A stretch of DNA of 61,357 nucleotides, filler included, from Sluysia triapertura (lineage: Eukaryota): assembly GCA_046118255.1 (NCBI GenBank). It is 5 parts of 5 records of this genome, joined end to end, with 100 filler letters (N's around TTAATTAATTAA, not from the genome) between each part and the next. Parts side by side here need not be neighbours in the genome. Positions count along the whole stretch, not along the records: positions 1 to 13,363 come from JBJNIA010044351.1; positions 13,464 to 25,849 come from JBJNIA010114308.1; positions 25,950 to 38,507 come from JBJNIA010099103.1; positions 38,608 to 49,970 come from JBJNIA010185568.1; positions 50,071 to 61,357 come from JBJNIA010186325.1. One strand, written 5' to 3'. Under the pieces are notes generated by a model, which searched no databases, was not told the origin of the DNA, and saw nothing but the letters and a program-made list of their open reading frames with translations. A program made the position numbers and the translations under genes. The number at the start of each line of letters is the position of its first letter. Within the stretch, counting starts at the first letter, position 1. Below, in pieces: positions 1-61,357 of the stretch.

Positions 1-139
1 ACGAATACGAAGCATTAGATACAATTTACGAGATAATAAAACAATCGAACAATGTAAGACCATACGTAAATACGTTATGCAAGACTTTGATGTTCTCTTC
101 AGAACTGACTTCGGAAACAGTTTTTCGTGTTAATTTTTA

Positions 140-1067
140 TGTCATGGCCAAGACTGAAAGAAAAAAGAATTATTTGTTTTGCAACTTATCATTTTTATTA
201 TTTTTATCATTTTATTTTTTATTAATTTTTATTATTTTTTATATTTTTATTATTTTTATTATTTTTATTATTTTTATTAATTTTATTATTTTTACCATTT
301 TTATTATTTTTATTATTTTTATCATTTTTACAATTTAATTCAGAATTTTTAATCAATTTTGTTTCAATAAATCAATATAGATTATTGAACTAATAATTTC
401 TTTTCGGTTCTATTACCAATTCAACTGCCGGCTCATTCCATTAATGAATTTTATTAGTATTTTATGAACTTACCAAATTTATTCAATTATTAACATTTAT
501 TGGCAATAATCTTTTGAAGCACTACATTGGCATTTTTATGTTTTTAAGCTGAATTTAAGCTGAGTAAAATCATTATATTATTATTAGTAATCATTACTTC
601 TGTATAGATTATTTCTTTTATTGTAATAATACAACTACGTATTTTAAATTGATTCTTAATTATTTACTAAAATTGTGAAAAAGGCTATACCGTAATAAGG
701 ATAGCTCAATATTATAACATCAACATTTTGTTTTCAAAAAATTAGACCGTAACAGCCTAATTTAATATTTGATTTTATTAGTTAGACCGTAAAAAGGCTA
801 ACTCAAAATCGTTAAATTTATCAACCGATTTTAATAATTTAACTAAGTTAAAATCATTTAAAAACAATTCTTATCTTAAGCCTTTGTTGCTTCTATCTTT
901 TTCACAGTAAATCCTAACAGGCCGTCGTCGTTCAGACTTAAGTCGTTCTTGTTAGGTTTATTTGCATTGTAGGTTAGGTGAAACCAAAAGTATCTTTGCA
1001 GAGGGTTGTGATAGCAACCTAACATATTGATTTTCTATCTATTTGTGTAACTTTTAAGAATATAACA
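140..1067 (+). mobile_element. 5' LTR of a Gypsy-like element (start approximate), related to LTR 40695-41709
   Basis: TGTCATGG (140) ... TATAACA (1067), followed by CT-TGGAGCGGTAG (PBS-like, 1070). Shares TTAGACCGTAAAAAGGCTAACTCAAAATC and TATTTGCATTGTA..GAAACCA blocks with 41400-41630. Confidence 0.65.
190..335. repeat. Degenerate 9-bp tandem repeat (ATTTTTATT)n
   Basis: Seen directly; it explains the spurious IFIIFI ORF 87..338. Confidence 0.9.
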
Positions 1068-3421
1068 CTTGGAGCGGTAGTAATTGGAAATGTACTAGTT
1101 TTACGGCAATTTTTGACAGAGCTTCAAATAGGAAGTTGTTACAGAAAATGATCAAGAAACATTAACTCCAACTGAGCTAGAATTTCAATGCTATGGTCAC
1201 ATTTGTCAGTTATGTCATACAACTCAGTTTTTGCATCAGTCAGAGTCCACGATGTTAGTATGTGATGATGAAAATAAATTTTAGAAGGTAGTAAGAAATT
1301 AGATTTAAAGAAGAAACTAAACTTCTACAAGCAAAATTCGTTAATCAACATCATCATCAGCAATAACAGAAGTGAATAAATCATCCAGTCTTTATTTATC
1401 AGCAGAAACATGGAAAAGTAAAATCACTGAACAACAGAAAGATTAACATGAATATTGTGTTTTAAATTGTCCACATTCTTATTTATTCAGATTCATGTTT
1501 CTTTCTTCTGATGAAAATGAATTTTTAAGTGAGTAAAACTATATTCTTACTATTTGTATAGAAACAGTTGATCAGATAATTATATTAGGTCTTTTATTTA
1601 ATATCTTCAACTATTTAAATCTGACAAAACAATAACGAAAAGAACATGAAAGATTCAAAAATTGATCAAATTAACGATGGTAAAAATCCATCGTGTTATG
1701 CTGAAACAATACACAGTGTGGTAAATCCAAAATCCAAACATTAATCCTAGACAAACATCAACACAGTCCAACACATTGCTTTTAAAAAAATCTTAAACAA
1801 ACTTCAGCGTAATCCAACACAAAACATTAAATCAACAAACAAAATAAATAAAACACAAGCACAATTTTTATACATTTTAACAATCACGTAGTCTTACAAC
1901 AAAATTTATTTTTAATTATTATTAAATTATTTTTAGTAATCTTATTGCTGTTGCCTTGTTCCTACTTAAATGACTTACTAATTTTTTGTTTTATAAGTCT
2001 TGTTGTGCTGCTCTCAATATTTTTCTTCGACTATTTTAGTTACCTAAGTAAGATTTTGTGTTGTAATTTTGTTTTGTATGTGTTTTAATTTTGACACTGT
2101 TGATTGCTTCATCTGTTTAATGTATTAATGATTGTTCGATTTGTCCGTATGAATTTAAATATAATCATTTGCATATTTTGGAAAATAACTCAAAAGTTCA
2201 TCTATTTTCTCATGAAAAACAAGGAAAAAACTTTGTATGATCTTGGCATCTAACAATTTTTATAATACATAGACCTATAAGTAGAAAAGTAACACATTAG
2301 AAGTAGTTCAAAAATGCAAACAAACTGCCCAGGCCTATGTTCTTAGTTATACAAATGCCAAGGTCACTTCTTATATTATGCCAACATAATTTGGAATAAA
2401 TTCAATTCTTATAAATTAAAATTTAAGAAAATATAAACTTTTTGCTTTAAAAGTCGATTTTTCCCTTAATTTATGCAATGATATATTGAAGGAAAAGTCG
2501 ACTTTAATTTTAATTTATTGCAGGATCGATTAAAGCTCCTTTTTAAATCTAGCGAAGAACAAAAAATAATTTAAATTTTATAAAAAAAATTTAAAGCAAA
2601 TAATGTTTCTAATAAAACATATATTGGCATTGAATAAATAACTGTAACAATTTATCAGGCTTACGTTTTGACATGCCTTTCAAAAAAGGTTATATTAATA
2701 ATTGGATATTAGATAGACTAAATAATAAATATTAGATAGACTACCGCAAAACATTTTTCCAAAATCAGATAACAAATATCATTGTCATAGAAACTGTTTT
2801 TAACTTTACGTCCACTAGGGAAACAATGAGTATTACTGTAATGAACTAATTCTGACTACTTCTTTGCTTTTATCGGAATATAAACACAGGCTAAATATCA
2901 TAGTTATTGGAGTTTTGTAATAGATTGAGGTTAGAGCTTCGCAACTATAGTTCCATTTTATAAAGAGTACCTATTAATAATTATATAAAAAGAACATCTA
3001 TGGAAAATAAAATAAAAACCAATAATTAAAATAAATTAAAAATTACCTAATGAATAGTTTCATGATATCATCTATTAGTACTGTTAATTTTTATTACTTG
3101 TTTTGTTACGAATCACATGTCAAAACAGGTATTGACATTACCGAATGTTTTTTCATCCAATCATTTACTGATGAAATTACCAGATAATTCAGTGTAATAA
3201 ATATATTCGTTACATTTTCTCTGAAAGATTAAAATTACCTCATTATAGACTTGGTGAAATTAACATTAGAACATTATCAGAAAGTTTCATGCATAATGAA
3301 ATAATAATAAAAATTAATTTAACTTATAATTGTCCAAGTGACATCGGTATTATTCCGTTTTTATTAATGTCACGTTATAATAATAATAATAATCAAAATC
3401 ATAATAATATAACAATTAAAT

Positions 3422-3694
3422 TTGACTTATAATCGATTAACTCTTGTATGTGCACAAAATCTGAGTGAAAAATCATCGAAGTGTGCAAATGTAATAACAC
3501 TATATTTAAATCATAATCTTTTCAATGATAATGCTTCACTAGCATTATGTTATTTAAAATATTTATACCTGTCTCACAATAAATTAGGGAGTAATTTTCT
3601 ATTAATTTTGGTTAATGATCATATTAATACTGAATATTTAATTTCGTTATCCAAACAACTACATCAATCTGCTGTGGTTTTTATTAATATTTGA
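3422..3694 (+). pseudogene. Leucine-rich-repeat gene fragment
   Basis: VITLYLNHNLF and LKYLYLSHNKLG fit the LxxLxLxxNxL pattern; no complete gene context. Confidence 0.5.
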
Positions 3695-4299
3695 GTTTAA
3701 ATCTACGACAAAATAGAAAGCGTCTTACGTCGTAAAGAAGGCACCTCTGTAACAAAATAAGTTAAACTAAATACAGTAAATTAAATATATACTCTTATAA
3801 CTAGAGGGTCTAATAAATTCACAAACAACTAACAGAATTATTTATTAACGAATTAAAAATTTATACAACTTGAATTATAGTACAGAATAAAGTATTCTCT
3901 ATAAAGTATAATATAGTGAAATGTTCTAAAGCAATCTGCCATCTTCTAACAAAAGTAATAATAACTTTAGAATTTATAATATTTTCACTTAATTTATTTG
4001 ATTCAAATATTTTCTCACAAAATGGTGGTATATTATTGAAATAACTTTGTGAACACACTTTAAAAGCAGAAACGATTATGCAAAACATTGTCCTTATTTA
4101 ATCATCTAAAACAATATGTAACATTACCTGCTTAAACCTGAGAAACTTGCAGAAATACGAGTGGGACCAATTGGTTAAACAAAGTGACCAGAGTAAAATA
4201 CACCAAATAATCTTTGAGTCATTTTACTTCTTATATAAAGACCCAGAATTAAATCATAAAATAAATCTGCATAAAATAAAACTTAAGGTCTCAATTATA

Positions 4300-6726
4300 G
4301 ATAAAGCCGAAGAATTTGATATAAACTTATTTAAATTATATGCTGTGGTGGCCAACCCAATAATCTGAAATTTTATTTCTTTAACACATAACAAAACATT
4401 TCACAACTCTCAATACCCCTGAACACAAAATTACAATACATCAAATTCACAATCAATACTGAAAATAATCAAAGACTAACTTAAAAAAATTAATTCATAA
4501 TAGTACAAATTTAATCCAACATACTTTACATAACATTCTAACTATTTTCCATTAAAACCTTTTTTATAATTTTTTTCTACATCTACTAAAACCTTATCCT
4601 AACCTTCTCAAAACATATCTATTTAATATTACATTCATTTTCAGAATTTATAATATAAATCAAAAAATTCATTAAAAAAATTTTATTTATAGTTCTATAG
4701 CAGTACAATCATATGTACATTTGTTAACATTGCACAACTACCCTTAGAATGTAACAAGTCTATTTATATATTTCATTTCCTTCAGATCCACTATAATCAT
4801 TTTCTTTAATATCTTAAAACACTTTAATTCATAAGTTTACAACATTCAAACCGTAATTCTAGTTAAAAACTATCAATTTACAATTTTAAGTTTATTCAGA
4901 ACATTTCAATCCACAATTTCAACATTCAAATCATACTTTCACTCAAAGCATTGATTTACATCTTTAATTTTACTTAAAACATTTTTATTTAGTTGTTTTT
5001 AAGAATAAATTAAAGAAATAGATTTATGTCAAGAAAATATTTAAATTAGAAAGAAAGTTCATGTTTTAAGATAATGAAAGTTTATGCTTTTATTTAATTT
5101 ACTATTATTATTGTCTTTAATTTTCACATTTTTGTATTATTATTATTATTATTTTATTTTTATCTATTTATCATAATTTTTGTCATTATTTTTAATTTTC
5201 ATTATAAAGACCACTATAATGGTCGCAGTTGTCATACAAAAGCACATAAACTAATTAATTTTGCTTGTCACCAGCCGACATTTGAGTTGCATTGAACTAG
5301 CATGCCGTTTCAACTGTCGACTGATGACAATTGCCTGGTGTTGTTTTCCTAGTTTGTTATGTAGTAAATCTAACCTGATTGGATTTCCAATCAGTATTAA
5401 TCTCTTTTTCAAGCAGACAAGTGTGCAAGCTCAACTGTGTATAGTAGTTATTACAAAACAAAAATCTATTTGGGTGCGATTTATGAATTATAAGTAATGA
5501 GTATTTACTGACTCTGACAACCAATCACAATATACATTTTATTTTGATTAGTAACAATGTATTTAATGTAAACTTTTTAGTGAAAATTAGTACACAAAAA
5601 TTTAGTTAATTTTATAAGCTCTTAAACATTTATCAACATTTTCAGAAATTATTCAATAATTGAATTAGAGATGACAATTTTTGAGTATTATCAATTTTAA
5701 AAAGATGCTTGATTTTACGACTATTTCACCACAATTGTAAAGTCGGAAATTATTCCGTTGCTGACATTAAAGAATTTCGAAATCGTATTAATGAAAAATA
5801 TAGTAATGAGGATTCATTAGCTGAAGTGAAAATATGAACAAATTTTATCTTAATTTAATAAATATATAGACGATCAAATAGGTATTTATGAAATCTATGA
5901 AAATTTTGATATTTCCTGTTATTTAGTACCATTAAAGTAAATCGTAAAGAATTAGAAAATAATGAATTGTTATATGCTCGTACCATGATTGTTGCATCTA
6001 TGGCTACGTGGAATAATATAATGAGTTACATTAATCGCTCGAATGTAGTCAATCAAGTGATGGATCTTTCTTTAGTACTGCATTCAAATTAAGTTCAGAG
6101 ATTATATTTAAATCAACACCACCATTGTTTTATTCTGACATCATTTGATACTATTATAACAAATCCTACTGTTTTTAGATTGCAGGCAATCATTTAAGAA
6201 TACTGTAAACTATACTAGACAAGATACAGAAATATATGGTTTAAATATTGAAAAGATGCAATCTTTTGAGGCTTTATTTATGAATGCAGAAGTAAATCTA
6301 ATACAAGATAAAATTATACTAGATCTAACACATGAGTCAAGCAGTAATGACGAAGATAATCATAAGAGGAGATACGAGAATTCTCAATTCAGCAATTTGA
6401 TTTTGGATCAATCAAGAAATAGTAATCCTATTAGTCTAAAACAAGATCACAACTCATTTAACTTTGATGCATATTTTAAATTGGCTCTCTGCCTTTATGA
6501 AACTAATCAAGAAGGTAAATGCTCAAAGTTTGGAACTAAATGTAGATATTCGCAAATAGTCAACAAACTACAAGAACTGAATTTCAATTATATGATCCTA
6601 TCGACACATCACAATAGATTAAACGATTTGTTAGCAAATATTGATATCCAAATTATAAAGACTGCCGATGACGCTACTACAATGCTATTTCAAGGAATTC
6701 ATGATGTCTCTAGCAAAGTGGCATAA
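4300..6726. repeat. Decayed divergent two-gene cassette, copy 1 (Cys-rich repeat ORF on minus, CCAAT region, ORF on plus)
   Basis: Shares TGTGGTGGCCAACC, ATCCTAACCTTCTCAAAACAT, AACATTGCACAA, TCATAAGTTTACAACA and GTCGACTGATRACA with 35430-36570. Confidence 0.7.
5375..5394. promoter_or_regulatory. Inverted pair of CCAAT boxes (CTGATTGGA-TT-TCCAATCAG)
   Basis: Perfect 9-bp inverted repeat in a GC-richer patch between divergent decayed ORFs. Another CCAATCA lies near 5521, and CTGATTGG is also present in the 36560 copy. Confidence 0.45.
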
Positions 6727-7174
6727 ATTGAAATATACTAAAAACTTAAATTTAAATTTAAGTTTAAATTTTTTAAATAAAATTAAATGTTTCAATGTCT
6801 TTTTTTAATTTGTCAAAAGTAATGAAGATTCTCTTAGTTAATTTAAATAAGAAAAGTTGTAATTACAATAAAATTTTTATAATGAAATCTAAAAAACCCA
6901 AATTAATAACCAGTTTTAATTTTACAATTTCAAATAATTCTAATCCATTAATTATTAATAATTATTAATAATTATTAATAATCCAATTTTAGTGATTCTT
7001 TACCTGCAGTAAGGTCAAGATATTACTGTTATTTAAAATCTTCCCTAAGTCTGGGATCGTAGGTGGATTTATTCATTATATAAAGCATTTTATTGTTCGA
7101 TTAAACCCATATCAATAATCAACAATATAATTTTTACATAAGTTTTATCAATCTGAATATTTTATATTTTACAG

Positions 7175-7845
7175 CATATACTAGATATCCGGATCGTCAT
7201 AAAATGGAATACGTAATCAAGGGAGCTCAAATAACCCAGAAAACTGATTACAACAAAAGTCCTTTTGTTATTCAAATTGTATTTCTTGATAACGCTGAAA
7301 TTTGTCTAAAATTGTCAAATGCTGATCTATATAATGCTTGGTTAAAGAATTTAAAGAATAATTCAACTTTGACAGTAGGAAATTTGCCGCGTTTGACAAT
7401 TAATAGTGATTCGAGTGTTCCAACAAATATTCCAGTTGTAAACAAAAAAGAAAAAGCTCCAGAAAAACAAACGATTGATGTATCTGCCGTATTGGACGAT
7501 GATTTTGGAAGTGTATCTGCATCGATTACGAGTCAACCGTCGACTCCATTTGGTGATAATACAGATTATAAGCCAACTCCTGCAGCAGCGGCAAGAAAAT
7601 CAGGTCACATTAAAGAACAAAAATCTACTTCTTCTGTGCAATCTGTCGCATTACGTCAATCAACTGATTTACCGGAAAATAAAACTAATGAATCAGTAAA
7701 ACATGGAACATTACCAAAATCCGCTGTTTCCGATAAATCGAATAAAGATGGTAAACCGAAATCTGGTACACTTGATGCTGCGAAAAAGAAAGGAAAATCA
7801 TTTTTTTCTGCGTTTAAGAAACATAACAAAGAAGATGAAGTTTAA
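7175..7845 (+). CDS. Terminal exon: C-terminal half of a PH domain plus S/T/K-rich tail (beta-spectrin-like); upstream exons not found, possibly a fragment
   Basis: Acceptor ttttacag at 7174. TDYNKSPFVIQIVFLDNAEICLK..LYNAWLKNL resembles the spectrin PH DYKKKKHVF..WI segment, and the tail KKKGKSFFSAFKK resembles beta-spectrin C-termini. Confidence 0.6.
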
Positions 7846-8249
7846 TTAATTAAAATTGTCATATTAACACTACTTAGTTATTAACAATTGCTCAATTTTT
7901 TGACGTTATTATTTATTAACTTTTAATAATTTATTATTGTTATTCTGTTTTTTATAAATTAGCTTCAATATAATTTTCATTGTGTTTTTATAATTTTGTG
8001 TTACTTCAGTTTGAACTTCCAAAATGTACTTTTTATTTAATGTAACCAAATAATTGTGGTAATTAACGTAAATTTGAAATAGATTTAGAAATTTTCTAGA
8101 TTTTAGAAAATATCTACATTTTTCGAATTTTAGGAAATTTTTTAATTGTATACGATTGCGTTATTATCCATTTATTATTAATTAATAGTTATGAATTTTT
8201 TGTCTACTTGCAATTATAAATGTTACTATTATGGATTCGCCTGTAATCT

Positions 8250-9877
8250 TGTGATTTGTATCCTAACAGAAGACACAGTTACAGGTTTTAGTCAAAAATG
8301 TCAAGAAAAGGGTCCATAATTAGTGTTTATTTTTTAAAGTTAGGTGTTTTCTAAATACTTAATTATATTTATTTATGAAATTTAATCTTTTAAATTAATC
8401 TTTAACAAAAAAAATAAAGAAATTAAAATTTATTAAATAAATACTATATTAGTTGCTAAAAAATGTACTTTTACACGATAAAAATTTGTACACAAAATAT
8501 AATGTAATAAAATCAGAATAAAATTGAAATTAAGGTTTTTCTCCTTAATTATTTTAAATGATTTTAATTAAAATTAGATTGAGCCATGAGTTATTCTTGG
8601 CTTGTATTATAAGATTTTAAGTAAATTTATCAAAGTCTTATCCTAATAAGAATTAATTTACGATTGCACGGACTTTAGTGAATATTTATTGAAAATATAT
8701 TTAAATTTATTTAATGAACAATTATTAAAATAAAAATCATTAAAATCGATTATTAAATTACATTTATTAAAATTTCATTTAAAGATTCTTTGATTAAAGT
8801 TAACTTTATTAAATATCGAATAACCTGTGAGAAAATTAAACGTTATTAGAATAAAGGTTAAAGCTGTGAGTTCAGCAACGTACTGGACTTACCAGTGAGG
8901 GCCAGCCGTTGGATTTGGTAATGTAAAAATAATGGAGGTTACGTCAAAAAATTATTAGATTTTCTTGGATATATATTAATTGCTTTAATTGTTAATTTAA
9001 TAATTACAAATTATTTAAAGGTTTAAATATGATTTTTCGTGGATCCTGTGAAATACGATCAAAATGATTATGTTACAATGTTAGAATTACACTCTAACCA
9101 AAAAATTCAACTGTCGTGTGATTTTTCTTTAGTTTGAAACTATAAAAGTTAGATTCAATTCAATAACAAATTAAATTTACAAAGTATATTATCAAAATGT
9201 TACTTCAGAATTAATCAAAAAATTCTTGTTATCTTCAAAAATTTTAATAGAATTTTACAATGAATCTATTATAAGATTCAAAAAATAATTTACAAAAATG
9301 ATTTTTAGTAGGATTTTACGAATGATATTTTGTCGATATCGAGTCTTATAAAAATAAACTAATTGTACTAATAAAACGAATTTGTATGAAAATAATGGTT
9401 TGGATCGCTTGACGTAATCGGATAACTGAACTTTTAGTCGAAAAGATTTGTGATTTACTCTAAAAGAACGCGATTGCAACACGATTCTGTTTATAGTCAA
9501 AATAAAAATGGTGTGAAAATGTAGCAAAAATTCTGTTTATTTATATTTGTTTTAGTCTGACCTTGGTCAGACTAAAACAAAACTAATATATTATTTATTT
9601 AAAAAAATAATTTTAGATAATTTATAATAGTGATTTTAAATATAATTTTATAATTTAAAAATATAATTTAATAATTTTAAAAATAAAAATAATCATACTT
9701 TTGAAATAATTAAAATTAATTCCTTTGATTAATTTTTTTAAAAATATTAATAAAAATTTGAAAATAAATCCAATTATTTATAACACTTACAAATACAAAA
9801 TCAATAATATAATTTAGTCAATAATGTGTGTTAATGCAAATGTATCTTAGATGTATAGATGTATCTTAGTCATCACA
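8250..9877 (-). mobile_element. Putative LTR (minus), homologous to 44699-~46100; left boundary uncertain
   Basis: TGTGAT (8250) ... ATCACA (9877) inverted ends; block-wise similarity of 8820-9600 to 44900-45830; no convincing TSD. Confidence 0.45.
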
Positions 9878-10239
9878 AACCAAAATAATATAAAAGGCAT
9901 TTATTCAATATATACTTTAATCGAATTATAATTAAACAATTGAATGATAATAGTTTATTAAACAAATGTTGGAATATTTCGTAGGTAAGACTTTAAAAAG
10001 ATTAGGACAAGAATAGAAATCAACTGAATAAAGATGATAATAAAAATTAAAATACCGTACTTGAAGTAACAAATAAAAAGTTTCTTCGTCAATGGAGTTG
10101 AAACATGATTTACGAAACGTTGTGGTAATTGGTGTATTGGATTGTGCCCAAATAATAGTTAAACAGTCACTTGTGTCAGTTATATCAACTAGATAATTGT
10201 AGGTTACATTTGTAAAGATCGTCAGGATATGTTGGATAA

Positions 10240-10760
10240 CATTCATATATTTTGTTAATGAATGTATTGTTACATAAGCATCATGATTTACAAGTTGTTG
10301 ACAAACTGATGATAAAAATGTATTATCAATTACAACATAAATATTCTTATCAAAACTTTTGTTAATTTTAACAGCTCTTTCCATATCAAATATTTTCATT
10401 ATGGGATTAAATTGAGTTTTAATCCATATCATTTTAGTAGACTAGTTAAACATTTCTTTAATAGTGTCAATTCTTGTAAATTAATAGCTTCACATATTAT
10501 TCCAAATTTCACATCTACTTTCATAAAATAAAGTCTAAATTCTCTATAAACTTCAATAAGGTATAAGGTTTCATCACTAAAATAAAAATGATTAGTTATA
10601 GAAATTAATCTTGAAGCGAGAGTAGTACAATTTTCCGTTGCTGCTGTGATTGCTTCTAATATTTCTCTATTATAATTACAATCATATTTTAAATGGTCGT
10701 ATTTTATAAGTTCGTTTGCTGATTCTTGTTTAAAAGAGATGGCTCGACAGTTTTGATTTC
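10240..10760 (-). pseudogene. CTH: Cystathionine gamma-lyase pseudogene fragment (intronless, frameshift near 10440)
   Basis: SFKQ..NREILEAITAA.. followed by MIWIKTQFNP..VVIDNTFLS..HSLTKYMN matches the CTH WIETPTNP / DNTF / SxTKY (PLP lysine) motifs; truncated after KYMN. Confidence 0.85.
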
Positions 10761-11120
10761 ATCTCAAAATCTTTAAGAATATTATAAGCCTTGCCATTAT
10801 AAAGTTTGATATTAAACATTATTTTTAAAAATAATGAAAACTTTTATCTTATGGCTGTATTATGTCTAAAAACTGTGTTTTTAACTAACTACAAACAAAT
10901 TAATTTTGTCGTACTTAAATCAAATTAATCACAATATACCACCAATTGAGTTTCTGCATTTTAATTAATTATTTTGACTGGTTTCTGACACTCAACAACA
11001 AAACATTCCATTTATGTCAAAACTAAATTAATGTTTCTATTGACCTAAAACATAATTGATTGATGTGATTGAAGTGATATAAACAAATTTTTAAATAATA
11101 ATAAATGTTTTAAATTAATC

Positions 11121-12185
11121 TTACAATAACAAATGTTTACATTGAAGTGAGGAGGGCATTAATATATATTTTAATTTTTGCAACATTAATTTAATTGAAC
11201 AAATTATAATTAAAATAAAACTATTTGAATCACTTTTATTTCTATTTACAAATATGGGCTTAAGGCCCGAAATGATTAAAAGCGAACATATAATTAGAAT
11301 ATTTAATGAAAAAACAAGATTAATCATCATCATGATATTTATAATACAGTATATTATATACAATGTTTTTAATAAAATTATAATAGCTAATAAACACCGA
11401 AGAGATAAAAATAAATAACCAGAATCAAAAGTCGCGGTCCATACGTAAAATGTTAGAAGCGTAGCAAAAATAGCTATATTTTCATTGTCACAATTTCCGG
11501 ATGTACTTCGACTTAAATAACCAGAAACAAAAAGAATGCCAATTATTACAAAAACTATGGTACATTTTTTTATAGTTGTAGCATAAATATTCTCACATTT
11601 ACTAACACAATTATTAATAACTTGTTGTAATTCATAAATAAGACCTTGTCTGTATGATTCTAATTCCTGTTGTAAATTATCAAAAACTTTATCATCAATT
11701 ATCAGTAAATGTGTTGATAATAAAGAACCAATTATTCTTATAGTAGCTTCAAATACTTGAACTGTTGCATCGATATCAAAATGTAAGGTATCAATAAGAA
11801 TTTGAACAACCCTTTTAAATTCAGCAATTTCATTCATTATAAATAATGTATCTAAAGTGTCCACTAAAGTTAATTGATAATTTCCAAATACATCATTAAT
11901 ATTTATATTATTTGTGTTTTCAAGATCTGGTCTTCTACCACGACAATTAATAGGATCTAGTTCATCTAAAGGATGAGCATACTTCATGTAATTTTCATAT
12001 CCAAAATGAAACATAGATTTAGCTAAATCCTTATTTACATTTTTGCTTCTTGTTTTTAAGAATTTATGAATTCTAATACTTTCCAGAAATACTTTTTGTG
12101 TTTTTATTAAGTCTGCTAAAGAATCACATAATGCAGTTAAAACGAACATTATTAACAAAATCATAAACAAGTTTTTATTCATCAT
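11121..12185 (-). CDS. Chimeric 354-aa ORF: signal peptide + N-terminal GH47 (EDEM1-like) + STT3 transmembrane fragment
   Basis: aa 52-165: MFHFGYENYMKYAHPLDELDP, NININDVFGNYQLTLVDTLDTL, VQVFEATIR (EDEM). aa ~212-305: GYLSRSTSGNCDNENIAIF..TFYVW (STT3 GYISRSxAGSYDNEGIAIF). Confidence 0.8.
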   Translation of the reverse strand: MMNKNLFMILLIMFVLTALCDSLADLIKTQKVFLESIRIHKFLKTRSKNVNKDLAKSMFHFGYENYMKYAHPLDELDPINCRGRRPDLENTNNININDVFGNYQLTLVDTLDTLFIMNEIAEFKRVVQILIDTLHFDIDATVQVFEATIRIIGSLLSTHLLIIDDKVFDNLQQELESYRQGLIYELQQVINNCVSKCENIYATTIKKCTIVFVIIGILFVSGYLSRSTSGNCDNENIAIFATLLTFYVWTATFDSGYLFLSLRCLLAIIILLKTLYIIYCIINIMMMINLVFSLNILIICSLLIISGLKPIFVNRNKSDSNSFILIIICSIKLMLQKLKYILMPSSLQCKHLLL

Positions 12186-12279
12186 TTAGTCATATTAGTT
12201 ACGCTTTAATTAATCAATAAACGATTTTTTTAAAACTTTCATAATATTTTAATTTTTTAAATTTTTAATATTTTTATTT

Positions 12280-13363
12280 TCAGATTGACAATGCTGTTGA
12301 CTCTTTAAGAAATATTAAGGTAGCTTGACATGAACTGCATTTAATTGGTCGCATATTGTTAGAAAAACTGGATTTATTATTTACTTCTCGTTCTAACGCA
12401 CCAATTCGTTTCTGATAACGATTCACAGAAACAATTGATAAAATTAGTGCTATATTATACGGTGACCAATCAGAACCATTTTTATGACAACTACAACAAT
12501 TACATAAACTGTCATTATTTTGAGTGGAACACATTGTATTCAGTTCACATTTGCCTGTCTCAATAGAACAAATTATATGACTCATTACACATTCAAGACA
12601 AACTCCAATCATTTTACAGTAGCACACATGATACATACTAGCTCGATTAATATTAGTCGAATAACAAACAGAACATTCAAATTCGTCACATTGCGATTGT
12701 AATTCAGTATTACTTGTTATTAATGTCGCAACAATGTCTTGCAATTTGTCAGTAGTGATTAAATTATTTGTCCATTCACAATGATTATTTGTAATGAGAT
12801 ACGTAGCTAAATCTGGTTTCGGAAATAATTTTATTGTTTCACATGAATCAAGTTCTTTTAGAATCATGTAATGAGCACTAGGTTCAGCAATCAATAATTC
12901 TTGTCCTACATTAATCAATCCGTTTAAATGATCAACAAATTTCATCAAACTATTAAATGGTTTATAAATCAAAGATGATAAATCTAATTTTAGGTGTGTA
13001 TTAATTTGAAGTTCAATTTCCAAATCATTCTCGTATTGTAACGTAGTTTGTAATTTCATTACTTTCTTTAAAATTATAAAACACTTTGATATAAGTGTAC
13101 GACTTGGTGTGAGATCCCACATTAAAATATGTAAATCAGGTTCAAACCATGTTTTATATTGAGAAGTTAAAGTAAGTAAATCATCATTAAATATTGATTG
13201 TGAAGTTTGTAACAGAAATGCTGGTAAAATATTTGGTTGAAGATCGACTACAGAACTAAATTTTAACATTGTATCATTTTGATCAATTTCTTCGTTTTCT
13301 ATTGTCAATTTTATTTGCAATTTATTTTCTGGATGTTTTCTTTTTCGTTGTTTCTGTTTCTTC
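12280..13363 (-). CDS. RING/RBR-like E3 ligase fragment (open to contig edge; ends in a truncated IBR-like CxxC)
   Basis: FECSVCY..CYC..VCLECVMSHI RING1-like cysteine pattern, then IKCSSCQATLI and a stop. Confidence 0.55.
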
Positions 13364-13463
13364 NNNNNNNNNNNNNNNNNNNNNNNNNNNNNNNNNNNNN
13401 NNNNNNNTTAATTAATTAANNNNNNNNNNNNNNNNNNNNNNNNNNNNNNNNNNNNNNNNNNNN
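13364..13463. other. Artificial contig linker (N44-TTAATTAATTAA-N44, six-frame stop)
   Basis: Exact 100-bp pattern, repeated 4 times in the window. Confidence 0.99.
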
Positions 13464-14009
13464 TATTTACAATAATAGTTTTTAAATTTAGTAATTTTAT
13501 AATATTAATATATTAAATTTTGTTTTTTAGTAAAATAACTAAAGTATAGCAGTCCAATATTGCTATTTCTCTTTTAATTCCATAAAATAAGAAAGAGGAA
13601 AGATGGCAATAAATTGAGGTATGACTATATTATAAACTTAATAAAACTAAATATAGTAATAGATTTGAAATAATTTTGGACGTATATTTTAAGTAAATTT
13701 ATGAACCAATAAAATGAACAAAGGTTTAAAATTATCTATTTTAATTGTAATCATATTACTATTTATTTCGATCGTCTGAATTTCATTTCAAGTTTTTTAA
13801 TGATATCAGAATTTGGTATACGACTGGATTGTTTTTTATCGCCAAATTTAATTTTTTTTTCGTTGAATATGAAAAAATGTAATGAATCATATTAAAATAT
13901 AAATCATTTTAATTTTTTCTGACTAATAAAATTCTAAAATATGAAAGTTTTCAGGAAAAAATAATAATAATGCAAAATAATCTTTTAAATATTTTAAAAT
14001 TAAATTTAG

Positions 14010-14518
14010 ATGCATGAACAAATACGGCCGCGATTTACTCATTCGGTTTTTTCTATTGATCCTGCGGAAGGTACTGTTTGGCCTCATTCATCCATCGATA
14101 TTACAGTAACCTTTCGACCACCAGAAGCTCGTGAGTATTCAGCAACAGCATTTTTAGATATAACAGGCCGTGAAAATCGACTTTCATTAAAAATGCTCGG
14201 TCGTGGATTGGGACCTCGTGTTGATTTTTCGTTTCATACGTTAGATCTTGGAGTTATTTTTATACATTCTCACCATTCCTACGAATTAATTTTAGCAAAT
14301 AAAGGCGATATAGATGCATTATTTAAAATTGAACCTTTAGAAACGGCCAGTAAGGCTGTGGAATGTTTTACTTTTGTACCAGATGATGGCATTGTAAGTC
14401 CCGGTGGTCATCAAGCTGTCAGCATACGATTCCATAGTGATTCATATCTAGGTATTTTTGATGAACCCTTTCAGATACGTATGGATGGATGCATTGAAGC
14501 TTCAGAAATAAGATTCAA
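14010..14518 (+). CDS. HYDIN: HYDIN internal exon 1 of 10 in window
   Basis: FSIDPAEGTVWPHSSIDITVTFRP..DITGRENRLSL..GLGP..NKGDIDALF matches HYDIN ASH/Ig-like domains; ag/gtgagt boundaries. Confidence 0.93.
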
Positions 14519-15227
14519 GTGAGTTTTAATTTGCGTACATGAAACATTATCTTTTTTAAAATAATTTATTACAAACGAACTATTAAAGTTTGAGAAATCC
14601 ATTGACATATTTGAACAAGTCTAAAATCAAAATACATAATTAATATGACTTTGATTAATTGCGTCGTTCCCCGATCAAATGCAATGTTTAGTAAACTTAC
14701 AATGAATTAAAAATTAAATTATGGTAAGTGATTCTTGAAGCCATCGAATTTTAGAGTTTCTTTTCTGGTCAATTTGTCCATTAATTAACATTTGACCCAA
14801 TATGCTTAAAATAAAGATATTCTATAATAAAGAAGAATAACAATTCAGAGATGAATTCAATTATTAAGTACAATGATCAATTAATAACAATAATTAGTAT
14901 TAGAAATTATGAATGATAAAAAGATTTATCCAGCGGAAGGGGTTAAAGACGTTTCTTGTGATTTGTTTTGAACACACTTAAATGTTTAACTTTTGAATTA
15001 ATAAGTTAAGAAATTATTATGTGCTCTTATTAAATATAATGGTTTTGTGCCTTCTTATACTTTTAAATATTCATTTCACTCGAATAAGGATTAAAATGTT
15101 AAGAGAAGATAGTAAAGTTTGGAGTGGTAATAAAAATTAAGGATATAAACATGACATTTGGAATTATTGAATTACTTTTAATTTGTGAATGTTTTAAATA
15201 GAAACCAAATTATATGGATATTTAGTA

Positions 15228-16683
15228 AGGTGGACGACAGATATGTAACAAAAGTAGTTTTTTTAATGCATAATTATAAAAAAAATAATATAATTTATAA
15301 TGATTTACTCTTTAATTTGAATATGACAAAAACATTTAATTATCACATAAACGGCATTTTAGGGCGTGACAGAAATATAACAACATTTAGTTTAATAATT
15401 AATTAACTTTAAAATTAAAATTTTTAATAGCCAATAAAGTCACCATTTTTATTTAAGACTTCAATAAGTCTTTTAGGCATTGAGCTCACTAGATTTTTCA
15501 TCTCAAGGCTGATTTCTTCCAAAGCAGAAAGAATTGCTGCTTTCAAATCCTTTACATTGTCAAATTGGCATCAATACGGGTAAATCTTCCGAACGAGTAA
15601 ACTCCAGGGGTTCTCAATGGGGTTTAAGTCAGGGCTACAAGATGGCCAACTCAAAACCCGAATTTGATTATTTTCAAACCATTTAGTTGTCTCCGCGGAG
15701 CAATGGATTGAACAATTGTCTTGGAAGATCCAGTGTCAGTCTCCCATTTGACCTGTGACGGGGATGAGGAAGTCACTGAGTGTTTGAATATACTTATGTG
15801 AGTTTTGTATACTGTCTAAGAACACAATTTATGTTTTCCAATTCTAACCAAAGGTTGCCCAGACCATCACCGAACCACCTCCGAATCCACGCTTTCAGGT
15901 CATGCCAGTAAAACTGGCATCCATCGGGGCCATCAAGATTAAGAATATAATTTGATGCCATTTTAAAATCCATGATAAGTATAATTGTGCCGACTTGTGC
16001 GCTGCTATGAATTTTGGTTTGGAATTCCTCTTCTCATATCTTAAGCATTGGTAGTTGCCTACAACCTTTTTGACTGTTCTTATTGAACAAAGAAGCTGAT
16101 GGAGACATATTTTTGCCAGTGACGTCACGAATAATGCTCATTTTTTCTCTCGGTGTCAACTTTGGTTTCCGCCCTCTTCTTATTTTCTTGCCATAATTCT
16201 CGGGATCTTGAAGAAATCGAATGATTGTGCTTTCATTTCTCTTAATGTAACGTCAAATTTCTCTTATTCCCAAATTTTCTATAGGCCAAAATTTGTCCAA
16301 TTTCAATAGGCAATCATTGTTTCCCCTTTGGCATCTTAAAATAATTTTATTTGTCAACATTTTTAATTAAATATATAATAACTAACAAAAACATTATTTA
16401 AATAGAATATATTAAATAAAATTAATTACCTTTGATTGACTAAAATTGACTAATTAATTAATTAATGTATTAAAGTTTAGAATGGTGTTGTTATAATTTT
16501 GTCACATGTAAAAGTCACGTTTTATTTTTTAATTCAAATATGGCGCAGTAATTAGGTATTTATTTTAATAATATTTTACTTGTTTTCATATATGCTTTTA
16601 ATAATAACATCAGAAATAAATATCATTAATAATTAATTAAAATAAAACAAAAACTACAGTTTTTATATATCTGTCGTCCACCT
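15228..16683 (-). mobile_element. Tc1/mariner (Tc3-like) DNA transposon, defective, in a HYDIN intron
   Basis: TA|AGGTGGACGACAGATAT ... ATATCTGTCGTCCACCT|TA terminal inverted repeats with TA TSD. Confidence 0.93.
15424..16335 (-). pseudogene. Tc3-like transposase pseudogene
   Basis: MPKGK..GRKPKLTPRE, GGGSVMVW, WIFQDN, WPSCSPDLNPIEN, SMPKRL; multiple stops and frameshifts. Confidence 0.92.
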
Positions 16684-18019
16684 TAGATACATGCACTTTT
16701 ATTTTATTTCGTTTAGTATTCTTACGATTTGTACGTTTTATAGGTCATATATTTCGATGATTGTAACTCTTAAAGGCAATTAAAATAATACAATTATTAT
16801 TATTATCATTATTATAATATTTATTATTATTACTATTATTATAATTATAATAATAATAATTATTATTATTATAATTATATTATTATTTTTTTTATTATTA
16901 AATGCCTGAATTGAAATAAAATGTACAAAAATTATTTTATTCAAAAGTATAGAATAAAATTAATTTTTAAAATAAAATATTAGAGAAATTAAAATAGTTA
17001 ATTTAATTTTATTTTTTACAATATTAAAATAATATAAATGAATTTTTAAAAATTAACAACACCTTTGAAATAATCAATAGTGTAAAAAATGAAATTATAA
17101 AAATATTTTAAACGATCTTATTCTTTACAAATATTTATTTTCTAAATGTCACACTTACATTTTTAATCAAATTCATTTTATTTGTTTTTTATTGAGTTTT
17201 CATTAGGTCAATGATTCCTGATAATTTAACTCTATTTTATTATTTTAATTATATTTTATTTTGATTATTACCGTTTTAATTATTTTTTCATAATTTTCCT
17301 TTTTGTTAAATTACTTTTTTCGGAATTTTTAATAAATTTTTGAAAACATTTTTAAAACTTATAACGATTTTTGTGTAAGTTGAATATTTATATCTATGTT
17401 AACGAAATGTATGGTTTGTTTTAATATCATATTTTAATTAATAAAATTCGTAATTAAATATAAATAAGTAGTACAGAGAAAAAAATATATATTCAAAAAA
17501 ATTAACTAATATGTGGAAAAATGAATTACACGATGGACTAAGAAGTTTAATAGTTGAATAATTTTTGTGTTAATGAAGGGAATGCTAGTAGAAGAAGAAA
17601 AACTATCCAAACTTATCGATAAGAAATACAGTTGCATCCATTCATAAGTTATAATATATATACCTTAATAATAATACTTCAAAAAATGGATCGAAGAAAT
17701 AAATTAAATTAAATTAATTAAAACTAAATTAAAACACGACTAAGAATTATACCCAAAACACTTCTGACAGTTCAGAATAAATAATAAGTAATTTTCTTTG
17801 GAAAAACCCTCTAAACTTTGATCTGTTGAATAATTTTCTACAATAGTAGCATTACTTATTACAATATCATTCATAATATGATTACACAAAAAATATCTAT
17901 TCAAAAATTTCTAAATTTAAGCAAAATATTAAATTGTTAAATATATTGATATATTATTCATTTTGTAATTGAAATCTTACATTATCACGGAGTAATTATT
18001 GATTAATATATGTATTAAG

Positions 18020-18087
18020 AGGAACAGTCATTGCACCAACGTTCAATTTCAATGTAGTAAAAATACGTTTCGGTCGTGTATCTCTTG
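18020..18087 (+). CDS. HYDIN: HYDIN exon 2
   Basis: GTVIAPTFNFNVVKIRFGRVSL(G); phase compatible with both neighbours. Confidence 0.9.
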
Positions 18088-18143
18088 GTATGTGTTAATT
18101 ATTAATGAAGATTAATGTTTTAAATTTTGTAAATATAATTTAG

Positions 18144-18435
18144 GATTTCCAAGTAGTCAAGAAGTAATATTGAGAAATACTAGTTTAGTATGTCTGAAGT
18201 ATAGACTAAGTGTGAATCAAGACAGTGTCAGTGATAAATCTGATGAATTAAGTCGGGTTGATAGCATAGCACGTCAATTTCAAATAAGTCCTAATGAAGG
18301 TATTGTATCGGAACAGTCCAGTACCACTATAAAAATAACTTTGACAGGAACAAAATTAGGCAAATTATCTACTTGGATCTTAGTACACATAGTTGATGTA
18401 CCGGACAGTGGAATGCAAATACCACTTTCTGCTCA
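18144..18435 (+). CDS. HYDIN: HYDIN exon 3
   Basis: FPSSQEVILRNTSLV..FQISPNEGIV; ag/gt boundaries. Confidence 0.9.
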
Positions 18436-18889
18436 GTTAGTATTTGTAATAAATTCATATTTTTCGATAATACTAAATATATTTTTGTAAAAATATGATG
18501 ATTTTAAACATATTTGTGTTTAATTTACTTCCATTTTAGTATAGCACATATAATATCGCCGATCAGATACCCATTGGCCTGGATCATTTTGCGTCAAATA
18601 TTTATAATTCCATATAGAACGAATGTGTTTTCATTACACTAGCTCACTCTGAATAACAACAATGAAAAAAAGGGAATTATTGTGATCCATCCGCATTGTG
18701 TTAAGATACTAAAAATAGAATTTAACATTAAAACATCAAAACTGCTTTGTTGCATGTTATAATAAATTATACTGATGACTAAAATATAAGTGATATTTGA
18801 AAATGTAAATTTTTACAAATTTAATTAATTGTTTAGCTGAAATAATTATTGTAAGATATGTTGAATTAGAATATATTGAATATATATGA

Positions 18890-18899
18890 ACAACAATAA

Positions 18900-18972
<73 letters not shown>
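18890..18972. repeat. (AAT)n followed by (TTA)n microsatellite
   Basis: Seen directly; gives the spurious poly-I/poly-L ORF. Confidence 0.95.
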
Positions 18973-18975
<3 letters not shown>

Positions 18976-19183
18976 TTATTAATATTAATAACAATATTAA
19001 AGCTTTTACTTTATTTGAATCTTAAAAGATGTATAACATTAAATTATGTTTTAATTAAAATTTATTTGAGAAATTCATTTAAATTTTTCTTTGAAATTCT
19101 TAACTTTTAATTTTCTTTAACCATTTTATATTAAAAGCTTAGTATATAATGATTATATTCTTATAATTATCATTATATTTTAG

Positions 19184-19364
19184 TATTGCAGTACCAGAAA
19201 TTAAATTAGACCGGAATTTAATCGACTTTCGGCGATGTTTCTTACGTCACAAAAGGGTAGAAGATATTGTTCTAATAAATGATACTGACTTACCAGCTCG
19301 TTATGAGCTCGTTTTGCAAGATAATGACATGAACAATATATCATATCGAAGCTCGGAATCTAAA
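19184..19364 (+). CDS. HYDIN: HYDIN exon 4
   Basis: IAVPEIKLDRNLIDFRRCFL..NDTDLPARYE; in phase. Confidence 0.9.
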
Positions 19365-21137
19365 GTAATAATGAAAAATTTTTCTTATGAAAATAAATTC
19401 GTTATAATTTAATAATATTAATTATTATTAATATTATAAATTACTATTTCAAATTGTTTTATTTTTTCATAGAAATAGAGCAAATTAATAATTAATAAAC
19501 ATTTTTTAAGTCTAATAAATCAAAAATATTTCGATAAACATTTTTTAAATATAGTTTCTTTTTTATTTTCATTTTCAAATTCAATAATCGATTGAGTATT
19601 TAATATTTAATGTGGTATTTAATAGAGCATTATAGAAACATTGCAGTTTTAATTATTTGTCATTTAAACATTCATTAAAATAGGTTTTAAATCAAATTTA
19701 ATGATAAAAAAATATGCTTAATAAGTTTGTACAACACTTTCAATTCGAATTAAGTTTTATTTATTTAACGATAAAACAATTTATACAAAAAAACAAATAT
19801 TTTTATATTTCCAGATTTCTATTTCTATACTTATTCTATTTAATGTCTTTTTATTGAAGCTGAATTGTTAATATAATTTTACGTAATAATTTCCTGGAAA
19901 AATGATTATTCATTGAGTGTGCAACTTACTATTAAAATGTGTCAGAGAAAAATGCAATTCAGTGGATATTAGGCATGCACTTTTCTTAAACTTTTATATT
20001 TTTATAGATATTTTATTTATTCTATTTGTTCAAAATATCTAACTGTTAGATATTAGATACATTTGTTGCAATGTATTTTTCATCATAGAAGTATTATATA
20101 ATCATACAACATTAATTTCTGATAACAAAGATATTTCAAAATTTAGATAAGAAGTTAATTCTAAAATTAAATTAATAAAAAGTTTAGCATTCCGTCTACA
20201 CCAAAATAAGTATGTATAAATTGCATACCATAGAAGTCCATTAAACCCATAAAATAACAAAGTTAATAAAACAGATTTATTTAAGTCAGAAAGTCAAAAC
20301 AATTTTCATGTAACATATTGCACCTGACTGGTAGGCGGATAATTTGAATAATAAGGCAAAATATAAAATTAACTTTGATTTAACATCTAGAGTGACAGTT
20401 TAAATATTTAATTTCAATTTACATACTAGAATATATTTTAAATATTGCACTTATGACATAATGGATATAAGTGATACGAAATTCTGACAATATTGTTCTA
20501 CTTAGAAGTAAAATTTCAAATATGCGCCATACTGCTTAATTTATCTTATGTAACTGTAAACCAATGACAACTAATTGTAGAGTTGTACTTTTAATTATTT
20601 ATTGTTTGTTATATATTGTTTTCATTATTTTGTCTACTTTTTTCATTATATAATTAATTTCAATCACGTGATATAAATGATTTTACTATGTGTATTTTAG
20701 TAATAATATGACAAATATCATCTACATATTAGTTATTTTCTTACTATATTAAAATTGATTTATTTGTCTATTATTTTTTAGTTATATGTATATCTGATTA
20801 TGTCTGTTAGCATTTATATTTTCATTTCCATTTTACTAAAATCACATATTTTCCATATTTTTGTTAATTTTATTTTATTTTTCAAGCAGTATTTTCGAAA
20901 TATTTCTTGCATTACTTAAAAATAAACATATAATGCTTATAAATTTTAAATTTTAAATTTTATTTTAAATGTTTAATTTAATTCAATTTAAACAAATAAT
21001 ATTCTACACATTCTAGTGACGTTTTAAAAGACAATAAATGGTTACTAGATAAATACTTTGTATATAATTAATAAAATTATGGCTATAATTAAGAACTACT
21101 TTTATTATCACATATGTACACTGTTATTTTTATTTAG

Positions 21138-21254
21138 GGTATACTAGAACCACAATCTGAAAAGATTGTACCTATTGAAATCAAAGCTTTAACAATTGGG
21201 GAAATTAATACAAATATTAGATTTAAAATAATCGGCTCGAAATTGGAACCATTA
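21138..21254 (+). CDS. HYDIN: HYDIN exon 5
   Basis: GILEPQSEKIVPIEIKALTIGE..IIGSKLEPL; 117 nt, phase 0-0. Confidence 0.9.
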
Positions 21255-21976
21255 GTTAGTGTATATAAAAATTTAAAATTATAAATGTGTTTGTGAATAT
21301 TATTTTCGTAGAATTAATATTTGCTTATTTTGACTCCCACATTAATTTTATGCATATTCGCCCGACATAAATCCGCGTCACATCTTACAGGAATTCATCA
21401 ATATCAGATAAACGAAACGTCAATTAATGATTTGAACGAGTTGAAGCAAAAAAAGTGAGCAGAAAATTAAGGAAATCCAGCCAGAAATTCTTGAAAGAAC
21501 CATCAAGTCATATGAAGATCGACTCAGACGGAAAAGACTTTAAGAACCTTCCTTAATTATTTTCAATGAATTTTTCTTAAAATAAAATGTTTCATATTTG
21601 TTGAATAATTTGTTTTCTATTTGTTTTAGACTATTAGTTTTATAGAAAAAAGTTCTGTCGGTTGATAAATAATTCAACTCGAAATTTGGACTTACGAATA
21701 AATTTTTGTTGAGTTATATTTACATGAAGGAACTCTGAAAATTTTTTCTTTAGTATTTTTGTCTTATTCTAAATTTTCACTTTTTACGGAAATTATCTTT
21801 TGCGATAACCTTGTATATCAATGAGATGTATGTCCAGTGGTATGCGATTGATTACAGTTTGATATTAATTCTATGTTGTGTACCTAAATGAAAAATTCAA
21901 AAATAATCTATGTTTAATTAAAATAGTTTATTTAATTATTAATTATAATTAGTAAATTAATTATGCACATCTACAG

Positions 21977-22129
21977 ATATTATACATAAAATGCGTTGGA
22001 GAAGGGCCGGTTTTGAATCTTGACAAAACAAGTTTAAATTGGGGTACAATTCCAGTATTAGAAGATAAATATCAGATTTTAACAATGTCAAATGAATCAG
22101 ATATTGTGGCTCATTTTAGTACTAATGTG
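21977..22129 (+). CDS. HYDIN: HYDIN exon 6
   Basis: ILYIKCVGEGPV..WGTIPVL..SNESDIVAHF; 153 nt. Confidence 0.9.
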
Positions 22130-24402
22130 GTTAGTATTATTTATTACCGTAGTTCATGTAGTAATACTTTTAAGGTCTTTTATGTACTTAAAGAAACTTT
22201 TTAGAAAACTTTCTTTTAACCAATCATTAAGTTCATCATTAGCTTCTGCACAAAACATTAATATATTAATTGATTTTCATTCAGTTGATTAATATTGAAA
22301 GAAGTAAATTTAATATTATTAATAATTGATTTTAATTTGAGTATTGAATTCGTGTTCAAAAAAAGAAAGTTCAGATTTCATAAAATTATGATAAAATTCA
22401 TTAACAAGTTATATATTAACCTTGCACAGGTGGTGTGTGTCTCGTATACAAGTTACAACTAAATGTCACACATACGCACATAACTGAAACTAACCGCAAA
22501 ACCAATGCAGCGTCTCATTAGTAATATACTCATGTCTAGCTAAACCTGACCTTCAAGCAATATGTCCAATGCTTGTACCGTGACCTCCGCAGGTTTAAAA
22601 CTTAAAGTTCCGACTACTTCTTTGGAAACATTACGTACACCGTAGGCACTCCTAAACAAAACATCATTTTTATCATATTTTACACGATTTTAATAAATAG
22701 AATAAACTTTTTTGCTTTTACCGCTAGTCTACAAAGCCTGCGTTAATTCGGTGCCAGCGCTTTAAGTGTTAATACAACTTGACATAAATGAAATATTAAA
22801 AAAAATAATAAAAAATGAATAAAAAACTAAATAATTCATTGCATTTAATTTTTTAATCTTTACATTTCATTTCGTCAATAAAAATGTCATTTTGTTTAGA
22901 CAGCTGCAAAATTTAATAATTTTATTACTTTTTATATTTATAATAATTGTATAAAATATATAAATAAAATACAAAATTATTTATAACTTTACGAAATTTA
23001 ATATCATTGTACTTCAATAACTCGAATTATCGTAAATATTATGAACGTTTAAAAATGCGACGGATAAATTTTATTAATGTGAATGTTTCAAATTCTGAAA
23101 TAAATGAAACACGTAATACACTAAAATACATTTGGCAACAAACAATATTGATTTATAAATACACATACATTTAAAGAGTCTGCATGTATTAATATAATGA
23201 TAATTTCATTCAGTTTTTTTTCAAAATACCAATAAATTTTCATGCCTTTATTTTGCAAATTATTTCTGGTGATGTATTTTCACTAATAAACAAAAAAAAT
23301 TGGTACTTAATGGGTCAACAAAAACAATCTTAAAATAAAGTTTTAAAAATAAGTAGCAAAGCTCACGAATAGAATGGTGAACCCGGAGGAACTACAAGGA
23401 ACCATGATTTTAATTAAACAATAAAAAAGGAATAAGAAATACAAATACAAACCAATATATAACTACTAAATAAATGTATAAATCTGTGTAAATAAATTCT
23501 AATATGGCCAAACAAATAATGCTGATTATGTCAATTTTGTTATCTTATAGCGATAATATAATGTAATACCAAATAAATGTAAATAGATGTGTAAATATTC
23601 GTTAAATCAATATGATAATAAAATTATTTCATATACGAAATTAATTGAATTATCACATTAATACATATTTTGAAATAATATATATGATACCAACTGTCGA
23701 AAGAAATTGGCCATAGAATAGAATTTACTATTATAAACAAATTATAATAATTGATCATAGATTTGGTAACTGTCAAAAACTCGATTAACGCAAGTATATA
23801 TTCTATTAGGATAGTGATTTATGTAAAAAGTTTTTCGATTCCATATTTACATTTGTAATTTGTATCTCATTTTGAGTTTTGTGTCTATTTCGTTATTATT
23901 TTACATACATTAGTTTCAGCTTCATCTCTGCTACTGTTACTGATCATCTTAATAATAAACAATTAAACATATACAATGTCAAAAATAGGTAAATCTTATT
24001 TGACAAGCATCACATAAAGGCTGTACGCAAATCTATAAAAAAGGTGAATTATAAATTATAATTATAAAAATTATATTCACAAATATTTAAATATTTTCGA
24101 AGAAAGTATTATTCAAATTCATATGAAAATATGCAAATTAAATGATCCCCCAAAATATTTTGGATTTAATTTTTGTAAGAAATTAAAAATTAGAAAGTGG
24201 TACTTAAAATACACACGAAATATTGTATTAGTATTTATTTTCTTTCTATGTTGCACTCATTACTTAATGAACCTATTTAATGAATAATCAAACAGAAAGA
24301 TTCGATTAAATCTTTTTATTTATTATTTATTTATTAACAAGTTTATTCAAATCTAAAAATGTATTTATTTAATTAAGCAAAATTAACTAATTCTAATTAT
24401 AG

Positions 24403-24780
24403 ACGAAATATCCTGATTCTATGTTCAAAATAAATCCTGAATCGGGTACATTAGAGGCTCATCAAACGTTAGAATTACGCGTGGTAGCTCATTTAATGGA
24501 TTCGTTAAAATTTTGCGATGAACTTAACATTTATATTAAAGAAGGCCGAAATCTGGTAGTAAGTTTAATTGCACTTGGTCAAGGTACTACAATTGCTTTT
24601 GAACCACCTCTCCCTATTACTGGAGGATGTTGGCGCATAGAAGATCATTTTAGTAAACGATTATTAGAAGAACAAGTACAAATAATTAACAGAGGCAGGC
24701 GTCATCAGCAGCTAGTATGGTCTAATGAAGGATATTCTTATAGTAAGGCTATAAGGCAAGCAGCTGGAGTTGGAGGCAAA
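24403..24780 (+). CDS. HYDIN: HYDIN exon 7
   Basis: FKINPESG..GQGTTI..HFS..INRGRRHQQLVW; 378 nt. Confidence 0.9.
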
Positions 24781-24832
24781 GTTAGAATTTATATGATATA
24801 TGGTTTTATAATTATAATTATTATTTTTTAAG

Positions 24833-24933
24833 GGTCCTAAAATGTCTGCTCCAATTTTGACAGTTCATCCACATAGATTCGATTTAAGTCCTGGAGAATC
24901 AGCTTATATGTACATTCGCGGAATTGTTGATTT
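24833..24933 (+). CDS. HYDIN: HYDIN exon 8
   Basis: PILTVHPHRFDLSPGES; follows a 52-nt intron. Confidence 0.88.
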
Positions 24934-25023
24934 GTAATTTATTGATTTATTTAATTCATGTTTAAAGTTTTCGATTAATAAAATAGTAATACAGAATAGA
25001 AATATTGTATATTTATATTTCAG

Positions 25024-25174
25024 ACCACAATTAGTGACAGAGAAATTGTTGTGTCATGCAATAATTGGTAAGCAGGGCGGAAAAGAATTAATTAAAAAAC
25101 TTGAATTACAAGTAAATTTTATATCACCGGTTATGGAATATTCACAACAAAGTTTACATTTTCGAATTGACAAA
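25024..25174 (+). CDS. HYDIN: HYDIN exon 9
   Basis: PQLVTEKLLCHAIIGKQGGK..FISP..FRIDK. Confidence 0.9.
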
Positions 25175-25214
25175 GTAAGCTTGGAGTTACTGTTAAATCA
25201 ATGATGATTTCTAG

Positions 25215-25352
25215 ACAATTCATAACGAATTTGAAGTATTACGAAAAAGTTTTTCATTAGCTAATACTTCTGGATTACCAGTAACTTGTACACTTAGTGT
25301 GTGTGAACCATTCACATTGCTAGATGATAATGGAATCTCTACTAAAATTATG
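25215..25352 (+). CDS. HYDIN: HYDIN exon 10
   Basis: LANTSGLPVTCTLSVCEPF; follows a 40-nt intron. Confidence 0.88.
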
Positions 25353-25849
25353 GTATTTATATTTTTAAATTTCCTATTTTATTAACAAATTCAATTTTTA
25401 ATAAGTTTTATTAAGAAAAATTATGTGGCTGTGATTTCAATTTGGATAGAAAGGGTGATTGAAGATGTTACTGAAAAATTGTACATCTCCAATCAATATA
25501 ATATCTGTCAAGTTTTTCTACAAAATTCTATAAATTGACATAACCACTTAAAACACGTATTTAGTCATAATATTTCTAAAATAGAAACAACGCTGTCTTC
25601 TTTTTAAGTAATTCATAATCTTTCAATGATTTGATATTCTCTGATACTTATATGTAGATTTTTAAAGCTTAAACAAAGGCATTAAACAAAGATATTCAAG
25701 ACTTAGTGGTTTGGTAATTTAGTTTTGATATTATTAAAAAATGTTTTGTATTTATCCATTATTGAAATAATGTAACTGTCATTTATTTATTTCATTTTCA
25801 ATATTTATCATGTAAATAAGATCTTTAAAATTTAAAAGATTAAAATAAT

Positions 25850-25949
25850 NNNNNNNNNNNNNNNNNNNNNNNNNNNNNNNNNNNNNNNNNNNNTTAATTA
25901 ATTAANNNNNNNNNNNNNNNNNNNNNNNNNNNNNNNNNNNNNNNNNNNN
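25850..25949. other. Artificial contig linker
   Basis: Same 100-bp N/TTAATTAATTAA/N pattern. Confidence 0.99.
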
Positions 25950-27063
25950 ATTATGAAATGTTCTGAAAGGTTTTTTTGTGCATTATTGAAATAAAACTTT
26001 AAAATTTGGGTTGGTCACCATACCTAGACTAAATACTACATATTTATTTTCAATTCTTTCATACTAGAATTATTATTTTTGTTATTATTATTGCTGTTAA
26101 TGATATGCTAATGATTTAAAGAATTTCAATTTCTGATTTTAAATTGTATTTTAAAGAATACCTGTATGATATATACAAATAAATAAAATAAATTAAATGC
26201 TTTTAATCGAATGACTGATTGATAAAGTGTAAATAAAATGATGTGTCGAATAACTGACTAATTAATGTTTGAAAAAAACGTTTGAATTGGTAAAACTTTG
26301 TAAGAAAATATTTGGAATTTAATTATCTGATAAAATAATGATCCATCATGAATTAAATTTTAAATATGTTTAAATAAATGCATGAAATTTTTATGATAGT
26401 ATGAATCGAATGAAATGAATACAGTATGCTTAAATTTCTAATAAATTTTGTGTAATGTCGTACAAATTTCTGACAAATTACTGTATAAATTTATGTAATT
26501 TCGCTAAGTATACATAAGTAGCAAAGAGAGAAGAGTTCATCGAAATGGTACTAGTCGAATCTGTTGGTAAAATAGTGATCCTATCGTCTGCTGTAACAAT
26601 ACGATACTCTTTCAATAAATTAAATATAATTTGATCGATTCCAAATATTGGAGTGATAGTGCTTGATGGAATCACATTTGATTTTATGATTATTATTGTG
26701 AAGAGTAACTTTGTCTTTTTATATAAATTGTGCGAATTTGTTTCTAAAGTAAATAAATTGTGTAAATAAAATTCTATATCGTTAGAAGTGTGTGTGTGTG
26801 TGTGTATGAATTTTGTAACTCTTAATATATATATTTCGTTAATTAAAATTTGCCCTTTGTTTACTAAGAGTTGGGAAGTGGGATTTTTTAAGAATTTAGA
26901 ATAATTTATAATATTTAATTAGCCCTTCCATCTATTATTATTATTAATATTATTAACATTAATAATAATATTATTATTATTACTACAAAACGTTACTAGG
27001 TATTACTTATAGTGCTCTATTATTTATAGAGTATTTATAGTGCTCTTCTGTTTTTAAGTTGGT

Positions 27064-27064
<1 letters not shown>

Positions 27065-27113
<49 letters not shown>
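27065..27113. repeat. (AAT)n microsatellite
   Basis: Seen directly. Confidence 0.95.
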
Positions 27114-27114
<1 letters not shown>

Positions 27115-27849
27115 GCAATAAATGACTAATAATATTACCAAATCAGGTCGCTTAGCCTAAACATCAAAAATCAGTATAAATATTGATTTGGAAATAGAAA
27201 AATTGCGCTGATATTTTTGAACAATATATTTTCGATAATATAAACTATATAATATATAATGTAAAATATTATATATATTTTACAGTGTTTATTTTTTCAA
27301 TAATTTGACAATCGAAATTTAACGCAGAATCGAACATTTACTACAAAGTTTAAATTGGACACATTTGAAAAGAAAAATATTTAACAAAATATGATCTACA
27401 TCATTAAAGGAAAAATATTATTTATTTAAAGTCTATATTACCTTGTTGTGCTCATTTTTCTTAAATTTTAAAATTTATTACCAATGAATTGTTAATTTCA
27501 TTTTACTGATATTTTGTTCGTATTTGTATTACCACGATCCATCGAAGAATCATAGTACAATGTACTCTATTTATTGTTGTGATAGTAATCAATCTATAAA
27601 ATCGAACACTTCTAATTATTTTTTGACAAGGAATTTGATTTCTTCTATTTGAAAATGTAACTTTAACAATGTGTTTTCAAAGGAAAAAAAAATACCCTCT
27701 AAGCTCGATCCTTTAATAGATCCGACAATCTTAAAGAAAATGAATGAAAAAATTCTTCTAAATGTTTAAATTGGTTTAAATAATGTTGTGCAACAGATAT
27801 ATTTCAGGAAATAAATGAAAACGAGAAACAATTATCAAAGTTGACTTAC

Positions 27850-28042
27850 AATGAGTAATTCCAGCTACTAGCTGATAAATATCAAGCGGGTCTGAATCAT
27901 CGGTCAAATGAAGTCGTAATTTCGAGCTAATTTCTGATTGGTTCTTAGGAAGAAATGGTTGAAGAAGCCATTCAGAAAGTGGAGTGAAATTTGGATGTTC
28001 CCGTAACCATGCCATGAAATTTTCATACGTGATCACTTGTTT
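27850..28042 (-). CDS. USP32: USP32-like deubiquitinase internal exon (EF-hand region)
   Basis: ITYENFMAWL..SEWLL..LTDDSDPLDIYQLVAGITH matches USP32 YEKFRNWL..SRWLL..LTDDSDTPTFYQTLAGVTH; cag/gtaagt boundaries. Confidence 0.85.
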
Positions 28043-28112
28043 CTGGTAATAGCAACAAAAAAATTTATTAGTAATTGTAGTAGTAATTTATTAGTAGTAA
28101 TTGTAAATAATT

Positions 28113-28113
<1 letters not shown>

Positions 28114-28175
<62 letters not shown>
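28114..28175. repeat. (AAT)n microsatellite
   Basis: Seen directly. Confidence 0.95.
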
Positions 28176-28615
28176 TATTAATGTATAATGCGCACATATA
28201 TACTCAAAATAAATCATTTACTATATTTCTGAAACAGAAACAACTTTGCCTTTTTCTTAAATATTTCATATTCTTCCAGTAATTTGACATTCTCTGGTAG
28301 TACTAGTTGTATATTTTTGAAACACAAACGGTATATACAACAAATCAAATAACTTATTATCACTGTAGATTCGGTATAGATTATTATTGTCTCAATTAAA
28401 TATTCATCTTGGTTTCCAAATTTTTTATTATTTCTAAAAGATATTCAGTACCTCCGTAATGTAAGCATTTGTAAATTATTATTATTATGATTTTGACTTC
28501 TATTCTTGCTTTTATTGGTAAAATATAAAATAATAACTTAAAAACGGATAACAATGGCATTTCAAAGGTATAGCTTTTGTTTATGAATAATGAACTAAAG
28601 AAATTAAAGATTAAC

Positions 28616-28737
28616 CTCGTTCATATATAATCGAATTGATCTTATTTCGTCTCGGTAAACAGAAGATTCAACTGATCTCTGTAAATCCATATAATCAACA
28701 CCAGTACCAGATTCGTTACTGTAAATTGTGTATACCA
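28616..28737 (-). CDS. USP32: USP32-like preceding exon
   Basis: VYTIYSNESGTGVDYMDLQR.. resembles IFSLFSSESG; tag/gt boundaries, phase 0 join to the next exon. Confidence 0.75.
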
Positions 28738-31700
28738 CTAAAAAAAATAATAAAATATTTTATAATTAAATAACCAATTTATAATCTATGAAAGAGTTTC
28801 CTAAAATTCAAATCAACTAATAGAATATCAATGAAAGCAGAACGAAAAAGTTGATGAAAAAAATGAAAATTGTTTATTTTTCATTGAAAGTGATTATTGA
28901 TATTTATATCTTTAATATCGTGCATTTTAAAAGGAAATTTAACATTGATTTAAAAATTGAAATCTTACAAATCTTTGAATAACAAGTAAAAAGAAAAATA
29001 ACGCGATAGAAAATAATCCGCGATAGAATACGCCAAACTGAAATAGCTAATTTAAAGAAGTAAACATAAAACGTTTGGTTAATTCATTATATTTCTGAAA
29101 ATATTTTATCAATAAACAAATTTATTTCAAAATTTAAACCTATTCCTTTATATTTTGAAGAGGTACAGTGAGTATTGTTAAAATAAATCTTTTCACACGA
29201 TTTTAATAATCACCGTTAATCTATAATCAATACTCTGATGTATCTTGTTTTGTATCTTGAATTACAAATCCTGCTAGATGTTTCATCAACAGGTTTTTGA
29301 AAAAAATGTGGAATTCTAAAAGTGGAAGCTAGTGCGGAATTCTGTGTCAACCTTTATATTAACTTCGTTATAATGACAACTCTCATTATTCATCATTCAT
29401 TGTGTATCGATTGTTTTTGGTTAGAGAAAGAAGGGTCTTAATTTCCTCAGTGTACATTACATATTTTAAATTTCATTAGAATGAAAATCATTAATTTTGA
29501 AATCTTTTTGTTTTAGTTTAAAATCTAAAAGTAATTTAAGGATATTTATAACATAACAACATATAACCAAATAAGTGCTCCAGAAAGTTCCAGATTATTG
29601 ATTACATATGTTACAAATGTCAAATATCAATTACACTATCTTTTTAATCGATCTTTAAATTAGCTATTTCTAAAAGATCTAAAACTCTACTGCTGTTCGA
29701 AATAATAACCATTCACCATATAATATTGAGATCGAAAAATATTACTTAATTAACCCATTCGACACACAATTTTCGTAAATTTCGGCAAAATTATCACTAA
29801 CTATTTGTAGTTACACGCTTAATCATTTTAACTCTCATTATATTGTGACTTGTCATCAAATTTGGAGTTATATTAGAAGTTGTTGAAGAACATGAACCTG
29901 AGCGAGTAAATCTACCTAAATAAAGGTAGAAATATGATAAAATGATGAATACAATATGCAGCAACTGTAAAAATTTTGTACACGAAGTATATAAAAAGTG
30001 CAACAAGTTGTTACCACATACAAACTTCTTGAAAATAATAAATTCATTTTTCTTGGAAAATATATTCATAATTATGGGGACCTAACTTTGACAATTACAT
30101 GCTACGGTCTCTCAAACTTCATTATGTACAAAACACAACAGTTTGATTTATTATCAACCATCATTTCCTTTTACTTTACTATATCTTTTTTAATTCAACT
30201 TCTTCTCACATTAAAATAACAATCAACAATATTATTAACATACATAAAAATAGTGAATTTAATTTTAGTTTTCAGAATTTAATTGAAGTCTGGTTTTTCA
30301 CACCCAATTTTCTAATTCTCAAACAAACCACTAAATAATAATTTCAAACACACTTATAGATTCTCCTCTTTCATATTTAACACAGCATTCCGCATTCAAA
30401 AGTTATCCACAAAACGTACTTTTTCTTAATTAAGTTAATTAAGATTTTAATTAATTAATCTATTTTTAGACTTAATCTTATTCTATGTTTAAAGGTTTTA
30501 TTAAGGTTTTAAAGTTGTTTAGTAATTTATAAGGTATTCAGTAGGTTCTAAATGCTTTCATCTTCACCTCTCTCATACCTTTTTCTACTTCTTCGTGTTA
30601 ATTATAACCATACTAAACTTATTCTTAATACTAATTCGATTTTATTTCTCAACTATTTTACAGATTTTAGATACTTTATAAAATTACTCAAGGATCTCAA
30701 ATGCTTATCGATGTTCCAAGGTTACTAAGGTCTTAAGCAATCTAAGGGTTCACAAAATGTTGAACATGTTGAATATCAACAAAAGAATCCTTTTATAAAC
30801 AAGTGAAAAACTTAAAAACACCTTTAAACAGCAGAATAAAAAGAAACTAATCGCAGAATGGAAAGAAAATAGGCGAAAATCCGCCACAAAACTGTAATCG
30901 TTAAAATACAATAAAATAAAATACAATACAATACAATAAATAAAATAAATGTATTTAAATAAATTATTACCAATATTATAATATACAAGGCTATTTTACG
31001 GATTGAGATTAACTAGCGATAAAAAATTAAAAACAAATAACTATACAAATACGAAGTCGCAACAGATTGCTAGGTTATTGCTAGAAAGCAGAAATAAATT
31101 TAACTTAAATTTCGAACTTAAAAAATTTCATTATATGTTGAAATATTTTGAATATTGCTTGGTTCTATAAATATTGGATTTCGATCATTTGGGCATTTTG
31201 AATTTTTGTTTACAATTTAAATAACATATGTGATAAAATTAATCAAAATATAATTTTCTTAAAAAAAATTATAATGGCATTTATTTAGTCCATTTTGAAA
31301 TATTGTTTAATCGTTTATTCTAATTTTATGTGCGAATCATTATAAAATTTTAGAATGTATTAGTTAATTTTGCTACAATAGAAATCTGAGATTATAATTT
31401 ACAAAGGGAATTCACTTTTATTTCTAACAAATAGAAACAATTTTAAAAGTATTTCCGTTATAATACATAGTGATTTTAACTTGAATAAAGACTTAAAAGT
31501 TATTGAACGAATTTTAAATTATAATATGAAAGGACTCTGAAATAAAAATAAACACCCACAGCTTTGTTTTAGAATTCCCACATCTTTTCTCGTGGCATGT
31601 GTGTGTGTGTGTTAATAAGAATAGCAAATGAAAAAGTGTGATGACACAATTATAGTGTCTGATAATTTCATTATCATTATTATCTTCAAATTCCGATTTA

Positions 31701-34700
31701 TACAATAAATCAACATATGGATTCTTAAAATCTTATTTGCAATCATTGGCATCAAATCAATAACTGAATTATACTGAAACACATCTATTTTATTTTTAAT
31801 TATATTATTAGTATCCAAATATATTTATAATTATAAGAATAAAAACAAAATTGTTAATGTTTACACATATAAATCAGTACCCAGTAAGAATTAACAAATG
31901 AAAATTGATTTCTATTTTTTAGCAAAAGTTGCTAAAATTAAAACACTCCTAATTTTTTTCTTTTGCAATCTGATTACATATTCTTTGGATTTCTGGATTT
32001 TCCGTGCGTAAGATACATAATGTAAAAATATTAAAATAACACTTAGTAAAATGTGGAACTCTTTAGATATTCACTATTTGTGTTGATAATGGTAAATTCT
32101 TCTAAATTAAATTATAAATACTTAGTTTTCAATAAGAAACATACACATTTCTAACTGATAACAAAAAATATCTCTTGTTTAAATTAACTTTCCATATAAT
32201 TACTTTGAAATTACGAATGAGGAATACGATTTTAACATTGTTATTCGACGTTTTTAATAATAGAATACGTGCAAACTTCATTTATTTACTTTAATGAAAT
32301 ACAGATTTGATTGCGATCAATTACAACTTTCTTAAAATTACGATTTTCTTTCGAATTAAATAAATCAGTTGAAATTATGAACTATCATGAATATCGATAT
32401 CGAACAAACCGAAATTTCGAAAGAGTACATGGTAATTTTAGTTAATCCATTTCGTCAATGTTTTATTTTCTTTTTTATCTTCTACTACCTTGAATCTCCA
32501 CCTTATCTGAATCATGTAACAAATCCCTTAAAAACACAATAAAAGTTTGTCAAAAACTAAATAAAAAGTGACCTTTAAAATCTTGTATAATCATAATAAT
32601 AATGTAATAATAATAAATGGTAATGACATAATAACAGTAATAAGAACATAGTATTAATTATAAAATGAATATTATAAAAATAATAATGGAGTTAAAAACA
32701 TAATAATACACTTCCAAAAATATAATAAATTTATATGTATTGCTGATTTTATTAAAAATTATAAAATTGATTGTAAAGATTAAAACATAAATCGAAATAT
32801 GTTCTCTTTACTTTATATCTGTAGAAAATTTCTAATAGAACTATTCACAAAATTTATTATTTAATATTATTACAATATTAACATCTCCCTATGAATGAAA
32901 AGGTAAATTTTATTACTTATAATATATATTTATACTTTTTAATAATGTAAAGTTCTTGATAATTGGTTGATCTAAATTTAAATTTAATTGTTTAATGAAT
33001 TTCAATCAGACTTTGTTAACGGATTATTCACAAATTGAATAACAAATAATCAAAATCAAAAAAGGCAACATTTTCCCAAATATAAAAGTATAAAATTTTT
33101 CGGTTAAATAAGTATTAACCACAGTGATGTAAATTTCTTAAATTTTTTCCTTGAACATTGTTTTTTTATCGCATTTATTGTCGTTCCTCATTTATTTATT
33201 GTTCTTTTTATACATTAAACTTAAGAACATCTAGTTATAATTTTAAGCAAGATACTATGCTTTCACTTATTAATGAATCAATAAAAAAATAAAATTTTAT
33301 CCGTTTGTAATGTAATAAAGTAACATAATGTTAATAATTTAATATCGTTTTAAATCAATGTTTAATCGACTAATTTAATTAATAATATTTAACAATAATC
33401 ACAAACTAATAATAACTATTGAGATCATAATATCAAATCCAAATTTAGTAGTAAGTAACAGTAACTATTTTAAATTGACATTGTATAGATACAACATGAA
33501 ATCAAAATTTATAAATATTAAGCCTTATTGATTAAATAAAATCATGTTAAATTAGGATTAAATAGAGATAATATGTAATCAAAATTTACACACTATATTC
33601 GATAAAAAAATTTTAAATTAAAGATTAGAAGAAATAGAGTAGTAATATGATATTAAAATTTAAAAGCATTATGATCGATTAAAATCATTTCAAATTACGA
33701 TTAAACAAAGCTTAAAATAAAGATTTAAACAAGCATTTATGAGCGCAATATAAATTAATATATTATTATTATTATAAACCGTAGATTAATTATGTGTAAA
33801 AAAATTATGTTATGTTATAATTAATTAGTTGTGTATATAGAATTATGCTATATCACTATTTTCTGTATAAAATTAAAATTACAATATTATATGTTATCAA
33901 ATTACTATTATAAAATTATTGATTTGTAAATAATTATTACAATAATAAACCGGAGATTAGTTATTACAAGTTATATAATCTAATTCAATCAACAAATTGA
34001 AAACAATATAAAAGAAAGGATAAAAACGAAAACAGAACAAGAATACGATTGGCATAACAAGAAAATTAGTCCGCTACCAACGATTGCTATTCGACTACGG
34101 ACTATTTGATTGATTTCTATTCGAAGGACATTAATTTCGGGTCTTATTACAAGCATTGTTACAAAATCGGTTTATTATCAACAACGATTTGAACTAAGAT
34201 TATCGAATAAAATTAATTGATTTAACCACAACTATTTAACATTGATTACAATCCAATTACGATGTTTGATTTCCGGTTTATAATTATAAATTTAAAATAA
34301 ATTGAATTCAATATTTAAAAATTATAATTTAATTTCGAATTTGTTTACAAACAGATAATTTAAATAACATTTTTGTTGATTTATTTTCCTTCTTTTTTAT
34401 AAATGTCAAAGGAAGTTGGAAAGAAGAGCTTAATTAAGCTTAAAACTGCTGCAAGGTTACTAAAATAAACAAAATTTCTATAAAGTGAAATAAAGTATGA
34501 TAAAATTAAATTGAAGTGTAATTAATCAAGGAATAATTAAATAAGATAAGAATAAACAAAATTTGTAAGAAATGTTGAGAATAAATTGCTCATTAAGCAC
34601 TTCATCTCGGACAACTGCGACGAATACAACTATCTCATAATTCTCCAGATAATTATACATCGACATAAGAAGCACCAGCGATCATTAAGAACATAAAGAT

Positions 34701-35429
34701 ATACGTGATTTTGTACTTTATAAAAATAATACTTAATTCACATCTTCCAGATAAAGTTTAGAATAAGTATAATTGGTTAACACAGAACTTTAAGTTTTCA
34801 ATGACAAAACATACGCAACGATTTGCCAGTTACATAAATATAAAAAAAGTAAAAAATTAGATAAACATTAATAAAGACAAATTTTACATTATCATTAAAG
34901 TATCAATAAATTTTACACACTGAATATGCGTATTGAGCTGTAATAATAATCGAACTGACTTTTTTAAAAATCTTCTTTTTTACTATTTAGTATAATTACT
35001 ACTACTACTACTAAAAATTCTATTGGACAGAAACATATTTTATCCTCATTTGGTGGTTGTCATTGAATAGATTTTCGAATCCTCATAAGTAACATGTTCT
35101 TCTCCTTCATTTGATTGATTATAATCATTTTTCCATTATTATCATTTGTGCAATCTTTAAAATGATTTTAGCTTGAAAAGTATTGATTCATGAAAAACCC
35201 CATGCTCTATAAATTTCTAAATTGACCTCATATTGTTTCATAAAATATATTGTTTTTTACTCTTAAGTGTGATTCGATCCATTTTATTGCACTAAATGAG
35301 ACACATTCTTTGTATATTATAAAGTAATATGTAACTACATATTTTGTCAAAAGCAATAGACATACCTAACACCATCGTTCTTACAATTAGAACTATTTAA
35401 AATATAATTTATTTTTAAGAAAGCTACCT

Positions 35430-37952
35430 ATGTTAAATTATAGGCTTTGTAAGCACATTGATAGGTCATTGTGGTGGCCAACCTATATCTTTTATAAATT
35501 TTATTCTACCATCACACTAAACTACATTCACCTTCAGAATCTACAATATACATTTTATAGATTCATTAAAAACATTTCTACACATAATATCATATCAACA
35601 TAACTTAATCATAATTTTCAACATTGCACAATTACCTTTTTAGAATGTACCAAAACCTGGGTTAAAACTTATCTCTTTCAGATCCATTAAAACCCCATCC
35701 TAACCTTCTCAAAACATCTATAATTCACACTTTGTAATATTAAAAACACATGCACTACCAAATTAACAACTGACAATCAATAATTCATTAAAAACATTTT
35801 ACTCATAACCATAATCACATCGATTAACATTCATACCATAAATACATTCAAAACCATTAATATGTATTAGATGTACTCACTTCATTTTCAAGTCGCAATC
35901 TTCTAACATCGAAACATTACTTTCATTCAAAAACATCAAGGTATATTTAAAAATTCATATAAAACATCTATATATTATCTCAAAACACTTAAGTCATAAG
36001 TTTACAACACCCAAACTTATCTTCATTTAAACCATTAAATCGCATTTAAAAATTCATTTAAAACATTTACGTATTATTTTATAACATTAGAATCACAATT
36101 ACTTCTTTAAATTTCATCGAATATGCATAACATGAATTTAAAACACTATAAGTCCGCAATCTCAACATTTAGTCTTTTATTAGTCTTTCAAAGATATAGA
36201 GACCTTTGAATAATATGTTAAGAAATAAAGAATTAATAGACAGTTCATGTTAATTTTAAAAGGTTTAGAATAAATTTGCAATAATAATAATGACATTATT
36301 ATTTTTTTTTATCACAATTTTATTTATGTTAACCATCTGTACTAATCTATTAACTTGGTAACTACCACTACCAGTGGTGACATCATCAATTCATAATTAC
36401 AATTTGTTGTCACTACTGACAGTGGCTGTATTCACAACATGCACGAACAATTCACATAATTAGTTAACCTGCCATCAGTCGACTGATAACAGCTTATTGT
36501 AAGTAGTATCTGCTTAGTATTTTGTTGACTGCCCAATTAATGTCGTTTGTTTCTCCTGTTCTGATTGGGTAGCCACTTACAATATGCAGAAGATTAATCA
36601 GCAATAAGTACAAATATTTTAACAATCTGTTTACCTCAAATAAAAGTAAAAAATTAAAAAAATGAACAAGAGTATTGATAAACGAATTAAATTGGCTGCA
36701 AATTATTCTGAATGAAATAAGCTATTTAGAATTTTCCCATTTAAATGTTATAGATTATGATAAAAATTTGTCTACAAAGCTTAAAACAGTAAAAGAAAAA
36801 TCAACTGAAGTATCTTTAGAACAAGATGTTTCTTCAAGTATATTGCCTAGTTTGCACGAAGAAAACCATAAAACTCATAAAAATGAAGTTACCAATGAAT
36901 TACAGAATTCTTTCAAATTAACTCATGAGTTACAAAGATTTATTTTAGAATATCATGCAAAAGCCAATGCAACGTATTTTGATGATCTTGAACAATTATT
37001 ATCAAACTTGTGCGTAATATTATCAAGGTGTACCAATAATGCGGAGAAGATTCTTATCAAGTTAACGATTCCACTTTCGATATCTTTGAAACATCACTCG
37101 GACGATAGTCATTCTATAAATTTTGACAAAGTAGTAAATAACGTCAGTACCGCAATGAAAAATTTCTATTCATATTCCAATGAATGTAGCTACTAACGTT
37201 ATATTGAAAAAAAATAAAGATATGCATCACAGTTATAGTATACTTACCTCTAATGCAAAATGTAAACAAGAATTATTTAGTACATCTTTAAGTCAAAAAA
37301 GGATCCTTTTGTTTATCAATTAAATTTAGATGACTGAATTAAATTTTATGTTTCTCAAGCCATCATTGACAATTTTCAATTATGATGACTACGAACAATC
37401 GGCCACAGGTCCTGGGAGAAATGGGGACATTAGTCAAATATGCGATTTAGTTAATATTGTAAGATTACAATTAGTTCAAGCTTGTTCACAGATTGAGTGT
37501 TTCAAGTTAGCTTTAATGTTGGTTAAAACAACATACTTAATGAGTGAAGACTTAATAGTGATTTCCAAAATTAATCGTCAATATCCAAGAATGTTATGCA
37601 AAATAAACAATTTGAGAAATCATCCGATGAATTCGCAAAAATGACTACAGTTACATTTGATATCATCGGCCTTCACCCGGTAATAATTATACAGAAGGTA
37701 AATGATGGACTAACTTTAAGTCAAGGAGAATTAATCAATTGTTATGCGGTAATCGAGTTCACATCTTTACAGAAACCTCTAGGACAAAGATTCGAAGTAA
37801 TCGGCGCAATTCTTCTCAAATGCCATCTATACAAAAACTTTCATTCGATATTATCCTTGATGAAGGTCTTTGCTAGCTACATGGACGAAAACAATTCAAA
37901 AGTAATTTTAACTTTTAATTTTCATTTTATAATTTTAATTTTAATTTTATAA
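35430..37952. repeat. Decayed divergent two-gene cassette, copy 2
   Basis: Shared DNA blocks with 4300-5400. The plus-strand frameshifted ORFs 36675-37952 contain FKLALMLVKT versus FKLALCLYET in ORF 6256-6726. Confidence 0.7.
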
Positions 37953-38507
37953 ACGTATAATTATACCTGTTATTGTTGCTTAAGAGTTTTAAATGTCCAT
38001 GTTCGAGATATGCACGAGAAATGACGTATATCAAACAAACTTTAAATTTTAACATAAAAATTTTTATAGATTTCAATAAAATATGTGTAATTTTCCTTCG
38101 TTCTTCATGCATTTCTGATATAAATTTAATATTAATTCAAAAATATTAAGAGTTTGGCAAGTTACCAATATTTAATAAAGTTAAAAATAAACAATATAAG
38201 AAATTTAATCTATAAACATATTTATAACTTAAAACTAAAAATTACAAATACTAAAAACCATCTTTTAACCCAACCAAAGTCATGAAAAGTTTATTCTTGG
38301 AAGACTTATTTCTTTTATCATACTTTAGATGTGATCCTTTTTCACTTATCGAAAAGTTTAAATTGTATGAATTATTAATAATTTTCAATAAAACCAGAAT
38401 AACTTTGAAAATTAAATTATTTTTAATAAGGCAAATGAAATGAAAACGAGGTCGCGATATTTTTTAATGGAGAGCAAGCAAATAGAGAAGCGCAGGAGTT
38501 GGGTTGC

Positions 38508-38607
38508 NNNNNNNNNNNNNNNNNNNNNNNNNNNNNNNNNNNNNNNNNNNNTTAATTAATTAANNNNNNNNNNNNNNNNNNNNNNNNNNNNNNNNNNNNN
38601 NNNNNNN
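38508..38607. other. Artificial contig linker
   Basis: Same 100-bp pattern. Confidence 0.99.

Positions 38608-38679
<72 letters not shown>
38608..38679. repeat. (AAT)n microsatellite at contig start
   Basis: Seen directly. Confidence 0.95.
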
Positions 38680-38681
<2 letters not shown>

Positions 38682-39930
38682 TTCTGTTATCAATCATCAT
38701 TATCTTTCACAAAAATTATAATAAACAATGTGAGATTTATTGAATATGTATTGTGGTCTAGTATTGAGTTTCTAAACTAGAGATTTGGTTCTTGGATAAA
38801 TATTCATAAGGCAATAATTATATTTTTATTCCACAAAATTTTAGTTTTAATATAATCTTTTAAATTTGTCATTAATGTTTTACTCTTGTTCGAAGTTGTT
38901 TCGTCGTATTCTTGTTCCAAATATTATACTTTTAAAATATTATTCAAAATGTTGTAAAAGAAACACCGAGTTTTTTATGTTGGGTTTCAGCCCTATTTAG
39001 TGACCTTAAAATATTTTCATATAGTAATTAACAATAAGTACTTAAAGTACTTTTCATTTTGAAATAAAATCAATGCTTTTAAGCCTTCTAAAATTATTTA
39101 ATAATTTTTATTTTTAATATTTCATTTTAAACCATTTTTTATTTATCATTTAATTTATGTCAAAAATTATAAGTTTAAAGTGGACCTCATAACATTTTTG
39201 TAAAATTAAATCTTTAACATATTCGAAAAACCGATTTTTTGAAGTAATGTGTTTGAATGTTTAGGTATAGTGCTTTGTATATGTGTTGGGAATAAGATGT
39301 TTTTAAGTTGAGTGGGCTTGGTTAAAATTGAATGTGGCCCATGAATTTTATGTACAACTAGCTTTTTTGTTATTTATGAATTAATTAATAATGCATTATT
39401 TTCTCATTGTGTACTGGTGAAAATATTATTTATCTAATATAAAATCACTTTTCATGTTTCAAAATACAGAATCTCGTTAATATTTAACTTTATTTCACAA
39501 AACAATTCCCCTTTTTTCATTTATATGCCAAGCAGATTAAATGCTACCTTTACAACTTTGATTATATTTACTCCTTTCATGTCTATGAATGAGTCACAAT
39601 AATCATTTTATTTAAAATATAATTTGGTCTTGAGATTTGGCTCAGAATTATTTTAATCGGAATACCAACTGATACAAGTGGGGAGAGTTTATTTCAATTC
39701 CTATCCCATATTCAAACGTATCGGTACTGCGAGTGTTTTAACTATCTTAATGAATCTGGAAGCGAGTCCACCTAATAGATATGGCTTAAAATAACTAAAC
39801 TTGTCAAATAAGAGGTTACCTTACTCTTAATCAATATTAGTTATATTATAGTTAATCAATATTACTCAACCTTAATCTAAACTAACGTAAACTAAATTCA
39901 ATATACGTAACTAAACTCAAACCTTAATAA

Positions 39931-40632
39931 GTGATATTACTCAATTATACTTTAATTCAAGTTAACATTAAACTCAGGGAGTCTAAGGATGTAGCCGACG
40001 TCAGATCTTACCTTTTTGGTTTCTTAAATAATAAAATTTTAGTTTCCATTCACCCCCGTTTTGTGATTGAAGCGCTAGACATTCCTTTTGGCTTGTCAAA
40101 TCACAACCTCATCCCTTTCTCTACTGATGACGTTTTCGTGCGTGCGAGACAGACGTTGAAGCTCGTCTACCCTGTATGTCCAAAGTTCACGTGCAAACAA
40201 TTGGCATCTGAACTTGTCACAGTGTTAGATCACATTAGGGAGAGAGACCTTGCTTTTATCCAACGCTGCAATGACCCTCCACTGTCGTTACTAAATCTTT
40301 TTCTCCTCATCCACTACCTGCTGTTTCCGATATTCATTCCCCAAAAATTTCTGTTACACAACAATGTCAAAATCAATCAGCATCATCATCTTTGGTCATC
40401 ATCGTCATCATCCCTTTCGTTCGTCTTCGTCAAACCTCAACCTCCCAAAAGAAAATCACACCAACCTTACAAAGAACATCGACACTACTTCCAAAATCAA
40501 GACCCACCAGATTTTTCGACGAGTGGGATCTTCTTGATTCTCTTCCACATCGTCCGCATAAACGAAACACTTACAGATTCGTCACCACTACATTGGCTCG
40601 AAGATGATGACGTCGACCTCGACTTCTGTTGA
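39931..40632 (+). CDS. Accessory ORF just upstream of the PPT of an LTR element (unknown, Pro/Ser-rich; true start uncertain)
   Basis: 233-codon frame in GC-richer DNA ending ~50 bp before the PPT; KPQPP motif shared with the ORF at 48861. Confidence 0.4.
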   Translation: MILLNYTLIQVNIKLRESKDVADVRSYLFGFLNNKILVSIHPRFVIEALDIPFGLSNHNLIPFSTDDVFVRARQTLKLVYPVCPKFTCKQLASELVTVLDHIRERDLAFIQRCNDPPLSLLNLFLLIHYLLFPIFIPQKFLLHNNVKINQHHHLWSSSSSSLSFVFVKPQPPKRKSHQPYKEHRHYFQNQDPPDFSTSGIFLILFHIVRINETLTDSSPLHWLEDDDVDLDFC

Positions 40633-40694
40633 TCCTTTTAACCATGTGATTCGTTTCGAGATTTGTGGACAAATCTTCTCGTTGGGGGAAGTAT

Positions 40695-41709
40695 TGTGGG
40701 GATGCTGAATCAATTAATCAAATCGACTAAATATTATAATATTTATTGACATATTTTATTATTTGACATTGTTACTTATTCTTATTATATTTAAAAAATA
40801 TTTATTTTTATTATATCAAAAACCTAATAATATTAAATAAGATTAAATTGAAATTAACTTTTTAGAATTTGAAATAATTAAATTAAAATTAAATGTTTAA
40901 AATTAAAACTAATATATGTTATTTTAATTTAAATAAATTTATATTTATTGTTTAAACAAATCATTTTTGTTTAATTTAATCAATTTTATAAACAAGCAAC
41001 ATGGCTGCTGAAAATTCTATATAAAAACCAGTAGGTTTAATGGAATTTTCAGAAGCCATTAGCTAAGAAAACATTCAATCATCTATAACTTTCCATATCT
41101 ATCAGTTTCCATGAATAAAGTAAGATTTTTTATATTAAGTTTGCCTTCTCACCGTAACTGGGAAAAATGAAATCCACGTAAAATCTTGAGTAATTTTTTA
41201 ACTTATACCGTATAAAGGATAAGTTAACATTTTATTAAACTTTATATACTAAATCTAATAATTTAGATTTAAGTGTTAAAATACGTATTGTTATTATATT
41301 TATCTTATTTTTTGTACTTTGTATGAGAAAGAAAGGTGGTTGTTATGAAGTTATATATTATAGAAGCTAAAAGGCTGGCTTAAAATTATAAAATATTTCA
41401 TAGAGTTTTCCCAAATTAGACCGTAAAAAGGCTAACTCAAAATCATCTAAAATATAAAGAATAGTTATCTAATGTTGAGATACAGTTTAATAGTTTGTAT
41501 GTGACTCTTCCGAAGTCGGATTTTAACTTTCTCTTAAAATCTTAATAGACCTTCGTCGACCAGACTAAACCGTTTCTGTTAGGTGGATTCACTCCAGAAT
41601 TCTATTTGCATTGTAAGTTTAGAAGAAACCACCTTGCAAAAAGCAAAACTATATTCAGTGTGAAATATTCCTGATTAAACAGGCATCAGATTTGCAATCG
41701 TGCCTCACA
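40695..41709 (+). mobile_element. 3' LTR (~1015 bp) of a Gypsy-like element
   Basis: PPT GGGGGAAG (40684-40691), then TGTGGGG...CCTCACA inverted termini; TATATAAA ~41018 and AATAAA ~41114. Confidence 0.85.
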
Positions 41710-44449
41710 AAGTTTCATTTCATTTCTAGTTTATCCGATTAATCCACCATACGAAATACTTTATTATGTACATTAATATGAATCACAGTACTAAAATATT
41801 ATCATGAATAATGAATTACAACAGTATGTTTCATTCAATGTATAGATTTTCCAAAAATGCGACTTTAATTCTAAATTATCTTAACAAATGTAGTTTTTGA
41901 TATTTAAAAATACTATGTATAAGTGACAATGTCTTATTAGCTATTTCCTATTTATCCGTTAATTACATTTACTATTGTTATTTCCATTATTATTAATAGT
42001 ATCAATAATTTTAAAATCATCATTATTATTATTATTACATTAAATTACATAAATTTTGGTAACACTAATAAGTATAATAATTTAAGAATAATAATTATAA
42101 TAATAGTAAAGAAATAAAATAATTGTAATAGGGATAATAAGAATAATGCACTTTAATAATAATATCATTATTTCATAAAACGGATATAATATAAGCCTAT
42201 ATTTTTTCTATAAATGGTGGTTGTAAACGCCTATACGTTTATTAATATGTAAGCCAATACAAAATTAGTTATTCTCACAATAGCACAACATAATAAAACT
42301 TAAATATTAATATAAAAATGTTGCTTTTTGAATTTGAAATATAAAAATAGACGATAATACAGAAAAACATTAAATAATAAGAATATTTGATCTAACTGGT
42401 TCAGCAAACGTATGGAAATATTATCATTATTAAATATCAGCACAAATATTAAAATCCACAAAATTAACTGGATTACAATTATTAAGGTGTTTCTGTACAC
42501 TTTAGTTTAAGTTATTTTAAGTAGATCTTACTATTCTTAAGAGGTAATTTAATATATTTCATTCTATTACATTAAGATTTAACTATTGTGCATTATGAAT
42601 CGTTGTTACTTGCGTAACCAATTTTATATTAATTGTTAGGTTATCATCACGACCCTCTAAAATCATATAAAATGCTTTAAAATTATTTACAAATCTCTAA
42701 AACACTTTAAAAAAATTATTACAGGCAAATTTAAATCTCTAAAGAAAAAGTTAGGTTTCCCCTATATGAGGGTCAAAATAGAGATAAATTAAACACCAAC
42801 AAAAGTTAAATACTAAAATAGTTTTAACTTTACTACTTATAAATAATTTGTTTCTGTCTGTTTTCTTATTATATCTATTACAATTTCTGTAAATTATTGA
42901 ACTTTTTGAGTTTTTGGTTCTCTTCATCATGTTAAAATAGTATTTGTAAAGTATCATTGTATAAAGACCCTTAAGTATTTTATAAGTATTAAATTTGACT
43001 AGAATTTTTAAGGATGTAAGATTAGAATCATGTTGCAGAAACTCAACTATACGTTGTAAGACGTTTGCTGTCAAAAAAACCAGAGCAAAATTTTAATTAA
43101 AATTTTAACCAAAAAAGATTATATTGTTTACTAACATGCCTTAATAAATATTAAAACATTTATTTATTTTGAAATATTTATTGATTTAAAATTATTTAAA
43201 AATAATCAGTAAAAAACTAAACAAAAATATTGAAATTATTTTGATAAATTTTCAGATTTTAACTTTCTTTTGTTTTTAAAATAAAACACAATGAATACAC
43301 TGACAAAAATCAAATAAAATTTGAAAATGTTTTTTTTGCCATAAGTTTTTGTACATTTTTATTATTTAAAAAACATAAAACATAAATGAATAATTAATTC
43401 CTTACTATAATACATTAAATATGCAGTGATTACATAGTTTGTTTATTATTAATTTAAAATAAATATTAATATAATAGTCTTTTAAATTTGAAAATATAAA
43501 TTTCCGGTATTTTAGTTTTATAAGTACGGAAAATTTCTTTTAAAATATTGGACAAAACCTTGCTGCTATAATTATTCCTATAATTATATCTATTGATATT
43601 AGATTGTTTCACAACATTCAACTTTTATTTGTCAACGTATTTGATGCTTCAGATTTATTTCTGACTTTTTAAATGAAAAATAATAGTTATACCAAGACTA
43701 AAATTAATTGTTCATTATTATAAAGGCTCATAAAATTTCAGAAACTTAATAATATTGTTTTTAGTATCTCATAATAGAAATTAAATAATAGAGAAAATAT
43801 ATTTTGATAAACTCAATAAAAATGTAAACAAAGTTAATTAATTGAAACAAGCATTATTAAATTTATCTACATATATTAATTGTTATCATAATAAAATTAT
43901 ATAGACTTATTGAATTTTATTTATTCTGAGTGTAACAATAATAATAAATTTTAGACAATGTTTTTAACATTATATTTTTATTCAAACAGATATTTTAAAT
44001 GCCTTTTATGATAGAAATTGGAAAATTTTTTGTTTGAATATTAAAATTTTAGAAATATATATATATGATATAAGAGATTTTTTATTAACTTACATTTCAT
44101 CTGATTTTATTAACGAATAAATCAAAAATATTTGACTAATAGTTTATTTTTCATAGTATATCTTTAATTTTTGACAATGTTAAAATAGAAATTCAGAGAT
44201 TAAAATGAAAATATATTTCAAGCAACATTTAAAAAAATTTAAAACGTGAAGTGCTCAAGTTATCGAAAAATAAGGAAAATTCTCACTTGGTGACGAAAAT
44301 GAGGCAATATTAGATATCTGTATTGATGACGTTAATTCTAATTTTGTGTTATTTTATTAGATTTTAAAAAATAAAAGATTGGCTTATGAAGACTTCATAT
44401 TAAGTCAACTATAACTAATAATATAGTTTTAACAGTGGTATATTTCAAT

Positions 44450-44698
44450 CAATTTCATATAGAAAAGTGAAAAAATTACAATTAATAATTAATCAAGCAG
44501 CAAGACTAATTTTCGAAGTCGAAAGATGATTTAATGTAACGCCTTATCTTAAGGAATTAAACTGGTTGCCAATAAAAGCAAAGGTAGAATTCAAAATGGT
44601 GACGCTAACTTACAGACGCTTATATTAAGGAAGTCCTGAATATATCTCAGAAATAATAAAAAATTTGGAAACCAAGATGAATATTTCATTGAAACATA
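44450..44698 (+). mobile_element. LINE (L2/Crack-like) ORF2 C-terminal fragment
   Basis: VTPYLKELNWLPIKAKVEFK; closely similar to 55600-55769 plus 58012-58090; stops abruptly at TGTCATGG. Confidence 0.8.
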
Positions 44699-46100
44699 TG
44701 TCATGGTCAATTATCTTTTATGTTACGATACATTATTCAGTAATTTATAATTATTTTATGTTTTATTATTGTTACTTATATAAAATATTTTAGAAAAAGA
44801 TAATAATAACTATCTATAATAAATATTATAATATTATATTATAATAAAAAATAACATAATAATTCATTTCAAATAATTGAGATTAATAAATTCAAATAAT
44901 AGCTATTTGTGGGTGATTTTAAAAGATAAGATCCTTATAGAATAAGATAAAATTTTAACGTGAGTCCACCAACGTACTAGGCTTACCAGTTAGGGATAGC
45001 CGTTGGATTTGTAAAGAAAAGACTTGTTAAGTAGAGGTGAAGTAACTTCATCAAGTGTAAATGCAATAGGATGCTCTCACTTTGGTAATTTTGCTATTAA
45101 TTCAGAACTTAAATGCTTATAGCCACATTTCTTATTTTTTGGAGTTATTTTAATAAATGGGAGTCAATACAAGCTGTAAATAGTATTTTAACAAGGTTTA
45201 TAAACAACTGGAATTTAATATTTTGTTAACTAAAAACAAATATTATTAGAAGTAGTTTACGAAGATCCTATGAAAAGGATCTGTAACAAGTAATTTTACG
45301 ATATTAGAATTAAATTCTAATAGGAGAAAGCTCAGTTTGGTATGGATTTTATATTTGAAACTATAAAAATTATCGTCAATCAAAATTAAAAGTAATTTTC
45401 TAATAATCTATTAACAAAAAATTATGATACAAAGGATATAAGAATTATAATACAAGAATAAACATTTACGTTAATTAACTGTTGTTGAATTAATTATTTA
45501 AATAATAAATTTAATTGTATTTTTCACAAGAACCGATAATTGGTTCCAAATTCTTTATAAAAAATAAATTTGAGTATATTTTTTAGTATATTTGAGTATA
45601 TATTTCAGGTATAAAAACCTTAACAAAATAAACTAACTCAGAATTATTTTGAAAAGAAAAACTGTTGCAATCCGGCCAAGAATATATATTTAAAATGTTT
45701 ACTGTTTAGAATAGTGTTGAAAATAATGTTAAAAATTGTGTTAACAAAAATTGTGTTGAATTTTACGACTACTTATAGTTGATCTAACTGTATTTGACCC
45801 GACTAAAACAAAATATTTATTTTATTTATTAAAACGAAAAAAATTTAATAATTAATTTTTTATAATTTGATATAATTACTCACGTTAATTTATAATCCGA
45901 TTAATTAAAATATCAATTCAATTAAAAATCCAAAAATTATGACAAAAATTATAAATTGCAAAATTTAAATCAATAAAATAGTTACAAATATTACAAATCA
46001 ATAAAATAGTTACAAATACTATAAATTAATAAAATAATGTACAATAATCAATTCAATGTGTTGTATAATAATCAATTGAATATGTGTATAATAATAAATT
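44699..46100 (-). mobile_element. Putative LTR (minus) inserted into the LINE; right end not resolved
   Basis: Starts TGTCATGGTCAA exactly where the LINE homology stops; homologous to 8820-9830. Confidence 0.5.
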
Positions 46101-47699
46101 CAATGTTGTTATTTACACTAACCTCAAAATTTACATAATTATTTATATCTGTATTTATTTCAATTTTAGCTTTTTCTATATAATTTTTAATGTTTAAAGA
46201 TAAATTCAATATCAAATGAATAAAATTATTCCTTATTTGTAAATGTTTAAAAAAATACTAAATAAGTAACAAAATAGATCTTCATAAGTGTTTAGATCTA
46301 AAGGAAAATATATTTTATTAATGAAACATTATCAATAAAAAACGTAACATGAATAATTCTTATACATATATTAATTACTACAAAATATTGAACAAAAATA
46401 TTATAATTTATTAATAAAATGTTTTATAATTATAATAATATGTGACTACGAATTGAACTATATGCAATTTTACAATGATTTTTCATTTTATAAAATCCTT
46501 TCGGATAGCCTCGTAAATTAAAATTAAATAAATTGTTTTTGACATATTCTGTTCACACAAGTCCATTATTACGATTTTGTATTTCTAAAATATATTAATA
46601 TATATAATTAAATACAATTTATTATATATTAAATAATTGAAATAAAAATATTAAAATAATGTAAAACTAAGTTATACAATAATTTATCCATAGCAACATA
46701 ATTCATTGAACTTTGAATTATAGTATTAAAATTATTATACGTTTGAGTGAATAAATGGTAAAGGAATTTAAAATTTTAAAATTTGTATTTAACTTTTATA
46801 TTTATTTTATTAATAAATAATATAAATTAATTAATTCTTTTAATGTTTTGATTCATAATAAAATGTTGCAATAATATTTTAAGTATATTAAAAATTTTAT
46901 TAACATAACTAGTGTCTTAAAGATTATTTAACATAAAATTGAAAAATAAATTTAATTTAAAATCAGAGTAAAAATAGTAACACTGTCAGATCTGTGCTAA
47001 AATAATTATCTTCAAAGAAGAACTTAGGAAAATCGTATAAGTTTTTGTCTATGTTGCTGTTAATCAAATGTGATTCATTCATATGTGCATCAAGATGCAC
47101 TGTAAGTTTAAGAAATCATTAAAATTAAAAGATAATTATATTTTTGTGATTAATCGAAAGTTTAATTAGTATTTGATGTATTATATTTCAAAAATTATTT
47201 TGAAGTTATATTATTTTAAATAATAATAATAATAATAATTGCGTTATTATCATTATTATTTTTATTAAACAATATTATAAAACAAAATCATATTTATTTA
47301 TGGCGACCTAGTTATACATCAATTAAATTTTAATAATATATTTGTCATAATGTAAATGCTTAATGTTTAAGAAAATATTTATTTACATATTTCAGTTAAT
47401 GCATTATTTTATAAAACATGTTTTATAATTTTTAAATCCACTACGGACACAAAGTTTGTAGAATATTTAAAAAAATACAGATAAAACTATAATAAGATAT
47501 AATGTCATTATTTTTATAATATTATGTATTATTTTAAAGTATACTATAACTGTATTATTGACAGAGGATTTTGTTATTCAGTTTTAAACATTTTGCTGAT
47601 ATTCTATAATAAATTACACACAGTGTGATGTCTCAAAACCAAACCTGCTACTTGATTGCATAGTTCCACATATATCCACTCTAAATCGCACCATTTACA

Positions 47700-48621
47700 T
47701 TATAAATATGATACACTTTATTCAACTTTACTCATCTACCAATTTTTACGGAACGACTTAGGACTTACAAAACTTATGAAAATTTCAATTACCCTTATGA
47801 AGAAGGCGATTATGATATTCTATAAGAAATAATAACAAACCCATCTGATGATAACGAAACACTTTTAGAAGATAACAACAAAGAAAATAACTTCAGTTCT
47901 CATATAATTCAAAAAACTAAAAATCTATTAATGTCTTACAACTGTAACGATACATTAAAGATTCCATTTTAAAAACGGCTTACCTAAAGGACGAATTAGT
48001 TTTTACCCTTTCCAAGTTAATAAAAATTTCAATTGCAGCCATAATAATGGAATTCAGCTGTGTAGTGGTCAACATTAATAACTTGTTAAAATTAACTTAA
48101 TCCTGTTAAAAACCAACCTTCTTAACAACCATACTCCTTAATCCAAATACAACGCCCTCAAGGCTATTTCGTACCCTAAAAGCTGGACTGTAATTTCTAT
48201 TATTATTTCAATTTAACGGTGGTAGAAATTTAAAAAAGTCTACATGCAACAAGAAAAAAATTTACAAATAAGCAACCCTAAGTCATTGTTAACATTGTTA
48301 AAATCCTATTATTGATAAATCTTACGTATGGCAGAATGTAAAGATCGACGGTAGCCCATAAAATGCCTTGAATCTTTGCAAATACAAGAACTGCAATTTA
48401 TTTGATCAACTGCTGGCCAGATGGTCGATTGTATGGGTCGTGGTCTACCCGTAGTTGGCGTAATAACAAACCTAGTCGATATAGTGGTTCGTAAATGGTT
48501 AATAACATTCTTGATAATGAGAAATTGTCCTAGATCGTGTATCATTGGATTAGATACCATTCGAGCATTAAATAACGCAGTGGTTCACCCCATCACTGGT
48601 CTAGCACTTATATACCTATGA
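47700..48621 (+). pseudogene. Decayed gag-like region and retropepsin (aspartic protease) lacking the DTG active site
   Basis: VKIDGSPIKCL[..]..MVDCMGRGLPVVG..ITFLIM..CIIGLDTIRALNNAVV fits the retropepsin flap and ILGxD motifs. The gag call is positional only. Confidence 0.7.
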
Positions 48622-48860
48622 ATGGTTGTTGTAATTCTTTAAGAATAAACGTGAAGCATTTGTATGTATACATTAAATATATTTGATATTTGTTGTACTT
48701 TTATATTTTTATAAAAAATTAATAAGTTTAATCTCGATGCGTGAAGTCCACTTAAATCAGCCTAGCCGTGTAGTTGGCACATGATAGACGATCGTTAAAA
48801 AATATAGGAGATTTATATATAAGTTACTATTTTAATTTCAACCTTTATTCTATATTAAAA

Positions 48861-49169
48861 ATGCTGGGTCCTATTTGTAGGAACTGTTTAAATGAGTATT
48901 ATTTTGTAAGTTATCATTGTGGACATAATTATGACCAAAAATGTGTTGTAGATCTTTTTCACAATGATAATACGAAGTTTCCAACTTCTGCCCTTTGTAG
49001 AGCTGAAATAACAGGTTACACCTTGTTTTTTAAAGGTTCTTTTAGAAATAATTTTCAATTTAAACGTACTTCTTCACCTTCTACTTCACCTTATCAACCT
49101 CCCAAATATCATTTCAACAAACCTCAACCTCCGCCACTTGATCTTTCACCCATCACAACGATAATATAA
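48861..49169 (+). CDS. Degenerate C3HC4-type RING-finger ORF with Pro-rich tail
   Basis: CRNC-x10-CGH-x2-D-x2-C...SALCR; two ligand positions are substituted. Confidence 0.6.
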   Translation: MLGPICRNCLNEYYFVSYHCGHNYDQKCVVDLFHNDNTKFPTSALCRAEITGYTLFFKGSFRNNFQFKRTSSPSTSPYQPPKYHFNKPQPPPLDLSPITTII

Positions 49170-49296
49170 AAGACGAACTCAAATAAAAATTTTTTATAAA
49201 GCATTAGGTACTTATTCTAAAAATCCAGTTCGTCATGTTAAACTGAAAAGACAATAATATTTTCTTTAAAGCTTTGGGACAAAGCTTACCTACTAT

Positions 49297-49970
49297 GGGA
49301 TAAATATAAAATATATAAAATATAAATATAAAATATATAATAAATAAACATAATGCTTATTCTTCATAAAATAACTCATAAACTCATTGCAATAAAATAA
49401 TCATCATTCTTAATAATCAGCATTTTTAATAAAATATAATATTTAAACATATTTTTAATAAAATATCGGTTTAAAAATATTAAGAATATAATGCTTTGGT
49501 ATCAATTTAAAATGAGATTACATATAGTTAATATAAATTAAAAATTTAATAACAAATAATAATTAAATTTAAAGTGAAAATGTAGAAATAATTATTTTAA
49601 AGTAAGATTCTATAAAGTTAATATGAGATTAAAATTTATAAATATTAAATCTTACTATTATATCTTACTATTAAATCTTACAATGTATCCTAAAATAAGA
49701 ATTAATAACAATATGAAATTAAAATGTAAGCATCAGAACTTATTATTGTATTCAATAAATCATCTTAAATTAAGAATCAATAACAGTAATATGAAATCAA
49801 ATTTTAAGAACATAAAATCCTCTCAAAATTATCTTAAAAACATGCTTTAGAATATATAAAATAAATTATATGTAATAAAAATTTAAAAGCACCATTATCG
49901 CATAAAATCATATTAAACTGAAATTGAATAGAACTAGTATATAATTAAAAATTAACTTAAATGAAAGAAG
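49297..49970 (+). repeat. AT-rich repeat, probably the 3' LTR of the gag-pro-RING element; second copy at ~51300-51680
   Basis: Preceded by TTTGGGACAAAGCTT (compare TTGTGGACAAATCTT before the PPT at 40665). 49490-49960 aligns with 51330-51580. Confidence 0.5.
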
Positions 49971-50070
49971 NNNNNNNNNNNNNNNNNNNNNNNNNNNNNN
50001 NNNNNNNNNNNNNNTTAATTAATTAANNNNNNNNNNNNNNNNNNNNNNNNNNNNNNNNNNNNNNNNNNNN
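49971..50070. other. Artificial contig linker
   Basis: Same 100-bp pattern. Confidence 0.99.
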
Positions 50071-50185
50071 AAGTTCTTTCTGTTTCAGAAATACTATGGT
50101 GAATGATATACCATAAGCGCTTTTGAGTACTTTCGCGATAGATATGAGCGCCATATAAATTAATATATTATTATTATTATTATTT
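50071..50185 (+). mobile_element. LINE 3' end with GCGCT..AGCGC stem and (TAT)n tail
   Basis: AAGCGCTTTTGAG...GAGCGCCATATAAAT plus TAT repeats, typical of L2-clade tails; matches 58210-58290. Confidence 0.75.
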
Positions 50186-51736
50186 AAATGTAAAAACTGA
50201 ACTCAAAAAAAGACATCAAGATCGATATAACACTGATAGAATAATAAATCAATGACTTTTTTGTAAAGCGATCAAAAAAGTAATATAAAGTTTTCTCAAA
50301 CAAAAAAGATTAAAAAATTAAAATACGACTAAGTTATCGATAATAAAAGAAGTGGAAATCTTCAAATCATTTAGTGCTAAGTCTGGAAAATAAAAATAAA
50401 GCAGTGATTATTTAGTGACTATGTAAATTACTTGAACCATATCTACTAGCTTATGGTTATTTCAAAGGTGTATATAGTATGGAAATACAATTCGGATATG
50501 TAAATACGTTGTTAAATATAAAATACGAAGGTCAGGTGATGTATAAAATGAAGTATACGTTTGATAGGGTACGTACGTTTATTTATTTTTCCATCGCGCG
50601 TAATATTTTATGAATTTTAAAAATTTAACATGTTAAAGAAAATTAGTCTAACTTTATGACACATTCGCTTAATAATGATATAGGTATAACAAGGGCATTA
50701 TGTTACAGAGAGCAAAAATGCATGGCTGTCGGTTTGGCGACATTAATACAACCATGTTGTAATGGACAGCCAGACTTTTAGATATGAAGATGTTCCAAAA
50801 GACGACATACTAAATCTACATTTTGTACCAAAAAATAACCCTTTAGAATGTTTATAAAGGCATTTAATTTTGATATTTCATATTGCTTTTTTACAATAAT
50901 TTCAAAAGGACCTAAACCTTATATTTTACGAAATAACAGACGAATGTAAAAACTAATTTAAACATTGTATTCAAGACTATTTCAGTTTGTTTTGACACTT
51001 ATCGAAGGCATATCCAAATTGCACGACTGAACGTAATCGATTAAATCATGTTAAATCGTTCGAGTTCGAATTTTCAAATTGTTTTAAAAAGAAAATATGA
51101 ATTTTATCTACAATTAACTATACTTAACTGTAGAAAAGCTACCATGGATAATTTTTAAAAATAAACGAAATAAAATGTGTCACGTCTTAATCAAATTAAA
51201 TAAACAAATTGTAATCAGACTCAGCAAAAAAGACTTTCACAAACATAGTGTAACATAATATTCATTAATTTTTAAAACCTAAAATTGATTTAATTTAAAT
51301 TTATTTAAAATAAAAATTATTATAAAATTTAATGCTTTGCATCAATTTAAAATGAAATTTAATAGAGTTAGTATAAATTTAAAATTTAATAATAAATAAC
51401 AATTAGTTCTGGATTAAAATAAAATATATAATTATTTTAAAATGAGATTCTATAAAGACAATATAATATTAAATTTTAAGAACATAAAGATTATTCTAAT
51501 ATATTAAATTGAGATCGAGTAAAATTAGTATACAATTAAAAATTAATAACATTATTCTCGATTAAAATTAACTTAAATTAAAGATTGAGAGAATAATGTT
51601 ATATCAAATTTTAATCGAGAAAAAGCATATTAAAATAATATTCAATATAAATTATATGCAATCAAAATTTAATAAAATAAATATTTAGACGGGAAGCAAT
51701 ATTTATCATTGTTTATTATTATCATTGTACAAATTA

Positions 51737-51737
<1 letters not shown>

Positions 51738-51805
<68 letters not shown>
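51738..51805. repeat. (GAT)n(TAT)n compound microsatellite
   Basis: Seen directly. Confidence 0.95.
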
Positions 51806-53094
51806 AAATGATTTAATAGTGTTTATTGATGATTCATTATTGTTACTATTGATGAAATTAAATTATTCATCATCATTATGAAATAATTATTTATTGTATC
51901 ATTATTACTATAATTATTATGTACTAAAATTATATTAAGTGGAATTAAATAATTATCACTCATCATGATTATAATATTAACAAATTAATCACTATAATAT
52001 TGGATGGAATTACTATACAAGAAAATTCAATAATTCAAAACCATAATAAAACGCGTATAAATAGCGCGTGCAAGCGATTGAGCAAGCGATACACGGGATA
52101 CACTGGTTAAACGAATAACGGCGCGACACACGGTGAAAGCGACGATCGATTATTAGATAATATATTTGAACATTTTAGAGAAGACATCATTTAGAAATTA
52201 TTTTTGGCATCGCAAAATTGGAAGATCAAAGCACATTATTCAGAATTAATATTAAAGAAGAGACCAATCCAAAATTAATTGTAATTATTGTCGATTAAGT
52301 AAGCGATATTTATTGTAATTCCAGTTTAAAATATTTAAAGTTATAAATATATTTTTCAATATTTATTTATATTCATTATTGTTGCTGTTTCATTAGTGTT
52401 ATTGTATTTTGTATAAAGTATTTGATTAATAAATCTTCGAATTTGAATTTTTTGTGTTTTGAGAGTAGTTCCACAAAGAAGAAAATAATATAAGGTTATA
52501 ATCAAAAAATTGCAGTTGTATCTAAAGTTAAAGTTAATATTTATATAGTCAATTGAACTTCATTTTAGAATAAACTTAAAAATATATTTTTGCGTTTCCA
52601 TTCCAGACCATCGGAACGAGTATCAGAACTCATACTTCCAGATAGAATAAAGAAATATATATTAATAGAATAGTAAAACGATAAAGATTTTAGGTTGTTG
52701 CTGACTAATTTATATAAGGGAAGATATTTAAAGTATTAACGTTACAGAGTTTGTATTGGAAGTCTAATTATCTAATTTATCACAAGTGTATATTAATTTA
52801 TTGAAGTATCCAGAGTCATTTAAAGTTTTACAGATAATAATAATTAAATATAAGTAATTTTTATCAAGTTTGAAGAAGCGTTGTTGTTCATCTTTAAAAT
52901 CTAACAATATTTTGGAAAAGAGTAAATGAACTTATTTCTGCTAATAAAAAATTAGAAACACCGAATGAAAAATTCTCCAATAATTGAAAATATTAATAAT
53001 GAAAAGAACGAAAAAATCAAAATTTCAAATCAAAAATCAATTGTAAAAATAATTAAAGATTAATTTTAATCAAAAACAAATAATCTTAATAAAA

Positions 53095-54665
53095 GCTACA
53101 TTTTTCACATATATTATTTGTTTTGTGCCAAAGTCGTACTTGACAAAATTTGCGTTTGTGATAATGGGTTGCAGTTGATCTTTGTGGGTCTTCATGTTCT
53201 GATAAATTTTTCTGTCTTGAAACTCTAAATTCGTTGGAAAGCTGTTCTGCTAATTGAAATAAGAACTATTCGTTCTATTTGTATTCCTGTCTTTTCTTTG
53301 CAAATGATCCAAGCATTTATGGCAGCCAAATCTAAAATATTGAAAAATATTTGGAGGAGTTATCCACGAGAACTGTATATTTCCTAGCCATTTGATCCTC
53401 CATATCAACTCCAAATTTTATACTGTTATAAAATTGAATTGATTCCGGTAACATTTTTATTACTTTTATCAATTTTAACAAATTTATGCTTAGAACTTAG
53501 AACAGCTACTTTTTTATTTGGTTTGCTTTTATATATTGTAAGAACACAATTCTCTGATTTACAGAGCAAAGTGGAAAAACGAAGCATGCTATTCTTCGTT
53601 AGTTTGGCTGCTTTGGGTAGTTCTCTTTTGTTTCCTCTAATAGCTCCAACTAGAGTTGATATTTTGCCAATAATTTTGTCGCGAGTGACACGCTAGTTTG
53701 TTTATGGCTCGACAAGTTTCAGAACAACGTGTTCACTGAGAAGCATTAACGATGATTGTTGTTCATCTTTCCCTAAATAAGGAAAACCATTCAAAATATA
53801 TTTGCTACTAACATCTGTCGCAAACCTAAGTTTGATGCCAAATTTGTTGGGTTTATTAAGCATATATTGTGTAAACCTGCATCTGGCTTTTGAAGGAAAT
53901 AATTGCTTGTCAAATGTTATATTTTGCCCTGGTTGATAGCAAGCTTGACAATTTTCAATAAAACTGTCCCATATTTCCGAAACCAAGGCAAATTTATTTG
54001 TTTGTAGGAGTCCACTTCTTTCGGCTCTTTTGTCAAAACGAATAAATCGTTTGATTTTCTTGAACCTTTTCCTGGTCGTAGTTTCTCTAAAAATTTTGGG
54101 ATTCCACTTTGCTGACCATAAATAACTCAGTTTTAAATTTTTTGCGTCGCAGGCTCCACAAGCATATAAAATCCCAATAAATGTATTTATTTCCGGTAAT
54201 GTTGTTGTCCAATCGTTCCTCAAAATTCTACTTCTGTTTGATAATATAGTTATCTATTATCAACGAGAATGCACTGATAAGGTTATCTACTAAAATGTTC
54301 CTTTTAGTGTAACCTGTTGGGCCTTTCACACCCTTGAATACAAGTGGATGGTAACCTTCATCAATTTTTGTCCACACTGTACCATCAGCAGCTGTTTCGA
54401 CCTTCTGAAACGTATTTTCAGTTTCTTCAGCAGAATCTGAACTACTTAGCACCATACACTTTTTCTTGGGTATATTGATGACACTTTCATTTTCATCATT
54501 GGTGATCGACTCTTCATCGCTATCTTCAGCGTCAGATGTTTCACTTTGAATATAATCCGCTTCATCTTCAGATGATAGTTCAGAATTTGTTGCATTTGAT
54601 TCTATATCGGAGCACTCTTCACTTATGTTCGTTAGCTTTTCCAATAACTCATTTATGTTCGACAT
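53095..54665 (-). pseudogene. piggyBac transposase pseudogene (frameshifted, 3 segments)
   Basis: Acidic N-terminus; RFIRFD, NITFDKQLFPSKARC, YMLNKPNKFGIK, TLVGAIRGNKRELP, YNSIKFGVDMEDQ and a C-terminal Cys-rich remnant. TIRs not confidently seen (TTAA at 54882 is a candidate end). Confidence 0.92.
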
Positions 54666-54889
54666 TTTTTTCTTGAAGAAATAAAATAAGCAACTTGTTA
54701 GAACAACACTTTATAAAGACTCGAATAACAAGTACTACTTTAGCTTATTGAGCAACTGCAACTTATCAAGTATACGCCCAAATCGACAATTTATCATGCA
54801 TCGGTATGTTACGGTAATCGGTAAGCTGAGAATCACTGGCTTACAGACCTATATCAAATAAAACACTCTTATCAAAATTGGTTAAAAAA

Positions 54890-55769
54890 TAAATTTTACA
54901 ACAATTGTCAAAGTTCTTGGATGAAAATAAACTTCTTACAATGTATCAATCAACCTACAGAGCCTATCGCTCTACAGAAACGGCTATTTTAAGAATAAAT
55001 TATGATATTTTAAATTGTTTTATCCCTCGTTTAATGCAACAAAATGGTTTGAGTGGCACTTAAAAGAAAGAAGGCAATTAAATTTGTGTTAAGCTTGGAG
55101 TTCCTCGGGGATTAAACCGTGGTCCATTATTGTTTATAACATATGATGTTTCAAGTGTAATTGAATCATATTGCTTTAAATATGATACATAAGCTGATGA
55201 CGTGCAAATATATATTGAATTTGAAATGAACAACATAGAAAATACTACTCAAAGAACAGAAGAAGTATCTTAATTGATAAAAATGGTTTGGAAATAAGTA
55301 CTTGAAAGTTAATGAAGAAAAGTGAGAATTTATCATCTTCAGTAATAAAAAAGCGACAATACCAAAATAAATGAAACAAAGTTAATTGTAGGTGGTAAGA
55401 TACTAGATGCGAAACTAAAAGTACGAAATATAGGCTGTTATATGGATTCAAATATGAACATGGAAGAAAATATTAATTGTATTGTTAAATATCAATTAAA
55501 GAAAATCTTAAATATTCGAAAATTTATTAATAAGAAACAGTTAATCTAATTGTTCATTAATTGATTCAAACATAGATTTTAACAATGGCATGTTGTACTA
55601 AATTTCATATAGAAATGTGAAAAAATTACATTTAATAATTAATCAAGTAGCAGGACTAATTTTTCAAGTGGGAAGATCTCATGTAACACCTTATCTTAAG
55701 GAATTACATTGGTTGCCAATAAAAACAAGAATAGAATTCAAAATTATGATAATAATTTACAAATGCTTA
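54890..55769 (+). mobile_element. LINE (L2/Crack/Daphne-like) RT remnant, 5' part
   Basis: QSTYRAYRSTETAIL, GVPRG..GPLLF, (Y>stop)ADDVQIY, HVTPYLKELHWLPIKTRIEFK. Confidence 0.88.
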
Positions 55770-58011
55770 TGCTATAAATTTATTATTATTTTATGGTATG
55801 AAATTTGATTTATTCAATGTTATACCCTCCTTCTCTTTTCAATTTTTTGCGTTTACAATTTCTAATATGTCGTAATGATAAAAACAATTCACTTTTGAAA
55901 AAGTTAATTCAATTAATTAATCGGACTTAATAAATTTATTTGAATTCTATCTGGAGGTATGAATACAAATACTTGTTTCGGTTGAACGAAGTGGAAGTGC
56001 CAAATAAGTATCTCTCGAAATTTTACAAATTTCACTCGAAAAATTTTATTTACTTAGTAATATGATGAAATCTCTACTTCTTGTTTCTTCAATAAACATT
56101 AAATTATCTTAATTTCTTTTTTCTTTTCTTTTATCCGCTTTATTTACCACTCTTATTGCAATCCCCTTTAACTCAAGTTTAACAACAAAAAAAGAAACAA
56201 TCTAATACAAATAATTTATTCGCTTAAATTAAACAAAGTTATAAGATAATATATTAAGAAATTAATTAATATTAATTAAATCGACCAAAAAACTAATATT
56301 TATAATTATAATTACCTTAATGGTTGAGATTAGAAAGTAATATTTCGGTTTCAAAGTTTTATCCAAGTGGTTAGATGCAATTATGCGACTGATAATCTCA
56401 ACTAAATATAGAATGGTAATATTCAGTTCCAAAAATTTTTCTATTGGCTGCTAAAAACTAATTAATAAACAATACTCCAATTATTTGACAAACTAATTAT
56501 CTGGTTGTCAATTTTAACTTTACACAAATGCTTTTCAAGATTCTATTATTATTAAACCTTATTTCATTCCCATATATATGTGTGTAAAGGTATTTAGATT
56601 AGTATTTAGATAAAAATAAATGTATTTTTTAAAAAAATTGAAATTATCATTATATTAAAAATGGAATTATTGTATATTAAAAATCATATATATTAAAAAT
56701 TATTGTAAAATAAAATCATTATTACATATTAAAACAAATAAATATTACTTATGAAATATTTAATTGAAATTATTATTATAAAATTATTATTTATTAAAAA
56801 ATTTTGTTATAACTAATGAATATTGGTGACTGAATATTACTGTAGATACTGTTTGTTTTTAAATACTAAGAGATAAGATTTTATAAATTACACAAAAACA
56901 AAAAGAAAATATTGACAAAAATTATAATTAAGCATCATAATTGGAAAGATTATAATTTATATTTAAAAAGAGCTGCAGTTTATTTATGTATTATAATTTG
57001 GAAAATTTCAGTTTAAACTTGATCGTTAGTTTTGTTACCTTTATAAGGAAAATTATGATTTATAAAAACATAAAATAGACGCAACTTCAAATTAAACAAT
57101 TAGTAATTTTTATATACAACATAAAATTATTTGAAAAAAATTTAAACAGCCAAATATTAATTAATAAAATTAATATTATTAAGCATTTCTTATATAGTAT
57201 CGTGTATATAATATTTTATGATTATTACTACTAAAAATTTAACGTTTGACACTTTATAAATTACAATTTTCATAATTAACAAGTTTTTTTGTGATTAGAG
57301 TTAAATTGAATGTTCTTATAAGAGTTGTAGTTGAATTAATATTTTAAACCTAAAAGTTTGATTTACCTGTATAATATTTTGTGTTATAATATATAATTTT
57401 GTTTAACACCTTATAAACTTACTTGATTTAAAATTTTTAGAAAAGTTTTTTATTTAGAATCTGATTTTTCTAAAGTTTATAATTAACTTAATTTAAGATT
57501 AAATTAATATTTTACATCTAAAAGTTTACATTATTATTTTGTATAAATGTTTTAGTTTTAGTATAATATTTGGTGTTTTTTAATAAATAATCTTAATATT
57601 AAAGTGTGTATTTTCTTTTGATATTGAGTAAGATAAAGTTTGAATAATTGATTTAATACTTTATAATAATCATACTACGTCTATTCCCTAAACTATAACA
57701 AGTTCCTCACCAAGAAAGTTCAGTAACAGCTAGATCTACGAAATAGGTAAAATCAAGAATAAATAAACACAAACTTCCAGTTCTCATCTTTCTTTTAAGC
57801 TGCGAACCTATGCGCTGGACCTTCAGTGACTAAGTCCAGTATCATAGAGAGCTTCGTTAAAGATAAAATATTTAAATTTAAAATCAAAATCTTAATCTAA
57901 TAACTAATTACCAATATATATAGTAATTACTAATAATTACATTTCATAAATAACTTAAAATATTATTACTACTGTTATTTAATTATGGTTACTGAGAAGT
58001 AACTCATTACA
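55770..58011 (+). mobile_element. 2242-bp solo-LTR-like insertion, TG...CA, 4-bp TSD CTTA
   Basis: CTTA|TGCTATA ... CATTACA|CTTA. Removing it rejoins the LINE frame (YKCLRYGNPE), colinear with the copy at 44611-44640. Confidence 0.8.
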
Positions 58012-58295
58012 CTTACGTTACGGAAATCCTGAATCTCTTAGAAATAATAAAAAATTTGGAAACCAAGATGAATACTTCATTGGGACATAATAATCTTTAC
58101 AGAATCCACAGTGATAATAAGCTAGGTGTTAGGTTATATACCGTGTGTATAACAAATATATAACCAGCTGCCAGAGAATGTCAAATTATGAAATATTTAA
58201 GAAAAAGGCAAAATTCTTTCTGTTTCAGAAATATTATAATGAATGATTTATTTTAAGCGCTTTTGAGTACTTACTTTGCAGTAAATATGAACGAA
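58012..58295 (+). mobile_element. LINE remnant, 3' part (continuation of 54890-55769)
   Basis: GAAATAATAAAAAATTTGGAAACCAAGATGAATA shared with 44650; tail shared with 50071. Confidence 0.85.
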
Positions 58296-59226
58296 ATATT
58301 TATTTTTATTTTTACATTTAAGTTTTTATTCTATGTTTCAATTTATTCTTAATTCTTTTATAGTAAGAATTATTTTATCTCTAAATGATGATCTTATTGT
58401 TACTACTACCGCTGATGTTTCACTAGATACCACTGCTAAAACTACGTAGTTGCCGTAAGTTGGATTCATTTAAAATTGTGCAGTTGTTAATTGACAAAGT
58501 TGTTAATCAAGTTGCCGATTTAATCGATTTAATTTAATAGATAATCTTATATTTAAAATATTATAATTGATATTTTAGATTGACGTAAATTTATTTTTGT
58601 ATTTGTGTGTTTCGAAGTTTCGCTGAAATGAATAAAGTTGAGTAGAATTCTGAAATTTTAATTAAACATTTTAACAATATTTCTATTTTTTTTTCTTCAG
58701 TGATAATGATTATTTTCTCTGTACGACTCACAAATATATATTTTTTTGTTATTACAATCATTTAAAATTGAAACTATTTCATTTTTTGTCTGGTTTTCTT
58801 TTTCCAAAAATATATCAATAAAACAAATTTCTATTTTGAATGCAAATTGTCAGTTTCGTTAGTCAATAAATTCCGAACATTTGACACACGATATGTAACT
58901 CTCATTATACTTTAACATTATGATAATATTATTTACATTAATAAATTCCGAAATAAAGTAACATAACGTACAATAAAAATTGATACAATATAATATTATC
59001 AATGAAATTCGTAATTTGTAAATTAATAAAAATTGACCTTATTTAATAAGCTAATATAACATGAAATAATGTAACTTTTTATATTTTAGTATAGTGAGTG
59101 TTGTATATTTGTAAAAAATTAAAAATAAATTATATTTCATAATTTATAATTACTTTAACGATAGATATTTATTTATTAATTTTTTATTTGGCTATAACGA
59201 GAATTATTAATAAAAATTTATTTTAG

Positions 59227-59441
59227 CTTCGTTATAAAATATCTGGAATCACTCTACTATTTCAAATGCGAATTAAAATGATACAATTAAAATATTACAA
59301 GGCGTTTAGAAAATGCAGAAGTTGTTTATTAAAATTATTCAATCGAAATTATGTTTAGTAAAATTATCTAAGACAATTTTAATTTAGAGATTACTTCCTG
59401 ATGAAACTTTACCCTATCTTTGGGGAGAATTGACCCTATAA
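59227..59441 (+). CDS. Possible two terminal exons (59227-59352, 59388-59441) of an unidentified gene
   Basis: ttttag acceptor, 35-nt GT-AG intron, open frame ..FRKCRSCL..|RLLPDETLPYLWGELTL*; no family recognised. Confidence 0.3.
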
Positions 59442-59804
59442 ATGAACAAAGAATAAAATCACATTATAAACGAAATGAAACATTGACTCTATACTAACTA
59501 ATTTGAATTGTCTACTAGTATAATCAGTTCTTAACTACAGTATATACTTTGACTTAGTAACATCGCAAAATATAAATTAATTTCAACATGATTTCCTGAG
59601 TAATCAGAGTTATCTTAAATAAATAATTTGTTTAATAATTTCAATTGTATAAAGTAAACTGTTAAACCATTATTTTCCTGAGTTAATCTCTAAAACATAG
59701 CTAAACATTACATAAATAGATAAACTAATTGTCTTTTCATAATCATCATTGTAAAAAATCAGGTTTCTAGAAATTTCATTGTTATATTATTATGTAGTTT
59801 TGAT

Positions 59805-59875
59805 GATTCTTTAAAGTAACTAAAGCATTGGTTGTTTCATAAAATAGGTTACGGGTTCTATCCCCTGTCGGTCTA
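59805..59875 (+). pseudogene. tRNA-derived remnant (tRNA pseudogene or SINE head)
   Basis: B-box-like GGGTTCTATCCC with an upstream TAAAGCA; the cloverleaf is not intact. Confidence 0.3.
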
Positions 59876-61357
59876 TTTTTCTTTAAATATTACTATTTGT
59901 ATTTTTATAAGTTTTAATAAACAGAGAATAAGTAAACACATAAGTTTATATATATGATGAAGCAATCGGTATTATAAGAACAAAAGGTCTTAATAATACT
60001 AACACAATAAAACTTCGAAAATTCTTAGACTATGATTATTACTCTGATAAGGGATTCATTACACTGGAAGGGTCGATGCGCATCCTTTTGGTAAGCTCTC
60101 GTAATTACATTTTGTTTTATGAGTTACATAATTACGATCCATATGTGGCTTAATATTGACTTAATTAATCATTAGGATAGAACTAACACTTTATCTCTAG
60201 TAATTACACATCATATTGATGATTAGTTGGTAGTAGTCAGTATCCAATAATAATTCATAATAATCCGTGTCTGATTTAGCATTAAATGCGTTATTCTCAA
60301 TGTTTAGGTTCAAGGCTCACTCATATTCTCATTTTAGTTTAGTATTTGATTCATATTACAAATGTACTTATCTGACAATCGATTTATCATACTTTATATT
60401 CACATTAATATTGAATCAACACGGTTTATACACGGCTTGACAATACACTCATCGTGATTTATGTTTAAACTTGATAATAAACTGACCATACTTTGCGTTT
60501 AAGTCTAAATACTTAAATCATTCTTTGTTTTTAGTTTGTTAGATAACTCACCATGCTTTATATTTAGATTAACATTTACTTCTTCATGCTTCATCTGTTC
60601 ATTCGATTCGTCGTATTCGTCGTAATTTTGATCCGTTATGAACCGTAACAAATTTCACATTTGTTTCATTTGATTGGATGTCATGTCATTATTTAAGAAT
60701 TTAAAAAAGCCTAGATTTTATGTTTCAATTAATTTCAATTATTATCGTTATTATTATATTATAATTATTACATTTTATTATTATTATTATTATTATTATC
60801 ATTATTATTGACACAAAATTCTTAGACGCTATTTTTCGTTTAGATTCATTGTATTCTACTTCAAGAGGTATTGGTATACCTTAAAAATGTGGTTACGACT
60901 TATTTGCCATTACAGCATTTTACAATCAACGTGATTTCTGTTGAATTATTTATAAAAAACATATCAGATTTAGTGTATAATATTGAGTTTTTATGGAGTG
61001 TGACCCCGGACACCATTTTATGAGGAATTGTGTTGTGTTTGAAAAATTGTAATGATTTAATGTCGTAAAAGATTTTGAGGGCGTTACTTCGTATGAGGTA
61101 TAAAAATTTTCGTGTAAATTAATTCTCAGAGACTTATGTTTATCCATATCGTCGTTACACTTTAATGACTCAAATACTTTAAATTTAAATTGAGATGAAT
61201 ATAAAACTTTAAAGATTCCTTGTGATGTAATAGTTCGTCTATATATGATTTTAATAATGTAATAATTAAAACTTTCTTGTATTATTATCTCTGGTATATC
61301 AATTACATCTGAAAATAATTTATTTATAGTTTTAATTTCATAAAAGCAGATTGAATT

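What the first reader, a model, noticed from the sequence alone, without database searches (positions are those of the whole stretch)
909..57856. Conserved, covarying ~50-nt hairpin starting with a splice-donor-like sequence, shared by diverged LTR-element families (8 copies)
Seen: copies at 909-956(-), 7003-7070(-), 8866-8916(+), 39752-39790(+, 5' half only), 41537-41602(-), 44960-45010(+), 48741-48798(+, divergent) and 57803-57856(-). The layout is GTGAGTC-CAC bulge-stem-internal loop-GRYTTA-[variable hairpin]-GARGGY-stem-GATTT. Stem sequences change while pairing is kept: CAACG/CGTTG, CCTAACA/TGTTAGG, CTATG/CATAG; inner CTGG/CCAG, CTA/TAG, CTGGAC/GTCCAG. Flanks are unrelated between families. 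The GTGAGT part is missing or degenerate in three copies (909, 7003, 57803). Established: GTGAGT is the U1 donor consensus. Inference: a functional RNA element that sequesters a 5' splice site in its basal stem (splicing/retention switch or protein-binding site). I do not recognise it as a known family.
Basis: partly seen in the sequence, partly recalled or inferred. Interest (0 to 1): 0.9.

Follow-up and report, generated by a model that had tools for sequence, protein, structure and literature searches.

The report
Splice-donor-masking hairpin at retrotransposon LTR ends
Remnants of several likely LTR retrotransposon families in this AT-rich genome share, near one end of their terminal repeats, a 55-letter stem whose letters change while the pairing is kept, and it likely acts as an RNA switch that would hide a splice-donor-like signal, though which transcript reads it is untested.

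Summary
The motif is real. Five copies (909, 8866, 41537, 44960, 57803) and one truncated copy (39752) hold up; 7003 and 48741 are unconfirmed. The middle stem takes three different sequences and stays Watson-Crick (27 of 29 pairs). Contigs of the one sequencing run show the motif in many more copies. No Rfam family matches. It lies 40-60 nt from one end of ~0.9-1.1 kb TG…CA units that look like LTRs. Exact GTGAGT stands in only 2 of 8 window copies. Best reading (0.4): a switch on the GT strand that masks a U1 site. Main rival (0.27): a U5 hairpin of the opposite strand helping reverse transcription start. No RNA data and no intact element were available.

The parts
8866..8916 (+). Motif copy, group I, complete (block A 8866-8872; P2 8876-8880/8907-8911; U1-like block B 8886-8892; basal partner C 8911-8916)
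44960..45010 (+). Motif copy, group I, complete (P2 44970-44974/45001-45005)
   Evidence: found by the group II model at E 0.037
57803..57857 (-). Motif copy, group I, different P2 arms, donor-like block degenerate
   Evidence: 0 of 2999 tiles vs 8866; E 0.085 with the two-copy model
909..967 (-). Motif copy, group II, 7-bp P2 (950-956/913-919), block A lost by a short deletion relative to 41537
41537..41602 (-). Motif copy, group II, decayed (2 of 7 P2 pairs broken on this strand)
39752..39788 (+). Motif copy, group II, 5' half; truncated at 39788
   Evidence: 0 of 2999 tiles vs 41537; 13 contigs leave the reference at 39788 and run on with the motif's 3' half (table 7)
7030..7075 (-). Possible degenerate copy, unconfirmed
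   Evidence: 1-7 of 2999 tiles vs 44960; missed by independent models
48728..48798 (+). Possible degenerate copy (5' flank and block A only), unconfirmed
   Evidence: 1-2 of 2999 tiles vs 39752; missed by all three models
8826..9877 (.). Solo-LTR-like unit, TGTGA…TCACA, 4-bp target duplication; motif 40 nt from one end
40695..41631 (+). LTR-like unit next to a polypurine tract; TATA at 41018, AATAAA at 41114; motif antisense at its far end (end may lie at 41631-41660)
56824..57913 (.). Solo-LTR-like candidate, TGGT…ACCA, 4-bp duplication; motif 55 nt from one end
175..1024 (.). Solo-LTR-like candidate around copy 909 (ends uncertain)
44908..46118 (.). LTR-like unit homologous to 8826-9877 in blocks; far end placed by eye
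40684..40694 (+). Polypurine tract directly before TG
   Evidence: sequence
39931..40629 (+). Decayed internal reading frame before the tract; no relatives found
   Evidence: 5 of 7 listed family differences fall on third codon positions; 0 hits
39676..39687 (+). Second purine tract 75 nt before copy 39752: a polypurine tract of a + element, or the terminal inverted repeat of a - strand LTR
   Evidence: unresolved
41413..41446 (.). Block shared with 782-810 (29 of 29 identical), the most widely shared part of the group II LTR
9094..9132 (+). Candidate branch point and acceptor that would close a 267-nt intron from the GT at 8866
   Evidence: 1 of 7 copies passes the filter
47301..49300 (+). 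Remnant of a related element: PBS-like TGG at 47301, gag/protease-like frames to 48620, RING-like frame 48861-49166, tract-like end near 49290
   Evidence: gag/protease labels are by eye, no database hit

Best explanation
The motif is a covarying stem element 40-60 nt from one end of LTR-like repeats, and it likely works as an RNA switch on the GT strand that would keep a splice-donor-like block (GUGAGU) away from U1 snRNP. Shown: the P2 stem, its place at LTR ends, and that block A is complementary, with G-U pairs, both to the basal 3' strand and to an inner GRCUUAC that copies the U1 5' end. Inferred: two folds compete, a long hairpin (A with the basal strand) and an H-type pseudoknot (A with the inner block plus P2); both hide the donor; opening frees it, so that U1 binding would set splicing or 3'-end formation of the RNA that carries it. 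Inferred and open: that RNA is either an antisense transcript running into U5 (if the orientation given by the polypurine tract holds for all copies) or the 3' untranslated end of the element's own RNA (if the motif lies at the start of U3).
For: A:B pairing is 7, 7, 6 and 5 contiguous pairs on the GT strand against 3, 3, 2 and 2 on the other strand in four copies from both groups; A pairs with both slots this well in 5 and 10 of 20000 shuffles of two copies. Variation in the helix is mostly one-sided and keeps pairing (73.5% of cells paired against 12-51% in six slid registers). Block A is the most widely shared part of the motif in the run (depth 3571 at 41588 against 314 at 41552 and 24 at 41702), and 3555 of 3571 carry the canonical donor letter there. 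The host uses GTGAGT at a HYDIN exon end. Copy 8866 has a branch point and acceptor 228-267 nt downstream. Precedent: foamy viruses block U1 binding to a donor in the 3' LTR by RNA structure (PMC3694450, abstract).
Against: The LTR at 40695 abuts a polypurine tract and places the GT strand antisense, where a donor has no known role. P2 is more populated on the opposite strand in 5 of 5 nested folds (0.55-1.0 against 0-1.0; the program cannot form the pseudoknot). Neither A helix shows covariation above shuffles (135 and 33 of 500). A:B is no better on the GT strand in 57803 and 7003 (3 vs 4, 3 vs 5), and block A is lost in 909. The slots were chosen after seeing the sequences and the two copies are relatives. 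Only 1 of 7 copies has a strict branch-plus-acceptor.
Confidence: 0.4

Rival explanations
1. The working strand is the opposite one: a U5 hairpin in the element's genomic RNA, 40-100 nt upstream of the primer-binding site, whose free 3' tail (the complement of block A) and loop pair with the primer tRNA or with the leader to control the start of reverse transcription, dimer formation or packaging. GTGAGT is then only the complement of that tail.
For: Polypurine tract plus TG at 40695; the unit shares a 26-nt block with the 909 unit at a matching distance from the motif (0 of 5776 small tiles, 35 of 1390 large tiles); one TTTTGTTT at 270-306 and a TATA at 323-342 from the motif-distal end in three units. 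P2 wins on this strand in 5 of 5 folds; 909 folds better here (z -4.1 vs -2.7); the two broken pairs of 41537 are G-U here. tRNA pairing outside the PBS is common in retroelements (PMC5371799, section 2.1). Likeness of block A to a tRNA T arm is recalled, not tested.
Against: Does not explain why two other conserved blocks are complementary to block A only on the GT strand. No clear PBS lies next to any motif-bearing LTR in the window, so the primer tRNA is unknown; no tRNA gene is in the window. A purine tract also stands 75 nt upstream of copy 39752 in the GT sense.
Confidence: 0.27
2. A protein-binding RNA element (nuclear export or packaging, like the CTE or RTE of simple retroviruses and IAP elements; recalled) whose conserved letters are the binding face; the donor likeness is incidental.
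For: Stem with conserved loop letters (GRYTTA, GRVGG) and variable inner hairpin; donor hexamer exact in only 2 of 8 window copies.
Against: No Rfam match; conserved letters are accounted for by pairing with block A; export elements need the sense 3' end, which the oriented LTR contradicts.
Confidence: 0.13
3. The structure forms in minus-strand strong-stop DNA (the GT strand is the first DNA copied from U5) and paces primer removal or strand transfer.
For: Joins the GT-strand pairing with the U5 position without needing an antisense RNA; P2 forms with DNA parameters in 3 of 5 copies on that strand (0.73-0.95); P2 has no G-T pair.
Against: A:B and A:C rest on G-T pairs, weak in DNA; P2 fails in 8866 and 41537 with DNA parameters; no precedent found in the searches.
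Confidence: 0.08
4. An unknown small self-cleaving ribozyme or nuclease-blocking pseudoknot that defines an RNA end in the LTR.
For: Size, conserved unpaired letters, possible pseudoknot, place in terminal repeats as in retrozymes and Penelope elements.
Against: No hammerhead, HDV-like, twister, pistol or hairpin-ribozyme match (cores also compared by eye with recalled consensus); loop letters differ between groups.
Confidence: 0.07
5. No single-strand function: bZIP-like DNA sites in inverted arrangement or leftover shared ancestry.
For: Blocks resemble AP-1-type sites (recalled); folding energy unremarkable in 7 of 8 copies; another LTR block is shared more widely than the motif.
Against: Three different P2 arm sequences each keep perfect pairing at the same place and do not cross-pair.
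Confidence: 0.05

Closest known systems
Foamy-virus major splice donor masked by RNA structure (Schrom et al. 2013, PMC3694450; abstract read)
   Same: A U1 site inside an LTR whose access is set by alternative RNA folding.
   Different: There the donor is in R on the sense strand and is masked by a long-range fold at the 3' LTR; here it is a self-contained 55-nt element at an LTR edge with its own U1-like strand, probably antisense, and untested.
U5 structures and extra-PBS tRNA pairing of retroviruses and Ty1/Ty3 (PMC5371799 section 2.1; HIV-1 primer activation signal recalled)
   Same: Hairpin close to the U5 end, with a short conserved tail that could pair with tRNA, if the opposite strand is the working one.
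   Different: No sequence likeness shown; primer tRNA unknown; GT-strand pairing has no counterpart.
Hammerhead ribozymes in retrozyme LTRs and Penelope terminal repeats (PMC6431247 passages; PMC4918200, PMC4209133 listing only)
   Same: Small conserved RNA motif in terminal repeats of many retroelement families.
   Different: No hammerhead core; no Rfam hit.
Ty3/gypsy elements with extra 3' ORFs (Burro, PMC6431247 passages; bdelloid ORF3 elements, PMC5408684 passages)
   Same: The remnant at 47301-49300 has a short RING-like frame before its tract; ORF3s are expressed from spliced RNA.
   Different: The passages read describe no such hairpin; family assignment impossible without RT.

Membership tests
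Any Rfam 15 family | Match at or near the family's gathering score | tested here: not met
   Whole window 1 chance match; four single-copy scans gave 0, 3, 2 and 1 matches, best E 0.26, all far below gathering
LTR of an LTR retrotransposon | TG…CA ends with target-site duplication | tested here: met
   4 of 8 copies lie in such units with a terminal inverted repeat of 4 or more, against 63 of 600 random anchors (binomial about 0.006, by hand); one of the four is the unconfirmed 48741
LTR of an LTR retrotransposon | Polypurine tract directly before the 3' LTR | tested here: met
   40684-40694 before TG at 40695; one unit only
LTR of an LTR retrotransposon | PBS directly after a motif-bearing 5' LTR | tested here: inconclusive
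   PBS-like site at 47301 has no motif beside it; a TGG near 39665 (-) fits no tRNA I could check
LTR of an LTR retrotransposon | Two matching LTRs around gag-pol | not testable with these tools
   No intact element in the window; no genome held
Ty3/gypsy group | RT/integrase phylogeny and domain order | tested here: inconclusive
   No RT or integrase hit among 32 long and 150 of 370 short frames; 4-bp duplication fits but does not define
5' splice site | Donor consensus used by the host | tested here: met
   GTGAGT ends a HYDIN exon at 14519; exact in 2 of 8 copies, majority form at 41537
5' splice site | Junction reads at the GT on a transcribed strand | not testable with these tools
   No RNA holder listed
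Foamy-type masked donor | Donor in R, sense strand, upstream of the poly(A) signal | tested here: not met
   Motif is 40-60 nt from an LTR end, and antisense in the oriented LTR
Hammerhead / retrozyme | CUGANGA and GAAA cores on three stems | tested here: not met
   No Rfam hit; GAAA not kept across copies (consensus recalled)
HDV-like and twister ribozymes | P3-L3 between P2 and P1 (HDV); UAA…UCCC…GAGG order with P4 (twister) | tested here: not met
   Only 5-6 nt between the strands, order differs (consensus recalled); no Rfam hit
SECIS | UGA/GA quartet under a symmetric 11-12 bp helix | tested here: not met
   Arms differ by about 6 nt (recalled definition); no Rfam hit
tRNA-derived SINE head | tRNA-like cloverleaf with A and B boxes | tested here: not met
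   ARAGORN 0 genes; no Rfam tRNA hit
Primer activation signal | Complementarity to the T arm of the primer tRNA | not testable with these tools
   Primer tRNA and host tRNA set not available

The most novel reading that the evidence does not exclude
A new class of retroelement RNA switch: a 55-nt element kept across diverged LTR families that carries a splice donor together with its own copy of the U1 5' end, toggles between a long hairpin and a pseudoknot, and acts on the antisense strand of U5, revealing a regulated antisense transcript (or a folded first cDNA) as part of the LTR retrotransposon life cycle.
Probability: 0.2. Interest if true: 0.8.

Novelty: new variant of a known kind. Interest (0 to 1): 0.55.

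Why it matters
Structured cis-acting RNAs are mapped for a few retroviruses and yeast Ty elements, and hardly at all for animal LTR retrotransposons. A motif kept across families whose other LTR sequence has diverged gives a short, directly testable handle on how such elements control U1 access, RNA ends or priming. If it works on the antisense strand of U5, it points to a step of the life cycle that has not been described. If it is a U5 priming hairpin, it is a useful new example of a known kind.

Tried and rejected
No genome held. No RNA holder listed: no evidence either way on expression. Loose descriptor search: 13 sites against a mean of 6.2 in 40 shuffles (max 16), not discriminating. 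Pattern scans: viral contigs 1, 2, 0, 0 stretches, metagenome contigs 42, prokaryote genomes 0; none of the 45 loci has P2 by eye or scores with the model (0 matches), so all are chance. Whole-unit global alignments collapsed to trivial end alignments and are uninformative; tile walks found LTR homology only in blocks. Model R1 was built on a misregistered alignment and its seven hits are its training set. Coding constraint on the motif rejected: reading frames differ between groups and loop length varies by one letter among group II copies. Frameshift or readthrough signal rejected: no slippery heptamer or shared stop before the motif. DIRS internal complementary region considered for 39752/41537 and set aside: flanks are unrelated and the unit has a polypurine tract. 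A sense, internal position between protease and a 3' ORF (39752, 48741) was considered: the two loci share a downstream block (0 of 3982 tiles) and a pre-tract stretch (13 of 5202), but 48741 is unconfirmed and 39752 is cut at 39788. Literature: nine searches listed no paper whose title or abstract start describes this motif; subscription papers and Repbase were not searchable and no supplements were read.
Full report
Setting. The window is 24% GC with AAT repeats and scaffold gaps. It holds HYDIN exons 47% identical to a bivalve protein, so the host is likely an animal; I did not identify it. No genome is held. One sequencing run, X1, kept as contigs, holds the region and may be the source of the assembly.

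Is the motif real? The eight stretches are as written. Scored against 2999 background tiles they form two groups: 8866-44960-57803 and 909-41537-39752, each inner link beaten by 0 tiles. Between groups the best links are beaten by 3-5 tiles. A covariance model from group II alone ranks 44960 first of 22 non-training matches (E 0.037) but does not list 8866 or 57803. A model from 44960 and 8866 finds 57803 at E 0.085, behind one unrelated hairpin, and no group II copy. Sequence-only profiles did not cross between groups. So homology of the groups is probable, not proven. 7003 and 48741 were missed by both independent models and stay unconfirmed.

Structure. The middle stem P2 is the solid part: 27 of 29 pairs are Watson-Crick in five copies, with three arm sequences that cross-pair at most 3 of 5. 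The inner CTGG/CCAG stem belongs to group I; group II has a 3-bp inner hairpin instead. Folding energy beats shuffles clearly in 1 of 8 copies. New here: the 5' block GTGAGTY also pairs with the inner GRCTTAC, which has the letters of the U1 5' end (U1 sequence recalled). The run is 7, 7, 6 and 5 pairs on the GT strand against 3, 3, 2 and 2 on the other strand in 44960, 8866, 41537 and 39752; it is not favoured in 57803 or 7003, and 909 lacks the block. Both partners pair this well in 5 and 10 of 20000 shuffles, but slots were picked after seeing the sequences and the two copies are kin. This helix shows no covariation above shuffles (135 of 500). With P2 it forms an H-type pseudoknot that excludes the long hairpin (inference from the order of strands).

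Family-wide view. 1011 contigs of X1 were laid on 39500-41900 at 80% likeness. The bin holding copy 39752 has depth 811 against 192 and 50 beside it. Thirteen contigs leave the reference at 39788 and continue with the motif's 3' half, including an arm complementary to this copy's P2 arm, so 39752 is a cut real copy. At the 41537 copy depth is 3571 in block A, 712 in block B, about 300 in the inner loop and 24 at 41702. Only 40 of 211 differences were shown, they are unlinked, and depth is not copy number. A different LTR block (41413-41446) is shared more widely than the motif.

Where it sits. Four of eight copies lie in TG…CA units with a 4-bp duplication and a terminal inverted repeat of 4 or more, against 63 of 600 random anchors; the clearest is 8826-9877. 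The motif starts 40-57 nt from one end. The unit 40695-41631 abuts a polypurine tract that follows a decayed + strand frame (5 of 7 listed differences on third positions). It shares a 26-nt block with the 909 unit at a matching distance from the motif (0 of 5776 small tiles, 35 of 1390 larger ones), and three units carry one TTTTGTTT at 270-306 and a TATA at 323-342 from the motif-distal end, with one of those ends placed by eye and the 56824 unit not fitting. This makes the motif antisense at the U5 end; I put that at about 80%. Against it: a second purine tract lies 75 nt upstream of copy 39752 in the GT sense, and 39752 and 48741 both stand in sense before related 3' regions. No RT or integrase was found, so 'Ty3/gypsy-like' is an inference from ends, tract and 4-bp duplication.

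How it most likely works. Two lines pull apart. Position favours the opposite strand, where P2 also wins in 5 of 5 nested folds and where U5 hairpins and extra tRNA pairing are known (PMC5371799, passages and section 2.1). Pairing favours the GT strand, where one constraint, a donor with two alternative partners, explains all three conserved blocks; the host uses that hexamer as a donor, and 1 of 7 copies has a downstream branch point and acceptor. I commit to the GT-strand switch (0.4): both folds hide the donor, opening lets U1 bind, and U1 sets splicing or 3'-end formation. The transcript is either antisense into U5 or, if the orientation is wrong, the element's 3' end. Shown: P2, position, complementarity. 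Inferred: the folds, U1 binding, the transcript. Rivals: U5 priming hairpin 0.27, protein-binding element 0.13, fold in strong-stop DNA 0.08, unknown ribozyme 0.07, no single-strand role 0.05.

Comparison with what is known. No Rfam family matches. Pattern scans of viral, metagenome and prokaryote collections gave only chance hits. It would work like the foamy-virus donor that RNA structure hides from U1 (PMC3694450, abstract only) but fails that family's position test. An earlier unchecked note of this scan (e1-9768033) reports a hairpin-masked donor in fungal gypsy LTRs; it led me to that paper and is not independent support. Passages of PMC6431247 and PMC5408684 describe gypsy elements with extra ORFs and spliced ORF3 messages, but no such motif. 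Nine literature searches listed nothing on it; supplements and Repbase were not seen.

Verdict. Observation partly confirmed, interpretation partly supported. A real, apparently undescribed structured element of LTR ends; a new variant of a known kind, with a 20% chance of being a new antisense-strand switch. Interest 0.55.

Noticed in passing
41413-41446 and 782-810: A 29-nt identical block with TTACGG repeats nearby has summed contig depth near 25,000, ten times the hairpin's bin; it is the most widely shared part of the group II LTR and could be a protein site or a branch/acceptor on either strand.
   Followed up: partly
9546-9581: Near-perfect 36-nt palindrome (34 of 36) just before a TATA-like box of the 8826-9877 unit; the matching place in the 44908 unit keeps only one arm.
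   Followed up: no
14010-25200 (+): HYDIN exons, 47% identical to a bivalve protein; the host is likely an animal with large AT-rich introns.
   Followed up: partly
9935-13407 (-), 6160-6723 (+), 3413-3691 (+): Cluster of host-gene fragments: Cys/Met PLP enzyme, a GH47 piece joined to an STT3-like piece, a Cys-rich frame, a CCCH finger, LRR; looks like gene capture by another mobile element.
   Followed up: no
47301-49300 (+): Element remnant with PBS-like site, gag/protease-like frames, no RT, and a RING-like 3' frame (Pfam E 0.0013, below cut-off) sharing a block with 40435.
   Followed up: partly
53070-54710 (-); 15427-16252 (-): Decayed piggyBac-like (DDE_Tnp_1_7, E 6e-32) and Tc1/mariner-like (DDE_3, E 3e-10) transposases.
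   Followed up: no
28203-28521, 44420-44700, 50071-50184, 55569-55770, 58009-58312: Five fragments of one more interspersed repeat, 77-87% alike.
   Followed up: no
33455-33712, 49473-49935, 51313-51687: Arrays of 70-90 nt AT-rich units shared between three places.
   Followed up: no
26633-26678 (-): Small hairpin that scores E 0.041 with the two-copy model but lacks the inner blocks; taken as chance.
   Followed up: partly

What the first reader, a model, noticed from the sequence alone, without database searches (positions are those of the whole stretch)
683..803. Array of bulged-A stem-loops (stem-A-CC-GTAnnAA-GG-stem) in the LTR U5 region
Seen: GGCTAT-A-CC-GTAATAA-GG-ATAGCT (683-706), AAATTAG-A-CC-GTAACA-GC-CTAATTT (739-763) and AGTTAG-A-CC-GTAAAAA-GG-CTAACT (780-803). 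The loop and bulge are constant while the stems differ. Inference: repeated protein-binding hairpins in the genomic RNA leader (packaging, Gag or export signal), architecturally like the bulged-A MS2 operator.
Basis: partly seen in the sequence, partly recalled or inferred. Interest (0 to 1): 0.7.

Follow-up and report, generated by a model that had tools for sequence, protein, structure and literature searches.

The report
Bulged-A hairpin array in retroelement leader
Thousands of copies of a retrovirus-like jumping gene in this animal genome carry a row of small hairpins whose paired letters change together while a bulged A stays put, and their place just after a predicted splice site suggests they likely tag the full-length RNA for one of the element's own proteins, much as HIV's Rev system does.

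Summary
The three hairpins are real (window 683-706, 739-763, 780-803; the middle one has a broken inner pair in this copy). They are hairpins 3-5 of a five-hairpin array in the LTR of a high-copy, Burro-like Ty3/gypsy element (Gag, BCL2-like, fusion glycoprotein, Pol, accessory ORFs). Stems covary: 92.6% paired against 60% shuffled in 207 contexts, 14 different perfect stems, 22 compensatory changes on a tree. A sister lineage keeps the same shape with other stems and loops (3,585 matches, control 20), and the inner two pairs covary, which fixes the bulged A. The array lies after TATA and an ATG-plus-splice-donor whose phase matches the acceptors of the accessory ORFs, and before the PBS, so it is predicted to stay only in unspliced RNA. 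Likely binder: the element's RING protein with an arginine-rich motif (Rev-like, 0.38) or Gag (0.30). No binding, RNA or strand evidence; 'U5' is unproven; a third lineage has the motif protein but only one divergent hairpin. No Rfam match or paper found. The scan noted hairpin-rich non-coding units elsewhere in this genome (e1-9087918); identity with this one was not tested.

The parts
550..1000 (+). 5'-truncated LTR piece (R/U5 side) of a Burro-like Ty3/gypsy element, ending TTTGCA; flanks on both sides matched no other fetched locus
683..706 (+). Hairpin 3: stem, bulged A at 689, CC/GG, 7-nt loop; followed by the conserved unpaired AA (+8/+9) and T (+12)
739..763 (+). Hairpin 4: bulged A at 746, 6-nt loop; one inner pair broken in this copy
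780..803 (+). Hairpin 5: bulged A at 786, CC/GG, 7-nt loop
909..957 (+). Conserved block near the LTR end, long imperfect hairpin by single-sequence folding; consensus folding shows no covariation
39931..40632 (+). Decayed piece of the last accessory ORF (ORF460) of a second copy
40684..40694 (+). Polypurine tract before the second LTR
40695..41638 (+). Second, full-length 3' LTR of the same family (TG...TGCA)
41018..41025 (+). TATA-like box, preceded by a conserved AACATGGC block
41111..41126 (+). ATG, three codons, then donor-like GTAAGAT at 41120 (phase 0)
41145..41168 (+). Hairpin 1 of the second LTR, decayed
41198..41227 (+). Hairpin 2 of the second LTR, 9-bp outer stem
41414..41437 (+). 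Last hairpin of the second LTR, one mismatch

Best explanation
The LTR carries an array of covarying bulged-A hairpins that likely fold in the element's RNA and likely act as repeated landing sites for the element's own RING protein with an arginine-rich motif, marking the unspliced genome RNA in a Rev-like way. Shown: the array, its covariation, its fixed strand and its place between a donor-like site and the PBS; the conserved RING plus arginine-rich protein. Inferred: transcription starts after the TATA box; a three-codon ATG exon is spliced to the accessory ORFs, which removes the array and the PBS; unspliced RNA keeps them; several protein copies load on the hairpins (bulge, UAA loop, 3' AA tail) and hold off splicing or decay or license export, so that Gag-Env-Pol is made and the genome is packaged.
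For: Covariation within and between positions; loop length varies freely, as in a hairpin and not a duplex site; inner pairs switch CC/GG to TC/GA or CT/AG (61 of 81 TC hairpins among the first 100 listed carry GA, hand count). The array starts about 30 nt after the donor in two lineages and no hairpin-bearing core was seen on the sense strand of the pol-to-accessory internal regions. Donor phase follows acceptor phase: 28 of 32 donors with an upstream ATG are phase 0 (6, 9 or 12 nt); in lineage A 13 of 13 donors found are phase 2 and its RING and ORF460 frames have phase-2 AG sites and mostly no own ATG; 5 of 5 PPT-linked loci with an acceptor candidate had one in the donor's phase. The arginine-rich motif is kept between RING proteins only about 47% identical overall and scores weakly on Pfam REV (E 0.035, 0.19, 0.8).
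Against: No binding, expression or splicing was observed. The REV scores are below the curated cut-off and the same basic stretch scores on RNase P; it may be only a localisation signal. Lineage B keeps the arginine-rich motif but 0 of 6 aligned LTRs have the CC/GG array; they have one divergent hairpin about 80 nt after the donor, bulged in some copies and perfect in others. Wobble counts give no strand: G-U 27 against A-C 34, 123 against 116. One locus without a PPT (L073) has a phase-0 donor LTR behind a phase-2 ORF. If R is long, spliced RNAs would also carry the array at their 3' end.
Confidence: 0.38

Rival explanations
1. The hairpins are RNA packaging signals: repeated sites where Gag nucleates on the unspliced genome, placed after the donor so that spliced RNAs lose them.
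For: Same structural and positional evidence. Gag with a CCHC knuckle is present. [quoted passage not shown]
Against: The exposed bases are mostly A and the Gs are paired, whereas zinc knuckles usually favour exposed G (own knowledge). Lineage B has only one divergent hairpin.
Confidence: 0.3
2. A host RNA-binding protein reads the hairpins on the nascent RNA to control elongation, use of the donor, or silencing of the 5' poly(A) site.
For: The first hairpin sits at a fixed short distance from the donor. An element just after the major donor is needed for elongation and stability in MMTV, and U1 binding at the donor blocks 5' polyadenylation in HIV-1 and foamy viruses (PMC12789967, passages).
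Against: No Rfam family matches; of 26 first-listed genome matches, 8 of the 9 without an LTR hit had stems of only 0-2 pairs, so host genes do not obviously use the motif. Loops differ between lineages, as a co-evolving partner would allow.
Confidence: 0.14
3. The hairpins act in single-stranded DNA or in both RNA and cDNA during reverse transcription (strong-stop DNA, strand transfer).
For: Stems are almost purely Watson-Crick: 671 WC, 7 G-U, 37 mismatched of 715 cells; both strands fold; no strand bias in single changes; the region lies between the predicted start and the PBS.
Against: The conserved unpaired A bulge, UAA loop and AA tail suggest base-specific reading on the sense strand; a neighbouring hairpin carries a C(UUCG)G loop on the sense strand in two related copies.
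Confidence: 0.12
4. They are double-stranded DNA sites for a transcription factor, or by-products of tandem duplication.
For: Units of about 40-50 nt are tandemly repeated in some copies.
Against: Five different stems in one LTR, each self-complementary, 22 compensatory changes on the tree, variable spacer length and covarying inner pairs do not fit a duplex site or drift.
Confidence: 0.04

Closest known systems
Burro (GYPSM1) giant gypsy-like LTR retrotransposons of planarians (PMC6431247; section 7 read whole)
   Same: Gag with CCHC knuckle, BCL2-like domain, mononegavirus-type fusion glycoprotein between gag and pol, PR-RT-RH-IN, accessory ORFs, high copy number.
   Different: Apparently smaller; no BIR, MATH, ankyrin or SMC domain was seen in the pieces examined; a second protease follows integrase; 3' TM, RING/arginine-rich and exonuclease-like ORFs. 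The section read says nothing on LTR hairpins or splicing.
Rev/RRE, Rex/RxRE, Rec/RcRE export systems of complex retroviruses (recalled; only reference titles seen)
   Same: Small accessory protein with an arginine-rich motif, predicted to come from a spliced mRNA; structured cis element; need to handle unspliced RNA.
   Different: Five separate 24-nt hairpins instead of one large multibranch element; protein has a RING finger; no export signal identified; Pfam REV score below cut-off; host element is Ty3/gypsy.
Retroviral Psi packaging signals (PMC13736810; passages)
   Same: 5' leader stem-loops whose position relative to the major donor can exclude spliced RNA.
   Different: Here the array lies inside the LTR, upstream of the PBS, and is made of near-identical modules with A-rich loops.
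MS2/Qbeta/PP7 coat-protein operators and operator-like packaging stem-loops (PMC10610835; passages; bulged-A layout recalled)
   Same: Short stem of free sequence, a bulged A, a short upper stem, A-containing loop; repeated copies.
   Different: Loop of 5-9 nt; conserved 3' tail; no coat-protein homologue found in the element; no common descent implied.

Membership tests
Ty3/gypsy LTR retrotransposon | LTR with TG...CA ends, PPT before the 3' LTR, TGG PBS after the 5' LTR | tested here: met
   seen on separate contigs, not on one complete copy
Ty3/gypsy LTR retrotransposon | Pol order PR-RT-RH-IN | tested here: met
   L152; linked to RING and ORF460 on the same contigs
Ty3/gypsy LTR retrotransposon | PBS complementary to a host tRNA 3' end | tested here: inconclusive
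   PBS-like 17-mer in 3 places; no matching tRNA gene found
Burro-like elements | BCL2-like domain and fusion glycoprotein between gag and pol | tested here: met
   PF00452 E 0.0017 (below cut-off); PF24664 E 1.6e-46 upstream of PR
Burro-like elements | Giant size (internal up to 25 kb, about 5,000-aa ORF) with BIR, MATH, ankyrin, SMC motifs | tested here: inconclusive
   none of these domains in the ORFs scanned; no complete copy examined
Burro-like elements | RT phylogeny with named Burro elements | not tested
   no named Burro sequence was available from the tools
Rev/Rex-type response element | Element-encoded arginine-rich protein | tested here: inconclusive
   conserved motif; REV E 0.035-0.8, below cut-off
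Rev/Rex-type response element | Accessory protein made from spliced mRNA | tested here: inconclusive
   donor/acceptor phase concordance; no RNA junction seen
Rev/Rex-type response element | Specific binding and export of unspliced RNA | not testable with these tools
   needs bench work
Psi packaging signal | Selective Gag binding and packaging | not testable with these tools
   needs bench work
Any Rfam family | Covariance-model match | tested here: not met
   0 matches at E up to 10 in window 1-3000

The most novel reading that the evidence does not exclude
A Ty3/gypsy (metavirus) lineage has independently evolved a complex-retrovirus regulatory circuit: an LTR mini-exon spliced to several accessory genes, and a Rev-like RING protein with an arginine-rich motif that reads a modular array of MS2-like bulged-A hairpins on unspliced RNA, with hairpin loop variants differing by lineage. 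This would be a natural, eukaryotic, orthogonal hairpin-protein tagging pair.
Probability: 0.33. Interest if true: 0.85.

Novelty: new variant of a known kind. Interest (0 to 1): 0.64.

Why it matters
How Ty3/gypsy elements pick and export their unspliced RNA is poorly known, and Burro-like elements with an envelope gene have been proposed to be proviruses (PMC6431247). This gives a 24-nt, naturally covaried motif and two named candidate binders, so the question can be tested with short RNAs and peptides. A positive result for the arginine-rich protein would show Rev-like control outside Retroviridae and could supply a new RNA-tagging module. The motif also marks this element family in planarian-type genomes.

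Tried and rejected
Rfam: no match. RNA runs: no RNA holder listed, no evidence either way; read laying not used. Strand by wobble pairs: uninformative. Poly(A) signal: AATAAA/ATTAAA not at one conserved position in 38 segments, so R and U5 are unmapped. Motif in other organisms: 6 metagenome and 1 viral match were unrelated tandem repeats without the stems; no loci for P0003 or P0004 in viral contigs. Word-based homologue searches found nothing for ORF460 or the RING protein; PDB sequence search gave RING domains only, no Rev in the 60 of 67 rows shown. ORF460 model is low confidence (pLDDT 44.9); its cupin-like fold hits are weak leads. Consensus folding of the LTR end block: 0 of 9 pairs with double changes. 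Hammerhead or HDV-like ribozyme in that block: considered by eye, core motifs not conserved. PBS tRNA gene not found. One search printed nothing (script option error; redone in 69); the pair counts were wrong through a regex slip and are replaced. Complex prediction was not used: it cannot score RNA.

Full report
Observation. The three strings lie at 683-706, 739-763 and 780-803. The first and third fold as a 6-bp stem, a bulged A, two C-G pairs and a 7-nt loop (z -2.7, -3.7). The second folds only as a 7-bp stem because this copy has GC where relatives have GG. Rfam gave nothing for 1-3000. The window is an AT-rich animal sequence made of joined contigs. Earlier scan notes call the genome a planarian; I did not test that, though the element type agrees. 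A core scan found 6 matches in the window, all on the + strand and all in two copies of one repeat.

What the repeat is. Window 600-1100 has 948 candidate relatives, 40 scored, and many of the matches end at about window 1000. Full copies are about 1 kb, start TG after a polypurine tract and end TGCA. Four loci continue into a TGG primer-binding site (L051, L102, L103, L104). The window copy matches relatives only from 550, so it is a truncated piece; 40695-41638 is a whole 3' LTR. Overlapping contigs give the order Gag with a CCHC knuckle, BCL2-like domain, mononegavirus-type fusion glycoprotein, PR-RT-RH-IN, a second protease, membrane ORFs, a RING ORF, ORF460, PPT, LTR. No single complete copy was seen. 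This matches the description of planarian Burro elements, with env between gag and pol (PMC6431247, passages and section 7 whole).

The array. Full LTRs of the window's lineage hold five hairpins, about 30, 85, 280, 340 and 380 nt after a donor-like GTAAG, which lies about 90-100 nt after a TATA box. The window shows hairpins 3-5. Genome-wide the bare core occurs 8,361 times against 4,084 for the reversed control. Of the 26 first-listed loci, 17 hit a family LTR; 8 of the other 9 had stems of 0-2 pairs. Among 233 distinct contexts in fetched loci, 207 lay in LTRs on the sense strand, 3 antisense and 23 outside. In the 207, 92.6% of cells at stem pairs 1-5 were paired, against 59.8% on shuffling (maximum 64.1% in 1,000) and 25-54% when slid; 14 different perfect 5-bp stems occurred. 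An unpaired AA at +8/+9 (200 and 202 of 207) and a T at +12 (188 of 207) are also kept. On a tree of 37 LTR segments built without the hairpin columns (one duplicate mis-cut row dropped), pairs 1-5 of the five hairpins needed at least 22 changes from one Watson-Crick pair to another; 671 of 715 cells were Watson-Crick, 7 G-U, 37 mismatched. A hand-picked alignment of 32 hairpins gave 93.4% paired against 71.7% shuffled, and 56 double-change cells against 17.9; two rows were misaligned by one base and count against the structure.

Sister lineages. Lineage A has LTRs that BLAST does not align to the window's, yet carry the same shape with CAAC/GTTG stems and mostly TTAA or ATAA loops: 3,585 matches against 20 in the control. 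The inner pairs vary together (CC/GG 46, CT/AG 8, TC/GA 7 of 72). Among the first 100 of 708 listed matches of a T-variant pattern, 81 had TC, of which 61 had the compensating GA, 16 GG and 4 other (hand count). This fixes the register and so the bulged A. The AA tail and +12 T persist. Lineage B has no such array in 6 of 6 aligned LTRs, only one divergent hairpin about 80 nt after its donor. Tandem duplication of 40-50-nt units occurs and likely built the array, but cannot explain the compensated stems.

The donor is likely real. Just upstream of it is an ATG at a fixed distance: 9 nt in 21 rows, 12 in 4, 6 in 3, 8 in 2, 15 and 16 in one each, none in 13, of 45 rows that include loose matches. 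In lineage A, 13 of 13 donors found among 36 rows are at 8 or 11 nt. The RING and ORF460 frames are preceded by pyrimidine-rich AG sites: phase 0 in the window's lineage, phase 2 in lineage A and L088. Of 10 loci with ORF460, PPT and donor in one piece, 5 had an acceptor candidate and all 5 had one in the donor's phase; L188 also had an out-of-phase one. L073, without a PPT, disagrees. Splicing from this donor would remove the array and the PBS, leaving them in unspliced RNA only, unless R is long enough to repeat the array at the 3' end. No poly(A) signal is conserved in position, so 'U5' stays an inference.

Who binds. The RING ORF ends in an arginine-rich motif kept between proteins about 47% identical, with sub-threshold Pfam REV scores and no homologue in a word-based search. 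Arginine-rich peptides bind bulged or looped hairpins in other systems (abstract starts in the listing; otherwise own knowledge). I rank a Rev-like role first (0.38) because an element with several spliced mRNAs must protect and export unspliced RNA, and because the exposed bases are A rather than the G that knuckles usually favour (own knowledge). Gag packaging follows (0.30; PMC13736810 and PMC10610835, passages), then host-factor control near the donor (0.14; PMC12789967, passages) and a single-stranded DNA role (0.12). Against my reading: lineage B has the motif protein without the array; the wobble test gives no strand (G-U 27 against A-C 34; 123 against 116); nothing here shows binding or expression.

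Novelty. Eight paper searches listed no description of such hairpins in Burro-like or other gypsy LTRs; apart from the four papers cited I saw listings only. The original Burro paper (Grohme 2018), its supplements and Repbase entries were not seen and could bear on this. Pattern scans of metagenome and viral contigs found only unrelated repeats, so the motif is shown in one genome only. Verdict: a real, well-supported structured motif, a new variant of retroelement leader signals, in a known kind of element; mechanism inferred. Interest 0.64.

Noticed in passing
L069:871-2373; window 39931-40632: The last accessory ORF (about 460 aa) has 8 distant relatives; two carry an RNase_T (DEDD exonuclease) domain, while the acidic residues look lost here by eye. 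The N-terminal part models as a beta domain with weak cupin-like hits.
   Followed up: partly
L152:2402-7387: A second aspartic-protease domain follows integrase in the same frame, then a signal-peptide-like stretch and membrane ORFs.
   Followed up: no
L102 about 1047-1070; L089 about 5010-5035; window 551-559 and about 41250-41273: Another covarying hairpin after hairpin 2, with a C(UUCG)G loop in two related copies; the window's truncated LTR begins at its 3' arm.
   Followed up: partly
window 909-957 and about 41540-41585: Strongly conserved block near the LTR end, also recognisable in the distant L088 lineage; the window copy lacks about 17 nt just after it.
   Followed up: partly
L097 reverse strand, about 4290-4440 (lineage B LTR): Donor-like site without an upstream ATG in most copies, while this lineage's RING and ORF460 carry their own ATG; a single divergent hairpin follows.
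   Followed up: partly
L021, L184, L073: LTRs of one lineage sit inside or right behind elements of another lineage.
   Followed up: no
window N runs at 13364, 25850, 38508, 49971: The window is several contigs joined by N spacers; features on either side of a spacer are not neighbours.
   Followed up: yes
window 14010-14522, 11121-12185, 6160-6726: Host gene pieces: HYDIN Ig-like exon, glycosyl hydrolase 47 piece, CCCH finger.
   Followed up: no
window 53702-54710 (-): Two overlapping ORFs that look like a piggyBac-type transposase by recalled motifs; not tested.
   Followed up: no
window 48774-49169: Short ORF with a RING-like cysteine pattern.
   Followed up: no
window 28157-28521, 44420-44698, 50071-50184, 55569-55770, 58009-58312; 33455-33712, 49473-49935, 51313-51687: Two other dispersed repeat families.
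   Followed up: no
L052:1-567: ORF just upstream of an LTR that resembles a death domain by eye; no Pfam support.
   Followed up: no
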